A DNA stretch of 64,000 bases from a virus. A model generated the notes under the pieces. It searched no databases, was not told the origin of the DNA, and saw nothing but the letters and a program-made list of their open reading frames with translations. A program made the translations under genes and the position numbers. Within the stretch, counting starts at the first letter, position 1; the number at the start of each line of letters is the position of its first letter. Shown here one piece after another: positions 1 to 64,000 of this stretch. The stretch lies in IMG/VR virus record IMGVR_UViG_3300025450_000013; one strand, written 5' to 3'.

Positions 1-368
1 CGACCAAATAAGTCATCACAAATTTCTTGGTAAGGTTGTTCGTAAACTTCCGATTTTTGTTTGTCGGTTCCTGGTAGGAATCCCATGTCGCGGCTTGGTA
101 CGACCGATCGGATGATAACAACCTTCTTATATGTCTTTTCGTGTAGAACTTCTTTTAATGCGAGATAAGATGACAGAAAGGTTTTACCGGTGCCGGCATA
201 ACCGTGTAACATAAGATTTGCTCCGCTATCATATGCGTCCCACACTCTTTGCTGGTTTACTGTTAGTGGATTTATATGACGCAATTCAAAGTGGTTTTTC
301 TCAGCGGCGTTTTGTGCAGATATCTCATGGTTTGGATTACGGTTATTTTTCTTTCTTTTTACAGACAT
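1..368 (-). CDS. phoH: PhoH-like ATPase (runs off window start)
   Basis: Manual translation from ATG at 368: MSVKRKK...PLTVNQQRVWDAY...LHGYAGTGKTF...IIRSVVPSRDMGFLPGT...YEQPY; Walker A plus PhoH motifs. Not in the ORF track. Confidence 0.92.
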   Translation of the reverse strand, partial: MSVKRKKNNRNPNHEISAQNAAEKNHFELRHINPLTVNQQRVWDAYDSGANLMLHGYAGTGKTFLSSYLALKEVLHEKTYKKVVIIRSVVPSRDMGFLPGTDKQKSEVYEQPYQEICDDLFG

Positions 369-406
369 ATCTTTACCTTTTTGTTTTTTGTTATTCACAG
401 CCTCAT

Positions 407-444
407 AAACAAAAGAGGCCAACGCCTTGCGGGCGCGGCCTCTA
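407..444 (-). terminator. Intrinsic terminator-like hairpin between the FmdB-like gene and phoH
   Basis: Minus strand AGAGGCCGCGCCCGCAAGGCGTTGGCCTCT followed by TTTGTTT. Confidence 0.65.
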
Positions 445-475
445 TTCGGGGATTTCTTGGGTGGTTGAGACAGTT

Positions 476-739
476 CTAAATCTCCTTTGGAATGTCCCAG
501 CGTCTATTCGCAACGGCAGAGGCCTCTGGTACAGCCGACTTAATTCTGCCTAATACATATTTCTGAAAATCTGCTGGTGGTTTTGTGATACCCACATTAA
601 CTGGGTCAACCATAGTAAAATTACGGAGAACTTGCTCCAAGTGAGGTTTATCGTCTAGATATGTGTCGTGTTCCGCCATCGTCATGGTGACGGTAAATTC
701 TTCATTGGTTTCTTTATTACGAAAAGTATAGTTTGGCAT
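476..739 (-). CDS. FmdB-like small regulatory protein of T4-like phages
   Basis: MPNYTF..ETNEEF N-terminus; position beside phoH. Confidence 0.55.
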   Translation of the reverse strand: MPNYTFRNKETNEEFTVTMTMAEHDTYLDDKPHLEQVLRNFTMVDPVNVGITKPPADFQKYVLGRIKSAVPEASAVANRRWDIPKEI

Positions 740-1059
740 TATTTATTTCCTTTCTTGGTTTCCCAAGATTGACCTAAAGATCCATCACCTCTACTAATAA
801 GACCTTTATCAGCGGCATCAAAGAATGTGCGACCGTAAGCACTGTTTATCTTTTGTTCCATATCAATCATTTGTTGTTTACGTCTTTCGGATCTAACAAA
901 ATTTGTTAGATCATTTTCAAGGCATTCAATCAATTTACCTCTATAAAGATCCGTATCACTTTTAGATTTTGGGTTATACATTCTTTTATTAAAGTTTATC
1001 TCTTTTTGCATACCGTGTATTTTTACACGAATGTTTTTTGGAAGTTTCACATTATCCAT
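739..1059 (-). CDS. Hypothetical protein
   Basis: ORF coupled to neighbours. Confidence 0.6.
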   Translation of the reverse strand: MDNVKLPKNIRVKIHGMQKEINFNKRMYNPKSKSDTDLYRGKLIECLENDLTNFVRSERRKQQMIDMEQKINSAYGRTFFDAADKGLISRGDGSLGQSWETKKGNK

Positions 1060-1583
1060 TTTGGTACCTCACGGTTCTTCCACTTATGTAGGTGCACCTT
1101 ACCAACCTTGTAATAGTTCCGATAGTTGATTATCGGATCTTCTGATATAATGTATTTAGGATCCATCGCACTTGGTGGTTCAGTTAGGCCAGCATTTTTA
1201 ATCTTATGTGGAGGATATCTAAGAGCATGAAGGAGACCATCAGTCTGGACTTTATGTGTCTTTCCATAACGATAAGTATATTCTTTACAATACTCATTTA
1301 ATAAAGACCATAACCAAAGATAATTGGTATCGGTTTCACGGCACCACACGGCCGATGGATGATTGACATGAGTTGCCGAGTATAATGTTACATTGCGGTC
1401 ATCATCAAGGCGCCATCGCTTTACCTTGCGTTTACCACCATCGTCTATATACTCAACACCGTCTAACACTCGGTGCGCTGTGGACAAAAGTTGCGCACTC
1501 TCAAGGATCATCTTAACACAATGAGAGTCCACAGACCACTCGGCACATAATTGTTGGTCGTGGTCAAGGTAAAATATATTCAT
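1047..1583 (-). CDS. Pyrimidine-dimer DNA glycosylase-like protein (DenV/Pyr_excise family)
   Basis: MNIFYLD...HCVKMILESAQLLSTAH...HVNHPSAVW...EYTYRYGKTH; start placed at ATG 1583. Confidence 0.8.
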   Translation of the reverse strand: MNIFYLDHDQQLCAEWSVDSHCVKMILESAQLLSTAHRVLDGVEYIDDGGKRKVKRWRLDDDRNVTLYSATHVNHPSAVWCRETDTNYLWLWSLLNEYCKEYTYRYGKTHKVQTDGLLHALRYPPHKIKNAGLTEPPSAMDPKYIISEDPIINYRNYYKVGKVHLHKWKNREVPKWIM

Positions 1584-1738
1584 TAGATTTCCTCGTAAAA
1601 CATATCCCACCAACCATCACACCACACATTGTAAAGTATCTCATGGACTCCTTCATAAGGATTATCCATAGGGCATACCTTATCAAAATACGCCTCTTTA
1701 CCTTCACTATAAGCGATTTGTTTTAGATAACTATCCAT
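1583..1738 (-). CDS. Small hypothetical protein (NPY...W..GW motif)
   Basis: Manually read 51-aa ORF MDSYLKQIAYSEGKEAYF...NPYE...WCDGWW; TAATG overlap with the next gene. Confidence 0.55.
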   Translation of the reverse strand: MDSYLKQIAYSEGKEAYFDKVCPMDNPYEGVHEILYNVWCDGWWDMFYEEI

Positions 1739-1894
1739 TACGACCTCTCAATAACATCCAGCAAATCTTCCAGAAACATCACCTCATTTAAATATGCAGC
1801 CTCTGTAAAGTCAAGAGGACCATACTCATCTATTTGCATATTTTTAATAAATGGACGGAGAATAGCAAGTCGTTTAAGTATTTTTGTCTCAACT

Positions 1895-2272
1895 TCAACC
1901 AACGCTTGATCGGACATTTTTCTTTACCTCGTTTGTGTGACTGCACCATTTGCGATAATGATATGCCGTGCAGGTGCATGAATAACGACCAAAGTTACCG
2001 CGGGTAATTACATATGTTTTTTTATCACCATTTACTAGAGTGACGCCATCATCATACTTGTCATTACCAGTCCATGCCTCCAATATATCACGTTTATCCA
2101 GAATACGAGCCGGTGCATCAGCATCACCAGTGGTCAGCATAAACTCGTATTCAGATAAACCTTTTGGTTTAGGAAGAACCACACGACCTTCATAATAATT
2201 ATATTCAGGTTGTGGAACGTAGCAAGAACCCGGCCGATAGGCCGAGTTCTTGTATTTAACTTTGAGGCGCAT
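1895..2272 (-). CDS. SWIM zinc-finger protein
   Basis: C-terminal YSCTCTAYHYRKWCSH (CxC..CxH). Confidence 0.7.
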   Translation of the reverse strand: MRLKVKYKNSAYRPGSCYVPQPEYNYYEGRVVLPKPKGLSEYEFMLTTGDADAPARILDKRDILEAWTGNDKYDDGVTLVNGDKKTYVITRGNFGRYSCTCTAYHYRKWCSHTNEVKKNVRSSVG

Positions 2273-2523
2273 TAAATAATCCTCACATCTATAGTATCCT
2301 CAAAAAACTTTTTCAAGGACTTTTCGAACTCCCTATTATTATTTTTATATAATGCTAGGAAGTTTAAGTATAAGGTATGGATTTCGTCATGCATATTTTC
2401 TAATGACTCCGAGTTTTCATCAGTCTCACCCGGCATCATAACATGATATTCACGATCCTCCAGTTCAGCGATTAGATCATCCGTATCAAAATTATTTAGA
2501 TCAAGAGTGACGATAGTTGACAA
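2272..2523 (-). CDS. Hypothetical protein
   Basis: ORF with AGGAG RBS. Confidence 0.65.
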   Translation of the reverse strand: MSTIVTLDLNNFDTDDLIAELEDREYHVMMPGETDENSESLENMHDEIHTLYLNFLALYKNNNREFEKSLKKFFEDTIDVRII

Positions 2524-2539
2524 CTAACACTCCTATTAG

Positions 2540-3142
2540 TTAGATGATTTTTGAGAGGTCAACACCGTCGATGGAGTCCCAATCTTTGTCAACCGAGAAT
2601 GAGGTGGCAACCTCACCACTGGTGCCAAATTGTTCCGTTACGTCATCAAAATCACGGACTTTCTTAGCGACCTTTTTCTTAGCGGCCACTTTCTTCATAC
2701 CCATGTCCTTAGCAACCTTGCGGAGTGTATCAAGGTTCTTTGCCTTGATTTCAGCAATATTTTCTGCTTCAGTAACGGCACGAACAATAGCGGCATTTTC
2801 AGCAGCCAATGCCTTAGAAGCAGTAAACTTTTTATTTACTTTTTTGACAATCGTAGAAAGTTTAACCGTCTTGGCCTTAGGTGCCTTAGGTTGTGCGGCA
2901 CGGAGTTCCGCAGCATTAGCAGGCTCGGCGATCATTGTATAAGAAACGACCTTGCGGCCATCTTTATTGGCGGTGATAGTGAAACCATACCGCGTATTGA
3001 GGAAGGACACATACTTGGCAGCATAATCGCCAGTGCCGACATGGTCATTGATTTCGGCAGGCGTAACAGTTTTACCCATCACAAGAACCGCAAGGGCGCG
3101 GATTTCAGGGCGGATACCGTTGGATGCAGATACTTTAGGCAT
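2540..3142 (-). CDS. Early hypothetical protein, Lys/Ala-rich (possibly DNA-binding)
   Basis: AAGGA RBS before MPKVS; immediately downstream of a sigma70-type promoter. Confidence 0.65.
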   Translation of the reverse strand: MPKVSASNGIRPEIRALAVLVMGKTVTPAEINDHVGTGDYAAKYVSFLNTRYGFTITANKDGRKVVSYTMIAEPANAAELRAAQPKAPKAKTVKLSTIVKKVNKKFTASKALAAENAAIVRAVTEAENIAEIKAKNLDTLRKVAKDMGMKKVAAKKKVAKKVRDFDDVTEQFGTSGEVATSFSVDKDWDSIDGVDLSKII

Positions 3143-3177
3143 TCGATTTCCTTTCACATTTCTCATTTAATACGGAC

Positions 3178-3243
3178 ATTATAACACAACGGACGGATAT
3201 GGCAACCAAAATCGTTTGTAAACACATGCGACAGGTTGTCGCA
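3178..3243 (-). promoter_or_regulatory. Early sigma70-type promoter with upstream TGCGACA-N3-TGTCGCA palindrome (copy 1)
   Basis: TTGCCA-16-TATAAT; palindrome at 3227-3243, 21 bp upstream of the -35. Confidence 0.75.
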
Positions 3244-3244
3244 C

Positions 3245-3442
3245 CTATAGGTTGTGGTGTTGACAATAGAAATCCTCTCTATAGAAATCGTCTATAATAC
3301 GATTGATTTGCTCTATAGGGATTGTCAACGCCAGACGGTCGTTTACATACGTCTGGACTTGCTGTTCCGTCTGGGCACCGTATTCGATGGCCTGAACCAC
3401 CAACTCATCTACTTCCAAAGCAAGGTCGGACATTCTAGACAT
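3245..3442 (-). CDS. Hypothetical protein
   Basis: GGAGG RBS. Confidence 0.65.
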   Translation of the reverse strand: MSRMSDLALEVDELVVQAIEYGAQTEQQVQTYVNDRLALTIPIEQINRIIDDFYREDFYCQHHNL

Positions 3443-3444
3443 TA

Positions 3445-3675
3445 TTAACCCTCCACAAGGTTGTCAATATCGGACTGGGAAACGACCGTGACGGTCAGAC
3501 CTTTTAGCCATTGGTTAATATGCTTTGAGGTCGTGCGGGAATACTTTTCTTCGGTCATTAACCAACCTTGAATAGGATGGAAAGCGGCCACTGGAGTCCG
3601 ATATGAGAAAAGCACCTTAATGCCATTCTCAAAGACGATTACATTTTGGTTTGAACCATGCGGAATGAGTTTCAT
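3445..3675 (-). CDS. Hypothetical early protein (LFSYRTPVA...YSRTTSKHIN family)
   Basis: Common small phage protein motif; start placed at MKLIPH. Confidence 0.65.
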   Translation of the reverse strand: MKLIPHGSNQNVIVFENGIKVLFSYRTPVAAFHPIQGWLMTEEKYSRTTSKHINQWLKGLTVTVVSQSDIDNLVEG

Positions 3676-3847
3676 ATTAATTTCCCCATTGATAGTTGAC
3701 GAAAGAGTTAATTTTTCCTTGTAGTGTAAGGGCATGAAGTTTTACAAAAAATGGAACAGGTGCGTCTATGGTTAGATAGGCAAAGAAGCTATTGACTTTA
3801 TACATAATAAGGTTTTTCATGTTTACTATCCTCTCTGATTATGTCTA

Positions 3848-3914
3848 ATAATAGCATAAACGGACGGAACAGTCAATCAAAATCGTATGTCAACAGATGC
3901 GACAGGATGTCGCA
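3848..3914 (-). promoter_or_regulatory. Early promoter with palindrome (copy 2)
   Basis: TTGACT-17-TATTAT; palindrome at 3898-3914, 21 bp upstream of the -35. Confidence 0.75.
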
Positions 3915-3991
3915 CCTTGCGATTGTAAACCTTCTTGCTGTTGACAATCCGCTGTTTACATACAGGATTGCGGAGTGCCTTGGCAACAGGA

Positions 3992-4231
3992 TTAACAGTC
4001 TGGATCAAAGTCATGCCATTCTTGCGCTTCGTCCGGTTGGCCGTCATAATCATCTTCCTCCTCTGCTAGTTCACCATAAAACTCGGCATAATAATTACTC
4101 AAAAAGTTTGCGACCTCGGACTCGGACAGATAGTTGAGAAGGTCACGGATCAATTCATCACGATCCAACACACCTTCATCCTTAGCCTCAATAACAGCAT
4201 TGGTGAACCTACGCATTATGTTTACTCCCAA
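3992..4231 (-). CDS. Acidic hypothetical protein (GQPDEAQEWHDFDPDC C-terminus)
   Basis: C-terminal motif recurrent in phage early genes. Confidence 0.65.
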   Translation of the reverse strand: MGVNIMRRFTNAVIEAKDEGVLDRDELIRDLLNYLSESEVANFLSNYYAEFYGELAEEEDDYDGQPDEAQEWHDFDPDC

Positions 4232-4533
4232 TCAATGTGAAACGTTAGAGATAATTTTAACTCCTGGTAATGTCTAACCTTTTTCATCATGGCATTTCTG
4301 GTAATGTTTTTATAGACGACTTGATCACCGTTTTTAAGATATACCGTCAATGTATAACTCTTTATGTTATGCATTATCTTTCCTCTACACTCCAAGAGAT
4401 ATAGTTTTCTTTCTTAGAATAAAGATCAATATACCTACAGGCCGCAGTTCGTGAGATACCACGGAATGTAAGGTCATAACCTTTGAACCAAATCGACAGA
4501 TTGAAAGTTTTCACATTAGCCATATTATATTCC

Positions 4534-4740
4534 TTAGAAGTTAGCGGAGTCGTCAAACGCAAAAAATTTCACCTCTTGCGTTTCATCACTATCAGCAAAT
4601 ATCACCACATCATTTTCCATAACCTCATCGGCGGCACGCTTATCCCATAGTCTATGGATAAAGTCAGGAGTGCCGAACACCTTGACGGCCGTATGATAAC
4701 GGTTATCTTTGAAACCCACAAAGTGGATGGCGTTATTCAT
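4534..4740 (-). CDS. Hypothetical protein
   Basis: MNNAIHFVGF...FGTPDFIHRLWD; TAATG coupling to a small upstream ORF (4740-4874). Confidence 0.6.
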   Translation of the reverse strand: MNNAIHFVGFKDNRYHTAVKVFGTPDFIHRLWDKRAADEVMENDVVIFADSDETQEVKFFAFDDSANF

Positions 4741-5343
4741 TATTTCTCCATCACATAAGTCCACTTACCATCGGACCATTGTTTACAACGGACAATCTTA
4801 TAACCTTGAGCATCAAATTCCTCAATACGTTTAGCCACGTAACGGAAAGAACCAGATACGATTACTTGCTTCATATTAATCCTCCAAAGTTCCAGGAACA
4901 GCCCACCAAGAAACATCTACAGGCAGGATTGCATTGTATAACCAGGTGATAACATCAATTCTGCGTTTACCAAAATCCGTTTCTGAATAAAAGACAACCA
5001 TATTAACCTCCAAAATAAGCGATAAGACCAACACCGAACATAAGACCAACCAAAGTCAGGAAAAGACCGAGGCATTGGACCATTTGTTCATCATCTTTAA
5101 ACATTATCAGACTCCGAGAGTAAAGCAACAAGAGCAAAAGAAACTGGAATAGCCAGCGATACGGTTAGAGCGATTATTTCCAACATTAGATACCTTTCAC
5201 CTTTTTGCCAGTGGTATAACCCTTCTTAGGGCGTTTAGGTGCCTTACACACCTTAATATCATTACCCTTGAGGAAGAAGTCCTCCAACTGGTCAAGAGTA
5301 ACCTGAATAGCGGGTTTTTTAGCAGCAAAACGAGCATTAGCCA

Positions 5344-5670
5344 TTATCTTACATCCGTGTTAAGTTTAGGTTTGCGGGATTTGATTAGTTCACGTTCTAA
5401 GGTATGAGCAGCGGACTTACCGCGGACCACGTCCAATACAGTAACGTCAAAGGCATCAGCGCCATATTTACGTATAGCAACACAGAGCTTCCAGTTTTTG
5501 TTTTCTGTAAGGGCCCGTCGGACATGTTTCTGCCACCTTCTGGTTAGGGATTTCTTCACTGCCGACCGTTCGACAAAGGTCACACCAATGTATTCCTGTC
5601 CGTTTACAGACAGACTGTAAACAAGGTGTTTACGATCAGACCGTGATTTCCGCTTTTGTGTTTTCATCAT
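5344..5670 (-). CDS. Short GIY-YIG-family protein
   Basis: LVYSL..NGQEYIGVT..RRWQKH..AIRKYG..ERELI..PKLN. Confidence 0.7.
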   Translation of the reverse strand: MMKTQKRKSRSDRKHLVYSLSVNGQEYIGVTFVERSAVKKSLTRRWQKHVRRALTENKNWKLCVAIRKYGADAFDVTVLDVVRGKSAAHTLERELIKSRKPKLNTDVR

Positions 5671-5676
5671 GGACGT

Positions 5677-5743
5677 ATAATAGCACTAAGGAACGGAATA
5701 GTCAATAAAAAAGGTATGTAAACAACTGCGACAGGATGTCGCA
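5677..5743 (-). promoter_or_regulatory. Early promoter with palindrome (copy 3); probably a leaderless transcript
   Basis: TTGACT-17-TATTAT, 6 bp before the ATG at 5670; palindrome at 5727-5743. Confidence 0.75.
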
Positions 5744-5770
5744 CCCTGGCCGTCGTTTACATACCCTCGT

Positions 5771-5809
5771 TTACAAATAGATATAGAAATTGGATGGATA
5801 AATAGTCAT
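5771..5809 (-). pseudogene. Truncated homing-endonuclease N-terminus (MTIYPSNFYIYL*)
   Basis: 12-aa ORF starting in the cassette; resembles [19 protein letters not shown] of the gene at 16694. Confidence 0.65.
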
Positions 5810-5874
5810 GCTGGTGCTCCTCTAAAGCATTAGAGTAGGTGGGTTCCCCAACCGCGACCTACATGACTATTTAG
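5798..5874. repeat. Endonuclease-leader cassette copy A (orphan)
   Basis: ATAAATAGTCATG-CTGGTGCT..AGCATTAG-A-GTAGGT.GGTT..AACC.GCG.ACCTAC-ATGACTATTTAG. Confidence 0.85.
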
Positions 5875-5880
5875 TAGTTC

Positions 5881-6075
5881 TTATTTTTCAAAGAAATCAT
5901 CACATTCATCCCAATCTTCTAAATGTGATTCCCATGCCTTCTTGAGGTTCTTTAGTGGACGGCGATCACGACGCATTTCGGACTCTGGGCGTTCCAATTT
6001 GCGACCACCATATTTACGGTCTTCTTCTTGTAGTTCAACATAAGGATCTTTGAAAGTGTTTTTTAGTTGCTTCAT
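5881..6075 (-). CDS. Hypothetical protein
   Basis: ORF following the DUF6433-like gene. Confidence 0.6.
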   Translation of the reverse strand: MKQLKNTFKDPYVELQEEDRKYGGRKLERPESEMRRDRRPLKNLKKAWESHLEDWDECDDFFEK

Positions 6076-6081
6076 GTTATT

Positions 6082-6531
6082 CTACCCTTGTGGTAATAAT
6101 CCTGGGAACGCTTCATTAACAAGCGCCTCAGTTAAATGTGGTACCTTCTGATCTTTTAGAATGATACCCATATAGACATCAGCCTCTTTAGGCTCTAGAC
6201 TTTCCAATACTTGTAGTAAAAGTTCTTTCTTTCTTTTTTCGGTGAGTGCGGGAGGTGTGCGTGGATGGTTTTCCATGAAAAGATAGATTTTATCCAATGC
6301 CTGTGACATATTGCTATAACCCATACCAGGAGGTAGGTCTGTTTCTTTCTTCCAATTCGGTGCTTCTTTGATTACATATGTAGCACCTGGATGAAATGTT
6401 CCTTTTAGGACATTTACCAAAGCAAATGTTTCATTTTCTTTTAGGACCGCAATACGGTCTTTCTTAGTCTTAGCCTTGCGGAAATCATCAAAGACTTCAT
6501 ATACATTTTTCTTACTCATTATATTCCTCAA
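6082..6531 (-). CDS. Conserved T4-like hypothetical protein (DUF6433-like)
   Basis: Follows rnh; LQVLESLEPKEA...LVNEAFPGLL. Confidence 0.7.
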   Translation of the reverse strand: MRNIMSKKNVYEVFDDFRKAKTKKDRIAVLKENETFALVNVLKGTFHPGATYVIKEAPNWKKETDLPPGMGYSNMSQALDKIYLFMENHPRTPPALTEKRKKELLLQVLESLEPKEADVYMGIILKDQKVPHLTEALVNEAFPGLLPQG

Positions 6532-7388
6532 AAATCGTTGATGGACTCAATCATTACTTTGAGGCCCTTATCTATAAAGTAGTTCAACATTTTCTCTTTC
6601 GTCGCCACTTTGGTATTTTCAAACGCGGAAACGATGCTTGCCTGAATGTCTCCTGGTATATAGTCAAAATCAACCAAAGTTTGATTACGTTTATAACCAC
6701 GTAGCATAATATCCGTAGTGCAGAAAGTTTCGGCATCCTGACTAATCCATTCCTGAAGACGTTTACTATTTATGACCTTTTGACGTTCGCCTGCCGCAAA
6801 GGTATTGTCTGGTGATAGAAAGTTAGGAATGCCATCACCACGGTCACCTTTAAGAATGTGTTCACGGATGAATGTGGTAGGGTTATCAATCTTAATGAAC
6901 CGCTTTAGAATAGGTGAATACTGGGTTACATTAGGATATTTCTGTAGTTGACCAAAGTCTTTGTCCGACGACAAAATGAGAATGTTACTGCTCGACGACA
7001 ATCTAGCAGTAAGGACGGCAATGATATCATCCGCCTCGGCACCTTCTACATCCAACACCTTGTAAGGGAAACTCTCTTTGAACTCATCGCGGATTTTGTT
7101 GAGAGTGTCAAAGATAAGGTGCCAATCAAGCCCACTGGCCTCGCGGTCGTGCTTGCGCTGGCTCTTATAGAATGGAAAAAACTCACGACGCCAATACTTC
7201 TTGGAGTCGCAACAAAGTATTACATTAGGATATTTTGATTTGAACTGTCTTACATTAGCACGGATAGTATTGATAGACATATGACGAATAAGGTCCTCAT
7301 TCATCTCATGCGATTTACTTATTTGTTTCAGGTGTTGCATCAAGTTGGAAATGAGGACCTGATTTAGATCCACCATGATATAAGACAT
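6528..7388 (-). CDS. rnh: RNase H / 5'-3' exonuclease (T4 rnh)
   Basis: VDLNQV, YWRR..FPFYKSQR, EADDIIA, SSDKDFGQL, GDRGDGIPN. Confidence 0.93.
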   Translation of the reverse strand: MSYIMVDLNQVLISNLMQHLKQISKSHEMNEDLIRHMSINTIRANVRQFKSKYPNVILCCDSKKYWRREFFPFYKSQRKHDREASGLDWHLIFDTLNKIRDEFKESFPYKVLDVEGAEADDIIAVLTARLSSSSNILILSSDKDFGQLQKYPNVTQYSPILKRFIKIDNPTTFIREHILKGDRGDGIPNFLSPDNTFAAGERQKVINSKRLQEWISQDAETFCTTDIMLRGYKRNQTLVDFDYIPGDIQASIVSAFENTKVATKEKMLNYFIDKGLKVMIESINDF

Positions 7389-7397
7389 TTTCTTTCC

Positions 7398-7886
7398 TTA
7401 CATTAGGGATTTAGCATACTTGCATCTGTTGGCGAAACCGTCGCCGTTCTCTGGATGGTCTTTAGTATAACCTCTTGGTCTTTCATAGGCAATAGCAACC
7501 AATAAGGCCTCATCAATGTTTGTGGTTTTATGTAGTGCCTTACCAACAGGCATTTCAGAACCTTGTGTAAGCTCCCAGTTTACGAAACGGGCCTGTGTAT
7601 CAAGGTCACCAATAGGTTTGTCTAGGTTATTGGCGAAGTGTTCCAGATCAGCAAGACGTTGACCACGCCATTGTGCAATACCAAATGCTGTATGATGGTC
7701 ACCCCATACGGAGCAACGTAGGTCTGTATAGGATTCCTGCATAAACTGACCACACATGGCAGCTGCTTGGAAATCTTTCCAACCAAGTTCCATTAATACC
7801 TTCTTTACATATAATGGTCGATCAATACCTTTAAGGGTATTCGGATCTACTGTATCTACCATATCATTCTTCCTCTTCTTTGGCAA
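7398..7886 (-). CDS. Phage tail-type lysozyme (Phage_lysozyme2-like)
   Basis: AAAMCGQFMQES...AFGIAQWRGQR...LDTQARFVNWEL...YERP. Confidence 0.8.
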   Translation of the reverse strand: MPKKRKNDMVDTVDPNTLKGIDRPLYVKKVLMELGWKDFQAAAMCGQFMQESYTDLRCSVWGDHHTAFGIAQWRGQRLADLEHFANNLDKPIGDLDTQARFVNWELTQGSEMPVGKALHKTTNIDEALLVAIAYERPRGYTKDHPENGDGFANRCKYAKSLM

Positions 7887-8265
7887 GTTTTTCTTTTGAC
7901 GCTAACATATCCTCAATCATTTTTTGGATTTGTTCCTCATCCATGTTTTCCATTGCTTTAGCATCCGCTTTGGAAATAATGGTTATATTATCTTCTATAA
8001 AAGGATGTAGGTGATGTTCAAAACCAAACTGACGATATACGGTAGCACGGAGAGCATCTACAACAAGGACAAGATCCTTTGTGAAAGACTCATCTTCAAC
8101 ACTTACATAATAGTTATCAAGTTCAGTGACAATCATTGTAGTTATATCGGTGACAATGGCATCTGCCATTTTCATATCAGCTCGTCTTGCTCTTTCTTCT
8201 AAAACTTCTCCTGGTACATCACGAACAACTTTGTGTTTTGGGAACTCGATAACTTTATCGGTCAT
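7864..8265 (-). CDS. Hypothetical protein
   Basis: MTDKVIEFP start, AAGGA RBS. Confidence 0.7.
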   Translation of the reverse strand: MTDKVIEFPKHKVVRDVPGEVLEERARRADMKMADAIVTDITTMIVTELDNYYVSVEDESFTKDLVLVVDALRATVYRQFGFEHHLHPFIEDNITIISKADAKAMENMDEEQIQKMIEDMLASKEKLAKEEEE

Positions 8266-8368
8266 TTACTTATCCTTATTCTTTATATCTAAGTAGGTTC
8301 CATACAATACCAAAAGCATAGAAATGACACCCACGAACATACCAAGATATATCATAGACCAAATTAGG

Positions 8369-8575
8369 TCAATTTCCGTTGTTTTTAGAATAGTTGAGAC
8401 CATATTCCATTACCTCACTCTTGGTTCTTTCATATAAACCTTTATGCTCATCCTTTGTCCAACCATCTTTATTGACATGCTCGTACCAATAGAGATAGGC
8501 CAACTTATCTATCATATCAATTCTTTCTACCGGTATATTGTTATAGTATTTTATCCCGCCTGTAGGTATTGTCAT
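8369..8575 (-). CDS. Hypothetical protein
   Basis: ATGA-coupled ORF. Confidence 0.5.
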   Translation of the reverse strand: MTIPTGGIKYYNNIPVERIDMIDKLAYLYWYEHVNKDGWTKDEHKGLYERTKSEVMEYGLNYSKNNGN

Positions 8576-9708
8576 TTAACTATCCTCAGTAATATAGTTT
8601 CTTCGTTACAGCGGCCATTGGCCTTTGTTTCTGTTGTCTTAATAGCACTCATAATCTTACGCAAACCAACTTTACCCTCGTTTAACACTTGGGGGATCAC
8701 TTGTTCTGGTTTTCGGAGTTTTTTGGTGACAGAAGTATCTTGATCATATCCGATGATCGTAGTCCCTCTGACAGAAAGCCCGCTATTACCCAAGGCATTA
8801 TACACAGAAAGATTACGATACTTAGTATTGTAGACCCAAAGTTGTTGCGCATGAATAATATCCTTGGATTGGACACTCTTGATATTTAGGTCCTTGTCTT
8901 CAACTTTATACTTTAACTTAGAAACCAAAACATGTGCTGGTTTTTCTTTCTTCTTACGAGGTTTGCGAATAGAGACCTGTGCTGCTGATGTTTCATCAAG
9001 GTGATCTAGGATCTTTTTGATGAAAAGGGCCATAATTTTAAGAACAGGTTTACGCCATCTTTTATATGCTTCCACCAAATCTGGATCTTCACCTTTGAGT
9101 GCTTCGGTGATTTCTTCATATTGCGGCCGGAAATGGTCTGTAATCCTCTTCGCCACTGGCGGTTTGATTGCCTTCTCAAGGGCCCACTTCTTAACGTCAA
9201 ACTGGATTACTCCTTCTCTATAGAAAACGTCTAACTCACCTTCTAGTTCTCCGATGAGGTCCGATGCACGGCTCGCGATGCGGTCTTGTATAGAGACCAC
9301 AACCTTTTGCGGTTGATCTTCTTCAACCTCCGAATTGACCAACACCTCGCTGGCCAGGTCCACAATTCGTTGCTCAATAGATTCCCAGATTCCGTCAGGT
9401 AGGGATGACCCGGTGTGGAGGAGCCGACAGTTCCATCCAATAGAGTGGAGTTCCACAGACTTAACGTTAGATATTCGTCGGATGATTTCTTTGTCATAGT
9501 GAATACTCTTTAGGTAGGATATGGTGAATGACTTAGCATCATCACTTGTATAGAAATAGTTAAACCAGTTATATGCAACAGCCAACTCAGCCTGTGTGGA
9601 ATCCTCCGTAACGGTAGGTTCAGAACCAAGATACTTTTCATCCGCAAATTTAGGACGAGTTTTCACTTTCTTCTCCTTATCTTCCACTTTTTTCTTTCCA
9701 CATTTCAT
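8572..9708 (-). CDS. Conserved T4-like hypothetical protein
   Basis: AYNWFNYFY...LWVYNTKYR...SVRGTTI...KKLRKPE...NGRCNEETILL; true start probably GTG 9687. Confidence 0.75.
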   Translation of the reverse strand: MKCGKKKVEDKEKKVKTRPKFADEKYLGSEPTVTEDSTQAELAVAYNWFNYFYTSDDAKSFTISYLKSIHYDKEIIRRISNVKSVELHSIGWNCRLLHTGSSLPDGIWESIEQRIVDLASEVLVNSEVEEDQPQKVVVSIQDRIASRASDLIGELEGELDVFYREGVIQFDVKKWALEKAIKPPVAKRITDHFRPQYEEITEALKGEDPDLVEAYKRWRKPVLKIMALFIKKILDHLDETSAAQVSIRKPRKKKEKPAHVLVSKLKYKVEDKDLNIKSVQSKDIIHAQQLWVYNTKYRNLSVYNALGNSGLSVRGTTIIGYDQDTSVTKKLRKPEQVIPQVLNEGKVGLRKIMSAIKTTETKANGRCNEETILLRIVK

Positions 9709-10150
9709 ATAGTTGTTTTTCTAGTAATCGTGCCTCTGCTTCCCAAGGAAGATTTTTATAACCGACTACCTTCTCATTATATAATACTTTATTCCATTTT
9801 TGATAGTTGCAGTCACCATCAACCAGTTCTTTTCTGGCATATTGCTTAACATGTGTTAATTCATGTGCTATGGTGCGCAGTAGGAATACACGACCAAGGC
9901 CACTATCTACCTCTATCTCAAACTCCCTATGGTTATGGTTTTTTGCATCATCATCGGTATACATTGCAAAACCAAAACACTTACTTTGTTTATAGAGGTC
10001 CTTTTTGAGTTTTATTACCACAAGGACATTTTTACTCAGGCGTTTCATAAGATAGTCGCAGAAAAAGGAAGCGGCCTCTTTTATTTCTTTTTTATCTACC
10101 TTTTTAGGAGTACCGTGTATTTTTATCTGCGCCATGTTTTCCTCATACAA
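9677..10150 (-). CDS. Zinc metallopeptidase-like protein
   Basis: AHELTHVKQY (HExxH) and PWEAEA. Confidence 0.75.
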   Translation of the reverse strand: MYEENMAQIKIHGTPKKVDKKEIKEAASFFCDYLMKRLSKNVLVVIKLKKDLYKQSKCFGFAMYTDDDAKNHNHREFEIEVDSGLGRVFLLRTIAHELTHVKQYARKELVDGDCNYQKWNKVLYNEKVVGYKNLPWEAEARLLEKQLYEMWKEKSGR

Positions 10151-10709
10151 AATAGAACCATCCTGTTACTATATACTTTTCTTGGGTTGGTGAAGTTATA
10201 CCTCTATGCGTAAAAGTCCAATCACTAGGCCATATTAAAGTTAATCCTCTTTCAGGTTTAATCTTAATTTTCTGGTGGTAAAATTCGGTTTCACCTTCAT
10301 CTGTAACATCATTCAGATAAGTCATGTATACCAAATGACGGAAATGTGTTAGATTACGACCTACTCCTCTTTCCGAATGCCATCCATGAAATGCCTGGCC
10401 AGGTTTATAATGCTGTATCTGAGGATACATAATCTCCATCCAATTTGATAAAGTATTACAAATAGGATATTTATCTATATATCTCAATACAGAATTCCTA
10501 CGGTATAAGCAATACTTATCATGTAAGAACTTTTCATCAAGTTTACAATCTGTGCTATCTTTGATATTAGGTCTTACTTCTTTACATTGTTTACCCGGTT
10601 CTTTGGAGTCACTATTCTTATGAAACTCAATAATTTCATCAATAAGTGGATCTTCAAGATACCACCCTCCGATAAAATTGTCAAGTTCATTTACATAATG
10701 TTCACGCAT
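10143..10709 (-). CDS. 2OG-Fe(II) oxygenase
   Basis: WHSE...YLNDV..GETEF...WPSDWTFTHRG...KYIVTGW. Confidence 0.88.
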   Translation of the reverse strand: MREHYVNELDNFIGGWYLEDPLIDEIIEFHKNSDSKEPGKQCKEVRPNIKDSTDCKLDEKFLHDKYCLYRRNSVLRYIDKYPICNTLSNWMEIMYPQIQHYKPGQAFHGWHSERGVGRNLTHFRHLVYMTYLNDVTDEGETEFYHQKIKIKPERGLTLIWPSDWTFTHRGITSPTQEKYIVTGWFYFV

Positions 10710-11002
10710 TATAGAAAAATATTACCAAATGACTTGAAGTCGGAAATCACACAAACTCCGTCTTCAGTTGGATCGGTATTATGCTCTAATTCCTCAGCAA
10801 AGTCAAGAGCCTCGTTTATTGTATAGAAAACAGGCACTTGTGCAAAGGTATCAAGGATTGCTTCAACATTTCCTTCATATTTTCCTGTTTCAGGATTCCA
10901 TTCACCATAGATGTTATCAATGGCATTGGCCCGTGTAACACGGTATTCTGGACCTCTTTCGGACTCAGTTAGTAACACATATATTCCATTATCTGCTGAC
11001 AT
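10709..11002 (-). CDS. Hypothetical protein (MSADNGIY family)
   Basis: Coupled ORF. Confidence 0.65.
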   Translation of the reverse strand: MSADNGIYVLLTESERGPEYRVTRANAIDNIYGEWNPETGKYEGNVEAILDTFAQVPVFYTINEALDFAEELEHNTDPTEDGVCVISDFKSFGNIFL

Positions 11003-11006
11003 TTAC

Positions 11007-11282
11007 TTATCCTTCACTTAGAACTTGCTTGACCGAATCCAAACGGAATGAACGCCAACCACCAGCATCAATGTCCCATACAGGTTGGACACTATCATTA
11101 ATCTGCCTTGTGTTCTTAGGAACCTGCCCGTCATATTCGGACAACATCTGTGGTTCAACCTGAGGAACATAAAGATCGGAAAGAGTGCAACGCATTGTGC
11201 GTTCCGTTCCGTCAGTTTTCTCAAAAACAACGGTAACAACTCCATTCTGTAGTTGTTCCTTTAAAGAATATTTATCAATCAT
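11007..11282 (-). CDS. SH3/WYL-like small protein (DUF2693-like)
   Basis: VVFEKTDGTERTMRCTL...VWDIDAGGWRSFRLD. Confidence 0.75.
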   Translation of the reverse strand: MIDKYSLKEQLQNGVVTVVFEKTDGTERTMRCTLSDLYVPQVEPQMLSEYDGQVPKNTRQINDSVQPVWDIDAGGWRSFRLDSVKQVLSEG

Positions 11283-11285
11283 AAC

Positions 11286-11534
11286 TTAACTCCTACTTTC
11301 TACATGGTCATAGTAATCATCAACGGCCCTACGGATAAGATGATCACCACTTATATAATAATCCGGATCCAAAATGGCCATCAATAGATGTTGATAATCC
11401 CTTTTAGGTAAGATTGATTTAGCCCTTTCTAGGTATTCTCGTCTAGTTTTCCTAGTATCTCTATTTTTGGTTACTTCCGTATATCCAACACGCATATCTG
11501 GAGTTACTTTAGGAAAAGAAAGTATATTAGTCAT
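11286..11534 (-). CDS. Hypothetical protein
   Basis: ORF with RBS. Confidence 0.6.
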   Translation of the reverse strand: MTNILSFPKVTPDMRVGYTEVTKNRDTRKTRREYLERAKSILPKRDYQHLLMAILDPDYYISGDHLIRRAVDDYYDHVESRS

Positions 11535-11543
11535 GACCGTTCC

Positions 11544-11771
11544 TTAGTAAGTTAGTAGCAAATCATATAACTCATTATAACCGCCAATATACTTCTTGTC
11601 AACTGTTATTACAGGAAAAGTTCTAGCTTGTGGGAACTGTTCCAATAGAGTATCTCGGTCAAAATCCTTACCTAGTTTATGCTCAATAAACTCTATTGCT
11701 TTTACCTTTAGTAAATGTCTAGCTTTATCACAAAAGGCACAGTTGTCTTTGGAATACATTATTACTTTCAT
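11544..11771 (-). CDS. nrdC: Glutaredoxin
   Basis: CAFC active site, TFPVI, YIGGY. Confidence 0.88.
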   Translation of the reverse strand: MKVIMYSKDNCAFCDKARHLLKVKAIEFIEHKLGKDFDRDTLLEQFPQARTFPVITVDKKYIGGYNELYDLLLTY

Positions 11772-12358
11772 CTATAACTCCCATTAAATGCTATGCTAAT
11801 ACGTTCTTCGTTAGTTTCGTTTGGTTCAACATAATGATATAACCATGCCGGAAATATAACTAAATCTCTCACTTTTGGTATATATCTATAGGTGGATGAA
11901 TTAAAGGTGTTGTATTGTTTTATATTGTTCATTTTTATATATTGGTCATATTTTCCTACAGGTGTTCTTAAAACTATATTACCCGAATTGATAGGAACTT
12001 TGACATAATAAACAGCAACAAAGATTGAGTTAGGATGATCATGTGGATTATTACTATTAGTTTGTTTGTTTATGTTTATCCAATAGTTGTCTATTTTTAT
12101 CCTTTCAGGTTCATTGAAATCTAATCTTGTTCCTAGTGATTCAAAATTCTTACAAATAACATCTATTAGATTTAATATATTTTCATCATGGGTATCTTTG
12201 ACATATAGGTCATTACTTTGCCATCCACCTATATTGGATAATACTCTACCTTTCTCATCTTCCTTTTTCTTATCATAACAATAATTCAATATAGCATCAT
12301 TATCTAATTCAATTTCATCATATGCTATAAAATTAGTAAAGATTGTTTCAAATTTCAT
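11768..12358 (-). CDS. 2OG-Fe(II) oxygenase (TIGR02466-like)
   Basis: WININ..HDHP..AVYYV..FPAWLYHYV..ERISIAFN. Confidence 0.85.
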   Translation of the reverse strand: MKFETIFTNFIAYDEIELDNDAILNYCYDKKKEDEKGRVLSNIGGWQSNDLYVKDTHDENILNLIDVICKNFESLGTRLDFNEPERIKIDNYWININKQTNSNNPHDHPNSIFVAVYYVKVPINSGNIVLRTPVGKYDQYIKMNNIKQYNTFNSSTYRYIPKVRDLVIFPAWLYHYVEPNETNEERISIAFNGSYR

Positions 12359-12705
12359 AGTAGATGTTGCGCCAATACCATACAAGAAATCCAGGCCCAG
12401 ATTGTATTGAAACCAACTAAAGTTGGTAAAAGTTTCTTATTACTGGCCCAAATGAGTGCTAATGAAGTAAATAGAGTTAAGAAGTATAGTTGCCATACTT
12501 GAATACCAAATATCAAACCAGGAACAATGATAAGGGCTTTAGCAAACCATGAAACAAACTCAACGGTATTGTAATCTGTCCAATATGCCCTTGTGAACCA
12601 CATACTATAACAATTTTTTATTTTGGTAAATGTTATATGTTTATAGACAATTAGTAGTAAAAAGGCCCATACGCCTGATGCTATTAGAATTTGTTGTGTT
12701 GTCAT
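12355..12705 (-). CDS. Membrane protein
   Basis: Several hydrophobic segments. Confidence 0.7.
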   Translation of the reverse strand: MTTQQILIASGVWAFLLLIVYKHITFTKIKNCYSMWFTRAYWTDYNTVEFVSWFAKALIIVPGLIFGIQVWQLYFLTLFTSLALIWASNKKLLPTLVGFNTIWAWISCMVLAQHLL

Positions 12706-12711
12706 GTTGCC

Positions 12712-13104
12712 TCACTTTTTGATATGGGACTTTCTTACTCGTACCATGATCCATGTATTATAGTAATCTTCGGTCATCAAGGCATCTCTGGCAAACTGTT
12801 CTTTGGCCTCAAGGTATGAAGCCTCGCCTTTAGACTTACAAAGATATAGGATTTCTCGTTTGAACTTGTCTTTGCCGTATAGATCCACATGTTCATTCAG
12901 TTCTTTGTTAGAACCATAATAATCTAACCAGTCGGAGTCAACCTGTTTCTTCACCCGCTTACCTTTTCGTTTGGTAGAGCGGGTGAACTTAAACAGTTTC
13001 TTTCCGATATATTTACGACCTGTTACCTCGTTTGTGATAAGGTAAACAAAGGCTACATAACCATCGGGTATTTCTTCAAAGGGTGTATTGTTGTATAACC
13101 ACAT
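12712..13104 (-). CDS. GIY-YIG-like protein (conserved Seg-like)
   Basis: FVYLITNEVTGRKYIGKK...YYGS...FKREIL...EAKEQF...YYN. Confidence 0.8.
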   Translation of the reverse strand: MWLYNNTPFEEIPDGYVAFVYLITNEVTGRKYIGKKLFKFTRSTKRKGKRVKKQVDSDWLDYYGSNKELNEHVDLYGKDKFKREILYLCKSKGEASYLEAKEQFARDALMTEDYYNTWIMVRVRKSHIKK

Positions 13105-13119
13105 ACACCTATGTAGGTA

Positions 13120-13341
13120 TTAGTCCTCTTCGTCTTCCATTTCAGGTGGATACTTTTCGTTCCATACCTCATCCCATGCTTTATCATTCTCAAGGCATTC
13201 TTCTAAGTTCTTAGCATCAAAGTCCTCAAAAACCTCTAGCAATATTTCATAAACGATTTTACGATCATCATATGAAACTTCGCTATCAACCAGTTTTTCA
13301 ATAATCTGATCTAGTATTTGTGAACCTGTATTAAGAGCCAT
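13120..13341 (-). CDS. Acidic hypothetical protein
   Basis: AAGGA RBS. Confidence 0.65.
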   Translation of the reverse strand: MALNTGSQILDQIIEKLVDSEVSYDDRKIVYEILLEVFEDFDAKNLEECLENDKAWDEVWNEKYPPEMEDEED

Positions 13342-13353
13342 TAGTTTTTCCTT

Positions 13354-13767
13354 TTAGTTTATAATTCTTATTGTTGTACCTTCACGGTCATGTTTAACTA
13401 TATCATATAAAATGGCCGCATGAGCAGGCGATAGACGGACACAACCGTGACTAGCAGGACGACCCAAAGCACCCACATGAGGCGTAGCATGAATAGCATA
13501 CCCACCACTGAAAAAGATAGAATGAGGCATAGGAGCATTATCATACTTTTTGCTGTAGTGCATAGGCTGGAGTGAATATGGGTAAAAAGTTCCATTTGGT
13601 GTATAGTATCCTTTTCGTGCAGTTGATACTGGCCACTGATATGAACCTTCATCAGTATCAACCTGCATCATCTGGTGTCTCTTGCTGATAGTTATATCAG
13701 TTTGTGCCATTGCTGGTGTAGTAAGTAGCATCATTGCAACGAGTAGTTTCTTCACATCAGTCTCCAT
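13354..13767 (-). CDS. Secreted L,D-transpeptidase (YkuD family)
   Basis: Signal peptide; WPVSTAR..TP.G..APMPHSIFF..AIHAT..LGRPASHGCVRL. Confidence 0.9.
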   Translation of the reverse strand: METDVKKLLVAMMLLTTPAMAQTDITISKRHQMMQVDTDEGSYQWPVSTARKGYYTPNGTFYPYSLQPMHYSKKYDNAPMPHSIFFSGGYAIHATPHVGALGRPASHGCVRLSPAHAAILYDIVKHDREGTTIRIIN

Positions 13768-14218
13768 TACAGTTAGTTATACCAAAAACTTCACAGTAAG
13801 ATTTAGTCCAGTCGCCTGAAATCTTATCCTGTGCCTCTTTTAATGTCATCTTACCACTACATACTAAACTATGTAGCTTATTTTCAAGTTCATCTTTCAC
13901 ATGGGCATTCCATGGTAAAGTTTTATATGACTGTGGCCAAAGATTACTGATTTCATTAGAACCACCTAACTGTAAACTGATTAGGTGGTCTATCTCATAC
14001 TGACCTGGTTTGCGAGATGTAATACCATATATCTGATATGCCTTATTCTTTACATTCTGTGGAACATTCCTGACACGACCAGCATAACCAGGAACGCAAA
14101 CCTCTTTCTCTGTTACAGGAAGAGTTGCGCCTGGTGTTAGTTGATGGTTTGGCAGCAAAGGATCAAGTGCCATTGCTGGTGTGGTGACAAGGAGAAAGGC
14201 GAGGATTAGATTTCGCAT
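13757..14218 (-). CDS. Secreted HNH-like protein
   Basis: Signal peptide MRNLILAFLLVTTPAMA; YEIDHLISLQLGGSN..NLWPQ. Confidence 0.75.
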   Translation of the reverse strand: MRNLILAFLLVTTPAMALDPLLPNHQLTPGATLPVTEKEVCVPGYAGRVRNVPQNVKNKAYQIYGITSRKPGQYEIDHLISLQLGGSNEISNLWPQSYKTLPWNAHVKDELENKLHSLVCSGKMTLKEAQDKISGDWTKSYCEVFGITNCNGD

Positions 14219-16098
14219 GTGCCACTTGTGCAAGCTAGTGTCTGCACCCCTTCAACATTGTCTTCCATCTCAACCAAACTATCCCAGTCAAGATGTGTTG
14301 GAATAGAAGGCAGCATAGCATCATAAAGGTCTTTGGTTATGGCCTCATAAGGTGCTTGCCGATAGCTACCACCATCGTAAGGTAGGAACGATACGCCGGA
14401 CATCTCATCAAAGTGGTCGTAAACCCAGGCACCGACCTTCATCCATTCGTCCTCACGAACATTGATAGTGACTGATGGCTTGTGTTCCGCCCAACTTTCC
14501 TGATACACCGCCCATAGTTCTAGATGACTAATAGCGTTGATATCGTCACGAACAACGGCACCTTTTGGTGCTTTCTGTGGGAAGGAGAATACTGTTGTGG
14601 AGTCGGGCTTCATAACATCTGGTTCCCAAGGCACACCCTTTTCTTTCATAAACTTTGTTAGAGGATCTTTATTATCAGCCCGAACACGACGGATATAATA
14701 ATTAGAATGCCGTGGATGAATACCAGACGCGGAGTCGCATAGTTGCGATACTGTGCCAGAAGGCTTGACACAAGTAATAGCAGCGGCAGGATTAATACCA
14801 AGTTTTTCAGCCAGTCCATTATTCACCTCAACAGCATAGTCACGAAGAGAAGCAAGGCGTGCCTTAATCTCTTTATCATGTGGATTGTTAAACAACTTGG
14901 AGTCATAGATGCCTGTAAGTGATACACCAAGTAGGCGTTCTTCTTCGGCGTTCTTCTTCCAAACTTTTCTCAGGTAGGGAAAATCCGTAAGAGTAGATTG
15001 AAAAGTACCGAGGATAGTTGCAATCTTAACTTTATCTCTAATAGTTTCCATCGTGTCATCTGACCGCAGGACAACTTCAGTAAGGTTGCAAAAGCCATAT
15101 GGTCTAAGGATGATCTCCGAACACGGATTGGTTCCAAATGCTTGGTCTGGATTTCGTCTGCCATTTCTCGCAGCGATTTTTTGACATGCTTCACGACTGA
15201 ATAAACCTCTCTCGCCTGACTTGGATTCATATAATGATAACCACTCGGACATGAAAGATCCAATCTCTGGTTTCTCATTATAGACGGCCGAGTTGTTTGA
15301 CAATGCCCGTTGTGGGTTTGCTTCCCACCACGCACCCGCCTTGGCGTGACGCATACGGTCATCGGATAGGTTAGATAGAGAAATCATAGCAGAACGACGG
15401 ACACCGCCAACTACAACAACCTCACCAATCTTACACATTATATCATGACACTCAATGGAAGTCAGGCGACGACCATGAGCATTACGGAATACTTTTACAA
15501 CAAACTTGAATAGATCATTTAGAGGACCTGGGCCAGATGAACGACCACCAAAGGTCTTCAACGGAGCACCAGCAGGACGCACCTTGGTTAGGTCCCACTT
15601 TGGAATCTCACCTGTGTATAGGAGAGCAATAAGCATACGTAGAGCCTTAGCCCAACCTTCTTTGCTATCTCTCACGGAAATGGTGGTATCGGAGTCATAC
15701 ATCTTCTCCGGAATCTCTGGCAACTGATTAATGAACTGGCGCTCAACGGAGAAACCAACACCTGTTCCACATAGTAGAATGAACATGGCCTCATCAAAGG
15801 CCTTAGGGTCATCAATAGTTAGAAATGAACAGTTATAACCACATGTGTGGTCTCGCTCTAATGCCTTACCAGCAGTCATAAGGGACCGCATAGATGGCAT
15901 AACTTTTAGTTTGATAATGTAATCTTTTATCTCTTCACGATAAGGTGCCATATCAAAGTTATAAGTATCGGCGAGGTGATTAGACATAAAGGTAATATAA
16001 CGTTCAACGGTTTCCTCCCAATTTTCTCGACGGTTTAGTTCTGGTACATAACGAGCATATCTGGATTTATAGATGAATTCCTGGTAAAGTGATTCCAT
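14206..16098 (-). CDS. nrdJ: Class II (B12-dependent) ribonucleoside-triphosphate reductase
   Basis: YNCSF, GTGVGFS, GGVRRSA, TNPCSEI, TCVKPSGTVS, C-terminal CTSGTC; no beta-subunit gene in this window. Confidence 0.92.
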   Translation of the reverse strand: MESLYQEFIYKSRYARYVPELNRRENWEETVERYITFMSNHLADTYNFDMAPYREEIKDYIIKLKVMPSMRSLMTAGKALERDHTCGYNCSFLTIDDPKAFDEAMFILLCGTGVGFSVERQFINQLPEIPEKMYDSDTTISVRDSKEGWAKALRMLIALLYTGEIPKWDLTKVRPAGAPLKTFGGRSSGPGPLNDLFKFVVKVFRNAHGRRLTSIECHDIMCKIGEVVVVGGVRRSAMISLSNLSDDRMRHAKAGAWWEANPQRALSNNSAVYNEKPEIGSFMSEWLSLYESKSGERGLFSREACQKIAARNGRRNPDQAFGTNPCSEIILRPYGFCNLTEVVLRSDDTMETIRDKVKIATILGTFQSTLTDFPYLRKVWKKNAEEERLLGVSLTGIYDSKLFNNPHDKEIKARLASLRDYAVEVNNGLAEKLGINPAAAITCVKPSGTVSQLCDSASGIHPRHSNYYIRRVRADNKDPLTKFMKEKGVPWEPDVMKPDSTTVFSFPQKAPKGAVVRDDINAISHLELWAVYQESWAEHKPSVTINVREDEWMKVGAWVYDHFDEMSGVSFLPYDGGSYRQAPYEAITKDLYDAMLPSIPTHLDWDSLVEMEDNVEGVQTLACTSGTCEI

Positions 16099-16100
16099 TA

Positions 16101-16694
16101 TTACTTCCTCTTATATATTCTTCCTTTGACAAACCCGGATGGTATGTCATCTGTTTCTTTTATTCTCTTGCTTATAACACCATCATTTATCCAGATAGTG
16201 TCTTGACAAACTTTTGCTGTTTCACTGGTAAATTTTGTTATGTTAGCAGCAGCGACAATCGCTTTTTTTTCTTCTGAAAGTTTCCATGTTCTTCCTTTTG
16301 ATGCTTGTATTCTTTTATTTCTGTTTCTGGCCCAAGATGCTCTCTGTGCTTCGGAAACTTTTTTATTTCTTTCTTCTGTATATTCCATTATCAAACCGGT
16401 GTTACCTTCACCACCATCGGTTCTATTATGTAGAATGCCGGTATTAAGGTCTTTACGACCATACCAACGAATATAGAATCTTTCTAAAGCAAGAGCACCG
16501 AGGTCTGTTAGATTGGACTCCATTATAACAATTCTATTTTTATCAGTAGGCCTTATAATGGAATGAGATTTGTGTTTCTCCCACGCTCTGCGACCTTTTC
16601 CCTTACCAATATAATAAGGTGTAAGTTCATCTTTACGCAAATAAGCATAAATGTAGAAACCTGGAGGTTGATTTGAGGATGTATAAATAGACAT
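16101..16694 (-). CDS. Free-standing GIY-YIG homing endonuclease between thyX and nrdJ
   Basis: Start MSIY (GGGAG RBS); [36 protein letters not shown]; C-terminal WINDG..P.GFVKGR domain. Confidence 0.88.
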
Positions 16695-16760
16695 GCTGGC
16701 ACTCCCTAAAAGTGTTAGAGTCCGTAGAGTTCGCACCTCGTGACGGACATGTCTATTTAG
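16683..16760. repeat. Endonuclease-leader cassette copy B
   Basis: Perfect 12-bp terminal IR TAAATAGACATG/CATGTCTATTTA enclosing two hairpins. Confidence 0.88.
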
Positions 16761-16774
16761 TAATCCTATACTTT

Positions 16775-17512
16775 TCACCAAAATGGCCACCAAGGTTTTT
16801 CTTTAGCGTCTGGATTCTCCATCTGTATTGGTGCAGGATGCCAATACTCTCTCAATGACGGGAAGTGTTTTAGAATTTCTTCCTGTGCATCAAGAGCAAT
16901 CAAACGATGTTCTTTCTGTGTGCCTACTTCCGCACGAACATCTATCCAGTGAATCCAAGAACGAAGTGTACCTGACATATATAGTCGTGTCTTGGTTAGA
17001 CCTTCTGGTAAGATTGCTCTAGCCTGTTCTTTGGCGATACCAAGTTCAATAGCAGTCTTATAATGTCTAACTGCAAGATCACCAACAACACCTTGAAGAT
17101 AATTCCAATCATATTTAAGATTGTCATCATCCGTCTCAATACTATTCTGACGGTTCTTGGCATCCTGTAGTCGTGCTTCTCTTGTAACGAAACCCATATC
17201 CTTTGTTGGATCAGCATAACGCTGGCTAAACTCTTGGAATGAAAATGACCGATGACGGATAATTTGATGTGCTATATCACGGGTTGTCTGAATATCCATA
17301 GTGATAGACACCATCTCAAATGGAGACCAGTGCTTATTTTTGATTAGGTATTTGAGAAGTTTAGGTGCTGTTAAGGTATTGTGTTGATTAGACGGGTTTG
17401 ATACTCTGGCTGTGTAAGCAATAAAGGCCTCGGCACCGATTGCTCGTTCTGTTTGTGTTTCCCATGCCGAAAGTATCGGTTGTGTCAATGCTATAATTTT
17501 CGCGGTATTCAT
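16775..17512 (-). CDS. thyX: Flavin-dependent thymidylate synthase
   Basis: [34 protein letters not shown]. Confidence 0.95.
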
Positions 17513-17724
17513 TTTGTTTCCTCATTAATAATCTTTATAACTTCGGATAAACTTTCTTCTACTGTCCATTCTGTACCACCCGGACCACCAAAAATAACTG
17601 TGGCAACGCTACCACTATCTCTTCGGCGTCTTTCATAGACAGCAATAATCCACTCAGAGTTAATGTAAATTGGCATGTCAACTACATTGTCGTTTGACAT
17701 ATTTTTAAATTTCAACATACTCAT
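17509..17724 (-). CDS. Hypothetical protein
   Basis: ATGA-coupled on both sides. Confidence 0.65.
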   Translation of the reverse strand: MSMLKFKNMSNDNVVDMPIYINSEWIIAVYERRRRDSGSVATVIFGGPGGTEWTVEESLSEVIKIINEETK

Positions 17725-18737
17725 AATCTACTCCATATATTCAAGTTCATCGTAGCCTCAAATCCGCTGTGTGTGTTTATATCTATAATGTGTTGGAGAA
17801 TGGCAGGAGACAATCCTGAAAGAACCATTTCATTAATATCTTTTTCTTTAATTGTGTCAGGCCAAATACAAATCTTATAACCTAAATCAATAGTCTTGCG
17901 CATATTGGAAACAATTTGTTTGTTCCTAGGTTCATTATCATACACAAAAATATAATCTTTGTCAAGACCTACAATGTTAGGAGCATTAAACAGTGCTGCA
18001 TCCATAGTAGCCAGAGAATTGTTAAGGAAAAGACTGTCGATGGGTCCCTCAACAACATATATAGGCATATCAAAGTTAAGTTTATCCCAACCAAAAACTT
18101 TTGGGTTCTCTTCGTCACTTTTGATCGTGATATACTTGATCTTGGAATGTCTGTCAATGGATCGCCCCTGTATTCCCAGTAGTTGGCCGTCCCTGTTATA
18201 GAACGGGATTATTATGCGAGGTTCCTTATATAGTGTTTTTGCGTGTGCAGGAAATGTGACAGAAACGAAGTTTGCAAAGTCTTCCGCATACCACATATCA
18301 TCAATAGGAACCTTCCTATCTTCTAAATATTTTCTAGCCGGATGATAAGGATTCAATCCATTAACACGAACGGCATCACTGTATAGTAGGGACTTAGGTT
18401 GTTCTTTAAAGACTGGTTTGGAGACAAAATCCTTGACGTCCACAACGGTGTTGGTCGTGTTAGGTTGGACGAACGAGTCCAATACAAAATCACGATATAA
18501 CATCGGATCTTCATCTTTTAGGAACTTTTGAAATGTGGTGGAGGTGTGACAATTATGACACATAAAGAAGAGGTGTTCCTTCTTCTTATAGATGTAACCA
18601 CGGGCCTTTAGTTTGTCCTTCTTGGAATCACCACATACGGGGCAAGAAAAGTTCCATAAAAATTCCCCCCTCTGCTTGAAGTTTTTCAACTTGGGCGAAA
18701 GGAGGGAAACATATTTTTTATCTATGTATAAGGACAT
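17721..18737 (-). CDS. DNA primase (T4 gp61-like)
   Basis: CPVCGDS..KARG..CHNC zinc finger; EGPIDS and DNEPRN TOPRIM motifs. Confidence 0.94.
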   Translation of the reverse strand: MSLYIDKKYVSLLSPKLKNFKQRGEFLWNFSCPVCGDSKKDKLKARGYIYKKKEHLFFMCHNCHTSTTFQKFLKDEDPMLYRDFVLDSFVQPNTTNTVVDVKDFVSKPVFKEQPKSLLYSDAVRVNGLNPYHPARKYLEDRKVPIDDMWYAEDFANFVSVTFPAHAKTLYKEPRIIIPFYNRDGQLLGIQGRSIDRHSKIKYITIKSDEENPKVFGWDKLNFDMPIYVVEGPIDSLFLNNSLATMDAALFNAPNIVGLDKDYIFVYDNEPRNKQIVSNMRKTIDLGYKICIWPDTIKEKDINEMVLSGLSPAILQHIIDINTHSGFEATMNLNIWSRL

Positions 18738-18766
18738 ATTCCACCATAATCATAACGAAGTTTTTT

Positions 18767-18795
18767 ATTATACTTGGTAGTTGGCTCTATGTCAA
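18767..18795 (-). promoter_or_regulatory. Sigma70 consensus promoter for the primase-thyX-nrdJ operon
   Basis: TTGACA-17-TATAAT, perfect consensus. Confidence 0.8.
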
Positions 18796-19140
18796 CTACT
18801 TTCTTGGTGGCAGTTCCCTTTTATGTTGTTGTTCTATATTTTGTAAGGACTGCTTTATATCATTTACCTCATCCCAAAGACTTTTACGGTCATTATCAGT
18901 CAATTCTTTTCTTTGACCAAGGTAATCTTCAATATGTTGGACTCTGGACTCAAGATAGGTCACTTTTGTTTTAAGTTCCATATCTCCCACTTTAAGGTCA
19001 CTAATGGTCCATAATAGTGATACACCAATACCACACACGGCAATTATAGCTGTAATAGCGTGTGGTAAAAAATTGATAAGATTGAATCCACCTCCATCAT
19101 CGCCAATCTCGTCGTTATGGTTGTGGTCGTGTTTTAACAT
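18796..19140 (-). CDS. Single-TM coiled-coil protein
   Basis: One TM segment followed by a coiled coil; AGGAG RBS. Confidence 0.65.
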   Translation of the reverse strand: MLKHDHNHNDEIGDDGGGFNLINFLPHAITAIIAVCGIGVSLLWTISDLKVGDMELKTKVTYLESRVQHIEDYLGQRKELTDNDRKSLWDEVNDIKQSLQNIEQQHKRELPPRK

Positions 19141-19180
19141 TTTGGTTTACTTTCTCCTGTTTAAACCTCCATCTTATAAA

Positions 19181-19209
19181 TCGTCGCCCTCACAGGACCG
19201 GGGCGACGA
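19181..19209 (-). terminator. GC-rich hairpin after the M15 peptidase gene
   Basis: TCGTCGCCC...GGGCGACGA; weak U-tract. Confidence 0.5.
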
Positions 19210-19210
19210 A

Positions 19211-19738
19211 TTAGTATCTCCATGCAGCCTGAAAATGCATCGGGTCGTTATCGCCGGGTCTACCGCGCCACCACAATCCGTGCTTCTCCAATATATCTGC
19301 GAAATCGTGGTTCAGCATACCTTCATGCCATGCAGATGGCCAAGGATTTCTTGCTGGGTCCATATCAATGGCTATACCCCATGAATGGACTGATAATCTA
19401 GAACCACCTCGCATCAGTCTGTAGTTATAAGAACCACCTGACTGATCTAGGTGTAGTTTCTTAATGTTATCTTTACCAAAGTGTTCTAGAACCTCGGTAA
19501 ATGCCGCAGTATAGACATCAACTACCTTCTTATGTAGTTTCATTGTCTTGAACTGCTGGCCACTGGCATTAAAGAACATAGGGTAAGGTGGTGCCCACTT
19601 TACGATGTTCTCTTTGAACCAAGTAGGATCTACATCTCCGTTTTTACCAGATGGATCCCCGAAAAACTTATTTAGATTTACCACATCTTCGTGCGGAAAA
19701 AGTTCTTTACACTTTGCGTTTGTTACCGTACCTGGCAT
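19211..19738 (-). CDS. M15-family peptidoglycan peptidase (endolysin-like)
   Basis: YNYRLMRG..SVHSWGIAIDMD...DPMHFQ. Confidence 0.85.
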   Translation of the reverse strand: MPGTVTNAKCKELFPHEDVVNLNKFFGDPSGKNGDVDPTWFKENIVKWAPPYPMFFNASGQQFKTMKLHKKVVDVYTAAFTEVLEHFGKDNIKKLHLDQSGGSYNYRLMRGGSRLSVHSWGIAIDMDPARNPWPSAWHEGMLNHDFADILEKHGLWWRGRPGDNDPMHFQAAWRY

Positions 19739-20132
19739 ATGTCATTTCTCCCGTGTTTTGGTTTCTCAATACTATAGGTTTGCCTGGGTTCTTATTGGCA
19801 TATTCTCTAATCTCGGCGAGGCAATCGTCCTCTTCTAAATACTTTCGCCATGTCTTATGCTTACGCTTTTCCATCTTTGCAGTATGGAACACATGTGATG
19901 AAACCTCAAATACTGCTGCGCCTGCGAATGTTTCTTCTTTAACCAAACTTGGTATTGTTCGTTTCATCATATCAGGAAATAGCAAAGGTGACTTGGTCTT
20001 ACCGTATCGTTTCTTCTGCGAACTTACAGGCATACCTGGTTCACCTTGCGGACCTACACCAATACCTGCTATACCACCAGCACCTGCATTATTGGTTGGT
20101 GCTCCTACACCGTCTTCGTAAACCCTCTTCAT
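19707..20132 (-). CDS. Hypothetical protein, probably virion-associated
   Basis: EDGVGAPTNNAGAGGIAG motif; lies in the late cluster. Confidence 0.65.
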   Translation of the reverse strand: MKRVYEDGVGAPTNNAGAGGIAGIGVGPQGEPGMPVSSQKKRYGKTKSPLLFPDMMKRTIPSLVKEETFAGAAVFEVSSHVFHTAKMEKRKHKTWRKYLEEDDCLAEIREYANKNPGKPIVLRNQNTGEMTYARYGNKRKV

Positions 20133-20521
20133 TGTAGATTCCTTAATATGTCCGCAATATCCAGATCAACTGGTATTTCTTCTTGCCTTACATAGTATTT
20201 ATCAAACGAGACAGTTAATCTTTTAGGTAAATAGTTAAGAAATATAAGAATAGTTTTGAGGAGTGGATAATCTTCTTTATCCACTTTGAAGAATAGCATA
20301 TTCACTGTCGCTTCAACACCAAACACATTAGCAAGGATGATTACATGGTTTAGAACCAACCTCTCCTTGAACTCACCAGTTTGTCTATACTTTCGTAATA
20401 ACCTTTTTACATACTTTATTCTCTTTAGATCATCCTCAAACTCCGATTGTAGGATATGAGGACGATCATAAGATTTTGCAGCATAGATAAGAAAGTTATC
20501 ATCACTTAAATCATTTATCAT
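20129..20521 (-). CDS. Conserved T4-like hypothetical protein
   Basis: NFLIYAAKSY..EFEDDLKRIKYVKRLL..RLVLNHVIIL.NVFG. Confidence 0.8.
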   Translation of the reverse strand: MINDLSDDNFLIYAAKSYDRPHILQSEFEDDLKRIKYVKRLLRKYRQTGEFKERLVLNHVIILANVFGVEATVNMLFFKVDKEDYPLLKTILIFLNYLPKRLTVSFDKYYVRQEEIPVDLDIADILRNLQ

Positions 20522-20527
20522 TACATT

Positions 20528-21367
20528 TTATTCAGATGCCAAGTTGTGTTTTGATGGATCGTATTTATCTTTTCTAATACGATGAACTCCACCACCTGTA
20601 GCAGCATGTGGATCACCCTTGTTTGTTACAAGAACGGTATCAGATTTTTCTTTACCAATACCAAGACCCTGCTTAACTGCGGTAGAAACCTTCTTCTTCA
20701 TTTTTTTCATAGCATATGATTTCTTTACAGGTGTCAGACCTTCGTCAAGGTCTTCATCTTCCTTAACAACAGCAGGCCATTCTTTATCTAACTTACCATT
20801 AGCAAGTTTCTTATCTTTTGTTCTTTCAGATGTATCCATAGCCTGTTTGGTACTTGGAGAACCATTGTTACCATCGGTATGCATTGGTTCTTTAACAGCA
20901 CTTCTCTGGCTCTGTGTTACTTTATCCCAACATTCTTTCATGGTCATCTCGGCTGTATCAAGCATTTTGTCTAGTTCTGCTTTATCAACAACCTTAGCAA
21001 CACATAAAAACATACCCATAATCTGTGTATATTGGAAGAATAGATGATACTGAACTGGCACTTCACGAATAAACTCACCTTGGTCGCTCATACCCATCTT
21101 TTCACCAAACTGTCTAATCTCATAGACCTCTACACCTTTATCACCTTCCAAAAATGTTCTCTTTGGAAGGATAATGCTAAAGTAGGCAAGGGCCTTAGAA
21201 ATCTTACGCAGTGTAATGTAAGGTGTAATATGTGAACGGCTACAGATGCCAGCAAGAATGGCATTAACCTCGGAACGAACTGCATCGTTTTCTAGGTCAA
21301 AGTTGCCATTCTCTACATTTGCAGTTGGAAGGACTTCCTCACTAATAAATGACTTAAAACTTTTCAT
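20528..21367 (-). CDS. Probable internal head protein with capsid-targeting-like N-terminus
   Basis: MKSFKSFISEE resembles the T4 internal-protein CTS; internal hydrophobic-x-E motifs. Confidence 0.65.
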   Translation of the reverse strand: MKSFKSFISEEVLPTANVENGNFDLENDAVRSEVNAILAGICSRSHITPYITLRKISKALAYFSIILPKRTFLEGDKGVEVYEIRQFGEKMGMSDQGEFIREVPVQYHLFFQYTQIMGMFLCVAKVVDKAELDKMLDTAEMTMKECWDKVTQSQRSAVKEPMHTDGNNGSPSTKQAMDTSERTKDKKLANGKLDKEWPAVVKEDEDLDEGLTPVKKSYAMKKMKKKVSTAVKQGLGIGKEKSDTVLVTNKGDPHAATGGGVHRIRKDKYDPSKHNLASE

Positions 21368-21385
21368 AGTGGATATCCTTCTTTA

Positions 21386-22033
21386 TTATGGTGTATACCA
21401 AATAACTGTTGCGCTTGTTGAGGTTACAGTATTTGAGTTTGCGGCCGAAACAACACACTGGAAGGTGTTACCATTTGCAGTCTTGTTGTTAGCAGTAAAT
21501 GTAGCAGATGTTGGGTTGTAATACTTGCCAGCAGAACCTGTAACGTTGGTCCATGATGTACCAGTGTTTACCTGCCACTGATAAGATAGTGTAGCACCTG
21601 CTGGTGTAGATGAAGCAGCAACGGTGAAAGTAACATTCTGTGGAGCACCATTCATTGTGCTGCTTACTGGTTGTGTAACAATTCTCAATGTATAGTCTGG
21701 GAACCAGAGGCCATCATTGCTTCCATCACCAGGAATTGAATTTGTAGCAACAAGTGTTTCATATGTTACACGTCCTGCGCGGCCGCCTGTACCTTCTTTA
21801 CGAAGAACCCAACCAGCATGATAACCATGACCTGTTGGGCTAGCTTGGATTTCTTGTGCAGAAACACCAAACTGACCGTAGATGACGTTTGGATTTAGAT
21901 GTGGGCCAACGGCACCTGCTGTATCATTCTCAAAGATTAGTGCGGCGTTTGCCTCATTTACTGGCATACCCATTTGAATGACTGCTGCAAAATCTGAGTT
22001 AGCAGCATTATTATAAGTTCCCCATAATGGCAT
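21386..22033 (-). CDS. Virion structural protein with C-terminal Ig-like domain
   Basis: MPLWG..HAGWV..GGRAGRVTYETLVA; VTQP..FTVAA..LSYQWQ..FQCVVS. Confidence 0.75.
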   Translation of the reverse strand: MPLWGTYNNAANSDFAAVIQMGMPVNEANAALIFENDTAGAVGPHLNPNVIYGQFGVSAQEIQASPTGHGYHAGWVLRKEGTGGRAGRVTYETLVATNSIPGDGSNDGLWFPDYTLRIVTQPVSSTMNGAPQNVTFTVAASSTPAGATLSYQWQVNTGTSWTNVTGSAGKYYNPTSATFTANNKTANGNTFQCVVSAANSNTVTSTSATVIWYTP

Positions 22034-22059
22034 TTTAGTTTTCCTTCTCTATGATAGGT

Positions 22060-22956
22060 TTAATTTACAGATTGTTGTTGCATCCCTGCTTTAACAGGGT
22101 TTACTTCAATTGGATCCGCTGGTTGACCTGTGGCAGTTTTGCCAGGGTTTAGCATCTTTTGATCGGTTGATTTCTGCAAGGCAACCTTAGTTGCTTCCTG
22201 TGCCAACTTTTTGGATGATCCATAACGATGTTCAAGGGCACCGAGTGTACCGCTACCCTGATTGTTTGATCCCTTTTGTGAAGGTACCTTATTTATTCCT
22301 TCACTTAAACCAGACGGTCTCTTCGGTGGAATAGGTGCTGGTGTTGGTGCAGCCGGTGCTGGTGTAGTAGGTTTAGGTGCTGGTACTGACGGAACACCAG
22401 GTGCAGTTGATTTATTCTGGTCCGGTTCTGTCTTAACCGATGCCTTAACGTCCAAATCAGCCGGTCTTGAAGGTGGTGTTGGTGTCTGTGCAGGTTCTGG
22501 TTTTGGAGATTGTGCGGGTTCCGGTACAGAAGTTCCTGAAGATGAAACTTTTATATCATCTGGATTCCACTTAGTATCACCTTGTGACTTATCTGCTTTG
22601 AAATTAGCAGATGTTGGGTCATTAGCACCACCTTTTACAGCAGTTTTACCTTTAATTGCGTTCATATACTGACCGAGTGTTGCACCTGGATTGAATTTTC
22701 TGAAATCATCCAATTCAGCTTTAGACACAACACCTGGTTTAGAGGTGTATGATGATTTGGTAGTTGGTGCAGTTTTGTTTGTTGGAGCAGGTTTTGACAA
22801 AGGTTCTGTTGTGTCTGGTTTAAAACCTGCTTTTTTAACTGCGGCATGAGAATAATCGCTATATGATTTTGCAGCTTTGCCAACAGCATCAGCGGCATAA
22901 TCTAGGCCCTGTTTAGAAAACATTGTATCAAACAAGTCCTTAAAAGAAGATTTCAT
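22060..22956 (-). CDS. Pro/Lys-rich low-complexity protein (possibly the frameshift extension of the upstream gene)
   Basis: PEPAQ/PAP repeats; no properly spaced RBS. Confidence 0.7.
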   Translation of the reverse strand: MKSSFKDLFDTMFSKQGLDYAADAVGKAAKSYSDYSHAAVKKAGFKPDTTEPLSKPAPTNKTAPTTKSSYTSKPGVVSKAELDDFRKFNPGATLGQYMNAIKGKTAVKGGANDPTSANFKADKSQGDTKWNPDDIKVSSSGTSVPEPAQSPKPEPAQTPTPPSRPADLDVKASVKTEPDQNKSTAPGVPSVPAPKPTTPAPAAPTPAPIPPKRPSGLSEGINKVPSQKGSNNQGSGTLGALEHRYGSSKKLAQEATKVALQKSTDQKMLNPGKTATGQPADPIEVNPVKAGMQQQSVN

Positions 22957-22988
22957 CTCATTTACCGACTTACCAGTTGCCTGTGCGT

Positions 22989-24458
22989 TTAAAAAGACTG
23001 TTCTTCCTTCATATGCTTTGCACGGATCTTGGCAAGGATAGCACCTGCTACCTTCTTACCTTTTTCTTCTGAACCATATTCTTTACCGGCTTTCTTGGCA
23101 ATCTTTGAGAACATTTTGTCTGGTTTGCCGAGGTCTTTACCAGCACGACCAGCCTTTGCTGAATATGCTGCCTCTTCCATTTTCTTAGGTGCTTCGTGTG
23201 CAGTTGAACCAGCAGCCTTATGGAAACGGCCATGGTCAAAACGAGGATTCTGCTTTGCGAAGATACCTGCGTGATGTGTAGCAAGTTCATTTCTCTTTTC
23301 TTGGGACTCATGACCTTTGATTAGGTCTGCGACCTGCTGGAAATGCTTGCGTGAAACTGCCTCATCGAGGTGTTCTTCTGGTAGATGCGGTTTTGGACGA
23401 CCACGTTCACGCTCAATCTTGGCAGATGTCTGTTTTGCCCAAGATTTTTGTGTAGTCTTATTATATTTACCAGACTTTGTTGGTGTTGAGTATTCTGAAC
23501 GACCTGAATGACCATCATTACCTTTTATTCTTGACCGTCCTTCACCGCGACCTGGCTTTTCGTTCTTACCCTGCTTACGTTCAAGATGTTTGCGGAGTCT
23601 ATCTGATGTTTTGCCGGCCCAATGATAATCGGATACCTGGCCATTATCAAGATTATCTTGTGATTTTTTATAGGCCTTGATAGCAAGTTTTTTTGAGACT
23701 TCATCCAACTTTGCTTCTCTCATAGCACCGATTTTAGCAGCAAGACCTGCTTTATCTGCGGCAGATGGACCTGATGTGTCTGCTTTTGGTGCTGTAGTTG
23801 AAACAACTGGTTTGTTATCTTTTGTAACAGCAGCACGGTCTGGAGCAGAGTAATCAATCTCTTCTGGTAGATTTGGTTTTGTATGCTTACCGATTTGGTT
23901 TTTGATCTGACTTTTTAGATCAACACCGTGCTTTTTCTGCTGTGCTTTACTGTACCATTTATCTGGATCTTTTCTGTGAGCCAACACATCTTTATTCGGA
24001 CCATCACTGATCTTACCTTTTTTGTTTAGTTGAAACTTAGTTTCATGTCCGTCTTCACGATCTTCTGATGAGTCGGTACCCCAAGTCTTACCTTCACGGC
24101 CTGGTTTGCGCCATTGTGATCCCTCTTCCATCTTGCCAGCAGCCTTAGCAGCACGGAAGCGTGAACCCCATACTTCGTCTTTTGGAGATTCAATCTTGCC
24201 GTCTTTGTCATAGTCTTTGTCAGCAAGTTTTTTGCCTTCTGTAAGATTGCCTGCCATCATGCCTTTATAGACTTCTTCAATACGAGCATCATATGCGGCA
24301 AGGTGTTCGCGGACAACTGCGTTGCGATTGAATACGCCGAACTCTTCGTTGACGGCGTTGATTGCTTCGCGGCGCTTCTGGCCTAGTTCCATAGCGGCTT
24401 TGGCGGCTTCCACCAAAGGGTCTGCTTTCTTTGAGTTAAATTTGTTAGAGAATACCAT
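22989..24458 (-). CDS. Highly charged probable internal head polyprotein
   Basis: Late promoter and AAGGA RBS; repeated LTEG/MEEG/LPEE/LDEV/LDEA/MEEA/MKEE motifs. Confidence 0.75.
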   Translation of the reverse strand: MVFSNKFNSKKADPLVEAAKAAMELGQKRREAINAVNEEFGVFNRNAVVREHLAAYDARIEEVYKGMMAGNLTEGKKLADKDYDKDGKIESPKDEVWGSRFRAAKAAGKMEEGSQWRKPGREGKTWGTDSSEDREDGHETKFQLNKKGKISDGPNKDVLAHRKDPDKWYSKAQQKKHGVDLKSQIKNQIGKHTKPNLPEEIDYSAPDRAAVTKDNKPVVSTTAPKADTSGPSAADKAGLAAKIGAMREAKLDEVSKKLAIKAYKKSQDNLDNGQVSDYHWAGKTSDRLRKHLERKQGKNEKPGRGEGRSRIKGNDGHSGRSEYSTPTKSGKYNKTTQKSWAKQTSAKIERERGRPKPHLPEEHLDEAVSRKHFQQVADLIKGHESQEKRNELATHHAGIFAKQNPRFDHGRFHKAAGSTAHEAPKKMEEAAYSAKAGRAGKDLGKPDKMFSKIAKKAGKEYGSEEKGKKVAGAILAKIRAKHMKEEQSF

Positions 24459-24508
24459 GTTAGTTTCCTTTGAAAGTTGTCCTAGTCGGATAATATAAAA
24501 TGTTCCTA

Positions 24509-26545
24509 CTATTTAGTATATTTCTTTTTCTTATATTTCTGTTTTTTAAATAATGATGTTTTTTCATCTTCTGCTTTTGCATCAGGTCTTACATCTTCTG
24601 GAGGACCACCAGTAGCAGATGCCGAAGCCATAGTTCCAGAATATGGGTCATCCAAACTTTCTTTCTTCAATCTATCGGCAACTTCTTTAAGTTTCTTGTC
24701 GGCCAAGGCACCATACTTTGCCTTGAACCTTCTTCGTGTTTCTTCTTTCACCATCCAACGGTCAATCTGCTTGCTATTGGCACCGTTTACACCGGTGAAA
24801 TCTAAACTTTGGTTATCACCGAAACCAGGACCTTTAGGCATACCAGCTTCGTCTCCTACTCTATCACCACCAATAGGACCAGGATTCTGGTTTCTTGGAT
24901 CTAAAGGTGAAGGTTTTTCTTCTTTTCTCATTTTGTTATTCAATTTTAATACTTTCATAGTTGCGAACTTACCAGGTTCTTGGCCTGGCGTGTCTAGTTT
25001 ATATTTGTCTGTAAGTTGCTGTGTGCCCCAGTTACCAGCACCACCAACCTCGTTTAGCATTTTTTCAAATCGCTTATCTGCCTCATTCAAAGCAAACTCT
25101 GCGATTTCTTTTGAAACAGAATGAATTAGTTTATCATATGTTTCTTTGATTACATTTTCGTTTAGGTTTAGATCAAGGTCATTCTTGACCTCAATTACCT
25201 TTTCAAATAACTGGTCAAAGCGGTCAAGGGACTCTTGTGCACCTTTCCACTTGGCAAAGCGAACTGCCTCGGTGATTACACGACCACCTTTGGTTGCTCT
25301 GGATTCATTTCGTTGTTTGGATACCTCGTTGCTGGTATTCACAAACACCATAATAGTTTCATAGCCTTGGATTTCCAAGGCCTCTTTGATTGTCTTTACT
25401 GTAAGGTAATCAGAAGCACCATTCACTACAATAGCACCTTGGAGTTTCTGGTTATGGAAAGTATCTGCGGATACCTCGGTGAATCCAAATGGCAGAATGG
25501 CCTCTTTTAGGATTTTATCTTTACCAGAACCAGGTGTACCAGAAAGAATAATAGCCTTTTCTTCACCAACGTAGGTCATATCAAAGTAGGATGGATTGTC
25601 TTGTCCAAAATAACGCATAACCTTGCCGGCCTCGGAGTTGGCCTCGTTCTCAATCTTGGAACCTGTTGCTCCTTCTTTTTTGATATTCTTACCAAGGAGA
25701 CCATCGAGGTTCTGTTTGTGGTGAACCAACTCATGTGCTACCGAACGGAAGATATCCATTGGATGTCGGTTCTTTGTAGAAATCCTAACCAACTTTTCGG
25801 ATGGTGAGTAAGAAGCAAATGAAGGTTGGTTTACTGGATTCTTATCTCCACTTTCATCTGAACCCATATACTGAACTCTTGGTTTCTCATCAATACCAAG
25901 ATGGGCACAGGTGTAGTCAACAAAAGACATTAGTTTTTCATGGAACTCTTTACGAGACATTGCACTAGTTTGTTCTTTAAGATACCATTCTTTTAGTTGT
26001 GTTCTGGTTGCTGTAAAGATTTTTCTAGCAAGTGCTTTATCTTTGGCAGCCGATGACTTGGCGAATGTAGCAAAGTCACCCTTGCGAACAGCGGCACGTA
26101 GAGCAGTTCCAGAAATACCCTGCTTTCTAGCACCAGATGATACAACCTTGAACTTCTTAAATGGATAATGTTTTTTAGGATCAAAACCTTTAGCAGTCTT
26201 AGGCATAACATACTTGCCAAGTTGTGTTCTAAACTCATTGACACGGTCATCACCAACCACAAATGTAACATCTTCATAACCTTCATCTGCCAGTTTCTTA
26301 CAGATAGCAAATGCGGTCTTCATAGAAGGGTCATCCACAAAGTTTACACCAGGGAAAATCTGACGAAGAAACGCCATCTTTTGTTTTGGTGATAGTGGAT
26401 TTTTGGAGGAGTCGTGTGATTGGGATGTATAGATGCGGTGATCAGCACCAGTTTTATTTGCCAAATTTACGGCATAATGGATTAGTTCTGCATGGCCTGT
26501 GGTCGGTGGATTATAACGGCCAAATGTGAATACTATTTTTTTCAT
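24509..26545 (-). CDS. Multidomain protein: cytidylyltransferase-like + HExxH domain + P-loop kinase-like
   Basis: FGRYNPPTTGH and ISGTALR; VAHELVHHKQ; LSGTPGSGKD; linkers contain LKE/VGEE/LNE. Confidence 0.8.
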   Translation of the reverse strand: MKKIVFTFGRYNPPTTGHAELIHYAVNLANKTGADHRIYTSQSHDSSKNPLSPKQKMAFLRQIFPGVNFVDDPSMKTAFAICKKLADEGYEDVTFVVGDDRVNEFRTQLGKYVMPKTAKGFDPKKHYPFKKFKVVSSGARKQGISGTALRAAVRKGDFATFAKSSAAKDKALARKIFTATRTQLKEWYLKEQTSAMSRKEFHEKLMSFVDYTCAHLGIDEKPRVQYMGSDESGDKNPVNQPSFASYSPSEKLVRISTKNRHPMDIFRSVAHELVHHKQNLDGLLGKNIKKEGATGSKIENEANSEAGKVMRYFGQDNPSYFDMTYVGEEKAIILSGTPGSGKDKILKEAILPFGFTEVSADTFHNQKLQGAIVVNGASDYLTVKTIKEALEIQGYETIMVFVNTSNEVSKQRNESRATKGGRVITEAVRFAKWKGAQESLDRFDQLFEKVIEVKNDLDLNLNENVIKETYDKLIHSVSKEIAEFALNEADKRFEKMLNEVGGAGNWGTQQLTDKYKLDTPGQEPGKFATMKVLKLNNKMRKEEKPSPLDPRNQNPGPIGGDRVGDEAGMPKGPGFGDNQSLDFTGVNGANSKQIDRWMVKEETRRRFKAKYGALADKKLKEVADRLKKESLDDPYSGTMASASATGGPPEDVRPDAKAEDEKTSLFKKQKYKKKKYTK
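24510..24516 (-). promoter_or_regulatory. T4-type late promoter motif (C/A)TAAATA
   Basis: Same motif precedes genes at 26571, 30120, 33953, 34664, 37185, 52359, 53366, 54574, 60563 and occurs in all four cassettes; similar to T4 gp55 TATAAATA. Confidence 0.7.
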
Positions 26546-26639
26546 ATCTCTCCCTCTGCGGGTTTAAAGTTATTTATATTTCTCTTCTTCTCGGACCTTT
26601 CGCACGATACGTCTAATGGTTTCCAGTATTGATACTGGT

Positions 26640-27245
26640 TTATTTTCCGTAACGGGAAGGGACTCCGGTTTTTGGGTTGACAAGGTATGCTTCAAAATCT
26701 ATCTCCGGGTGTAACTTTGCTAGTTGTAATAACATATTTAGGTTACCTTCATGGTCATCCCACATTCGGATCTTGTTGAACTTACCGCTGTCAATATACT
26801 TACGAATAACAACAGCCTTAGATAATGGTGCCGCATTACCACCACCAAATACATTACCAGAACGTTCTACATGAACCTGGTCAATAGGGAATCCATGGTC
26901 ACGGAACTTTTTGAGAAACATATCTTTGTCGGATACGTCTGCTCTTGCGGTTACGATAATGGTACGAGAGTGTGCGCCTTGATGACCAACAACCAACTGG
27001 GCCCGTCTAATCATCTTCTCAATAGGTTCTGCTTTATCATGGAAATACTTACCAGACCTAAATTCACCAAAGTCTAGTCGTTCACCTGGTTTTGGTTTAT
27101 AATGTTTTAAATCTTCGGATGAAAGACGGGCAACAACCTTGCCGTCTTTTACAACATTTGTCTTGGCATTAGGCATAAACAACGTATCGTCAATATCAAA
27201 GATGTTTAGTGTACCTTGACCTACTTTTGTTTTAAACTTTTTCAT
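26640..27245 (-). CDS. HAD-superfamily phosphatase
   Basis: [19 protein letters not shown] motifs. Confidence 0.8.
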
Positions 27246-27793
27246 TTTTTCTTTTCTCTGGTCTCTATATATTTTTTCACTCTTTCATCAGTTTCTTTTG
27301 TTAGTCCTTTATTCCAAGGTATTTTACCCTTGTGCGATTCACTCTGACTTTTTATCCACTTTTCACCTCTTGTTCTTGCGGCATGCCTTGCTCTTTCTGC
27401 TTGAGCCTTTTTCCATTCGGGATCTTGTTTTCTTTTTTCCATTGCTTCTTTATGCTTAGAACTATTCTTCATAGATTTACGCATTTTTTCATTTCTTTCA
27501 GGTGAACCAACAAAACCGGAAGTAGATTCACCACCATCAGTTTTATTCATTAGTATTCCTGTAACATTATCTTTACGACCATACCAACGAATGTATCTTC
27601 TTTCTAAAGCAAGAGCACCTATTTCAGTTAGATTGGACTCCATAATAACTATTTTTGATTTATCTTTTGGAACTGTAACTGTTCTGTGTTTAGTCCATGC
27701 TCTCTGTTTTTGTCCCTTACCTATGTAATAAGGTGTACCATCTTTTCTTAGATAAGCATAGACATAATAATGGTGGGGTGAATAAATAGACAT
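27242..27793 (-). CDS. Free-standing GIY-YIG homing endonuclease with NUMOD3-like tail
   Basis: Start MSIY; [39 protein letters not shown]; [13 protein letters not shown]. Confidence 0.88.
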
Positions 27794-27859
27794 GCTGATA
27801 CTCCTAAACAGTATTAGAGTCCGTGGGTGTTGTCGCACCGTGACGGACATCCTATTTAG
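27782..27859. repeat. Endonuclease-leader cassette copy C
   Basis: CTGATACT/AGTATTAG and GTCCGT.GGTG..CACC.GTG.ACGGAC; its CTAAATAG also provides the stop codon of the upstream gene. Confidence 0.88.
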
Positions 27860-29102
27860 GCTTCCATGATTTTTGCGCAAGGAAATTGGACCTTGAGAAG
27901 TTCATCCTGTCTACCAATTTCCACGCTTGGCCATCAACTGAAAGACAACCAACATATCCTTCTGGTGTAGTAACTTTATATCCACCATCCGGAGTATGTA
28001 GAAAAGTTCCAATATCGTTTACCTCATCAAATTTGCGAATAAGCATTGTCTTGGCATCTATGAATAGGTTCTGTAGTTGGAATATGTTTTTTAGTCCAGC
28101 GGCATTCTTCTTATACCAACCAACAACCTTATTCTTTTCCATAGTTCTTTTTTGTTTTGTAGCAGGCATCTTGGCATCGGCAATCTGTTTATCATACTTG
28201 TCTGAAACAAACTTGATGATTTCATTCACATGACCGGCACCCATGTGTTCGCCTGCTCGGACTTTTTGGTTATAATAAGTCATAATAGGAATACGATATG
28301 TATCGTTAGAGGCAATCTCGTTTAGTAGTGCCGCAGGTATTTGTCTGAATAGATTACCTGCCTGTGAAAGAATACCAGACAGTCTATCGTTTTCTGCCTT
28401 GGTTAGTGTGGCCTTACCTGTGACATCCATGAAACGATTTGTCCTATACCAGACATTGCGTGATGAATGTAACCGCCCAATATCAACATCGAAGTGAGTT
28501 TGAAGATTGGCCATACTATTACCGATGTAAGTAGTATGAAAAACAATTCCCATCTTAGCTGCCATAACCTGTTTGGCAAGTGTAGTACCTTCTGGTACAG
28601 CATAAGTAATCGTATTAGGCCTAAACGTAATATACTTTTTACCATCAATGGTCTCTGATTTTAGTTCATCATGTGAAAACATAAAATCACCATGGATGAT
28701 ACCTTTAATTCCAAGTTCTGGTAGATACTTTAATGCCAAAGATAGTTTTTCAGCCAAACCACCCGAATGGTTACTCCGAATATCCGATTGGGTGTAGTTT
28801 AGTTTGGCACCTTTGTTAAAGATACTTTTAGAACCGACAAAGAACTTACCGTTATCTGGGTTGATACCGGCATAGAGTGCGGGCGCGCCATCGAACTTAG
28901 TCCGAAGAATGAGACCACCAGAACGGCGGGCCTCATTCAGAGTTTTACCGTCATCGGCAAACATATCTCTTAGAGAGATTAAAAACTGTATAGCATTTCT
29001 TGTACCAGCAACACCACCTTCCAAGACAGCATCCTCAATATGTGTGAGGTGACGGTCTTTCTCGGCAGCGGATTCGGTAATATAAGTTGAAAATTTTTTC
29101 AC
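27852..29102 (-). CDS. Ligase-like nucleotidyltransferase (DUF6267-like) with CTS-like start
   Basis: GTG start [10 protein letters not shown] (TAGTG overlap); HLTHIED, TKFDGAP (KxDG), GDFMF, EGYV, KLVDR. Confidence 0.7.
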
Positions 29103-30088
29103 TAGTCCAACCATTCTTTAATTTTAGTTTGATCGTGTGGGTTTATTACCATTCTGGCATTTTTAACACCAAACTGCTCTCTATCACCAGTATATTTTGC
29201 GAAAAAGATAGGATCTTCTACACTTGATAGAGTATCTCCATTTTCATAAGCATGTGCTGTTGTGCTGGTTAAAGTATAACCACCCGATACTTCTTTCACA
29301 TCAATGCGGCCTTGTATAATGAAACTAACATTATTTCTTCCAAGTTTTGCATTTGTATCGTAATCATTTCCATAAACAGCTTTATGTTTAATCTTAATAG
29401 CATTTCTTCCTTTGATATGCATACCAGCATTATCACCACTTTTTAATCCACCAGGAAATCTAGTTTTCATTTTGCGAATAAATTCTTGTACCTGAGGAAA
29501 TGCCTGCATAACTTCACTTGTCAGACCACCCCATTGTTGGAAGTCTTTAACAGATTTTCCCATTTTATATGATATCCAAACAACTTCATTACCCTTGCTA
29601 TCAAGTAAAGCAAGATCAGATTTAGGAGTTCCAGGAACTTTTATACATTCGGTAACATAATAGGTGACACCTTTACATATCAAAGGAACACCATCTTTAT
29701 AGTTATGTTTCTTTCTAATATTACTAAACATCAAATTCAATCTAGCAACAGTTTTGGTCTCTCCCTCAATACCAGCAGGTGGTCTATCGGGTTTACCATC
29801 AAACTCAATCGTCTTTTTCAGGTCGGTTATTTTATAATATTGATTACCTTTTAAAGCCATAAATCTTGCTTTAGTCAATTCTTTTTGGTATTTTCCAGGA
29901 TATTTCTCAGCATTAATAATTAAATTATATGTTTCTTTGATGAAAGAAAATTTAACTTTTGTTCCGTTGTTCAGTTCAAATTCTTCACCATTTTTATACT
30001 TTTCAGCAAACTTTAGTATTCTAGGTTTGCCGGCCATAGGGCCTTTCGTATATTTTTTCATCAGATCAGATACTTGAAGCTGTCCCAT
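29102..30088 (-). CDS. PD-(D/E)XK-like nuclease
   Basis: E..T..PGTPKSDLAL...WISYK...FQQWGG; late promoter at 30120. Confidence 0.6.
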   Translation of the reverse strand: MGQLQVSDLMKKYTKGPMAGKPRILKFAEKYKNGEEFELNNGTKVKFSFIKETYNLIINAEKYPGKYQKELTKARFMALKGNQYYKITDLKKTIEFDGKPDRPPAGIEGETKTVARLNLMFSNIRKKHNYKDGVPLICKGVTYYVTECIKVPGTPKSDLALLDSKGNEVVWISYKMGKSVKDFQQWGGLTSEVMQAFPQVQEFIRKMKTRFPGGLKSGDNAGMHIKGRNAIKIKHKAVYGNDYDTNAKLGRNNVSFIIQGRIDVKEVSGGYTLTSTTAHAYENGDTLSSVEDPIFFAKYTGDREQFGVKNARMVINPHDQTKIKEWLD

Positions 30089-30165
30089 TTTAATACCCTT
30101 GGATAAAATATTTCTTATGTATTTATCCATAGCAGGTACCATACCTAATGTCAACCAGAATCCTT

Positions 30166-30996
30166 TCAGTAGTTTGTCAACAATAACTCTTTTCTACTAG
30201 CCTGTGCTTTCATATAATTCTTAGATTGAGCGTTCATTGAATAAGTCAATGGAAATGTGATCTGACCCCAGTTAGGAAACCTATCTTTAACCCAGTCATC
30301 GTTATTATATGATACAGTCATATGGTGTAGATTAGAAGTATCTATACACCGTTGAGCAAACAAATCATGATCAAAACCCTTATGCATACTCCTATTTTTA
30401 CCATACAGATGTGATTTAATATCATAAGGTGGATCTAGATATACAAAGGTACGAGGTGTACCATCTAGTAATGTCTCATAAGATTGGTTGGTGATTTTCC
30501 AATTTTTGATTAGTTTTGAATAATACTTTAGGTTTTCAATACAATTTATTGTAAAATTTCCTTCACTTGCTAATTTGGAAAATGTAGAGTTTTCGGTCAG
30601 GCCGGAGAAAGAACATTTATTAATTGTCCAAAACATTACCGCCTTCATAAAGTATGAAGTGTCTGTTTCATTCATTTCTTGTTTGCATTTATTAAATAGT
30701 TTTTTAGCATCATCAACATTGTTATTCTGTATTTTCCATTCTCTCACTGTTTCTGATAGTTCATCACCATTATCTCTCAACTGAACCCAAAAGTTATAGA
30801 GAGGCCAGTATAGGTCATTTACCCATATATTAATGTTTGGTTGGAGTTTTGTAATTGCAATAGCAACAGAACCACCACCTACAAAAGGTTCTCTATATTC
30901 TTCATAATCTTTTAGGTCTGGAAAGTAAGGCAACATTTTGTTTATTGCCTTACTTTTACCACCAGGATATCTCAACGGTGTTTTCAATCTTTTCAT
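30166..30996 (-). CDS. DNA adenine methyltransferase (D12/Dam class)
   Basis: LRYPGGKS, EPFVGGGSV, NDL, YLDPPY. Confidence 0.92.
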   Translation of the reverse strand: MKRLKTPLRYPGGKSKAINKMLPYFPDLKDYEEYREPFVGGGSVAIAITKLQPNINIWVNDLYWPLYNFWVQLRDNGDELSETVREWKIQNNNVDDAKKLFNKCKQEMNETDTSYFMKAVMFWTINKCSFSGLTENSTFSKLASEGNFTINCIENLKYYSKLIKNWKITNQSYETLLDGTPRTFVYLDPPYDIKSHLYGKNRSMHKGFDHDLFAQRCIDTSNLHHMTVSYNNDDWVKDRFPNWGQITFPLTYSMNAQSKNYMKAQASRKELLLTNY

Positions 30997-31012
30997 AATA
31001 TAACCTTTTAGT

Positions 31013-31762
31013 TTATGCTAAGAAAATTGCCCAGAAATCATCCGCAAGATTTGGATTGGTCAAATACTCAAATGGGAAGTAGCAATAACCTTTGTCACCC
31101 CATCCTTCACCCCAAGAGTTGCGAACAATGAAATGTGTATCTGTATAACCAACCATAAGCATACAATGACCACCGACAACATTCTCATTTGCGATTGGCA
31201 TAGGAACCATACCATTTTCTGCTACTGCATTACTCTCAAAGGAATCATACAAGGTGCAACCGAAAACTACTGGAATCTTATGTGTTAGAACATTCTGGAT
31301 ATTGTGTAGTGCTACAGGAACTCTTGAATATTGCTTGATGATACCTGTCTTAGCCGCAGAATATGCAGCATCGGATGGTTTATCAGTAAACTTAGAGATA
31401 TCATAAGGCCACAAGTTTTCATCACAAACACCAGTTGTAGCCACAACCTTGATGCCGTCTCGGATTTCAGCACCAGCATCACTATCAACTGTTCCCTCAA
31501 TAACACGTTCATTATAGTAAATAAACAAACGTGAAGGCATAAAATCGTGTTTACCTTGTGCTTTGAGGCCATATTCAACAGCCGCAGCAGTTCCATTACC
31601 TGTGCATGAACCAAGTTGTCCCTGGTCATAAACAGGTGGTAAATGTCCTGTTTCACGTAAATCAACTGTAGGTGCAATGGAAGGACCCAAAGAACCAAAG
31701 TGTAAAATGTGATCGTGTAGATTAGGCTTATCCGGTCTCCAACCATATACTCTTTTAGTCAT
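31013..31762 (-). CDS. Papain-like C1A cysteine peptidase
   Basis: VYDQGQLGSCT, GGHCM, VRNSWG.GWGDKGY. Confidence 0.9.
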   Translation of the reverse strand: MTKRVYGWRPDKPNLHDHILHFGSLGPSIAPTVDLRETGHLPPVYDQGQLGSCTGNGTAAAVEYGLKAQGKHDFMPSRLFIYYNERVIEGTVDSDAGAEIRDGIKVVATTGVCDENLWPYDISKFTDKPSDAAYSAAKTGIIKQYSRVPVALHNIQNVLTHKIPVVFGCTLYDSFESNAVAENGMVPMPIANENVVGGHCMLMVGYTDTHFIVRNSWGEGWGDKGYCYFPFEYLTNPNLADDFWAIFLA

Positions 31763-32187
31763 TTTTCTCTCCGTTGTTCCATGACTTCATATTCACCATC
31801 TTCATCTGTGGTATAAACAACACCACGAATGCCAAACTCTTCTATGGCCCTTTGGCAACCGCAACACGGCTTAGCCAGTCCCCATACAAACTTTTTAGAA
31901 AATGATTTGGGTTTCTTTACTCTGGTTATATAGAGGTCCGTCTTAGACAGTTCTTCTACACTTAGTTCTTTCAGAGCATTTTTGATTGCGTGGATTTCTG
32001 CGTGAAGGAATACGGCATGTTCGTTCTTACAGAAACGAGCCTGTAAAGGATGGGATTTTCTATGATTAAATCCTACGGACACTATTTTGTTTCCACGCAC
32101 TATTGCCGCGGCAAACTTGATGTTGGAATCATCATTTGCCTCGGCAATCTTACAGAGAGTATCCAGTATGTCCTTTTTCACTTTCAT
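31759..32187 (-). CDS. Zinc-dependent cytidine/dCMP deaminase-like protein
   Basis: LHAEI and AKPCCGC. Confidence 0.8.
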   Translation of the reverse strand: MKVKKDILDTLCKIAEANDDSNIKFAAAIVRGNKIVSVGFNHRKSHPLQARFCKNEHAVFLHAEIHAIKNALKELSVEELSKTDLYITRVKKPKSFSKKFVWGLAKPCCGCQRAIEEFGIRGVVYTTDEDGEYEVMEQRREK

Positions 32188-32192
32188 GGTGT

Positions 32193-32221
32193 ATTATAGC
32201 ACAAGTGAATAAGGAAATCAA
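32193..32221 (-). promoter_or_regulatory. Sigma70-type promoter, probably leaderless
   Basis: TTGATT-17-TATAAT with extended TG, 5 bp before the ATG at 32187. Confidence 0.65.
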
Positions 32222-32661
32222 CCTTTTTTTCCTAAGGTTGCCTTTAACATCCATCGGTGCTTGCGGTGGGTTTCTATACGTCCAGCAACAAAGTTCTGCC
32301 AACCCCACATCTTTTGCTCTCCGGATAGTCGGAAACATTCGTCAAGACAGGCCAATACGGTTTCATTGGCATCATATAGATTAGAAAACATCTTTTCTGG
32401 TTTAGGAATCTGTGGATCTTCTTTGATCTCGGACAGTTCTACCATACGAGCAAGAGAACCAGGAGCAAAGTTATCCATAGAACGGATTTGTTCAGCAATG
32501 TCATCGACGGAATCGTGTAGTTCTTCATAGAGGTCATTTAGAAATTTGTGATATTGTGGAAAGTCGGAACCGATATAGTTCCAGTGGTATGCATGTGACT
32601 TCATATACATCACAAACACATTACCTAATAATACTTTTGCCTTTTCTACTACTTCTTCCAT
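32218..32661 (-). CDS. dps: Dps ferritin-like protein
   Basis: KSHAYHWNYIG..F..YH..L..LYEE..DDIAEQIR..HRKHRWML. Confidence 0.9.
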   Translation of the reverse strand: MEEVVEKAKVLLGNVFVMYMKSHAYHWNYIGSDFPQYHKFLNDLYEELHDSVDDIAEQIRSMDNFAPGSLARMVELSEIKEDPQIPKPEKMFSNLYDANETVLACLDECFRLSGEQKMWGWQNFVAGRIETHRKHRWMLKATLGKKG

Positions 32662-32662
32662 T

Positions 32663-33157
32663 CTAGGTCTCTTTTACGTTGGTTGTTGTATTTGCTACCA
32701 CCGTATTTATAACATTGTCGGGAATGGGCACTCCATCAGGCCAGCAATAAGAGTAGATAACTGAACGAGGAAATCTTGCTATTGATACTTGGTCATTCTG
32801 GTTTCCACCTAAACCATAGACATACTTAGCATCAAATGAGACGACAAAGAATACGTGGCCTCCACCGTTTCGTTTCTTGGTAGCAATACAACCAACCATT
32901 GGTTTGGTTAGTTTCTGGCCATACTTGGCATAACTTAATGCCAATAAGGAACCTGTGTTTGGAAGTCCTGCTTCCTCTAATACTGCTCCCACAAATGCGG
33001 CACACCAAGGTGTTGTATGGTCGTTCTTGATTTCTGGATGGCCTGCCTCAGCAAAGAACTTTACCACTTTAGGATTGGCCTTTAAGGTAGTGCCTTCGTG
33101 CAATCCAACATATTTACTTGCTATCTTCATCCATGGTAGGTCTGTTATGTTCTTCAT
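32663..33157 (-). CDS. TIGR02594-family (NlpC/P60-like) cell-wall hydrolase
   Basis: LPWM..A..G..E..TPWCAAFV..GHVFF..LGGNQ. Confidence 0.85.
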   Translation of the reverse strand: MKNITDLPWMKIASKYVGLHEGTTLKANPKVVKFFAEAGHPEIKNDHTTPWCAAFVGAVLEEAGLPNTGSLLALSYAKYGQKLTKPMVGCIATKKRNGGGHVFFVVSFDAKYVYGLGGNQNDQVSIARFPRSVIYSYCWPDGVPIPDNVINTVVANTTTNVKET

Positions 33158-33338
33158 GTTTTCCCCATTTACCTAACGGACATTTAGAGTCCATAAAAAG
33201 AGTTTTACCTTTCATAAAGCACCAACATACCTTACACTGGTACAAAGTTGTATCCAGTTCTGAGCACTCTTCACAAATCTTTATTCTTTCTGCGGCCACT
33301 TTACGGCGTTTAGCACTAATAGTATTTAGTTCCAGCAT
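33114..33338 (-). CDS. Small Cys-rich protein
   Basis: RIKICEEC..QCKVCWCFMKGK..CPLGKW. Confidence 0.7.
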   Translation of the reverse strand: MLELNTISAKRRKVAAERIKICEECSELDTTLYQCKVCWCFMKGKTLFMDSKCPLGKWGKHEEHNRPTMDEDSK

Positions 33339-33916
33339 TAGTAGAAATCTACGATGTGGTCGGCAAGTCCATACTTAACCGCCTCTTTAGCAGTCAACCA
33401 GACATCCTCTGGTGGTAGCAAATACTTCTTGATAACAGCCTCTGTCTGACCGGTACACTTCTTGTAATGTTCTAATAGTCGTTGGCTGGAGTTATTAAAC
33501 TCAACAACTGACGCTAATAGTTCATGTTCTTTACCAAATGAACCCCAAGAGAACTGGTGTGAAAGAATGGAGGTATTGCGAGTAACGTAGCGATGACCTT
33601 TCTCACCTGCTATAAAGGTCAATAACCCACAAGAGGCAACCTCACCAAGCCCATAGGTGTAAATAGGCACCTTAGAACCTTTCATAATATCAATCAAAGC
33701 AAATGCTGATGATACCTCACCACCTGGAGAGTTTATAATCATCTTTATTTGTTTTGGTTTCTTTTTCATAAGATTGCGAGCCATAATAAATCGCACGGCC
33801 TCGGTAGATGAAGAGTTATCAAACTCTGAGGTGAAGAAATAATAATGTAGTTCTTCTAAATCGGGAATGTTAGATACTTCTTTTTCTTTATTGTCTAAAG
33901 GCATAGCAAATTCCAT
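33338..33916 (-). CDS. clpP: ClpP-like protease
   Basis: INSPGG, VASCG, SHQFS, DVWLTAKEAVKYGLAD. Confidence 0.88.
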   Translation of the reverse strand: MEFAMPLDNKEKEVSNIPDLEELHYYFFTSEFDNSSSTEAVRFIMARNLMKKKPKQIKMIINSPGGEVSSAFALIDIMKGSKVPIYTYGLGEVASCGLLTFIAGEKGHRYVTRNTSILSHQFSWGSFGKEHELLASVVEFNNSSQRLLEHYKKCTGQTEAVIKKYLLPPEDVWLTAKEAVKYGLADHIVDFY

Positions 33917-33958
33917 TCTATTAAGAGAAAGGCGGGAATTTCTCCCCGCCCCTATTTA

Positions 33959-34483
33959 TTATCGCTGAATATGTATATGGTTGTAGTGACCAGGAACCCG
34001 CCATAGGACGGTGTAACCAGCCGCTCTAGCATCGGCGGCCAGCTGGTCAAACTTATGAGCATATCCAGATCGTGCTTCTACAACGCCGCGCCCCACGTTT
34101 ACGTCAATAGCCCGGCCAGCGTAATGGGCCCACCCGTGATGGACACGATGGACTCCACCAAATGCGGGATGTTCCGAAACACGGAACCCCTGTCGCTGTA
34201 GTTGGTGCCCGTATTCCACCAAGGATGTAGAAGCTGCGGCGAAACCCCAGTTTTCTTCCTGCTCCTCGTGGAACTGACGGACCTGTCTCTTGTTCTTATA
34301 ACGTGGTTGAGGTGAGACACTCCAATTTTCTCCACCAAATACACTGGCGAGTGGATCGGATTCCTCTTGCACGGATTGGTCTGAATATTGACTATGTTTG
34401 CCGTAGTGGACTCTGGCTTCTGCCATGCCGCATATCGCAAACATAACAGATGCCGCCAAAGCGGCTAGAATAATCTTCTTCAT
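33959..34483 (-). CDS. Secreted protein with M15/LAS-like zinc peptidase motifs
   Basis: Signal peptide; H..WAHYAGRAIDV...HYNHIH. Confidence 0.65.
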   Translation of the reverse strand: MKKIILAALAASVMFAICGMAEARVHYGKHSQYSDQSVQEESDPLASVFGGENWSVSPQPRYKNKRQVRQFHEEQEENWGFAAASTSLVEYGHQLQRQGFRVSEHPAFGGVHRVHHGWAHYAGRAIDVNVGRGVVEARSGYAHKFDQLAADARAAGYTVLWRVPGHYNHIHIQR

Positions 34484-34663
34484 ATAGTTACCTTTCTGTT
34501 ATGCATAACCACGCACAAGTCTCCACACAGGGTCAATATAAGTTAGAATGTGAGGAGATTGTTGCCAGAGATGGCTGCGAAGTTATGGGTTAAGTGCCAC
34601 CGGCCAGTACCTTCGTGGTCAGGTGGCTTACACAAGTCGCAAATCGCAAACCTGTGTAATATC
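34484..34663 (-). ncRNA. Candidate structured 5' leader RNA
   Basis: ~180 nt without a listed ORF after a late promoter; three stem domains with G-U pairs on the sense strand. Confidence 0.45.
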
Positions 34664-34674
34664 TATTTAGGCAC

Positions 34675-35031
34675 CTAGATACCTTTTTCTTTATTTAATT
34701 GTGCCTCAAATACTTTATAGAGTCCGGTAACGGTATCGGAGTTATAAACAACATCACTCATCATAGCAATAAGGCAAGTCATCTCACTCTTAGGTGGATT
34801 GGTTGTGATGGCAATAGAAGTACCTGAAATCCAAATGGTCTCAACCACACCTTCCTTGTTAGTCATGTTAAGTAAAGAGAAAAACTTGGAATCTTCCATT
34901 AACTTTAGAACACTTTCTCTCTTGTCACAGATAGGTAGTTCTTCTTTTTTAGGTGTGGTCTTGGCCTGCGCTGAAAAAGAGGCAAGGATGACAGCAAGCA
35001 TGATTAACTTTTTCATTTTATTCCTCATCAT
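34675..35031 (-). CDS. Secreted hypothetical protein
   Basis: Signal peptide MKKLIMLAVILASFSAQA. Confidence 0.7.
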   Translation of the reverse strand: MMRNKMKKLIMLAVILASFSAQAKTTPKKEELPICDKRESVLKLMEDSKFFSLLNMTNKEGVVETIWISGTSIAITTNPPKSEMTCLIAMMSDVVYNSDTVTGLYKVFEAQLNKEKGI

Positions 35032-35302
35032 ATTTTATGTGAATACGGTTACTATAACTTACCAATGGTAGATTAGAACGACCAGTGGCATGTTTATATA
35101 GCGTTTTTTTGATAGGTTCAGTTAGCAACCCAGCAAATCCATCAGGTATAAGAATACCTTCCGAAACTTTACAATCATCAAGATTGAATGTTTTGATATA
35201 TTCTCTTTTAGCTGAATCCTCATCTTTAGCATCTATAATCATAAGAGCCTGTAAATGGCCCTCTTTATTCTGTTTATCAGTTGTTATTGTATAGTAGCAC
35301 AT
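35018..35302 (-). CDS. Hypothetical protein
   Basis: GAGG RBS. Confidence 0.6.
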   Translation of the reverse strand: MCYYTITTDKQNKEGHLQALMIIDAKDEDSAKREYIKTFNLDDCKVSEGILIPDGFAGLLTEPIKKTLYKHATGRSNLPLVSYSNRIHIKYDEE

Positions 35303-35305
35303 TTT

Positions 35306-35854
35306 TTACCTCTCAGTATTTGCCACGGATACATTTAAATCAAGTTCTGTTATAAACATTGTTAGTGTTAGCCTAGAGTTTTCATCTTTTCCAAACCCCG
35401 ATACAGGTGAATGGAGTATATGTGAATTAAATAGAGCAAGCCTATTATACTTATTCTCTATTATTATTTCTTTTCCATCTTTGAACAGTACCGTTCCAGA
35501 TAATTTTTTAGGATCTTTATTGAGATAAACAACACCAGAGTATATATGAGGATCATCCGTATGGTGTGCTTCATCATCAATAACCAAATCACCACTAATT
35601 TTATGGAAATATAGGTTACTTATCCATGAATATTTGTATGCTAGAGAACCTCCTCGGAACAGTTTATCAAAAATACTATTCATTAGTATTGTGGACTTAT
35701 TTTTATCTATATCAAACAAATCCAAAGTCCTTTCTCCAGTCCAAATTGTTCCAGATACAGGACTTTGTTTATAGTATTTTAATTCCCGAGAATATTCAAC
35801 CAATTCATCAGGATTTTCAAGAACATCGTCTATGATAACTATGTCCTTTAGCAT
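35306..35854 (-). CDS. 2OG-Fe(II) oxygenase (DUF6445-like)
   Basis: HTD..SGVVYL..GT..NKYNRLALF..HS..RLT. Confidence 0.8.
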   Translation of the reverse strand: MLKDIVIIDDVLENPDELVEYSRELKYYKQSPVSGTIWTGERTLDLFDIDKNKSTILMNSIFDKLFRGGSLAYKYSWISNLYFHKISGDLVIDDEAHHTDDPHIYSGVVYLNKDPKKLSGTVLFKDGKEIIIENKYNRLALFNSHILHSPVSGFGKDENSRLTLTMFITELDLNVSVANTER

Positions 35855-35857
35855 ATT

Positions 35858-36202
35858 TTACCATCCAAAATCATCTTCCTCATATACACGGGCACCAGGG
35901 CTATTCTTAATGATGATATTCTTACGGACTTTCTGTTGTGCAGGAGCATATCCATAAGCAGGTGCATAACCGTATACCGGAGCATACCCATAACCATAAG
36001 GAGAAGCGAGTGCACCACCAATGATACCACCTACAAGCCCAGCACCGAGCATAGCAGCACCATAACCACCATAACCCCATCCACCGTATCCGTATCCACC
36101 CCAACCACCATAACCATAACCCCAAGCATTTGCAGGAGCAGAGGAAGCGAAACTAATTCCGATAGCAGCAACGATAGCAATAACTGTCTTTTTCATTTCC
36201 AT
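35858..36202 (-). CDS. Secreted Gly/Tyr-rich protein
   Basis: Signal peptide, GYGGWG repeats, glycine zipper, YGYAP repeats. Confidence 0.75.
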   Translation of the reverse strand: MEMKKTVIAIVAAIGISFASSAPANAWGYGYGGWGGYGYGGWGYGGYGAAMLGAGLVGGIIGGALASPYGYGYAPVYGYAPAYGYAPAQQKVRKNIIIKNSPGARVYEEDDFGW

Positions 36203-36253
36203 AACCTTTCATTAGTTATATTATATCCTATCATAAGGAATAAACCTTGTCAA

Positions 36254-37156
36254 CTAGTTTATGAAATCCTTGAATGATTTCCTACTTTCACGGATTACCG
36301 TTTTACATTCTTTTCCGTTGTCAATAACGTTTATATGGGAAAAGTGACGAATCCTTCCGTCATATATTTTTTCAATTGGTTTATTATCTAGCATCTTTAT
36401 ATGAAGTTTTTGATGGGAAACTTTGAGATGCATTTTGGTTTGTATAGGCCGTATAATTGCTATGTCTTCAGATGGAACTAATGCCCACTGGAAAATGGTT
36501 CTCATTTGTCTTGGTTTGTTTTCAACACGGAAAGGGTTCATCTGTAAATCATCCACTTGCCACTCGGCAAGAGCATCTAACATTTCTTCTGGTGAATTGG
36601 CCTTGACCATAACCTTTTCGGTTAATCTCTTTCTCGTCTCACTGGACTTTCTCCACATATCTTGCTTCTCATCAATACCATACTGGAATCCGGCCCAAGG
36701 TAGACGGACACCATGATTGGTTCTGACAACGATTTCTGTGGTAGGTATGATACGAACAATGGACTTGTATTCACCGGTACCATCATTCTCTCTGGCAGCC
36801 TCAATCAATACTAATTTTTTGGGAGTTGAAACAAAGATGAAACCAGTCATCTTTTGATCTATTAGGTATTTAACAGCATCCATTTGTTCCATATGGAGTG
36901 CTTTGTAGATATCATCACCGTCTTTTTTATTTGTTTCTTGATTAAGGACCGGAGTTAAACTAGTTGTCATTATAACCAAACCATCGTGGTTCATACCTTC
37001 TTGGTATGAGATGTCATGGTCAAACATAACTAGGATTTCTCCGACCTTAGTTTTCTGCTCGTCGCGGAATGATACGTGGGAGACATAATCTTGATCTCTA
37101 TTCTTGGCTAAAACCCAACCTGTATCTTTAAAATATTTTGCGGCGATGATACACAT
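36254..37156 (-). CDS. Ntn-hydrolase-like protein (N-terminal Cys)
   Basis: MCIIAAK..LAKNRD..EGMN..RTNHG; late promoter. Confidence 0.65.
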   Translation of the reverse strand: MCIIAAKYFKDTGWVLAKNRDQDYVSHVSFRDEQKTKVGEILVMFDHDISYQEGMNHDGLVIMTTSLTPVLNQETNKKDGDDIYKALHMEQMDAVKYLIDQKMTGFIFVSTPKKLVLIEAARENDGTGEYKSIVRIIPTTEIVVRTNHGVRLPWAGFQYGIDEKQDMWRKSSETRKRLTEKVMVKANSPEEMLDALAEWQVDDLQMNPFRVENKPRQMRTIFQWALVPSEDIAIIRPIQTKMHLKVSHQKLHIKMLDNKPIEKIYDGRIRHFSHINVIDNGKECKTVIRESRKSFKDFIN

Positions 37157-37183
37157 TTTAACCCTAGAGATTGAGATTATATC

Positions 37184-37426
37184 TTATTTAGTATCCTCTT
37201 TATTAGGTACTACCGCGTATCCAGGATAGTAGAAGTTTGAGGTGTGGTGATTGGATGCCACATGGGCACCACGGAGTCCACCCTTTAGTTCTGTACCACC
37301 GAATATGGATGCCGCAGAAGCATATCCGTAATTTTGATATGTGTCTTTGTTATATTCGCCAGCATCGGCAGCGACGGCCTGGTTGGCGAAATAGAATAGT
37401 GCGATAAGAGAAATAACCTTATTCAT
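37184..37426 (-). CDS. Small secreted protein
   Basis: Signal peptide, AAGGA RBS, own promoter. Confidence 0.65.
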   Translation of the reverse strand: MNKVISLIALFYFANQAVAADAGEYNKDTYQNYGYASAASIFGGTELKGGLRGAHVASNHHTSNFYYPGYAVVPNKEDTK

Positions 37427-37465
37427 TTCTTTTCCTTTCCTAGTTTCCTAAAGTTAGCGAAACAA

Positions 37466-37515
37466 TGCTGCAATGCAACATACACTAGTATATAGGCACC
37501 AGGAAGGTTTGTCAA
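37466..37515 (-). promoter_or_regulatory. Sigma70 promoter with PhaR-like operator at +1
   Basis: TTGACA-17-TATACT followed by TGTTGCATTGCAGCA. Confidence 0.6.
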
Positions 37516-38168
37516 GTGATTTTTATCCATTCCCTTTCCTGGAAAGGTTCTGTCATCAATGTATGACTAGGAAAACTAACCGATAACCTTTTAGTTAAGG
37601 ACTTGACTTCATGGTAATAATGAGCAGGAGCATAGCAAATATCACCTGGTTCCATTACTATTTCAAACATAGGTTTCTCATCAATGTGTTTAATATTTTT
37701 CTTTTCTTCATCATAACACATAACATTCCACATTTTAACTCTAGATTTACCTTCAACTTGAACTATTAAATTATGAGCCTTATCATAATGTATTCCAAAT
37801 CCTACATTTTGTTGGTCGGTCAAATCAAAGTATATATGAGCATCTGTAGGTAAATTTGTTATTGATTCCAATTCACCACATATGGTATTGATTGTTTCAT
37901 TCACCCTTGAAGAGTCCATAATGTGACAAAGATATTTTTTAGTTATCTTTTTTATAATAGATGGAGGAAAGCAATTGATATTAGTCACCCAGGCCTGGTG
38001 AGGCCATTCATACTTCTCATTTAAAAAAGCCTTAAATCTTTTCTGAGTATTGGAAGGCCTAAAGTTAAGTAAGTTCTCCAAATCTTTCCATGAGAATATA
38101 CCATGTAAGGCATTTCTTTCATAGAATGGTTGTAGTAGTTTTATTCTATCTTGTAACAACTCTAACAT
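37512..38168 (-). CDS. JmjC/cupin hydroxylase
   Basis: HYDKAHNLIVQVEGKS...EPGDICYAPAHYYHEV. Confidence 0.85.
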   Translation of the reverse strand: MLELLQDRIKLLQPFYERNALHGIFSWKDLENLLNFRPSNTQKRFKAFLNEKYEWPHQAWVTNINCFPPSIIKKITKKYLCHIMDSSRVNETINTICGELESITNLPTDAHIYFDLTDQQNVGFGIHYDKAHNLIVQVEGKSRVKMWNVMCYDEEKKNIKHIDEKPMFEIVMEPGDICYAPAHYYHEVKSLTKRLSVSFPSHTLMTEPFQEREWIKIT

Positions 38169-38170
38169 TA

Positions 38171-38905
38171 TTAATAACCTGTTGGCGTTTTAGAGTTTTT
38201 AACCCTTAGCAATTTGAAATTGGTATAACCTAAAGATAGATATTTTTCAAAATCAAAACTTACCATAGATGTCTGTTTAAATCCATTCTGTTGTGAACAT
38301 TGATAAGAATATGTATCTCCTCGATTATTCTTAGAATGTGTCTTATAACATATTCTAGCCGGGCATTTATAAGCACAACCCATATTAAGAAACAATCTAA
38401 TTCTATCTTTACATTCTATAGATTGCAATAACTCATAGTTGGTATTAAAAGCCTCGGGTAGAGGAACTATGGTGTCATATATCTCTAATCTTTTATAAAG
38501 TTTATCCAGAGTATCTGTTTCTTTAATTACAGATGCTTCAATTTTATATAGTGGATAATCTTTTCGTATTCTTTTAGCCAATGCATCTTTGGTTACAATA
38601 ACCGAATTGCCTATACGATGGTGCTTATCTAGAAATGATTTGGATTGTTCATACATCTCTTCGGAGAAGAAATAAGAGGTTAATGGTATTCTGTAACCTA
38701 TATTATTAGAATACATCCAGATAAGGTCTTCATCAGTCAATTCTTTACCTGTATCTGCATAACTTCTACCACCATATAATACACATGGGTCATTGAATCC
38801 AAACAAAGACTCTATGATAGATAGTTCAACAGTTCCAAAATTATCGGATAAAAAGTTCTGAATAGCACCTTTTTTAAATCGTGCTGAGATAGTAAGGTTA
38901 ATCAT
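38171..38905 (-). CDS. U32-peptidase-like TIM-barrel protein (tentative)
   Basis: IRKDYP..ASVIK..IRLFLNMGCAYKC..H..C..LGYTNFKL. Confidence 0.45.
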   Translation of the reverse strand: MINLTISARFKKGAIQNFLSDNFGTVELSIIESLFGFNDPCVLYGGRSYADTGKELTDEDLIWMYSNNIGYRIPLTSYFFSEEMYEQSKSFLDKHHRIGNSVIVTKDALAKRIRKDYPLYKIEASVIKETDTLDKLYKRLEIYDTIVPLPEAFNTNYELLQSIECKDRIRLFLNMGCAYKCPARICYKTHSKNNRGDTYSYQCSQQNGFKQTSMVSFDFEKYLSLGYTNFKLLRVKNSKTPTGY

Positions 38906-39333
38906 TTATCAATTCTACATATCAATTCTTTAATAACATCATCATATTGATCATACTCAGTTATCCTATAATCATACCTTGAAGGTTGTTCAAAGATTTT
39001 GTTAGTATCTTCAAACCTACTTTCTTTTATGGTATCCATCCATACAGTTATGTCCGCATTAAATGACTGTCTAGTTTCTTCGGTCGGGCATACAAAATCA
39101 CAAACACAATGATATCCCAGATTTGTTATACTCATATCCGCCATCATGCACATACGCTGAGCTTGTCTTAACCTACCTTTATCTGAAAAATCCCAGTCAC
39201 TAAAATACTCTCTTAAAGCATCACCATTAAATGCATCTATATGAAAAGAGCAGGTAGCAACCAACTTTTTCGTAAAGGTTGTCTTACCGGAACCAGGCAG
39301 ACCCATCACTAAGATTTTAATTTTTCCAGACAT
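38902..39333 (-). CDS. Adenylylsulfate kinase-like protein
   Basis: GLPGSGKTT, NGDALR..DWDFS..GRLRQA, DFVCPT. Confidence 0.8.
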   Translation of the reverse strand: MSGKIKILVMGLPGSGKTTFTKKLVATCSFHIDAFNGDALREYFSDWDFSDKGRLRQAQRMCMMADMSITNLGYHCVCDFVCPTEETRQSFNADITVWMDTIKESRFEDTNKIFEQPSRYDYRITEYDQYDDVIKELICRIDK

Positions 39334-40084
39334 TCATATCACCGAATTTATTAAATATTTCTGGTGGTATAACAGTTTTTCTTTCTATATATTCAACTTT
39401 ACTTCTAACATTATGCATATCTGGCATACGCATCAATCTATCAAATTGGTCATAATCTGATGTTACATTATTATAATCATGTTCATAATACGGTTGTTCA
39501 ATATAATTATATACATTTCTCATGACCACTTCAGGCCTAATAACAAGATCATCATAATGTATGGAGAGGAAATTATGTTCTCCCGACCAGAACATATCTC
39601 TCACACCGTAATATACTGGGTTAATCAAACTTTCCATATATACTTCGCATCTAGTGAATACATTATTCATCTTAAAATTTTCTTTAAAGTATATTGGTAT
39701 ATGGTATGGATTTTTTCTATACAATCTTTCAAATGAATCCAGTATCCATCCAATATCTCTTACCAAAACAATCAATTTAAGATCAGGATATAATCTTTTT
39801 AAAATGTGTATCTTATTACACCAAGACCTGTTGTGGTTGAAATATAAGGTTTTATCTGGTGCATCATGGAAAGTTTCTGCAATATTTCTTAGAATATTAT
39901 CAATTTGTTCATTACTTTTATTAGAGTAAGAACCAACATTATTAAGTGAACTCAATACACCATCAAATATTCCATTGAGAGGGTTGGAAATCATTGCATC
40001 AAATTTTGGATTTTGATTTAGTATAGATGTAAAAAGTGTGCTTCCGGACCTTGGGAGTCCGGAAGTAAATACTATATTTTTCAA
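39317..40084 (-). CDS. Sulfotransferase
   Basis: SGLPRSGSTL PAPS loop, LVRD..LDSF, HYDDL. Confidence 0.85.
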   Translation of the reverse strand: MKNIVFTSGLPRSGSTLFTSILNQNPKFDAMISNPLNGIFDGVLSSLNNVGSYSNKSNEQIDNILRNIAETFHDAPDKTLYFNHNRSWCNKIHILKRLYPDLKLIVLVRDIGWILDSFERLYRKNPYHIPIYFKENFKMNNVFTRCEVYMESLINPVYYGVRDMFWSGEHNFLSIHYDDLVIRPEVVMRNVYNYIEQPYYEHDYNNVTSDYDQFDRLMRMPDMHNVRSKVEYIERKTVIPPEIFNKFGDMNVWKN

Positions 40085-40551
40085 TTCAATCTCTCGACGG
40101 TTACAGTAGATGTTGAACTCATTCCAATAGAACGAGCAGCACCGTAAGAAAGATCAAGATGCCGACCTCGAACAAAGGGACCTCTATCATTGACAACTAC
40201 GGTAACACATCCGCGATGGCAGACCCGTAGGTGTGTCCCAAACGGCAATGATCTGTGTGCTGCTGTGTGACCGTGAGGGTTGAACACTGCACCGGAAGCC
40301 GTATGGCGGGCCAATCTTTCACCATGCCCGTAGTAAGAAGCAACCATTTTGCTCCCAGAGGAATGCCTGCTGCCATCATCATTGCTATAATCATTATCAA
40401 CGTTGCTTTTAGTTGATCTCGCATGTTTTCCTTTCCTAACTTGGTTCTGAGATGGTTGTGCGCCGAAGAGTCCACCAAAAAAATCTCCTACTGGATCTGC
40501 CATAGCAGGAGTGGTGAATAAAAATGCGGCGATCATTAGATATTTTCTCAT
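40081..40551 (-). CDS. rlpA: RlpA-like lytic transglycosylase (DPBB)
   Basis: Signal peptide; ASYYG..TASG..TAAHRSLPFGT..VNDRGPF..LDLS..AA. Confidence 0.88.
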   Translation of the reverse strand: MRKYLMIAAFLFTTPAMADPVGDFFGGLFGAQPSQNQVRKGKHARSTKSNVDNDYSNDDGSRHSSGSKMVASYYGHGERLARHTASGAVFNPHGHTAAHRSLPFGTHLRVCHRGCVTVVVNDRGPFVRGRHLDLSYGAARSIGMSSTSTVTVERLN

Positions 40552-40717
40552 ATTATTTTCCTTTTATTACATACCAAACTGTGCTTTCACAACACCGACA
40601 ACTTTATCAATGAACTCATTAATATCTTCATCTGAATGTTGTTCTGCGGTTACGTTGAAATGGCTTCTAACCAGTTCAACAATCTGTGCTTTAGTTTCAT
40701 CTGATAGTTCAAACATT

Positions 40718-40948
40718 TTATTCTCCTTCTATAATAGCTGTGGATGTTTCTCTATCTATAACTAACTTACCATAACAAGCAATATTCCAATCTTCACTCA
40801 AATCTTCCTTTTCACTAAAAGATGGAACATTTATCTTTACGTGTTTGAATAGGTATTCTTTACCATCTTCAAATACACGCCACACATGGTCAACTGTACC
40901 TCGACCAGGTTGACCTCTGGTTTTATTAAACCTTATACTATATTTCAT
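40718..40948 (-). CDS. Hypothetical protein
   Basis: ATGA-coupled ORF. Confidence 0.65.
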   Translation of the reverse strand: MKYSIRFNKTRGQPGRGTVDHVWRVFEDGKEYLFKHVKINVPSFSEKEDLSEDWNIACYGKLVIDRETSTAIIEGE

Positions 40949-41589
40949 ATCACCTCCGCAGGTAGTTGTGCAGGTGGAGGATAATAATCTCTAATACCTA
41001 TATTAAAATGAATAAAAGAAAAGGGAAAATCCGATCCGTTTCTGGTAAATGAATGAGGTAACCACGAATTGGTAAACATTAACATACCAGGTTTAGGTGG
41101 AATATATATTGAATTTGTGGAGTTTTCAATATAGCAGGTAAATTCTGGGCCAAAACTATCTTGTACCTTACCTGGTCTAGGGTCGTGTATCACTATTTGA
41201 CTACAGTTCTTAGGTGCTTCTAGTATATAAAATCCTACTATCTTACAACCATTGGGATGAACATGTTGTTCCATGGATGATGATTTCAAATGATACTGCA
41301 TCCACATACCCATATAATATGTTTGCAGGTTATCCATATTGAATCCTTGATTCTTCAATACGTTCCATGCGGTGTTCAAAATATAATTAGAAAAATCTTG
41401 TATTCTATTGTCGTTAGAAAAATTATAAGTATGGTACATTGGATAAATTTTATCCATCTTCTTTTGTTTCTTAATATCTCTTAGATAGTCATAGGATACA
41501 GTTTTAACATTATCCAAAAAACTTGGTTTATCCAAAGTATAAACACTAGAAGGAAAATAATCAAACTGTTGCCATGTATCATTATCCAT
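40945..41589 (-). CDS. 2OG-Fe(II) oxygenase (TIGR02466-like)
   Basis: HVH..GFY..HDPRP..PG.LMF.NSWLPH..IHFN. Confidence 0.8.
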   Translation of the reverse strand: MDNDTWQQFDYFPSSVYTLDKPSFLDNVKTVSYDYLRDIKKQKKMDKIYPMYHTYNFSNDNRIQDFSNYILNTAWNVLKNQGFNMDNLQTYYMGMWMQYHLKSSSMEQHVHPNGCKIVGFYILEAPKNCSQIVIHDPRPGKVQDSFGPEFTCYIENSTNSIYIPPKPGMLMFTNSWLPHSFTRNGSDFPFSFIHFNIGIRDYYPPPAQLPAEVI

Positions 41590-41825
41590 TATGCAAACTC
41601 TGCTGCAAATGCTTCATCTATGTCCACGGGTGGAGTCTTTACTAGTATGAAAGCAGGAGTAAATCCAGCAAAGCCATTACCACTTTCAAAGAAGTAGCAA
41701 ACGGCTTGAGCATCTTCTTCAAAGAAGTATTCACCCATAATAAGCCCAGTAGCATTTTCTTGGACATACCATACTAGGTTATCCTCATTATCAAAATCTG
41801 GATAGTATCTATACAACTGTTTCAT
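41589..41825 (-). CDS. Hypothetical protein
   Basis: GGAG RBS. Confidence 0.65.
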   Translation of the reverse strand: MKQLYRYYPDFDNEDNLVWYVQENATGLIMGEYFFEEDAQAVCYFFESGNGFAGFTPAFILVKTPPVDIDEAFAAEFA

Positions 41826-41833
41826 CTTATCTC

Positions 41834-42442
41834 CTAGAAGGTGTTAAAACTAAAGATGGTACGTTCTGGTGTTTTGTTTACCATATCATCCGAACCGTGA
41901 CTTAACCACGCAGGGAATAGATACAAAGTTCCTAGTTCTGGTTTAAACTCTTGCTTCTCTAGGTTATACTTATTCAACCTGCTGAGAGGTGCAAAACTTG
42001 GAAACTCATTCTGGTTATAGAATGTTATTGTGTTGCTATTATCATCCACATGGAGATAGATAACACCAGCAATCTGGCTTCCTGTATGCTTATGTCTCTT
42101 ATGTATGCTACCAACATTTTGCACCGATACCCAGGATGTTACAATGTCCTGTGTGCAATACATTCTCACACCAAGGGCCTCGGCATATTCCATAATAACA
42201 TTCACCATATCGTCCGTGAATGTGGAACAACTCTTTACATTAGCAGTTATAATCTTATGACTTTCACTGGCATAATCCCAAGTGGAGATACCATCAGTCA
42301 GAAGGCTAATAGGATTGAAACCTTCACGGTGTTGCTTAAAGTAATCACAAATGTCTTTACATTGTTCAGGTGTAAGGAAGTTCTTAACTCTTTGTATGAG
42401 TGTAGGGAATAGTTCAATGTCTTCTATCTCAACTTGTCTCAT
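41834..42442 (-). CDS. 2OG-Fe(II) oxygenase (TIGR02466-like)
   Basis: HKH..AGVIY..FPAWLSHG..RTIFSFN. Confidence 0.82.
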   Translation of the reverse strand: MRQVEIEDIELFPTLIQRVKNFLTPEQCKDICDYFKQHREGFNPISLLTDGISTWDYASESHKIITANVKSCSTFTDDMVNVIMEYAEALGVRMYCTQDIVTSWVSVQNVGSIHKRHKHTGSQIAGVIYLHVDDNSNTITFYNQNEFPSFAPLSRLNKYNLEKQEFKPELGTLYLFPAWLSHGSDDMVNKTPERTIFSFNTF

Positions 42443-42446
42443 ATTA

Positions 42447-43052
42447 TTACCTTACGTTAAAACTTAAAATTATTCTTTCATCGGAACCATTTTCTTCACC
42501 ATCAGACCCATGTCTAATCCAAGATGGAAATATTATTAAATCACCTGCATGTGGTTCAAAATTTACCACTCCATAAACATATTCTGTCAGATTTTCCATA
42601 TCAACATTCATCATTTGTAAATAAGGGGATGGATTTACAAATGATAACTTGCTACTGTATTCATCACATTTAATAAATAAAGCACCTGAAACTGCGGACA
42701 ATGGATGTGAGTGATGTTGTAATATACTTCCTTTATATTGGATATTTGCCCAAGAATTGGTAATGTCTTCTGTTATTAGTTTGTATCCAGAATTTTCACA
42801 ATATTCACAGACAGTTTTATATATTCTATCACTTAAATTTTCACAACTTTTAACTTTCTGGGATATATCCGTTATTGTTTTTTTATCTGGATCATAATTT
42901 GATACACTATTTCCTACTAAAGCAGGATATTTTAAAAATTCATCTATGTTTGTATGGCAATAATCAACTATATCATCACATTGCTTAGAATTTAAAAACT
43001 CACTAATATGAAATACAGGAGTAGGAAATAGACTATATTTGTTTATTTTCAT
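42447..43052 (-). CDS. 2OG-Fe(II) oxygenase (TIGR02466-like)
   Basis: HSHP..SGAL..FPSWIRHG..RIILSFN; paralog of the adjacent gene. Confidence 0.82.
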   Translation of the reverse strand: MKINKYSLFPTPVFHISEFLNSKQCDDIVDYCHTNIDEFLKYPALVGNSVSNYDPDKKTITDISQKVKSCENLSDRIYKTVCEYCENSGYKLITEDITNSWANIQYKGSILQHHSHPLSAVSGALFIKCDEYSSKLSFVNPSPYLQMMNVDMENLTEYVYGVVNFEPHAGDLIIFPSWIRHGSDGEENGSDERIILSFNVR

Positions 43053-44422
43053 ACCTTCAATCCTTTGAACTTGTTCTTACCATCAAACTGTCTAGGAATA
43101 GGTTTCACTTCTTCCTGTCCTGAGTCCACAATGTCTTGAGCTGATTGTTCTACATCATACAACTTCATCTTGCTTTTGTCAATACCAATCACAAATCTTT
43201 TATTCTGTGACGGATCATTATATCGGTTCTTCAACTGTTTTACCTGAACCTGTTTCAACTGCTCCATGGTTTCATTGGTGATAAGGGCCAAGAACAAATC
43301 GGCCGTAGCAGGCAAACCAAAGGACTCTGAGGTATCGGTCATGTCCGGGTCGGAACTATTATAACCACCTCTGGTCAACTGTGTAGCAGACCAAACAGGA
43401 ACATTGAACTCAACTGCCAAACCTCTCAACTCTTCGGCGATTGCCTTGATGTATGTATAACTATTTGCCACACCTGGTTTGATACGAGAACTGGAACAGA
43501 TGTTAAGATAGTCAATCATAATGGCATCCGGTACAAAGTTCTTTTTCAGGTGTAGTTCATTCAACAAGGATCTGAAATGTGTTGCCGAGGCCGAGGAAGT
43601 TGGATACTCTTTGACGATTAGTTTACCATTAGTTTTGGCCTTCAGATTACTAATCTTTTTCTGATACATATCTTTTGGCAAAACCATCAGATCATCAAAG
43701 GTGATATTCATCAGGTTGGCATCTATTCTCTTTGATACTTCCTCTTCTGCTAGTTCAAGTGTAATATAAAGAACATTCTTTCCTTGAGCGAGATAGCTAG
43801 CGGCAAAATGACACAAACAAAGAGACTTACCAACACCAACGCCTGCCATAACCACGTTGAGAGTTTTCTTAGGAACTCCGTTCTTGGTGATTCTATTAAA
43901 AAAATCAAGATCAAATGGCAATTTCTCTTGAACTCGGTGATAGTATTCGTAACGATCTTCAAACTGTTCGAGGTAATCATGGCCAACGTTTGGATCAAAA
44001 CTAATAGACAACGCATCAGATAACAGACCTGGGATAGCACCTTTTTCCAGTTTACCTTTACCATTCATAATCTCCAGTGAGGAAGTGATAGCATTATATA
44101 TTGCCTTCTCCTGGCAGAACTTTTCTGTGGAATCTAAAAGCCAGTCCGGGTTTGTCAAAACTGTGTCAGCATCAAGTTCTTTTAGTGTCTCCTTGATATT
44201 CTTAACAGTATCGTCGGTTGTACCACGCAAGTTATCAACCTCGATGTCCAAGGCATCAAAGGTTGGTTGCTGATTATACTTCAACACGAAACCGGCCACT
44301 TCTTTGAAAAGTAGCCGGTCTTCTTGATTAGAAAAGTATTCTTCTTTTAGGAATGGTAGAACCTTGCGGGTGTAGGTTTCATTCTTGATTAGGTTCTTTA
44401 GTATCGTTAATTCTAGTCTCAC
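43049..44422 (-). CDS. Replicative DNA helicase (T4 gp41-like)
   Basis: AGVGVGKS, YITLE, IDYLNI, SATQ, SESFGLPATAD, KQLKNRY; start probably GTG 44422. Confidence 0.95.
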   Translation of the reverse strand: MRLELTILKNLIKNETYTRKVLPFLKEEYFSNQEDRLLFKEVAGFVLKYNQQPTFDALDIEVDNLRGTTDDTVKNIKETLKELDADTVLTNPDWLLDSTEKFCQEKAIYNAITSSLEIMNGKGKLEKGAIPGLLSDALSISFDPNVGHDYLEQFEDRYEYYHRVQEKLPFDLDFFNRITKNGVPKKTLNVVMAGVGVGKSLCLCHFAASYLAQGKNVLYITLELAEEEVSKRIDANLMNITFDDLMVLPKDMYQKKISNLKAKTNGKLIVKEYPTSSASATHFRSLLNELHLKKNFVPDAIMIDYLNICSSSRIKPGVANSYTYIKAIAEELRGLAVEFNVPVWSATQLTRGGYNSSDPDMTDTSESFGLPATADLFLALITNETMEQLKQVQVKQLKNRYNDPSQNKRFVIGIDKSKMKLYDVEQSAQDIVDSGQEEVKPIPRQFDGKNKFKGLKV

Positions 44423-44717
44423 TCTCACCTTCCGCTTCTGATGCATCTAATAATAGGGTATTCAATACAAGCCCAAGAACTGTGTTGAACTTTTCATTTT
44501 TCCGTAATGTCATCATAGACAAGTCATTGGTCTTGAGGATTTCATAATCGTAACCAATCCGAGGAACATTATCCTCATCAACTCTAAACTTGACATAAGT
44601 ATAACGGTAGCACACTCCTGCGAACGGGTCAACCAGTAACTCAATAGGAACTGTTGAACCATCTTCTTTTATATTAAATAAATCATCCCTAAATTTCCAA
44701 TCAATCCCCAGTTCCAT
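44379..44717 (-). CDS. Hypothetical protein in the gp40 position
   Basis: Synteny between uvsX and gene 41. Confidence 0.55.
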   Translation of the reverse strand: MELGIDWKFRDDLFNIKEDGSTVPIELLVDPFAGVCYRYTYVKFRVDEDNVPRIGYDYEILKTNDLSMMTLRKNEKFNTVLGLVLNTLLLDASEAEGESETRINDTKEPNQE

Positions 44718-45759
44718 CTTCCATCTCCATCACATTTGTTTTACCATACATAAACTCACCTTGACAGGCTTCATCAATCTTTTGTAGAAGGTCTGTGGTA
44801 AAATACTTTTCTGGGTTCTTCTTTACCTGACTTTCAAATGCCTTTGTTCCGTCTGGGAACTCATACTTGTTTGATACCTTTTTAACAAGGCCAAATTTAT
44901 CGGCAAGGTCAAGGAGACCATAGTAAGGATCTAAACCTGAGGAATAGTTCAACCAGGTTTCCACTCTCTTGTCTTCCACGGTCATACGAGATTTCTTGAG
45001 GTGTGCGGTGATAACAGCACCGGTACGACCACCATCGTCGTCCAGTGTCTTATCCTTCTTCTTAGATAGAAAGATGATAGTTGATGCCGCATATTCAAGG
45101 CCAGAACCACCACCCATCTTCTTTACAGGTACATAGGAACCGACCACATCATAAACGTGGTTAGTGACAATCAAAGGCACTTTTGCCTTACCTAACTTGA
45201 GGGTAAGGACACGGAAAGCACCACGCACCAGTTGGGCGCGGGTCATATCACGGGTGTCCTTACCATCGGCAATATCAGCCATTTCTTTATCGGTTGAAAG
45301 ATTACCAAGACTATCAAGAACAAATAGCATTGGTGGTCGTTCACCTTTTTGTTCTAGATACCGATCTAGAATTTTAACCGCTTGCGTCCTGAACTCCTGG
45401 ACCGTAGCCACTGGTACAATTGCCATACGCTTAGTGTCAATTCCGCGGCCTGCAAGAAAATCTTTAGAAACAGCGGATTCGGACTCAAAATAAAAGACAA
45501 ATCCATTTGAATGATCCTCCAAAAATTGATAGCACACATTTAGTGCATAGAATGTTTTACCTACCGATGGTTCACCGGCAAATGCTGTTACTTTGTTTTG
45601 TGGGAGCCCACCGAAGATAGAACCTGATAATAAGGCATTCATTGCATATGAACCAGTGCCTATAAATCCTGAAACATCTCCTGCTTCAATACCATTTTCG
45701 GCAATAGAAGCGTATTCGTTGTTGGTTTCTTCCAACAACTTCTGAAAAATATCTGACAT
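44701..45759 (-). CDS. uvsX: RecA-like recombinase
   Basis: AGEPSVGKT, LDSLGNL, DMTRAQ, VTNHVY, MGGGSG. Confidence 0.94.
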   Translation of the reverse strand: MSDIFQKLLEETNNEYASIAENGIEAGDVSGFIGTGSYAMNALLSGSIFGGLPQNKVTAFAGEPSVGKTFYALNVCYQFLEDHSNGFVFYFESESAVSKDFLAGRGIDTKRMAIVPVATVQEFRTQAVKILDRYLEQKGERPPMLFVLDSLGNLSTDKEMADIADGKDTRDMTRAQLVRGAFRVLTLKLGKAKVPLIVTNHVYDVVGSYVPVKKMGGGSGLEYAASTIIFLSKKKDKTLDDDGGRTGAVITAHLKKSRMTVEDKRVETWLNYSSGLDPYYGLLDLADKFGLVKKVSNKYEFPDGTKAFESQVKKNPEKYFTTDLLQKIDEACQGEFMYGKTNVMEMEDGTGD

Positions 45760-45792
45760 AAGTTTCTCCTTATATTGTGTCTAACAATCTCG

Positions 45793-45975
45793 TTAGGCAA
45801 CTTCTTTAAAATATTTCTGTAACTCTGGTGATAATTTCTCTAGTAGATGACCGCCAATACCAACTCTTACTATATTGGCTAACTCTATAATATTATTGGT
45901 ATCTATTGTATTATCAGGTGTAAACTCATACAAACGTGCAGGTGAATGTTTATGATGTTTATCCTTCTTGGTCAT
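45793..45975 (-). CDS. Hypothetical protein
   Basis: AAGGAG RBS. Confidence 0.6.
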   Translation of the reverse strand: MTKKDKHHKHSPARLYEFTPDNTIDTNNIIELANIVRVGIGGHLLEKLSPELQKYFKEVA

Positions 45976-47530
45976 AGTAGATTTTCTCCTTTAGGTAATC
46001 TATCAAATAAGGTTCATCTTTAACTAAATTGGCCCAGTGATCTCTCTTTTCGGTTAACTTATGAGCAGCCCACAACCAATCTTTTCTATGTTGTTCATTG
46101 TAATTGAATGAATCCAACGAGTGTTTATCTGTAGCAAACAAATTCAATCCTGTAGCAACACAGTTTATGCCTGAATTATTGAAACTATAATTTTCAAATC
46201 TAGAGTTGAAAACATTAATAAAAGAATTTTCATGTTTAATGGTTGGGTCATAAAAATCTTGACTGTATTCACGACGACCAACATCTTTCCAATATTCTGT
46301 ATCATCTCTATGTGAAAGAGCATAATGGAGTGCTACAAACTGTGAGAACCCGTTAAATATCTTTCTACATTCGTAGGTGTATCCGTCTTTATCAATCTGA
46401 CTTACATATCCATCTGGTACTCTATCTAATACACGAAGTAACCGCACTAGAAACATATGAACACTAAAGAGACCATTACTTTCCAGTGGTTCAATAAAAC
46501 CTGCGGATAATCCAATTGGTACTACGTTTTTTTCCCAAAGTTTCTTATATATACCAACACGGAACTTTAACTTCTTATATGTCAATTCTTCGTTGTAAAG
46601 GTTCTTTTCTTTGAGATGTTCTTTAAACTCTTCTAAAGCACCTTCATCATCAATATACTTATCAGAGTAAACATAACCTGTACCAATACGACTCCATAGT
46701 GGAATGTTCCACACCCATCCATTACCGATAGCATGGCCATCAGTATATCCAACCAATTGGTTCTTCTTATCTGTATATGGTGCTTGAGTGGCCCATGCTG
46801 AGTTGTTTGGAAGAATATCTGACATTGATACAAAAGGAACTTTTAACTTATCATATAGAACTGCTTTGAAACCGGTACAATCAATGAATAGATCAGCAGT
46901 AATCTCTTCACCACTATCCAATTGCAGATATTCAATACCATCTTCATTGAGTTTGATATCTTTAACTTCTGCTAGAATATTCTTAACACCTTTAGGTATA
47001 GAATATTCATTTTTCAACCATTGTGCAAATTGGACAGCATTAAAATGATATGCACAATCATTCTTCAGTGTGTATCCAGGAACAATATTATCTTTCTCAG
47101 AAATCTTATTCTGATTAACTAGAGCCATAATGGGATAGATACAAGAAGCATAATCACTAACATGAGTATCAGGAAAAAACATCTTCTTGAAATACCAATC
47201 ATTCTTTTGTGAATGATTACCTTCTACATTAAGATCACCAAAAGGATAATGGAATGATCCAGCACCTTTTTTGTAGAAGTCCGTGAACCTAATGGATAGT
47301 TTATATGAGGCATCACAATGTTTCATCCATTGTTCATCTTTGATACCCAACAGGTTCATCCATTGATTAATAAATCCTAAAGTGGACTCACCAACACCAA
47401 CTGTAGAAATATTAGGGCTTTCAATTAGGACAATCTCACGACCAGGTAATCTAGCAATAAGAGTAGCAGCAGTCATCCATCCAGCAGAGCCACCACCAAC
47501 TATAACAATTTTTTTAATCTGCTTACTCAT
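45959..47530 (-). CDS. Flavin-dependent tryptophan halogenase-like protein
   Basis: VGGGSAGW, VGEST, K, FIDCTGF, GWVWNIP (WxWxIP), FIEPLES. Confidence 0.9.
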   Translation of the reverse strand: MSKQIKKIVIVGGGSAGWMTAATLIARLPGREIVLIESPNISTVGVGESTLGFINQWMNLLGIKDEQWMKHCDASYKLSIRFTDFYKKGAGSFHYPFGDLNVEGNHSQKNDWYFKKMFFPDTHVSDYASCIYPIMALVNQNKISEKDNIVPGYTLKNDCAYHFNAVQFAQWLKNEYSIPKGVKNILAEVKDIKLNEDGIEYLQLDSGEEITADLFIDCTGFKAVLYDKLKVPFVSMSDILPNNSAWATQAPYTDKKNQLVGYTDGHAIGNGWVWNIPLWSRIGTGYVYSDKYIDDEGALEEFKEHLKEKNLYNEELTYKKLKFRVGIYKKLWEKNVVPIGLSAGFIEPLESNGLFSVHMFLVRLLRVLDRVPDGYVSQIDKDGYTYECRKIFNGFSQFVALHYALSHRDDTEYWKDVGRREYSQDFYDPTIKHENSFINVFNSRFENYSFNNSGINCVATGLNLFATDKHSLDSFNYNEQHRKDWLWAAHKLTEKRDHWANLVKDEPYLIDYLKEKIYYDQEG

Positions 47531-50085
47531 GAAAAGAAATCCTCTAAACTGGCCGTTTTCTCGGCCTTCCACCCAATACTATCTAGTATAATTTTGAGAG
47601 GGTCAAGAAATGCCTTCTCAAATTGTGTATTATAATCTATATATTTAGATAAGGCAAATTCTTCCGGGATGCCGCCTTGTGGAAAAGATATAACATTGGA
47701 TTGGATGGTGTTTGGTTCTTTAAGGAACACAAACTTTAGTTTCTCACCGTTGTTGATTAGTGGATACTTAGTATCCAGTTTATGACTACGTAGAAAGTGA
47801 TTATATACGAGAGCACCACGCACATGAATAGGTGTCCCGCTTCCGTAGATAGACTTCTTATCAGCATACTTAACGAGACCATTGAGCCCACGAGGAAACG
47901 ATATGTCCGACAAAGGTAGATTTTCAAAAGAAGACCTGAAATCTCTAATAAAAGACTGAATATCTGTTTCGTTGCCGTCAAATATGACATCTACTGCCTC
48001 TCTTAGTTTCTCTCTACATGATGATGGAGTGGAAGACTTGACCATTTCAAGTCCCATAACTTTCTTCTTTGGTTTCTCGTATTGAACACCTTCATTGTTC
48101 CATACACTGAGAATGTATCTCTTCTTGGCGGTCCATATGGCCTTATCACATAGACCTTCTCTCTTCATAAAGATTTTTTGTTGAAATACATTAGTATAGT
48201 CACCAAGGTCTCCACAAGCGGTATCAATAACAGGTTGTATTTTATTCTCACATACTTTATCAAGGAAGGAGATGACTCTTGCCGTATCACCAGTGCCGAG
48301 GTCTTCACCAATAGTCTTGCCCACAAGCGGACCAAGGCGTAGGTAAACCGAGTCTGTATCAAGCGCAATGACATAATCCTCTCCTGTTGTCTTTAGTATT
48401 TTATTGAGATACTGGTTAAGTGTTCTTTCGATCCACCGTATTGAGAGTTGGCCAGTCGTCGTGACCGCAATCGCGTTACGTAGATCAAAAAACCTGAAAA
48501 ACTTGGAGCCAAGCGCACCATAGAGGGAGTTGAGTGATACTTTTTTAGAGAGTTGAAGATTGTTATACTTGGCGATTTTATTTTTAAGTTCTTTCTTTTT
48601 CTCAGGGTCTTTTTCATTTTCATAGGCCGCCTCGGCATCTAGCATCTCCTTCTTATACTTCTTACGATCAGCAAACATCTTCTCAACCATCTCTGGCATA
48701 AAACCTTGCTTGTCACGGCGATAGAACTGGCCATTAGCAGTTAGACATACATTGCTATCCTTTAAGGCAGATAGATCCAACTTACGGGCCAAAAGACTAT
48801 CAACACTAATATTGCTTGAAACAAGGCTGCGCATAGCATCATCGTAATCAACAGGTTCAATAATAGTCTCAGGGGAGATATTACTGCCCATAATGACACT
48901 AGGATACTCACTATTAACATCGAAACTAGCAACCCAATTATGAAATCCAATGATGGGATCTTTAACATAGGCACCCACATAAGCAGCCTCCTTTTCGTGG
49001 CGTTCAATAGGTGGCACAACCTTGTTCTGTGCCTTCAGATGATGGAAACAGATAACATCCCACATACGGACTTGTGCGAACACATCCTCAAAGTTACATT
49101 TGTTATCATAGGACAAAGTTAGAGCGAGTTCAATCAACTTGTTCTTATCATCAATCTTGTCAACGAGGTCAACGTCTTTGATGTTATAGTCGATGAACTT
49201 TTGATAGTCCTCCTTATACAGGTTGAACAAGGTGCCAACCTCTTCATAAGACAACTTTCGTTCACCAAGTTCTTCGTGTGCGATGTTGTCCAACTTATAG
49301 GACTCTTGTGACTTACCGTTCTTAGCATATCGTTGGTACAGGTCAAGCAAGTCAAGTGTGGCAATACCAAGGATTGAGTATGACTTAATCTTACGGTTCA
49401 TACCAAGGTCAACCATCTTATCGTTGATCACACCCCACGGAGATAGTTTCTTGGCCTCGTTTTCACCCATTAGTTTGCGAATACGATTGACCATATATGG
49501 TATATCGAAGTTCTGGACATTCCAACCTGTGATTACATCTGGATATTCCGATTGCCACCAACCAAGAAACTTACGAATAAGGTCAAACTCATCCGCACAT
49601 TTGAAGTATGTAACATCATCACGGGTGTTGTTATACACACCACAACCAAAGGTGGTGAACTGACCATCCATCTTCACGGTGATAGCAGTCAAAGGACCAA
49701 GAGCATGTTCTGGTTCAGGGAATCCACCACCATCAGGTTCACCGACCTCGATATCGATATTGGCCACTTTGATAAGGGACATATCCCAATCAACTGTGCC
49801 TTTGAACTCATCGGCAATAAAGCAATACTGATAACGAGTGTTGCCGTATACCTTAAAGTTCTCCACATTATCATACTGTGAAACAAAATCACGGGCATCA
49901 CGGATCGTACCTGGTTTTACTTTACCCAAGTATTCGCCATAGATTGTGGTGTATTTGGTGGGTGTGTTGGAAGGTACAAAAAGAGAAGGGTGATATTCGA
50001 CTTTATGCCTCACCCTTCTCCCTTGCTCAACACCTCGGTATAGGATCTTTCCACCCCATACTTCAACGTTTGTGTAAAATTTCAT
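47527..50085 (-). CDS. Family B DNA polymerase (T4 gp43-like)
   Basis: DIEV exo I, GWNVQNFD, YNIKD, SFDVNSEYPS, KVSLNSLYG, DTDS, KKRY. Confidence 0.96.
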   Translation of the reverse strand: MKFYTNVEVWGGKILYRGVEQGRRVRHKVEYHPSLFVPSNTPTKYTTIYGEYLGKVKPGTIRDARDFVSQYDNVENFKVYGNTRYQYCFIADEFKGTVDWDMSLIKVANIDIEVGEPDGGGFPEPEHALGPLTAITVKMDGQFTTFGCGVYNNTRDDVTYFKCADEFDLIRKFLGWWQSEYPDVITGWNVQNFDIPYMVNRIRKLMGENEAKKLSPWGVINDKMVDLGMNRKIKSYSILGIATLDLLDLYQRYAKNGKSQESYKLDNIAHEELGERKLSYEEVGTLFNLYKEDYQKFIDYNIKDVDLVDKIDDKNKLIELALTLSYDNKCNFEDVFAQVRMWDVICFHHLKAQNKVVPPIERHEKEAAYVGAYVKDPIIGFHNWVASFDVNSEYPSVIMGSNISPETIIEPVDYDDAMRSLVSSNISVDSLLARKLDLSALKDSNVCLTANGQFYRRDKQGFMPEMVEKMFADRKKYKKEMLDAEAAYENEKDPEKKKELKNKIAKYNNLQLSKKVSLNSLYGALGSKFFRFFDLRNAIAVTTTGQLSIRWIERTLNQYLNKILKTTGEDYVIALDTDSVYLRLGPLVGKTIGEDLGTGDTARVISFLDKVCENKIQPVIDTACGDLGDYTNVFQQKIFMKREGLCDKAIWTAKKRYILSVWNNEGVQYEKPKKKVMGLEMVKSSTPSSCREKLREAVDVIFDGNETDIQSFIRDFRSSFENLPLSDISFPRGLNGLVKYADKKSIYGSGTPIHVRGALVYNHFLRSHKLDTKYPLINNGEKLKFVFLKEPNTIQSNVISFPQGGIPEEFALSKYIDYNTQFEKAFLDPLKIILDSIGWKAEKTASLEDFFS

Positions 50086-50390
50086 TAAGGTGTGATTATC
50101 TTTGAGTTAGGAACAACAATTCCACCGAAAGTGGTATTGTATTGATTGACAAATTCTGTAATAGGTTTAACAATTGTTATAACATGTTCATGTTTAAATG
50201 TCAAGACCTTTTCTTCTGTCCATTGTGTATAAGGTGCAAAACCAACCGAAGGGCTTGAAGGATCTGTCTTATTAGGAACTACAACAATACGGATAGGATT
50301 CTCAATTTCAATTTCTTTATCATCATCGGAAATAACTTTTCCCATGATGTCTTCGCCTGTGATTAATCGTAAAATCTGTAAGTTTGCCAT
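50085..50390 (-). CDS. Conserved T4-like Sm-fold-like protein
   Basis: RLITGEDI..NP..VGFAPY..Y..TFGGIVVP. Confidence 0.7.
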   Translation of the reverse strand: MANLQILRLITGEDIMGKVISDDDKEIEIENPIRIVVVPNKTDPSSPSVGFAPYTQWTEEKVLTFKHEHVITIVKPITEFVNQYNTTFGGIVVPNSKIITP

Positions 50391-50596
50391 CAGTCAATAA
50401 TCTCCATTAGGTAGTCATAAACCCCAAGTGTAACCCACTTGAAAGGTGTAGTAGCGGCACGATTGCCGTATTCGTTAATAAATGTGTAAGAGTTGTCCTC
50501 ATCGGCAATCTTACCAATGCGTTCCCACTTTCCGTCATAGGCCCGCTGTTTAAATTCCGTCTCATAAATCGTCATATCTTTTTCATGGAATTGCAT
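50390..50596 (-). CDS. Hypothetical protein
   Basis: GAGGAG RBS. Confidence 0.6.
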   Translation of the reverse strand: MQFHEKDMTIYETEFKQRAYDGKWERIGKIADEDNSYTFINEYGNRAATTPFKWVTLGVYDYLMEIID

Positions 50597-50606
50597 GTCA
50601 ATCTCC

Positions 50607-51206
50607 TCAGTCCCATAGGCTACGATAATATTTACCGAACAATCTAAACCCGTTATTTATTCTGTTATTATACTCTTTTATACCATCTCTGTCAACCCAA
50701 TAATCAGGATTAGTTTGTTCCCAATACGATGTGTGTTCGTCATCACCATCAACAGGTATAATCTCATACTTTGGTTCACCATGAACAAACTGGTCTTCCC
50801 AGGAATCATCAGTTAGGTTCTCAAAGGCCCAAATCATTTCTTTTAGAACCCATTCCCACCTGTAATGAACCCAGTTGTCATCTTCTGTTCCATGACGCAT
50901 GTGTGGTGGAAGATCCTCATCATCAACCATAGCAGAACCGTGTTTGGTTTCTTTGAGTTGTTTGAGCATAGGAATAATAATGTGTGCGAGTGTTCTATCC
51001 ATATTCCAAGTATCATACTTGTCAATACGGACTTTTATTTTTTGATTTCCACCAATCTTGTTGATCCATTCACAAATATCATTCAACCAAGTCTTGGCAA
51101 GAAACTCACCAACTTTGTCATGTGTATCTTCACTAACAAATGGGATTAGTTGAGCGATTTGATATGGACCCCACCAGGTTTTATATTTACCTATGTAAAC
51201 TTTCAT
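50607..51206 (-). CDS. Conserved phage hypothetical protein
   Basis: VRIDKYDTWNMD.TLAHII.PMLKQL...EMIWAF...GFRLFGKYY.SLWD. Confidence 0.75.
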   Translation of the reverse strand: MKVYIGKYKTWWGPYQIAQLIPFVSEDTHDKVGEFLAKTWLNDICEWINKIGGNQKIKVRIDKYDTWNMDRTLAHIIIPMLKQLKETKHGSAMVDDEDLPPHMRHGTEDDNWVHYRWEWVLKEMIWAFENLTDDSWEDQFVHGEPKYEIIPVDGDDEHTSYWEQTNPDYWVDRDGIKEYNNRINNGFRLFGKYYRSLWD

Positions 51207-51369
51207 AATGTTCCCTCACAAGTTCAATAATGTTGTTAGCACAAGTACCGCACACAGGACCACAATCAAGGTCCTTTAGAACGGTACCAACGCTTGGTTT
51301 GGTTTCTCTGCCCTTGAGATAATCTATAATCTGTGTATCAGTCAGGACATTACAAGAGCAAATAATCAT
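51187..51369 (-). CDS. bfd: Bacterioferritin-associated [2Fe-2S] ferredoxin
   Basis: MIICSCNVLTD...CGTC. Confidence 0.8.
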   Translation of the reverse strand: MIICSCNVLTDTQIIDYLKGRETKPSVGTVLKDLDCGPVCGTCANNIIELVREHYESLHR

Positions 51370-51370
51370 G

Positions 51371-51706
51371 TTACTTTACGAAGTCACCATTAACCTCAAT
51401 AACCTTATCGTTGACAAGGATTAGAACAGGCTGAACGGTACCCTTACGTGCTACTGATGCTTTCTGTGGAGCAACTGCATCACAAATAACCTTAGCAATC
51501 TGTGCCGCAGTAAGAACGGAGTTAGAAGCATTAAGGATCTGTGCGATAGTTGTAGCAGCAGGTACGAAACCACATACAGCCTTGGTAGCATTTGCTACGT
51601 CTGTTGCCACAACTGAACTATTCGTGACTACTGTGGTTGGATTGAATGAGTTACAACCAGCAAGTGTAAGACCTGCGGCGACTGTAACCGCGATTAACTT
51701 TTTCAT
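51371..51706 (-). CDS. Lipoprotein
   Basis: MKKLIAVTVAAGLTLAGC lipobox. Confidence 0.75.
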   Translation of the reverse strand: MKKLIAVTVAAGLTLAGCNSFNPTTVVTNSSVVATDVANATKAVCGFVPAATTIAQILNASNSVLTAAQIAKVICDAVAPQKASVARKGTVQPVLILVNDKVIEVNGDFVK

Positions 51707-52059
51707 TTTGTTTCCTCTTCGTTTGGTACCCATCCATTTAATATATCCCAATGGTAACCAGGAACATCGTATGGTTGAGAAGGGTGTGTATTCTTCAATA
51801 AGAATATGATAAAACCTAATACACTAGCCGCAATAGCTGCTTGTGGTACAAATGGCGATATCAACTTTAACAAATCATCAATAGTTGATATTACCGCCAA
51901 ATCATTTTCTTTATTCTCTATAATCTTGACTATACTAGCCCAGTCAATATCTTCTGCTGTTTGTAGTACCTCAAGGATTTTACTTAGATTGATAGCACCT
52001 TCAGGTACCTCAACCGCACCATACTTAGTGGTTAGGTCGTTATAGATGTATTGTGTCAT
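51703..52059 (-). CDS. Membrane-associated hypothetical protein
   Basis: One hydrophobic segment; ATGA coupling. Confidence 0.6.
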   Translation of the reverse strand: MTQYIYNDLTTKYGAVEVPEGAINLSKILEVLQTAEDIDWASIVKIIENKENDLAVISTIDDLLKLISPFVPQAAIAASVLGFIIFLLKNTHPSQPYDVPGYHWDILNGWVPNEEETK

Positions 52060-52322
52060 TTCTTTTTAGGCACTGGTTTGATAGGAACAACCTTTTCAAC
52101 TGGATTAGGTGCTGGAACAGGTGTAGGAACTGGATTGAGTGATTTCTCTGGTAAAAGGATTGCTAGGAGACCACCAATAGCAGCACCGGCAGCAAGAATG
52201 TGAACTACCAACTCATCAGAAACAAGACCTGATGCTTTGAGGCCCATAGCGATTAGACCACCGCCGGCCCAGGTTGATGGCTCTTCCAAACGAGCAATAA
52301 TCCAAACTAGAACTTTAGGCAT
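52056..52322 (-). CDS. Two-TM holin-like membrane protein
   Basis: ARLEEPSTWAG motif, 2 TM segments, late promoter at 52359, GGAGG RBS. Confidence 0.55.
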   Translation of the reverse strand: MPKVLVWIIARLEEPSTWAGGGLIAMGLKASGLVSDELVVHILAAGAAIGGLLAILLPEKSLNPVPTPVPAPNPVEKVVPIKPVPKKK

Positions 52323-52357
52323 TATATCCTCCATAATGATGCCCACGATTAGGCACT

Positions 52358-53245
52358 CTATTTAGGCTTCCTGTCGTGTATTCTTTCATATGGATATTTA
52401 CCACCCCACTTACTACATCTTGGTTGAGAGGTACATTCACGGCAAACGGGAACATCTACCTCAACTCCATTCTTGGTTACAATCTGTCCGTCATACTTAT
52501 ATCCGTTTCTATCAAACGGTATTGTTGTCCATTCTACACCATGTTTGGCATAAAAGTCAACTGTTTTTTGCTGACCTGTCATTTGATCCACCTGTTTTTT
52601 TGATAGTTCAGGATAAACATTCTTATGCCAAAACTGTTTAACGGATGGAATAGTTGGATGGTCTCCGTATGATATAAAGTCTTCACACTTTTCGGAATCT
52701 ATCCACCAAGCAAATGGTTCTTTCTCTTTATTATGTATGGCACCAACAGGACAGGCCTTGGCACAATCATCACATCCTACACACCTGTTCCAGATTTTAT
52801 AGTTCTGCCTTCGGTCTGTAGGTACATCAGTTATCTCATTCTCAAACCTAAAGACCGTAATGTGGTGGTCAAATCCAAACTTGTAGGAATAGATTAAAGA
52901 GTTACGGGCGCGCACTCCGAGACCGGAGAGAATGGCCGCTTCTTTGTAGTTTGTATGTATATTCCAACATACGGCACCTTGTTCTCGGATTTGATTTATG
53001 ATACCTCTGGACTCATCGTAAATGGTATAATCCCAAGTATGACCTCTTCTTATAAGGACAATAGAGTTGGTAAGGTCGGTAAAATGAATAGTCTCACCGG
53101 AGCAATAGTTCTCAACACCGTGTAAGCTAACATACTTGACTGGATGATAAGCACATCTTTTTAGATCATCTCCTGTAAGATAACCAACATCCCAATCCTC
53201 TTCTTTAAATATTTTTTTGATATCATTAAATGAAATACTTATCAT
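52358..53245 (-). CDS. QueG-like 4Fe-4S protein
   Basis: KEAAILSGLGVRARNSL..FG, CVGCDDCAKACPVGAI, C..CRECT..C; start moved downstream of the tRNA. Confidence 0.7.
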   Translation of the reverse strand: MISISFNDIKKIFKEEDWDVGYLTGDDLKRCAYHPVKYVSLHGVENYCSGETIHFTDLTNSIVLIRRGHTWDYTIYDESRGIINQIREQGAVCWNIHTNYKEAAILSGLGVRARNSLIYSYKFGFDHHITVFRFENEITDVPTDRRQNYKIWNRCVGCDDCAKACPVGAIHNKEKEPFAWWIDSEKCEDFISYGDHPTIPSVKQFWHKNVYPELSKKQVDQMTGQQKTVDFYAKHGVEWTTIPFDRNGYKYDGQIVTKNGVEVDVPVCRECTSQPRCSKWGGKYPYERIHDRKPK

Positions 53246-53264
53246 TACAATCACAAAAGAGGAA

Positions 53265-53339
53265 TGGAGCGGAGACTGTGTAATCGAAACACAGATTCCA
53301 AGGTGGGAACCTTGGGTAATACCTTTATACGACCTCCGC
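53265..53339 (-). tRNA. Atypical tRNA-Gly (CCC or TCC reading) with encoded CCA
   Basis: GCGGAGG-TC-GTATAAAGGTATTAC-C-CAAGG-TTCCCA-CCTTG-GAAT-CTGTGT-TTCGATT-ACACAG-TCTCCGC-TCCA. Confidence 0.8.
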
Positions 53340-53376
53340 GAGGCACACTTGTCTGGGGACAAATCTATTTATGCTA

Positions 53377-53670
53377 CTAGAACCAACTACCTGGAGGAAC
53401 TGGATAAAATGGAAAGTTTGGGTTTCCTTTAGGTAAACAACAAACCTCAACCTTTATATTATCAGAGTCCAGTAGATCAAAGATCGAAATAATCTTATCA
53501 CTTTTCTTTTTAGGTGATTCAGGTGGTGGTGGAGGTCCGAACAAACTAGTGGTGACTTTAGATTTACCAAAGACACCATCTAGCATTTGACCTTTACCAG
53601 CACCACCCACACCATTAGCATAAGCATTAGTATAGAGCAAAACAAATGCTATGGCAAGTAGGTATTTCAC
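53377..53670 (-). CDS. Secreted hypothetical protein
   Basis: Signal peptide, Pro run. Confidence 0.6.
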   Translation of the reverse strand: MKYLLAIAFVLLYTNAYANGVGGAGKGQMLDGVFGKSKVTTSLFGPPPPPESPKKKSDKIISIFDLLDSDNIKVEVCCLPKGNPNFPFYPVPPGSWF

Positions 53671-53927
53671 TATGCTAATCCTGTTCCATCATGTTCTACA
53701 ACATCAGGTAGTTTAATGGAACCATCGGCATGACGTTCCTTCTTTTTGCGGTCAACACCAACAAAGTTTTCCGGATGCTTTAGTATTTCAGCAAGGAACT
53801 TAACAAACTCTGCTAGCTCTTCCTTGTTATACTTTGCACCAAGTTTTCCATCTTCCCTTAGATATGCCGTCAATAAACAATAAGTTTCATTTACACAGGC
53901 ATAAGATACTTTGTCATTTACAACCAT
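53670..53927 (-). CDS. Hypothetical protein
   Basis: AGGA RBS. Confidence 0.6.
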   Translation of the reverse strand: MVVNDKVSYACVNETYCLLTAYLREDGKLGAKYNKEELAEFVKFLAEILKHPENFVGVDRKKKERHADGSIKLPDVVEHDGTGLA

Positions 53928-54180
53928 TTTTTATCCTAACATTTAAAGTTTATTACCGCATCTTTCCATTCACCATCCATCGGCACCTTGGCGGCAACCT
54001 GACGCAAATGGCAAACCTTTGGTTCTACCTTCAGCTGGTGCGTTTGACACTCACCTGAGGACAGACAAATACTAATAACTGCGAATACTAACTCTTTCAT
54101 ATTACTTTCCTTATAATAAGAATAGTAAACCTACATAAAGAAGACCTACTATTACTCCGATTATAGTCGGCCAGAGAAGT

Positions 54181-54369
54181 TTATTCTCCTTGAGACTGTG
54201 AGACGGCTCGGTGGTAGTATCGCTCAAAGATACTAAGTCTGTCTTCTTCCGAATAACAGTCGGGAATTGGATAACCTTTGACTTTTTCCCAGACATGTTC
54301 AGCCATCTCCAATGTAAACTGTTTATCTTTATCCTCAGAGGATTGCGTAGAGTCCAACTGCCACTCCAA
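54181..54369 (-). CDS. Hypothetical protein
   Basis: Short ORF, start uncertain. Confidence 0.5.
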   Translation of the reverse strand: MEWQLDSTQSSEDKDKQFTLEMAEHVWEKVKGYPIPDCYSEEDRLSIFERYYHRAVSQSQGE

Positions 54370-54556
54370 GGGTAAAAGGAATCATATTGCTAATTAGAAC
54401 AACACCAAGGGCCGTCATAAACAATCCTGTATGTGTCTCTTCTTGTTCATCTGTCTCTTCGTGTTCTGCCACATTAGCATAAACCATACCCTTGATGAAG
54501 GTATTTACAAATACGCTGATGGCGATGGAAGAGATTATTAGTAGAATAAGAAACAT
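54335..54556 (-). CDS. Small membrane protein
   Basis: 2 TM segments, AGGAG RBS, late promoter at 54574. Confidence 0.6.
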   Translation of the reverse strand: MFLILLIISSIAISVFVNTFIKGMVYANVAEHEETDEQEETHTGLFMTALGVVLISNMIPFTLGVAVGLYAIL

Positions 54557-54702
54557 GTTTTCTCCTGTTTGTTTATTTAGTATAACGTTCCTGCTGTATT
54601 ACATTTTGGACATGCTCATATCGGGCACCCTCAAAAAGCAATATTAGTCCTATTTCACCAAGAATGATGAAAGCAAATACCCAACATAGTGTAGTAATCC
54701 AT

Positions 54703-54999
54703 TTAGTCATTTTTTTCACCTTTATAGATATACATCTTCTTTCGTTCGTCAGAAAGTTCTATTAGATAATCATTCTCTTTATCAAAGATTTTTAGATACT
54801 CTTCTTCCGAGATTTCACGATAAGAGAAGATGTCCTCACCAACATGGTTTTGGGCAAACTCGGTTAATCCTATCTCTGCGCCAGTAGCATGGTCGGTCAC
54901 AGTATCAAGGGCCCACTCAATTTCACCATCATCAGGTACCTCTACGGCATACATATGACGAAAGGTGGCCACGGTTTCTACCAATACAATCTTAGGCAT
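54703..54999 (-). CDS. Hypothetical protein
   Basis: LVETVATFRHMYAVE motif. Confidence 0.7.
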   Translation of the reverse strand: MPKIVLVETVATFRHMYAVEVPDDGEIEWALDTVTDHATGAEIGLTEFAQNHVGEDIFSYREISEEEYLKIFDKENDYLIELSDERKKMYIYKGEKND

Positions 55000-55000
55000 T

Positions 55001-55798
55001 TTATATCTCCGCTATTAGAACAGGATCAACTAAACTTCTTTCATTAGGATAACCGAATGGATTACACACAACTCTTGTTTCTCCGATTTTATAATCAAAA
55101 GCATTATGTGTATGACCATGGATCCATAGTTTTACATTATCAGTCATCATATGCTCCAGATCCGAAGCATACAATGTATTCAGTTCTTTATCATCAGCAA
55201 ACCTCTCATGGATGCTTTTCCATGAAGGAGCATGGTGAGTAATAACCACACAAGGTATATCTTTTACTCCTGCACCCGCAAGGATATCTTCTAGATATAT
55301 TCTTGATAGTTTATGTTCTATGTAAGCATCCTGCGGAGAAAACTTACGATAGTTGCCTTTAGCATCACAATACTTGATGACATTAAAATCATTCATGGCA
55401 AACCTTAGTCGGTTGGTCGTCACCGGATTTTGTATATCAGTATTGGTCCAAAGAGTAGATCCAACAAACTTTATACCATCAATAGTCGCACTCTCGTTAT
55501 CAAGAAAATGTAGGTTCTTATACTCAGCAAGAGCATTACGAAGAATATCGGCACTCTTGTTGAATGTGCCTTTATAGTGTTCATGATTGCCCATGATATA
55601 GATAACGTCCTTGAAGTTGGCACAGACCTCATCAAAGAACGTATAGTAACCAAGATTGTTTATATTGCGTTCTTTATTCTTAAAGGCCTTGGCAAGGCAA
55701 ATGTCGCCAGCCAGTACCAGCACATCCGCACCGGCATTGGGAATATGGACGTTATGTCCAAACTCAAGGTGAAGGTCTGATGCTATCTGTATCTTCAC
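55001..55798 (-). CDS. Metallophosphoesterase
   Basis: SDLHLE, AGDI, GNHEHY, THHAP, HGHTH, CNPFGY. Confidence 0.9.
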   Translation of the reverse strand: MKIQIASDLHLEFGHNVHIPNAGADVLVLAGDICLAKAFKNKERNINNLGYYTFFDEVCANFKDVIYIMGNHEHYKGTFNKSADILRNALAEYKNLHFLDNESATIDGIKFVGSTLWTNTDIQNPVTTNRLRFAMNDFNVIKYCDAKGNYRKFSPQDAYIEHKLSRIYLEDILAGAGVKDIPCVVITHHAPSWKSIHERFADDKELNTLYASDLEHMMTDNVKLWIHGHTHNAFDYKIGETRVVCNPFGYPNERSLVDPVLIAEI

Positions 55799-55991
55799 TT
55801 GCTTCTCCTGTTATTCCCATTTTATGGAGCCAAAGATTGTAATCGGTTCTAGACATGTAGTCTCTAAGCACTCTCTCAATAGCGTGACAGACACCATCCT
55901 CTTCTGGATTGTTTAGCATAATTTCATAGTATCCTTGTAAGTCCTGAACAACTATGGAACTTATTATGTGTCCTTCAATTTCTATTTTCAT
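55764..55991 (-). CDS. Hypothetical protein
   Basis: Coupled ORF. Confidence 0.55.
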   Translation of the reverse strand: MKIEIEGHIISSIVVQDLQGYYEIMLNNPEEDGVCHAIERVLRDYMSRTDYNLWLHKMGITGEASEDTDSIRPSP

Positions 55992-55992
55992 C

Positions 55993-56250
55993 TTATAGTC
56001 TCCTCAGGGTTTCTTTCACACTCAACCATTCTTGGTATTGGTCATTGGTAGAAAAGTAGTTTATAACCAAATCAAGAGCATTTAGGAACTCATCATCCGG
56101 AGGAATCGTCTCATCCGAACAATCATACTTATCAGGCTCACAGTTGATACGATAGGCGTCTTTTAGTGACTCCACTACGATTTCATCTTTTTGGCTATCG
56201 TTTAGTTTAATATCAACATCAACATTTACTTTCATCTTATTCATCCTCAT
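55993..56250 (-). CDS. Hypothetical protein
   Basis: Coupled ORF. Confidence 0.55.
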   Translation of the reverse strand: MRMNKMKVNVDVDIKLNDSQKDEIVVESLKDAYRINCEPDKYDCSDETIPPDDEFLNALDLVINYFSTNDQYQEWLSVKETLRRL

Positions 56251-56515
56251 CTTGGAATGGTATTGGTCTTAGAGTGTCCTGTGCCTTCATTAGTATCTCA
56301 GAAAGGGCCATACGATATTTGAAACCATCATCCTCTAACTTAGCAATATGGTCGTTATTTTCTCTTATCGTTTTGAGTGCTTCACGCATACGGCCTTTCC
56401 AAAAATCTATTTCTGCTGCTTGTGTCTCAATAGTGTCGGCGGCTTCTCCAAGCATTTTCATTCCGCTTGTAGTATGTCCAAGGCGCAGTCGTTCAAGCAA
56501 TGGTATGTCAGTCAT
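56237..56515 (-). CDS. Coiled-coil hypothetical protein (paralog of the next gene)
   Basis: MTD..L.RLR..EAADTIETQA. Confidence 0.65.
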   Translation of the reverse strand: MTDIPLLERLRLGHTTSGMKMLGEAADTIETQAAEIDFWKGRMREALKTIRENNDHIAKLEDDGFKYRMALSEILMKAQDTLRPIPFQDEDE

Positions 56516-56735
56516 CCTTCTCTCCTAATGTTTTACGAGCTTGGCGTATGCGTTCCATCACTTCGCTATCAGAGAAGTTATCGCCTAGTTCAGCAAACGG
56601 TTTCAGCGCCTTCTCCAGTTCCTCAATCCGCTTTGCTTGTGTCTCAATAGCGTCAGCGGCTTCATTGAGGAAATCTACATACATATTTTCGGCATGTTCC
56701 CGCAATCGCGTCACAAGGTCTGTATAGTCAGTCAT
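56508..56735 (-). CDS. Coiled-coil hypothetical protein
   Basis: MTD..L..RLR..EAADAIETQA..LEKALKPFA. Confidence 0.65.
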   Translation of the reverse strand: MTDYTDLVTRLREHAENMYVDFLNEAADAIETQAKRIEELEKALKPFAELGDNFSDSEVMERIRQARKTLGEKDD

Positions 56736-57127
56736 CGTGCCACCTTATTCAATGCTTTGAGGTCATCAGTCTCGGTCAATACCTGGAGACCACCCTTGTT
56801 ATACAAAGGCATAACTCGCTTTGCTTTGGCAAGGATGGCCTCTTGAACGTGCCGAGGTTCCTTATGTAGATTAGTCATAACACCACGTTTAGCGCAAGCA
56901 TACTTAGTACCTGACATACCTGCGGAAACATAGTCTGGACGCTCTACCTTTATATCCTTAGCACAATCCTTTACGCTATTCACTACCTTACGTGCCTTCT
57001 TGAGTTGAGAAATATGAAGACCTTGGGCCATCAACCATTCCTCGTGAGCAATAGCGGACTTGGAAGGTTTCTTGGCCTTCCGCTTCCGCAGATTAGTGGT
57101 GGTGTAATAGGCAGGTAATAAAGCCAT
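56732..57127 (-). CDS. Basic hypothetical protein
   Basis: PAYYTT..PLYNKGGLQ motif. Confidence 0.7.
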   Translation of the reverse strand: MALLPAYYTTTNLRKRKAKKPSKSAIAHEEWLMAQGLHISQLKKARKVVNSVKDCAKDIKVERPDYVSAGMSGTKYACAKRGVMTNLHKEPRHVQEAILAKAKRVMPLYNKGGLQVLTETDDLKALNKVAR

Positions 57128-57624
57128 CAGTCTTTGGACTCCTCAAATGCTTTCTCTTCTTCCTGGTATTCTAGCCATATATCATACTCTGATTCCAACT
57201 CCATGGCAATATGCTCTGGTAGATGGTCGCGCCATTCATCATCGGAAAAATCATAATCATAACATTCATCAATACCATCGGAATACTCGCCGACAAAACA
57301 CATACCTTCCTCGCGGTAAGAGGCATCAACGGTGAAACCTAACTCTTCCATTTTCTTATAGAAAGCAATAGGCGGAGACCAGGCCGTATCAAAACCTAAC
57401 TCCAGTTCCTTATTAGTCTCCATGCCGATGAAACCGTTGGCAATATCCCATTTGGTTCCCCAATGCTCAATATGCCACTCGTACCAGTCATCCTTCTTAT
57501 CCTCAGGAAGAGGAACAAACTCTTGAAAAAACCTGTTTTCCTCAAATGCCGCTTTGGCACGGGAAATCATAGCCGGATCGTTATGTGATAGGGAGAGATT
57601 ATTAGAACACCAGTTAGGGCACAT
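57127..57624 (-). CDS. DUF1281/YubB-like ferredoxin-fold protein
   Basis: PNWCSN..WYEW..HWGTKWD..FDTAWSPP..EEGMCFVG. Confidence 0.78.
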   Translation of the reverse strand: MCPNWCSNNLSLSHNDPAMISRAKAAFEENRFFQEFVPLPEDKKDDWYEWHIEHWGTKWDIANGFIGMETNKELELGFDTAWSPPIAFYKKMEELGFTVDASYREEGMCFVGEYSDGIDECYDYDFSDDEWRDHLPEHIAMELESEYDIWLEYQEEEKAFEESKD

Positions 57625-57658
57625 AATGTATTCCTTTTTCAGTTTCATTTTATAACAT

Positions 57659-57704
57659 ATTATAGCACAAGGAATATACTGTGTAAATGCGACATATTGT
57701 CGCA
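57659..57704 (-). promoter_or_regulatory. Early promoter with palindrome (copy 4)
   Basis: TTTACA-17-TATAAT; TGCGACA-N3-TGTCGCA at 57688-57704 abuts the -35. Confidence 0.72.
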
Positions 57705-57831
57705 CCCTGTTTACATTTGTTTATGTTATTTCCAGCATAATCGGTTATTATGTCAAAAATAGCATAACCGATGTTTACATTAAAATGATCTATAAATGGG
57801 TCAGGAGACGGTCATATGATCTGTTTATAGA

Positions 57832-58095
57832 TCAATCCATATTACCGAAGTCATTGTTGAGGCGAGAAGGAGGAACGGAACCACCACCACTGGAGGAACT
57901 GGTGCTGGCATTAGGAAAGTTATGGTGTGTAGCATTTGATGAAGTAGAACCTTCACTCCATCCAGGATTTTCCCAAGAGAAGGCCGGTATCTTATGTACC
58001 GGCTCTCCACTTAGGGAATGGTATTGAGCATTAGCAACCGTGGAGAATACCACCATTGAGATCAAGATCAAATATTTCATCATACATCTCCTCAT
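57832..58095 (-). CDS. Secreted hypothetical protein
   Basis: Signal peptide, Ser-rich; start probably at MMKYL. Confidence 0.55.
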   Translation of the reverse strand: MRRCMMKYLILISMVVFSTVANAQYHSLSGEPVHKIPAFSWENPGWSEGSTSSNATHHNFPNASTSSSSGGGSVPPSRLNNDFGNMD

Positions 58096-59100
58096 TCATA
58101 TCAAGTTCTCCAAAAACTGGTCTGTCGCCGCTTCCCAAGAGAAATGTTTTGCTCTTTTTACGGCATCTTTTCTATCTAACATATGGGCACCAATAATGGC
58201 CTCTTCCAAGTCGTTATCATGTAATACACCAGAAACATTATGTTCAATAATATATTCATTCACATCATTACGGAAGGCAGCAACAGGAAGACCTGATGCC
58301 ATACCTTCTAACACAACCAATCCAAACGTATCAGTCAAAGAAGGCCAGGCAAATACATCATGCTTTCTCAACTCATTGGCAATCTCATACTTATTCTTTT
58401 TACCAAGAAAGTTCACATTAGGATACTTTGCTTTGTATTCTTCCAGTTGTGGTCCATCACCAATGAGTGTCTTGCGTATCCAACCATTCTTGATAGATAA
58501 AAATGCCTCAAGGTTCTTTTCAGCCGATATACGACCAACATAAACTGCCTTGATAGGACCATTCTTGTCCCGACTTTCTGGGTCAATACAAGGACTAAAC
58601 AAAGATGTATCTACTCCTCGTGTCCAGACCTTGGTTTTCTTTATACCGAGTTTAGCACAGTAATCAACCATGGCGGGGGTAGGTACCAAAATATTATGGC
58701 TGTTTCTATGAAACCAACGAAAATACTTGCCAGTAACTCTTGGTGAAATATAAGCATGTTCATACAAATAATCCGGAAACTTAGTATGGAAACTTGTAGT
58801 GTATTTTCGTTTTTGTTTTTTACAGGTGTATCTGGCGGCAAGTCCTATTGCTCCTTCTGTTGCGATGTGGACATGGTCAGCATCCCTCAAAGCCTCCTCA
58901 ACCAAACCAATAGGAAAAATAGGCATATAAATGCCAGTAGAAGGCTGTAGTGGTACAGTCAAACTATATTGGTCTGGCCCAATAATAGAAACTTCATAAC
59001 CTTTTTCTATCAAACATTTTTTCGTCATCTCAATAGTAGTTTTTACACCATTTATTTGCTTTTCACTTGAGGCATCGGAAAATATAACAATCTTAGTCAT
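58096..59100 (-). CDS. GT4 glycosyltransferase, Agt-like (diacylglycerol glycosyltransferase)
   Basis: Q.NGV.TT, HIATEG.IGL.AR, TTSFHTKFPDY, FRWFH, WTRGVD, VGRISAEKN, TDTFGLV.LE.MASG.PV. Confidence 0.82.
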   Translation of the reverse strand: MTKIVIFSDASSEKQINGVKTTIEMTKKCLIEKGYEVSIIGPDQYSLTVPLQPSTGIYMPIFPIGLVEEALRDADHVHIATEGAIGLAARYTCKKQKRKYTTSFHTKFPDYLYEHAYISPRVTGKYFRWFHRNSHNILVPTPAMVDYCAKLGIKKTKVWTRGVDTSLFSPCIDPESRDKNGPIKAVYVGRISAEKNLEAFLSIKNGWIRKTLIGDGPQLEEYKAKYPNVNFLGKKNKYEIANELRKHDVFAWPSLTDTFGLVVLEGMASGLPVAAFRNDVNEYIIEHNVSGVLHDNDLEEAIIGAHMLDRKDAVKRAKHFSWEAATDQFLENLI

Positions 59101-59708
59101 TTCTTTACTCTTCCTAATATCCATTCTTCACCTGGACATTCTTTTGATTGTTTGTTTTTTACACCATTATTCCACCACTTGAAACCTGCTCGGCGTCTAT
59201 TGGATTCAGCAACTACACTTGATAGTTTTTCTCGGTGTTCTTTTGATTGCCAAACATGATTACCAGAATCAGATAACTCTTTCTGTTTTTTCTCACTTCT
59301 TTTAGAAAAACTTTTTCTATTCTTTTCAGATTGTGCTGGATGTTTACCTTCTTTAGCCAACTTTTTTAGTCGGTTGCTATTTATTTCAGCAACCATAGAA
59401 ACAAAATCTGGGTCAAGAAAACGATGTTCTCCACTTTTTACCTTTTCCATTTCACGGAGAGAAGCAATCTCTGACTTTTCTTCTGGTGTAAGGGATACGT
59501 GTCCTGTAGTCAGCATTGCCCAACAAGAACCCCAATCACCCTGACTTTTATGGATGTTGTAGTGTTCTTGTGAAGTAACACATTTTAGGTTATCTATATT
59601 ATTATTTGTGTGGTCACCATCTATATGGTGAATGTGGTGTCCCTTTGGAATAGGACCGTGATGTTGTTCATAAATACGACGATAAATACGATTACGATAA
59701 ATAGTCAT
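59097..59708 (-). CDS. Free-standing HNH homing endonuclease
   Basis: Start MTIY; YRRIYEQHHGPIP..IHHIDGDHTNNNIDNL..EHY.IH; C-terminal WWNNG..P..W..GR. Confidence 0.87.
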   Translation of the reverse strand: MTIYRNRIYRRIYEQHHGPIPKGHHIHHIDGDHTNNNIDNLKCVTSQEHYNIHKSQGDWGSCWAMLTTGHVSLTPEEKSEIASLREMEKVKSGEHRFLDPDFVSMVAEINSNRLKKLAKEGKHPAQSEKNRKSFSKRSEKKQKELSDSGNHVWQSKEHREKLSSVVAESNRRRAGFKWWNNGVKNKQSKECPGEEWILGRVKK

Positions 59709-59777
59709 AGGCTGGTGCTCCCAAATAGCATTAGAGTCCGTAGGTGTTAGCGCACCGTGACGGACAGTCCTATTTAG
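59697..59777. repeat. Endonuclease-leader cassette copy D
   Basis: CTGGTGCT/AGCATTAG and GTCCGT.GGTG..CACC.GTG.ACGGAC between ATAAATAG and CTATTTAG. Confidence 0.87.
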
Positions 59778-59791
59778 TAAACCATCGTTTT

Positions 59792-60535
59792 TCATAGATA
59801 ACATATAATCTCAAACTCACCTGAGTAATGTTCCACTATTGCGGTACAGGACTCTACCCAATCACCGCAGTTTATGTATTGGACTCCTTGTATGTCTTTC
59901 ATAGCCGCTTGGTGGATGTGGCCACAAATAACGCCATCAGCGTGTCTTTTAGAAGCGGCATCAGCAACAACATTTTCATAATCTCCTATAAAGTTTACGG
60001 CTTCTTTTACGTGGTGCTTCGCCCACGCGGACAGGGAGAACCCAGGTATTCCTAAAGTTCTTGTTATCCATTGAATCTTACCATTCAGACCAATCATAGC
60101 ATCATACAACACTCCGCCGATATAGGCAAGCCACTTGGCGTTCATGGTAACAATATCAAACTGATCTCCATGTATAACAATATATTTCTTTCCATCTACA
60201 CCATAATGTATGGCCTCATCCACAAGTTGGATGTTTCCGAATACGATTCCAGAATGTTCTCTAAGGAACTCATCGTGGTTACCGGTCACATAGGTAACGG
60301 TAGCGGCCTTTTTGGATTGTTTGAGGAAGAACTGAATAACATTATTATGGGCCTGTGGCCAATAAACCTTTTTACGCATCATCCAACCGTCAATAATATC
60401 ACCTACAAGGTAATAATGGTCTGCTTCGGTTGATTTTAAAAAGTTTAGTAGGAGTTCTGCGTTTGAATATTTGGTTCCTAAATGTAGGTCCGAAATAAAA
60501 ATAGAACGGTACTTTACTCGGTCTTTATGTTTCAA
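59792..60535 (-). CDS. PlcP-like phospholipase C (LpxH/LpxH2-like metallophosphoesterase)
   Basis: FISDLHLG, LVGDIIDGW, WPQAHN.V.Q, GNHDE (His rather than the LpxH Arg), HGDQFD, CGHIH, NCGDWVESCTA. Confidence 0.8.
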   Translation of the reverse strand: MKHKDRVKYRSIFISDLHLGTKYSNAELLLNFLKSTEADHYYLVGDIIDGWMMRKKVYWPQAHNNVIQFFLKQSKKAATVTYVTGNHDEFLREHSGIVFGNIQLVDEAIHYGVDGKKYIVIHGDQFDIVTMNAKWLAYIGGVLYDAMIGLNGKIQWITRTLGIPGFSLSAWAKHHVKEAVNFIGDYENVVADAASKRHADGVICGHIHQAAMKDIQGVQYINCGDWVESCTAIVEHYSGEFEIICYL

Positions 60536-60581
60536 AACAACCTCTCTGGTTAGGAGACCTATTATTTATTGCTTTGCAACA

Positions 60582-61532
60582 TTAACCGTTTTGTGACGGT
60601 TTCATACTTTCCATAATATCATCTAAAGTATATTGTGGATAGTAACCTAATAGTTCTTTTAGTTTAGTGTTATCAGCAACAAGATAAGGAACGTCACCAT
60701 CTCGGCGTTCTTTATACTCTATTCTCATTTCACCATTATGTAATACGTCGTTGGCCTTATCAACAACCTCTTTCACAGAATAACCTTTACCAGAACCTAT
60801 ATTGAGGACGATGTTGGTATTATCCAAGAAGTTTATGTATTCATAGGCCGCGATATGTGTTCGGCAAATATCAATCACATGAACATAATCACGAATAGCA
60901 GTTCCGTCTACCGTAGGATAATCATCACCATATATTGTGGCAGTTTTATTCTTTGCCAATAGTGGAATCAGATGTGTTTCAGGATCATGTTCTTCATAGA
61001 GGTTGGCCTCTACGTTTCTACCGCAGGCATTGAAATATCTTAGGCGTGCCACATTCATATCGTTGACACCTTCAAGGATAGTTTCGCACATAGCCTTAGA
61101 CTTACCATAAACAGAAACAGGATTCATCGGTTGTGACTCCAACAAATGACCAAACATTTGACTTTTGGACTCACCATACACCGCAGCCGTAGATGAAAAG
61201 ATAAAGTTTCTTATCTTACATCTTTTTGCCATATCAATGGTGTTTAAGGTGGCTCCGATGTTGTTTCTATAATATGACCAAGGGTCTCTTTCCCCTTCTT
61301 CCACTGAGATATATGCTGCGAAATGGAAGAGGCAATCGACTTCTCCTCTTGAGAAATAAGCGGTGTTGAGAGAAAGATCAACACAGCTAAAAGCATCATA
61401 AAGATGCCGCAAATGCGGTCTAACATTTTTATCTACTCCTATGATAAAGCAATCCGGATAGGTTCGCTTTAGTTCATAGCACATATGACTGCCAATGTAA
61501 CCGTTACAGCCTGTGACTACAAATTTTTTCAT
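60582..61532 (-). CDS. galE: UDP-glucose 4-epimerase
   Basis: TG.NGYIGSH, FSSTAAVYG, YGKSK, LRYFN, ETHLIP, DGTAIRDYVHV. Confidence 0.9.
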   Translation of the reverse strand: MKKFVVTGCNGYIGSHMCYELKRTYPDCFIIGVDKNVRPHLRHLYDAFSCVDLSLNTAYFSRGEVDCLFHFAAYISVEEGERDPWSYYRNNIGATLNTIDMAKRCKIRNFIFSSTAAVYGESKSQMFGHLLESQPMNPVSVYGKSKAMCETILEGVNDMNVARLRYFNACGRNVEANLYEEHDPETHLIPLLAKNKTATIYGDDYPTVDGTAIRDYVHVIDICRTHIAAYEYINFLDNTNIVLNIGSGKGYSVKEVVDKANDVLHNGEMRIEYKERRDGDVPYLVADNTKLKELLGYYPQYTLDDIMESMKPSQNG

Positions 61533-62116
61533 TTGATTGCTATTAGTTTTAGAACCGCACCTCTTGCTGGTTCTGGGTTACGTTCATCATCTTCACGGTA
61601 AATCCCCGTGAATCCTGCTTCTTGTAAAAGATTAACCAATGACTTCTCACAGAAACCATTAATGTGGCCCATACCTGGTATTCTATATTCTTCTGGATGA
61701 CGCCAACCACCAAATAGATAGTCCATGGCATTCTCCCAAGGATCTTCATGTCTATTCAACCATTCAACATTAGCCTTTTCTTTCCAGTCACCGTGGACAA
61801 TACGTTCCATAATCCACATAACATCTGGGCAGGTGATCTCAAATGTACCACCTGGTTTTAGAATACGATGAATTTCTTTCAATACATCTGGAACCGCAAA
61901 GTGGAGCAAATGTTCTATAACATCTCCAAGATAAATTTTCTCTGCGGTGTTATCTTCATACGGATATGGAATGTTATGAAGGTCATGGACTTTTGTTGTG
62001 CTAGGCCATTGATGAATGTCCATACGATCTGTTGAATCTGGTTTAGGATGTGGTCCTGCACCAATGTCAAGAATAAATTTATCTGGTTTTTCTATTATGA
62101 GTTTAACTTCATCCAT
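61529..62116 (-). CDS. Class I SAM-dependent methyltransferase
   Basis: LDIGAG, VIEHL, RILKPGG. Confidence 0.82.
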   Translation of the reverse strand: MDEVKLIIEKPDKFILDIGAGPHPKPDSTDRMDIHQWPSTTKVHDLHNIPYPYEDNTAEKIYLGDVIEHLLHFAVPDVLKEIHRILKPGGTFEITCPDVMWIMERIVHGDWKEKANVEWLNRHEDPWENAMDYLFGGWRHPEEYRIPGMGHINGFCEKSLVNLLQEAGFTGIYREDDERNPEPARGAVLKLIAIK

Positions 62117-63086
62117 TTAGAGCATCCTTAATGCAAAGACGTAAACTGTCATTAACTTTCATCTGTGCTTCCCAACCAAGGAGTTCCTTGGCCTTTGTTA
62201 CATCAGGCACACGATGGCGAACATCATTAAGATATCCTGGTTTATGGTCAAAGGTCATAGCATAATCAAACTGACATCCAAACTCAGTGGTTGCGATAAC
62301 ACGGATTCTTCGTGCTAAGTCCTTCATGCTTATTGGTTCATAGTTGCCAAGATTAAAGGCCTGACCGTTTGTCTTAGCGGAGAATGAATGTGTAGCAATA
62401 GCCTCTGCTACCTCATCAATCCATGTGAAGCAACGGATCTGCTCACCATCACCAAGAATAGGAATATTATTGGAACGTTTGACTATAATCTCATGCATAA
62501 AGTCAGCAAATACGTGGGAAATACCTTGCTGACCTTCCGTTCGCTCATAAGGAGTTAGAACATTGAATGGACGCCAAATGGTATATTCAACACCATATTG
62601 CTTTTTAAAAGCAATCGACATCTTTTCACCAACAAACTTGGAAAGGCCATACTCGGTGTAAGGAGCAATCACCTGATCAACATCATCTTCCTTAACTGTA
62701 CCTTCACAGTTCTCATACACCATAGACGATGAGGTATAAACAACTTTGGAGACGCCGTGGTCTACTGCGGCCTTGAGGACGTTATTATGTAGTGCTAGGT
62801 CTTCACCGAGAATATCGGCACAATACTTATTAAATCCACCAACACCATAGATACGGGCGGCCGCCTGGATGATTAGGTCTGGTTGAACTGATTTGACAAG
62901 AGCATTTACCGATGGACGATCTGTAAGGTCGATTTTGCGGAACTCATAACCTTCACCAGCAATACCAAGACGCTCACCATAACGGCAAAGATTATCTGCA
63001 CCATACACAGCATGTTTATCTCGTAGCAGTTTAGGAATAACTGCCTGCATCAATGACCCTTCCGAGCCGCATACTAATACTTTCAT
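62109..63086 (-). CDS. NAD-dependent epimerase/dehydratase
   Basis: TSSSMVYE, YGLSK, RPFN, GDGEQIRCFT; degenerate Gly motif GSEGSL. Confidence 0.85.
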   Translation of the reverse strand: MKVLVCGSEGSLMQAVIPKLLRDKHAVYGADNLCRYGERLGIAGEGYEFRKIDLTDRPSVNALVKSVQPDLIIQAAARIYGVGGFNKYCADILGEDLALHNNVLKAAVDHGVSKVVYTSSSMVYENCEGTVKEDDVDQVIAPYTEYGLSKFVGEKMSIAFKKQYGVEYTIWRPFNVLTPYERTEGQQGISHVFADFMHEIIVKRSNNIPILGDGEQIRCFTWIDEVAEAIATHSFSAKTNGQAFNLGNYEPISMKDLARRIRVIATTEFGCQFDYAMTFDHKPGYLNDVRHRVPDVTKAKELLGWEAQMKVNDSLRLCIKDALNG

Positions 63087-64000
63087 TTAACATCTCCAAC
63101 TTTATAAATGCCTGTCTTACTTAGTTTACTTTCTGGATACATTTTCCAGAGGTCGGCAACAATACAATCTTTTCTAAACCAATCTAGAGGCCATTCTGAA
63201 TCCATACCTGTGTGTGGAGTCATTACAATAACCGCATCCACCTCTTGAGGTATCATCCATGTATCTGCTTTGATAAATGGATCCCACATATCTGATTCAA
63301 CACCATGCTTCTTACACACCTTACGCATTTTATATGAAAGACTGTTGCGTGTATCATCACAGTCCTTCTTGAATGTAGCACCTAGAATAAGGACCTTATC
63401 GATGTTCGGGTTGATATCCTTAATGCGATTAAACACATAATCTGGCATACCTTCATTAATAAGAAAGCTAGTGTTAATAAGATCGCCAAAGGGAATGTCA
63501 CTAAGCAAGAAACGGCCGTCTTTGAAGAGGCAAGGGCCTCCAACATTAGGACCTGGATGAGGCACATCCATTCTAGGATAATCATAGTTACATGCGTCAA
63601 TAACTTTGTCGATGTTGATGCCATGTTTCTCTCCAATCATCCACATTTCATTAGCAAAGGCAAAGGTTACATAACGATACATGTTAGTCATCAACTTACC
63701 AAGTTCCGCTTCTTTTGGTGAAAGGTGAAAAACTTTATTCTTGATAAAACTGTTAAAGAATAATGCGGCCTGTAAGTAAGACTCCTCACTAAAGGCACCG
63801 ACAATCTGCGGTAGTTTTGTTGTTTCAATAATAGAACGGCCTTGAACCACTCGTTCTGGGCAGAATACAAGATAATAATCTTCACCTTCTATCCAACCAT
63901 GGTTCTTCTCAATATGCTTACGAAGAACCTCTGTCGTACCAGGTGATACCGTAGAACGAAGGACAATCAACTGTCCTTTTCTCATGCGAGGAATAAGAGT
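63083..64000 (-). CDS. Nucleotide-sugar dehydrogenase (WecC/Ugd family), 5' end off window
   Basis: RSTVSPGTT, FCPERV, AELGKL, GPNVGGPCL.KD, LGATFK.DCDDTRNS; frame open to the window end. Confidence 0.88.
   Translation of the reverse strand, partial: TLIPRMRKGQLIVLRSTVSPGTTEVLRKHIEKNHGWIEGEDYYLVFCPERVVQGRSIIETTKLPQIVGAFSEESYLQAALFFNSFIKNKVFHLSPKEAELGKLMTNMYRYVTFAFANEMWMIGEKHGINIDKVIDACNYDYPRMDVPHPGPNVGGPCLFKDGRFLLSDIPFGDLINTSFLINEGMPDYVFNRIKDINPNIDKVLILGATFKKDCDDTRNSLSYKMRKVCKKHGVESDMWDPFIKADTWMIPQEVDAVIVMTPHTGMDSEWPLDWFRKDCIVADLWKMYPESKLSKTGIYKVGDVK

Follow-up and report, generated by a model that had tools for sequence, protein, structure and literature searches.

What is known of how phage genomes tolerate toxic homing endonucleases comes almost entirely from T4 and Aeh1, in which control takes the form of an mRNA hairpin and nearly all of the genes run in the host's direction. 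The stretch of viral DNA analysed here, a 64,000-nt window (IMG/VR record IMGVR_UViG_3300025450_000013), poses this question at four places, 5798-5874, 16683-16760, 27782-27859 and 59697-59777, where one cassette stands at the starts of nuclease genes of unrelated families. All four copies listed by the original prediction are present with the motifs it described: a 7-nt loop, a one-A linker, hairpin 2, a late-promoter-like box, GGAG and an M-S/T-I-Y start. Four such copies are far beyond chance. Covariance models, which had these copies in their training sets, score them at 60-85 bits, and a covariance-model search found no fifth copy in the window. Support independent of these scores comes from hairpin 2, which lay outside the search pattern yet occurs in 105/105 distinct cores. 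The cassette copies and their genes are laid out as follows.

5798..5804, plus strand: copy 1 antisense box of late-promoter type, lying within codons 2-4 of the opposite-strand ORF; promoter role suggested by the T4-family consensus
5810..5863, plus strand: copy 1 predicted two-hairpin RNA (hairpin 1 5811-5833, linker A 5834, hairpin 2 5835-5862)
5868..5874, minus strand: copy 1 sense late-promoter-like box
5771..5809, minus strand: 12-codon stub left by deletion of a GIY-YIG-like gene, whose 166-aa allele is intact in L473
16682..16689, plus strand: copy 2 antisense box, perfect T4 late consensus TATAAATA
16695..16749, plus strand: copy 2 predicted two-hairpin RNA (hairpin 1 16696-16718, linker 16719, hairpin 2 16720-16748)
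16754..16760, minus strand: copy 2 sense late-promoter-like box
16101..16694, minus strand: GIY-YIG-like free-standing endonuclease, 197 aa, between thyX and nrdJ; empty allele L232
27782..27788, plus strand: copy 3 antisense box
27794..27849, plus strand: copy 3 predicted two-hairpin RNA (hairpin 1 27795-27817, linker 27818, hairpin 2 27819-27848)
27853..27859, minus strand: copy 3 sense box, sharing bases with the recoded stop codon of the DUF6267 gene upstream
27242..27793, minus strand: GIY-YIG-like endonuclease, 183 aa, paralogue of the copy 2 gene; empty alleles L315, L317
59670..59703, plus strand: copy 4 antisense boxes (box 59697-59703; tandem boxes 59670, 59682 in repeated R-I-Y codons)
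59711..59766, plus strand: copy 4 predicted two-hairpin RNA (hairpin 1 59712-59734, linker 59735, hairpin 2 59736-59765)
59771..59777, minus strand: copy 4 sense late-promoter-like box
59097..59708, minus strand: HNH endonuclease, 203 aa, between metallophosphatase and glycosyltransferase genes; empty allele L391

By comparison with L473, the copy 1 stub is a deletion derivative of the GIY-YIG-like gene. Two GIY-YIG genes and one HNH gene had been named; the copy 4 gene is HNH (HNH_3 match, E 3e-17). The copy 2 and copy 3 nucleases, 44% identical to each other, have no Pfam match, and their GIY-YIG label is by motif, annotated homologues and phrog_314 (E 3e-5, copy 2 only). Copies 2-4 show in-frame read-through of the cassette; the family as a whole is not enriched for it. 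All four window copies are co-oriented, with no gene here for an antisense promoter to serve.

The pattern of base changes indicates that what is conserved in the cassette is a two-hairpin RNA of ~55 nt that runs antisense to the nuclease mRNA. It is composed of an 8-bp stem, a one-purine linker and then a stem with two invariant bulged Gs, and loop 1 carries an anti-Shine-Dalgarno. Counts of G·U versus A·C pairs favour the antisense strand at 79:0 and 16:2, and at 244:7 in a set fetched without the 5' arm of hairpin 1. The last ratio corrects the original placement of the fold on the coding strand: it belongs to the plus strand, opposite the nuclease mRNA. The antisense fold is also more stable than the sense fold in 153/163 cases, and on the coding strand hairpin 1 acquires A-C mismatches and the four window copies fold differently. 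Two-sided changes were found at 13/19 pairs, including all 11 of hairpin 2, with 99% of alignment cells paired and a level of covariation that 0/500 shuffles match. The R/GYG motif reported as an internal loop is present, and its A occurs only opposite U (39/39, Fisher p 6e-19), which makes it an R-Y pair between two bulged Gs rather than a loop. These invariant bulged Gs, a fixed 6-bp helix and the fixed linker are the best-conserved features. The CC of the anti-Shine-Dalgarno is unpaired in 95% of 218 folds, and ten loop 2 sequences occur in both orientations, as expected if only complementarity to their own template matters. We found no covariation between the base before hairpin 1 and the linker, and no excess complementarity for loop 1-loop 2 kissing (1.62 versus 1.64 shuffled). 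HDV-like or hammerhead-like words raised the idea of a ribozyme, which was rejected because of a different topology, a U in place of the would-be catalytic C in ~40%, and the silence of Rfam.

What had been read as an outer stem is, judging from its motifs, mostly two facing late-promoter boxes. Compensatory change holds for the two hairpins and fails for this outer stem, which is not conserved; it reaches 11-12 bp in copies 1 and 2 only and 7 bp in copies 3 and 4. Because 53/98 family members have no pair past the two 6-bp boxes, covariation of all three stems is not upheld. A sense box, recognized from sequence alone, lies directly 5' of the nuclease start in all four window copies and 139/145 others. 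The antisense box is kept in 121/145 copies fetched without using it, lies 5-8 nt before hairpin 1 in 196/221, and falls inside codons 2-4 in four codon registers across the family. On the window plus strand its 7-mer is depleted (7 observed, 16.8 expected), and 6/7 of the occurrences fall in cassette nuclease starts. The antisense box is still kept without a downstream host gene (co-oriented, 18/22 versus 55/63; p 0.5). Enrichment of the box 5' of ordinary window genes was weak and not significant (12/45; control up to 0.30). The T4-family consensus suggests that both boxes act as promoters.

Computation points to a closing stem that grows into a T4-style mask in some co-oriented copies only, in the window copies 1 and 2. 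Extra pairs between promoter arm and start codon number 1.2 in copies co-oriented with the upstream gene versus 0.3 in inverted copies, and cluster means for the same pairing are 2.0 versus 0.8 (p 0.01, few clusters). The computed cost of opening the start falls from 18.8/14.8 kcal/mol in read-through to 8.6/6.1 in late RNA for copies 1/2, and from 9.9/9.0 to 8.4/7.2 for copies 3/4. Computation gives copies 1 and 2 an mRNA hairpin over the ribosome-binding site and start that the late transcript cannot form; it is weak in copies 3 and 4 and absent from most inverted copies. For copies 1 and 2, the proposed start masking of read-through RNA may well serve as a secondary layer.

The family comprises 221 distinct copies across 197 viral loci, and its carriers are freshwater T4-like phages. 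A divergent copy also resides in Caulobacter phage Cr30 (NC_025422, 136922-137014), where both boxes are degenerate; this phage is in culture, making expression directly testable. Rfam covariance models gave no match over the element in the window or at 20 other loci, with E values up to 3-5 considered. This strongly covarying phage RNA family is absent from Rfam. Among the 8,495 candidate RNAs catalogued from IMG/VR (PMC10690425), the motif could stand unnamed. When three cassette variants were run by nucleotide BLAST against cultured phages, only chance matches came back, and there was no true match in T4, phiM12, RSP15, S-PM2, S-SRM01, Sf-CH1b, AG-345-L05 or HK022. A match in Aeh1 was discarded as lying inside a long ORF, and no model matched at an Aeh1 nuclease. 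Scanning one genome per prokaryote species yielded 10 pattern matches; 4-5 are real, all in metagenome-assembled bins where they probably sit on phage contigs, and the remaining matches lack hairpin 1.

Genomic context indicates that the cassette travels with nucleases. The nuclease elements are optional insertions between conserved genes, with relatives carrying empty alleles; at three window sites, the empty alleles (L232, L315, L317 and L391) also lack the cassette. ORFs behind the cassette encode GIY-YIG or HNH proteins or no nuclease at all, and in 31 pairs near-identical cores precede unlike ORFs. Among GIY-YIG-like relatives chosen by protein, 34/53 are preceded by the cassette, always antisense. 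The idea of a portable, nuclease-independent control module, with real covariation, enriched at nuclease starts and absent from Rfam, is supported. The nuclease is inverted in its host operon in 69/136 cases; in T4, 1/15 such genes is inverted (PMC2988022). In inverted insertions, the host mRNA itself is already antisense to the nuclease, a point against the antisense brake proposed below. Contig joints between copies 2 and 3 were set aside as probable paralogue matches, and no clean empty-allele joint was seen among the contigs. On comparative grounds, then, we regard as established the strand and shape of the fold, the positions of both boxes, the travel of the cassette with the nuclease and its occurrence in both orientations.

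Because the fold lies on the strand opposite the gene, the cassette is most likely an antisense brake, and we give about even chances to cis-antisense damping of nuclease translation combined with an outward promoter. The cassette would be a face-to-face pair of T4-type late promoters about 65-70 bp apart. From the inward one would come the nuclease mRNA; from the outward one, in codons 2-4, an RNA starting at the first base of hairpin 1. By its sequence, the promoter-like box on the opposite strand is placed so that this RNA would span the ribosome-binding site. Complementary to the nuclease leader along its whole length and displaying its anti-Shine-Dalgarno in a loop, the RNA would pair with the leader and lower nuclease synthesis late in infection; the two facing promoters may also interfere with one another. 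We infer that this RNA is made and represses. Since such a brake is base pairing, it could serve any ORF grafted behind the cassette. After a backwards insertion the outward promoter could serve host genes downstream, so the unit would be insertable in either orientation. Both promoters look late, and the antisense RNA would therefore be unable to gate early read-through; where such read-through crosses the gene, some copies may add the T4-style stem over the start codon. Hairpin 2 and its tail score as an intrinsic terminator in only 5% of copies (by our own implementation of a scoring formula), so the RNA may not be a discrete small species. No terminator was flagged at copies 2 or 3, and U content is not raised where needed. 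The 3' end would probably arise by Rho termination and trimming to hairpin 2. Against the brake, plain antisense pairing needs no invariant bulged Gs, fixed 6-bp helix or fixed linker.

These features lend themselves to another reading of the antisense-strand RNA, as a shaped ligand of RNA polymerase or of a basic phage or host protein, which would alter elongation, pausing over the sense promoter or the stability of the transcript into host genes. BIV TAR forms an arginine-binding pocket from two single bulges around one pair, and HK022 put binds RNA polymerase through the beta-prime zinc domain and suppresses termination. The invariant junction, the two invariant bulged Gs around one pair and the free loops would suit a ligand, as would an RNA that begins at the predicted +1 and has a gene following in its direction in 119/192 callable copies. 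The putL outline is alike (predicted 8-bp stem I, C-G opening, G·U at pair 3, purine linker, bulged stem II), but the core model has no match in the HK022 genome or over putL, there even with filters off. Moreover, put contains a triplex and pairs A9 with G35, where the pre-hairpin-1 base and linker here lack covariation, and the unit is kept equally where only antisense DNA lies ahead. We consider a ligand possible, if doubtful. Slightly more doubtful is the broader proposal that the RNA is a specific ligand, of RNA polymerase or of a basic protein motif, and the cassette a universal adaptor by which any nuclease or DNA-binding ORF could enter a T4-like genome in either direction, with control over its own output and over transcription of the host genes beside it; selfish genes of lytic phages would then have a class of regulatory RNA that binds a factor.

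The mechanism originally put forward, a three-way junction in read-through mRNA that hides the start site and that late transcripts escape, is unlikely to be the main function. It draws on the T4 precedent (PMC2988022), the longer closing stems of co-oriented copies, and the 11-12-bp closing stem and large computed read-through/late difference of copies 1 and 2. Against it, the covarying hairpins lie on the opposite strand, hairpin 1 carries A-C mismatches in the mRNA, coding-strand folds disagree, the closing stem is not conserved, and over half of the copies sit where sense read-through never arrives. We think it quite improbable that the outward promoter merely restarts host genes after backwards insertion and hinders deletion, with the hairpins stabilizing the 5' end. 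Host promoters are embedded in T4 seg and mob genes (PMC2988022), about half of the nucleases are inverted, and stubs retain the cassette and first codons; yet stubs show no excess in the inverted class (7 versus 5), a 5' stabilizer has no need of an exact shape, the window copies have no gene to serve, and co-oriented copies keep the box and fold more stably than inverted ones (-19.1 versus -16.9 kcal/mol). Very unlikely, lastly, is that the fold acts in single-stranded DNA as a signal for recombination, its extrahelical Gs resembling those of attC or IS200/IS605 ends, and moves or shuffles ORFs. The imperfect strand-specific hairpin with extrahelical bases would fit, ORFs do switch immediately after the first codons, and in L552 the copy 4 nuclease sits at the same site but lacks the cassette. 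However, the far ends of 181 ORFs have no 7-9-mer common to more than 16, three junctions have no target duplication except overlapping start/stop codons, no recombinase was seen at the window sites, and fixed promoter-box spacing and frequent G·U fit RNA.

The family suggests a second, widespread solution to nuclease tolerance: a conserved antisense RNA module, swapped among unrelated nucleases, that accompanies insertion in either orientation. Were the invariant bulges to bind a partner, the module would stand as a new class of regulatory RNA, not just another antisense RNA.

Among known systems, RBS-sequestering hairpins with a nested late promoter control I-TevI/II/III, segB and Aeh1 mobE (PMC2988022), and hairpins also precede endonucleases of fractured genes (PMC2677866). 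The cassette resembles these masks in its late promoter directly 5' of a homing endonuclease and, in copies 1 and 2, a promoter arm that can pair with the start region. The T4-type mask is a single mRNA-strand hairpin, with no second promoter or antisense fold described, and the I-TevI hairpin computes as folding better sense than antisense; the conserved cassette fold, in contrast, is not on the mRNA strand (G·U versus A·C 244:7). HK022 put RNA (PMC9378689) similarly has two stems, a one-purine linker and a bulged second stem right after the promoter, but contains a triplex in stem I, follows early sigma70 promoters of lambdoid phages and is sense to the genes served.

There are also antisense precedents. 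P22 sar has a two-stem structure with a terminator. This 68-69-nt RNA (PMC12197685) is a phage antisense of comparable size that prevents translation of an overlapping gene from initiating; unlike the cassette, which has no clear terminator, it belongs to a temperate phage, has the single target ant and is not portable. CfrI of the T4-like cyanophage S-PM2 is described as an antisense RNA over a free-standing homing endonuclease and the upstream gene's end (PMC2984593, PMC12197685), an example that such RNAs are expressed. It differs in being about 225 nt and tied to psbA and F-CphI; neither model found the motif in the S-PM2 genome, including the psbA/F-CphI junction. IS10 RNA-OUT/RNA-IN (PMC5006887) and IS200 art200 (PMC4513863) likewise place a cis-antisense RNA over the start of a mobile element's enzyme, with an outward antisense promoter facing the enzyme's own; against the antisense reading, single-copy IS10 lacks antisense control (PMC5006887). 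Neither RNA-OUT nor art200 has a sequence or model match with the cassette. Both rely on host sigma70 promoters and on one element and one enzyme each, whereas the cassette pairs phage late boxes with one two-hairpin fold across unrelated nuclease families.

Four cassette copies lie on the plus strand of the window with the sequence features claimed for them. Each comprises a folded unit, or core (hairpin 1, linker, hairpin 2), lying opposite a minus-strand ORF, with late-promoter-like TAAATA boxes on the coding strand (sense box) and on the opposite strand (antisense box, inside codons 2-4).

5798-5874, plus strand: copy 1, heading an ORF of 12 codons only
16683-16760, plus strand: copy 2, heading a 197-aa GIY-YIG-like ORF, paralogue of the copy 3 ORF (44% identical)
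27782-27859, plus strand: copy 3, heading a 183-aa GIY-YIG-like ORF, paralogue of the copy 2 ORF (44% identical)
59697-59777, plus strand: copy 4, heading an HNH ORF
59670-59703: R-I-Y codon repeats at the HNH gene start, giving three tandem antisense boxes
5344-5670, minus strand: separate 108-aa GIY-YIG-domain ORF without a cassette, behind an early promoter downstream of the copy 1 stub
3177-3248, 3848-3919 and 5677-5748, minus strand: a 72-nt repeat in three copies, each a sigma70-like early promoter
14206-16098, 16775-17512 and 45959-47572: class II (B12) ribonucleotide reductase, thyX and a tryptophan-halogenase-like gene

The original prediction of two GIY-YIG genes and one HNH gene holds for copies 2 to 4, the GIY-YIG-like label of copies 2 and 3 being based on a motif, phrog_314 and annotated homologues, with no Pfam match for either ORF; copy 1 heads only a stub. 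Because an intact 166-aa allele of the copy 1 ORF, with the same cassette, is present in viral locus L473, ~480 bp have been deleted at the window copy. The tandem boxes at copy 4 could strengthen antisense transcription or be a trace of repeated grafting. Within the 72-nt repeat, an imperfect palindrome (TGCGACA...TGTCGCA) is conserved ~25-30 bp ahead of the -35 box and is possibly an operator or activator site. The window comes from a T4-like freshwater phage that has not been cultured: its G+C content is 39%, the minus strand carries nearly all genes, its gp43-type polymerase has at most 48% identity to cultured phages and its DNA occurs in freshwater metagenomes. ARAGORN found no tRNA genes in the window, including at 53265-53339. 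The ribonucleotide reductase is ~65% identical to alphaproteobacterial phage enzymes, and together with thyX and the halogenase-like gene gives a weak hint of the host group.

The cassette is widespread. A first pattern, limited to promoter, start codon and hairpin 1, matched at least 118 viral stretches, and hairpin 2, although outside that pattern, was present in 105/105 distinct cores among the matches listed. At least 120 stretches matched a second pattern, which was confined to the downstream half, and a third scan gave at least 120 matches in metagenome contigs; among the matches listed in the metagenome set, the start codon was found in 103/111, the antisense box in 95/111 and the sense box in 108/111. 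A structural descriptor recovered 221 distinct elements in 197 loci, whose ORFs a simple motif rule classed as GIY-YIG-like (116), HNH (48), other (30), stubs (13) and cut off or without ATG (14). Those counted as 'other' include HNH-AP2, TnsA-like proteins and NUMOD3-bearing ORFs without a recognised nuclease domain. ORFs without such a domain follow the cassette at L005:1080-1601, L006:2313-2831, L071:1930-2382, L099:3584-4003 and L108:5791-6207, and in L114, L117, L051, L067 and L082. This group has an acidic N-terminus and a common C-P-L-S-E-A-L-G-like motif, then NUMOD3-type basic repeats; its members could be decoys, repressors or carriers of an unrecognised domain.

Judged by allele comparisons, the cassette travels with nucleases and is tied to no single one. 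Cassette and ORF are both missing where thyX and nrdJ are joined directly in L232 (copy 2 site), DUF6267 and its neighbour in L315 and L317 (copy 3 site), and phosphatase and glycosyltransferase in L391 (copy 4 site). The copy 3 site is also occupied in L322 and L323, where both cassette and nuclease differ, and in L312, where the cassette is the same and the nuclease start differs. In L552, the copy 4 HNH (67% identical) occupies the copy 4 site with no cassette and is coupled to the stop upstream. Among loci picked by protein alone, 34/53 GIY-YIG-like and 3/16 HNH relatives bear the cassette, on the opposite strand in every case. In 31 pairs, cores that are at least 95% alike precede unlike ORFs, which, with the empty alleles, bears out the proposed portable, nuclease-independent unit. 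ORFs may be grafted at the short Ile-Tyr codon run that doubles as a box. At 27852-27900, the DUF6267 3' end is recoded relative to L315 and L317, and the sense box overlaps the new stop, as is typical when a free-standing endonuclease replaces the site it targets. In L231, only 18 C-terminal codons of a nuclease-like gene remain between thyX and nrdJ, with no cassette; the 5' part is lost here, the reverse of window copy 1.

The conserved fold, as predicted from covariation, lies on the strand antisense to the nuclease ORF. RNAalifold and our own parse agree on an 8-bp hairpin 1 whose loop has 6-7 nt, a single linker base (A in 97/105 cores among the matches listed), and a hairpin 2 of a 6-bp stem, a bulged G, one R-Y pair, a bulged G, 3-4 further pairs and a variable loop. 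Two-sided changes occur at 13/19 pairs, including all 11 of hairpin 2, and 99.1% of cells are paired. No shuffle or slide control, each of which leaves relatedness among copies in place, came near the observed pairing and covariation; the first pattern had itself fixed five of the hairpin-1 pairs, but had not selected for hairpin 2. On the strand that faces the ORF, G·U is in excess of A·C, at 79:0 and 16:2 for positions where the first pattern allowed both and at 244:7 in the second-pattern set. For each of the four window copies, the consensus fold is obtained on the plus strand (z -2.2 to -3.1); the coding-strand folds are weaker and unlike each other. The two hairpins originally proposed covary, but not as a coding-strand mRNA fold. 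At L126:487 and in L136, L138, L149, L178, L179 and L700, hairpin 1 is longer, with an extra inner stem or a large loop, but its base, the linker and hairpin 2 are unchanged.

T4 late transcription starts ~6 nt behind its box, which would place the 5' end of each transcript at the edge of the folded unit. The sense box sits 3-5 nt past hairpin 2 in most copies; TAAATA precedes hairpin 1 in 121/145 copies among the matches listed in the second-pattern set, where the box lay outside the pattern. Boxes of the TAAATA type match the consensus for late promoters in T4 and cyanomyoviruses (PMC2984593). Across the 221 elements, the antisense box lies 5-8 nt from hairpin 1 in 196 and takes four offsets to the start codon, which argues that it is selected as DNA, not as Ile-Tyr. 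Its plus-strand 7-mer is depleted in the window (7 observed versus 16.8 expected), and 6/7 occurrences sit in cassette nuclease starts. What had been read as a conserved outer stem is mostly these two facing boxes, with no further pair beyond them in 53/98 copies.

By simple ORF calling, 69 of the 136 elements with both flanks callable are inverted in the host operon, 47 co-oriented, 15 head to head and 5 other; in T4, by contrast, 1/15 genes is inverted, without its own promoter (PMC2988022). Inward and outward promoters in one unit would solve both problems of backwards insertion, and the outward promoter might do nothing more than restart host-gene transcription. We consider this very unlikely: co-oriented copies, including all four in the window, keep the outward box (18/22 versus 55/63 in the comparison class) and fold at least as well, which argues that the RNA has a job besides serving host genes. 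Our leading reading, which we hold at about even, is cis-antisense damping plus an outward promoter. The predicted antisense RNA covers the ribosome-binding site and displays an anti-SD in loop 1 in 95% of copies, with loop 2 free to invert; pairing there would damp nuclease translation. Three observations sit awkwardly with plain antisense: both promoters look late, no intrinsic terminator was evident behind the folded unit, and the invariant junction and the bulged Gs go beyond what pairing requires. The last of these leaves room for a binding partner of the antisense-strand RNA, a possibility we rate as clearly weaker.

A junction in the mRNA as the main role is improbable. Co-oriented copies, those receiving read-through mRNA, do have a longer closing stem than inverted ones (1.2 versus 0.3 strict pairs; cluster means 2.0 versus 0.8, p 0.01, with only 8 and 16 clusters). 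The computed cost of opening the start region is 10.1 versus 7.5 kcal/mol in read-through RNA and 6.2 versus 6.0 in late RNA, the computed difference between the two RNAs being large in window copies 1 and 2 and small in 3 and 4. The proposed silencing of read-through therefore survives as a partial mask of the T4 type (PMC2988022), plausibly an add-on and not the conserved core. We give least credence to the fold as a DNA signal, since no conserved far end of the cassette-ORF unit was found.

Nothing in Rfam matched over the element, so the claimed novelty stands on that point; the literature searched does not describe the cassette, although a large catalogue of candidate RNAs may list it without a name. 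Caulobacter phage Cr30 (NC_025422, 136922-137014, minus) holds one divergent copy, detected by both models (29.8 and 32.5 bits, E ~4e-5); it lies immediately ahead of OZ74_gp204, annotated as a GIY-YIG endonuclease, on the opposite strand. Its hairpin 2 has canonical bulges; it may be decaying, given an extended hairpin 1, a two-base linker and one mismatch in each box. We regard the cassette as real and as a candidate control element, its function being predicted.

HK022 putL has a similar outline, yet did not score with the core model, and membership of the put family was rejected. A cyanophage GIY-YIG/NUMOD3 gene (L217:1330-1495; S-SRM01, MW015081 near 51250-51340) is preceded by a hairpin flanked by two late boxes on its own strand; this leader is of another type and has a weak model score. 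CfrI is an antisense RNA that a T4-like phage expresses across the gene of a homing endonuclease (PMC2984593). What is new here is an antisense-strand module with no Rfam entry; cis-antisense control itself is already known from IS10 RNA-OUT (PMC5006887), art200 (PMC4513863) and P22 sar (PMC12197685), whose mode of repression fits the ribosome-binding-site cover and loop 1 anti-SD of the cassette.

Follow-up and report, generated by a model that had tools for sequence, protein, structure and literature searches.

A conserved −1 frameshift at a stop codon probably joins two genes of uncultured T4-like phages

Results

Two ORFs meet in −1 phase in a T4-like phage genome

The window, by which we mean the whole stretch of 64,000 nucleotides analysed here (IMG/VR record IMGVR_UViG_3300025450_000013), carries all of its large ORFs on the minus strand and encodes replication genes of T4 type, including a UvsX-like recombinase, a DnaB-like helicase and a DNA polymerase ~47% identical to those of cyanomyoviruses, which puts the phage among the T4-like myoviruses and no closer. 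Its source is an uncultured T4-like phage that, judging by sample names, apparently comes from a lake. Related contigs reach 164-176 kb, and a gp21-type prohead protease is encoded in all three of the near-complete related genomes (3/3). The two ORFs considered here, termed A and B (Table 1), have as neighbours a cytidylyltransferase/HExxH/kinase-like fusion, an Ig-like 'head protein', an M15 peptidase, a primase and a ribonucleotide reductase. A position like that of the lambda G/GT pair, directly upstream of a tape-measure gene in a tail module, was not found for them in the window, and CTAAATA, a late-promoter-like sequence that lies upstream of A, occurs in the window about as often as chance predicts (18 found, 15 expected).

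Table 1. Positions of the two ORFs and of the elements at and around their junction.
Feature	Position	Strand	Description
ORF A	22989..24458	minus	489 aa; end reads ...CAG TCT TTT TAA
ORF B	22060..22956	minus	298 aa as called from the first ATG
Shift site T_TTT_TAA (predicted)	22989..22995	minus	Z_ZZN slippery tetramer, 0-frame stop codon in the A site
Linker L-N-A-Q-A-T-G-K-S-V-N-E	22957..22992	minus	12 codons, readable in the −1 frame only
SD-like AAGGA	23005..23009	minus	10 nt 5' of the Phe codon; possible stimulator in the window
Hairpin core	22974-22983	minus	3 bp and a GNRA tetraloop; starts 5 nt past the stop
Possible hairpin extension	22967..22989	minus	8 bp with two bulges; alignment columns 36-58
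C module, last 74 aa of B	22063..22284	minus	separate small gene (52-99 aa) in relatives

From position 23012 downward, the minus strand reads ATG AAG GAA GAA CAG TCT TTT TAA ACG, which places the stop codon of ORF A at 22989-22991, the Phe codon TTT at 22992-22994 and the preceding T at 22995. ORF B starts 33 nt beyond this stop in the −1 phase. The −1 frame stays open from 22992 to the end of ORF B at 22060, a length of 310 codons; the 0 frame meets a stop 8 codons past TAA, and the +1 frame does so after 6. A first-pass annotation, made from the letters of the window, had read this arrangement as a −1 slip of tRNA-Phe at the stop codon; the open −1 frame joining ORF B and the early closure of the +1 frame that it described are both present, and its products of 489 aa and about 799 aa agree with the frame arithmetic, as 489 + 310 gives 799 aa for the predicted −1 fusion of A and B. 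The junction peptide predicted for the window is EEQSFLNAQATGK, and the analogous tryptic peptides would be of the EDQSFLGAQATGK type.

A tandem heptamer of the dnaX type, X_XXY_YYZ (A_AAA_AAG), is absent from the site, which reads G_TCT_TTT, where a P-site tRNA-Ser cannot re-pair. Two other slips were considered and rejected. At GCA_AAG, 8 codons 5' of the site, several lineages have GCC or GCT in place of GCA, and L008, L025 and L037 have a stop in the −1 frame at that point. A +1 slip on TTT_T is chemically possible, but it would lead to a stop after 6 codons.

Taken by itself, the site in the window is not beyond chance, since many gene pairs in the window lie in −1 phase through ATGA overlaps and another ORF (6528-7388) likewise terminates in T TTT TGA. 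Its significance comes from conservation in relatives.

ORF A belongs to a large family of uncultured phages

ORF A has a conserved N-terminal helical hairpin (~residues 14-69, with P-L-V-E at ~residue 17), a mostly disordered middle and a tail that ends ...KHMKEEQSF. An AlphaFold2 model (mean pLDDT 61) places helices at residues 14-69, 364-415 and 448-486, and the protein would by this model be mostly disordered with three helical hairpins. Pfam, PHROGs and a search of PDB sequences yielded no match for it, nor did the ESM Atlas point to a function. Four contigs carry a record of the identical 489-aa product. Among 8000 scored candidates, 464 were homologues of A at E <= 1e-3; common to the family are a ~70-aa N-terminal domain and a ~70-aa basic C-terminal tail, between which the sequence is variable. 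Searches of cultured phages at the DNA and protein levels (blastn, tblastn) found no relatives of A. When the 120 best homologues were inspected, 37 stopped exactly at the Phe that ends A (..QSF, ..SSF or ..QGF), many continued past it as one ORF, and six of the latter kind read through F-x-x-A...G-K-S-V-x-E in one ORF.

The split junction is conserved in motif and phase

Loci collected by profile search and pattern scans of viral and metagenome contigs yielded 13 distinct split junctions, the window counted. In every one of them (13/13), A ends N-T TTY TAR and is followed by R-CGCAC. The Phe codon is TTC in nine and TTT in four, the stop codon is TAG in nine and TAA in four, and the codon 5' of Phe is TCT, GGT or GAT. 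In all 13, the −1 frame alone continues, for 151-516 codons; a stop is reached within 8-17 codons in the 0 frame and within 6 in the +1 frame. Conservation of the T-TTT-TAA sequence and of the −1 phase in homologous loci, which the first-pass annotation had named as the check on its reading, is thus seen throughout, with the motif relaxed to T_TTY_TAR.

An unbiased survey, which started from the N-terminus of A homologues, gave 22 distinct complete ORFs. Ten of these are split, all with the T_TTY_TAR motif and the −1 phase, 11 are fused, and one ends differently. No split in another phase was present among the 22, and the random phasing of homologues that had been named as counting against a frameshift was therefore not seen. 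As the N-terminal identity of the split lineages falls to 44%, with every B ORF intact, the arrangement is old and maintained. Further haplotypes were sought by scanning metagenome, viral and genome collections with anchored patterns, and only two junction sequences were added to the first sets. The fused forms also keep TCT TTT, so that the tetramer may in part reflect descent and not selection.

These junctions bear on two explanations that would place the change of frame outside the ribosome. The window does contain a T5 homopolymer, and fused single-ORF homologues do exist, as would be expected if an error of sequencing or assembly had split the frame, or if a gene fused at first had recently been inactivated by a frameshift mutation that left B as a pseudogene remnant. 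We give this explanation almost no credence: independent samples show the stop at the same position, in 13 distinct junctions at the DNA level and in 37 clusters at the protein level, junctions free of the homopolymer behave alike, and the B ORFs are open over their full lengths despite the divergence of the N-termini. A homopolymer error, which the first-pass annotation had listed as a way in which its reading could fail, is excluded by the nine junctions that have TTC, lack a T5 run and keep the same phase. Transcriptional slippage is also highly improbable. By this account RNA polymerase would add one U in the T5 run and so bring A and B into frame, yielding a protein identical to that of a −1 ribosomal slip, and the five-T run is found in the window and in three relatives. 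Productive slippage of this kind normally requires runs of ~7 or more, and nine of the 13 junctions read TCTTTC or GGTTTC, with three T only and an unchanged architecture. Sequencing error and transcriptional slippage fail to explain the family because most of its junctions have no homopolymer.

The linker between A and B appears to be translated

The linker of the window is homologous to the in-frame linker of the fused homologues, and a −1 slip would leave two residues between the Phe and the next Ala, the same spacing as in the fused forms. V-N-E closes the linker directly 5' of the ORF B ATG, and V-x-E is conserved in the linker across relatives. The sequence ...SVNE-MKSSF.. of the window matches an internal ...SVNE-MKSSW.. 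of the fused protein P0036, and because the latter is read in frame, the initiator Met called for ORF B corresponds to an internal residue of P0036. In several split forms the Met that follows the linker is likewise part of a motif found in the fused forms, and this context argues against selection for a start codon at that place.

The strongest evidence for translation of the linker comes from lineages in which no start codon is available. In L037, the −1 ORF contains no ATG, GTG or TTG for 130 codons past the site, and start-less stretches of 35 codons and of 27-42 codons are present in L047 and L094, respectively. From its residue 3 on, the L037 ORF aligns over 215 columns (BLASTP, E 3e-39) with sequence read in frame in P0121, a fused protein of 675 aa, and before its first start codon the identity to in-frame P0121 is ~78%. 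From its sequence, this stretch of L037 would be translatable only if ribosomes enter from A.

A different account of the locus, which we consider unlikely, is that A and B are translated separately, B from the ATG at 22956 either directly or by reinitiation 33 nt past the A stop. The junction would then be an element of the RNA, or a linker at which a conserved module recombines with a hypervariable one, and any frameshifting would be incidental. An ATG does lie 12-18 codons past the stop in ten of the 13 lineages, the window among them. The anti-SD duplex at the B ATG of the window (−4.4 kcal/mol; window median −3.9) is average for the window, and the absence of a properly spaced RBS claimed in the first-pass annotation hence makes no distinction. 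The modules flanking the junction are shuffled between lineages, and synonymous sites of the linker are conserved, which would suit an element acting as RNA or DNA; an 11-nt GGTAAGTCGGT within it is invariant, and selection at the peptide and RNA levels is hard to separate because of this conservation at the nucleotide level. Separate translation does not fit the start-less codons of L037, L047 and L094, the homology of the L037 stretch to in-frame sequence of a fused protein, the single phase and slippery tetramer at the stop that are common to all split junctions, or the presence of the post-linker Met within a motif that fused ORFs carry internally. Nor does it fit the synonymous variation of the linker Val, Ser and Glu codons among junctions, where Ser, for example, is TCC, TCT or AGC. 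B may nevertheless start independently at its ATG, besides or instead of the slip. We also considered, and rejected, a reading of the linker as a Walker-A motif (GxxxxGKS): the window and several relatives lack the first Gly, and there is no NTPase domain after the linker.

ORF B is a variable module

ORF B, the 3' part of the 310-codon −1 ORF, is of low complexity and rich in P, A, T and S. Its residues 52-230 resemble the segment that follows the A tail in three fused proteins (P0018, P0007 and P0009), and its last 74 aa are 85% identical to a 77-aa ORF of a related locus (L003). In relatives, B ends ...KYRIV and is followed by a coupled small gene, C; in ten fused relatives this gene starts at a TAATG overlap after the conserved ...KYRIV end, and in the window C is fused to B. 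The ORF B of the window gave no match in Pfam, LysM (PF01476) included, and no function from PHROGs, PDB or the ESM Atlas. LysM was found in the B ORFs of relatives (L037, L047, L059, P0105 and P0121).

Candidate stimulators of the frameshift

Frameshifting by −1 at Z_ZZN tetramers is documented in E. coli (Sharma et al., 2014; PMC4066793), where U_UUC and U_UUU, the two forms found at the junctions, rank second and third in shift-proneness among tetramers and serve IS elements. Elements that might assist a slip at these tetramers were compared across the 13 junctions.

The SD-like element is AAGGAAGA in eight junctions and AAAGAAGA in the other five. The upstream AAGGA pointed out in the first-pass annotation accordingly stands as to its position, 10 nt 5' of TTT, and falls short in conservation (8/13); it would not be a family-wide requirement.

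The core of the downstream hairpin is paired in all 13 junction sequences. One of its pairs (alignment columns 43-50) is AU in six, CG in four and UA in three, and the adjacent pair (columns 44-49) is GC in 12 and UA in one. This covariation, which rests on about four haplotypes, was equalled by none of the 500 shuffles and by none of the slid controls. The changes pair the synonymous third base of a Thr codon with the second base of the codon 2-3 upstream. Pairing holds in 96% of cells when the extended model is applied, and an 8-bp extended hairpin would account for the invariant 11-nt sequence of the linker. The stability of the structure is very low (−3.4 to −6.5 kcal/mol), single-sequence folds are no better than shuffles (z-scores not significant), and no Rfam family was matched at the junction. 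We regard the case for the hairpin as a stimulator as suggestive. The stop codon in the A site would be the sole universal candidate stimulator.

Discussion

The motif, the phase, the linker and the fused homologues all support the core of the first-pass reading, and we conclude that A and B are very probably fused as one recoded gene by a conserved programmed −1 frameshift. As we picture it, most ribosomes would terminate at TAA and release the 489-aa protein A. Slow decoding of the A-site stop codon would give the setting for a slip, in which a fraction of ribosomes shift as peptidyl-tRNA-Phe on UUU re-pairs one base back, on U_UU of U_UUU, and decoding would restart at UUA in the −1 frame. 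The resulting fusion of 799 aa would consist of A, a Leu, an 11-residue linker and B, in this order. The GNRA hairpin 5 nt beyond the stop may raise the efficiency of the slip, as may, in the window, the SD-like AAGGA 10 nt upstream. Such a frameshift would fix the ratio of free A to A carrying a variable cargo B, which bears LysM in relatives; relatives with a single fused ORF would make the fusion product only. The occurrence and efficiency of the slip, the stimulators that act on it and any later cleavage at V-x-E are here what we infer from comparison of genes.

The class of mechanism is known, namely a Z_ZZN tetramer at a stop codon or the 'shifty stop' frameshifting reportedly described by Weiss and colleagues in 1987; the gene family and the phage group are new to it. 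A close likeness is to the tetramer sites of IS1- and IS3-family transposases and to shifty-stop frameshifting, where a single tRNA re-pairs on U_UUY with a 0-frame stop directly 3', a short ORF overlap gives a trans-frame fusion, and a downstream structure begins ~5 nt past the A-site codon. In contrast to those systems, the gene is that of a phage protein and not a transposase, the structure is a 3-8 bp GNRA hairpin and not a strong pseudoknot or long stem, and natural fused alleles coexist within one family.

At the −1 frameshift of E. coli dnaX, A_AAA_AAG is accompanied by a stem-loop and by an SD 10 nt further 5', and the shift shortens the product. The junction resembles it in the −1 direction, in the SD-like AAGGA 10 nt upstream (in the window), in the downstream hairpin and in the prospect of two products in a set ratio. 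It differs in lacking a tandem heptamer, in having a far weaker hairpin and in that five of the 13 relatives have no SD-like element; the shift, moreover, would lengthen the product.

Among tailed phages, programmed frameshifts are familiar chiefly from tail chaperones and a small number of capsid genes, and we know of none in T4-like phages, gene 60 bypassing aside. As in T7 gene 10A/10B and lambda G/GT, a late phage gene would here gain a C-terminal extension by a −1 shift close to the end of the first ORF, giving a minor longer form. The proteins are unrelated to those of T7 and lambda, the site is a tetramer at a stop codon and not X_XXY_YYZ, and in the window the pair does not lie beside capsid, tape-measure or other structural genes. 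Full-text literature searches found no prior description of the A-B frameshift.

The fate of the fusion product may be considered by analogy with the internal proteins of T4. A and B are virion proteins in the first-pass annotation, a role that is putative. The source is a T4-like phage, a gp21-type protease is encoded in related genomes, the hypervariable family keeps its ends conserved and the linker has a conserved hydrophobic-x-Glu; all this is a resemblance only. The N-terminus of A is unlike what we take to be the T4 capsid-targeting peptide. Sites of T4 gp21 are L/I-x-E (PMC9026906), and cargo fused C-terminally to T4 IPIII gets packaged into heads (PMC9026906). The linker has Val where the T4 sites have Leu or Ile. 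The first-pass match of V-N-E to a protease site holds as far as the conservation of V-x-E in the linker; that a gp21-type protease would cut there, we infer from the T4 analogy. Packaging of a carrier with its cargo, followed by cleavage, is an attractive candidate model.

Carried further, and put forward tentatively as a possible though doubtful reading, the junction could be a portable recoding cassette of T4-like lake phages, made up of the tail, T_TTY_TAR, the mini GNRA hairpin and the G-K-S-V-x-E linker. On this reading, taken as a whole, a hypervariable cargo, often LysM-bearing, might be joined to a conserved carrier in a fixed, sub-stoichiometric proportion, a gp21-type prohead protease might cut V-x-E and free the cargo in the capsid for injection, and evolutionary toggling between fused and frameshift-dependent forms might tune the dose of cargo.

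Whether or not the cassette reading is right, the probable frameshift of A and B would be conserved in a family of uncultured freshwater myoviruses that is both large and abundant, and in which natural fused alleles provide built-in controls. Its minimal signal, a U_UUY tetramer at UAG or UAA with a tiny GNRA hairpin, would be easily tested. For genome annotation, the arrangement implies that pipelines miscall B-type ORFs as independent genes that start from an internal Met, and in genomes of the L037 type they would miss up to 130 codons.

Stop codons at the probable frameshift site and within a homologue of A

In all 13 distinct split junctions of alignment A3, the window's included, the stop codon at the frameshift site was TAG or TAA, and TGA was found in none (0/13; columns 34-36). 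TGA at this position would likewise leave a leucine codon in the -1 frame. Its absence may reflect dependence on stops read by RF1, or chance. One homologue of A, the ORF upstream of the frameshift site, is itself interrupted by an internal TAG (locus L046), past which the same frame runs for 345 codons to the usual F-TAG junction; possible explanations for this TAG are an error, a nonsense allele and readthrough. A second T TTT stop in the window lies at the end of ORF 6528-7388. A clear GAGGAA Shine-Dalgarno sequence, with an ATG 9 nt on, marks the start of the gene that follows, so this looks like an ordinary gene pair.

Modular variation in B and neighboring genes

B, the ORF entered by the proposed -1 slip, carries a LysM peptidoglycan-binding domain in loci L037, L047 and L059 and in protein homologues P0105 and P0121 (E 1e-6 to 1e-8); no LysM domain was found in the window's B. 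In relatives, the small gene C is a stand-alone ORF of 52-99 aa that starts at a TAATG overlap, directly after the conserved ...VQVG-x-NKYRIV terminus of B. In the window B and C form one fused ORF, and this motif is absent from B.

In L003, a 79%-identical relative, the A frame runs on into an unrelated segment of ~100 aa as a single fused ORF, and the frameshift cassette is not used. L003 also carries a GIY-YIG gene, and a similar ORF occurs elsewhere in the window, at 27242-27880. Upstream of A in the window lies a 678-aa ORF in which a cytidylyltransferase-like domain and an HExxH motif occur together with a P-loop domain of Zeta-toxin/AAA_33 kinase-like type; its L003 counterpart (666 aa) is unchanged in position. 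The capsid-targeting peptide of T4 internal proteins is MKTYQEFIAE. The N-terminal sequence of the window's 279-aa ORF resembles this peptide and has a hydrophobic-x-Glu end; the ORF product is a candidate packaged protein.

Features of the window and related loci
Feature	Position	Strand	Remarks
ORF end, T TTT TGA	window 6519-6535	-	-1 run of 149 codons
279-aa ORF	window 20528-21367	-	two genes downstream of B; N-terminus MKSFKSFISE
C-like module	window 22063-22284	-	last 74 aa of B; separate gene in relatives, e.g. L003:5764-5997
678-aa ORF	window 24509-26545	-	multidomain
GIY-YIG homing-endonuclease gene, 188 aa	L003:5997-6563		between gene C and Ig-like 215-aa gene
LysM-bearing B ORFs	L037:3783-4751; L047:4203-5366; L059:4344-5177		domain match
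A homologue with internal stop	L046:2390-3814		in-frame TAG after codon 129; L092 on same contig
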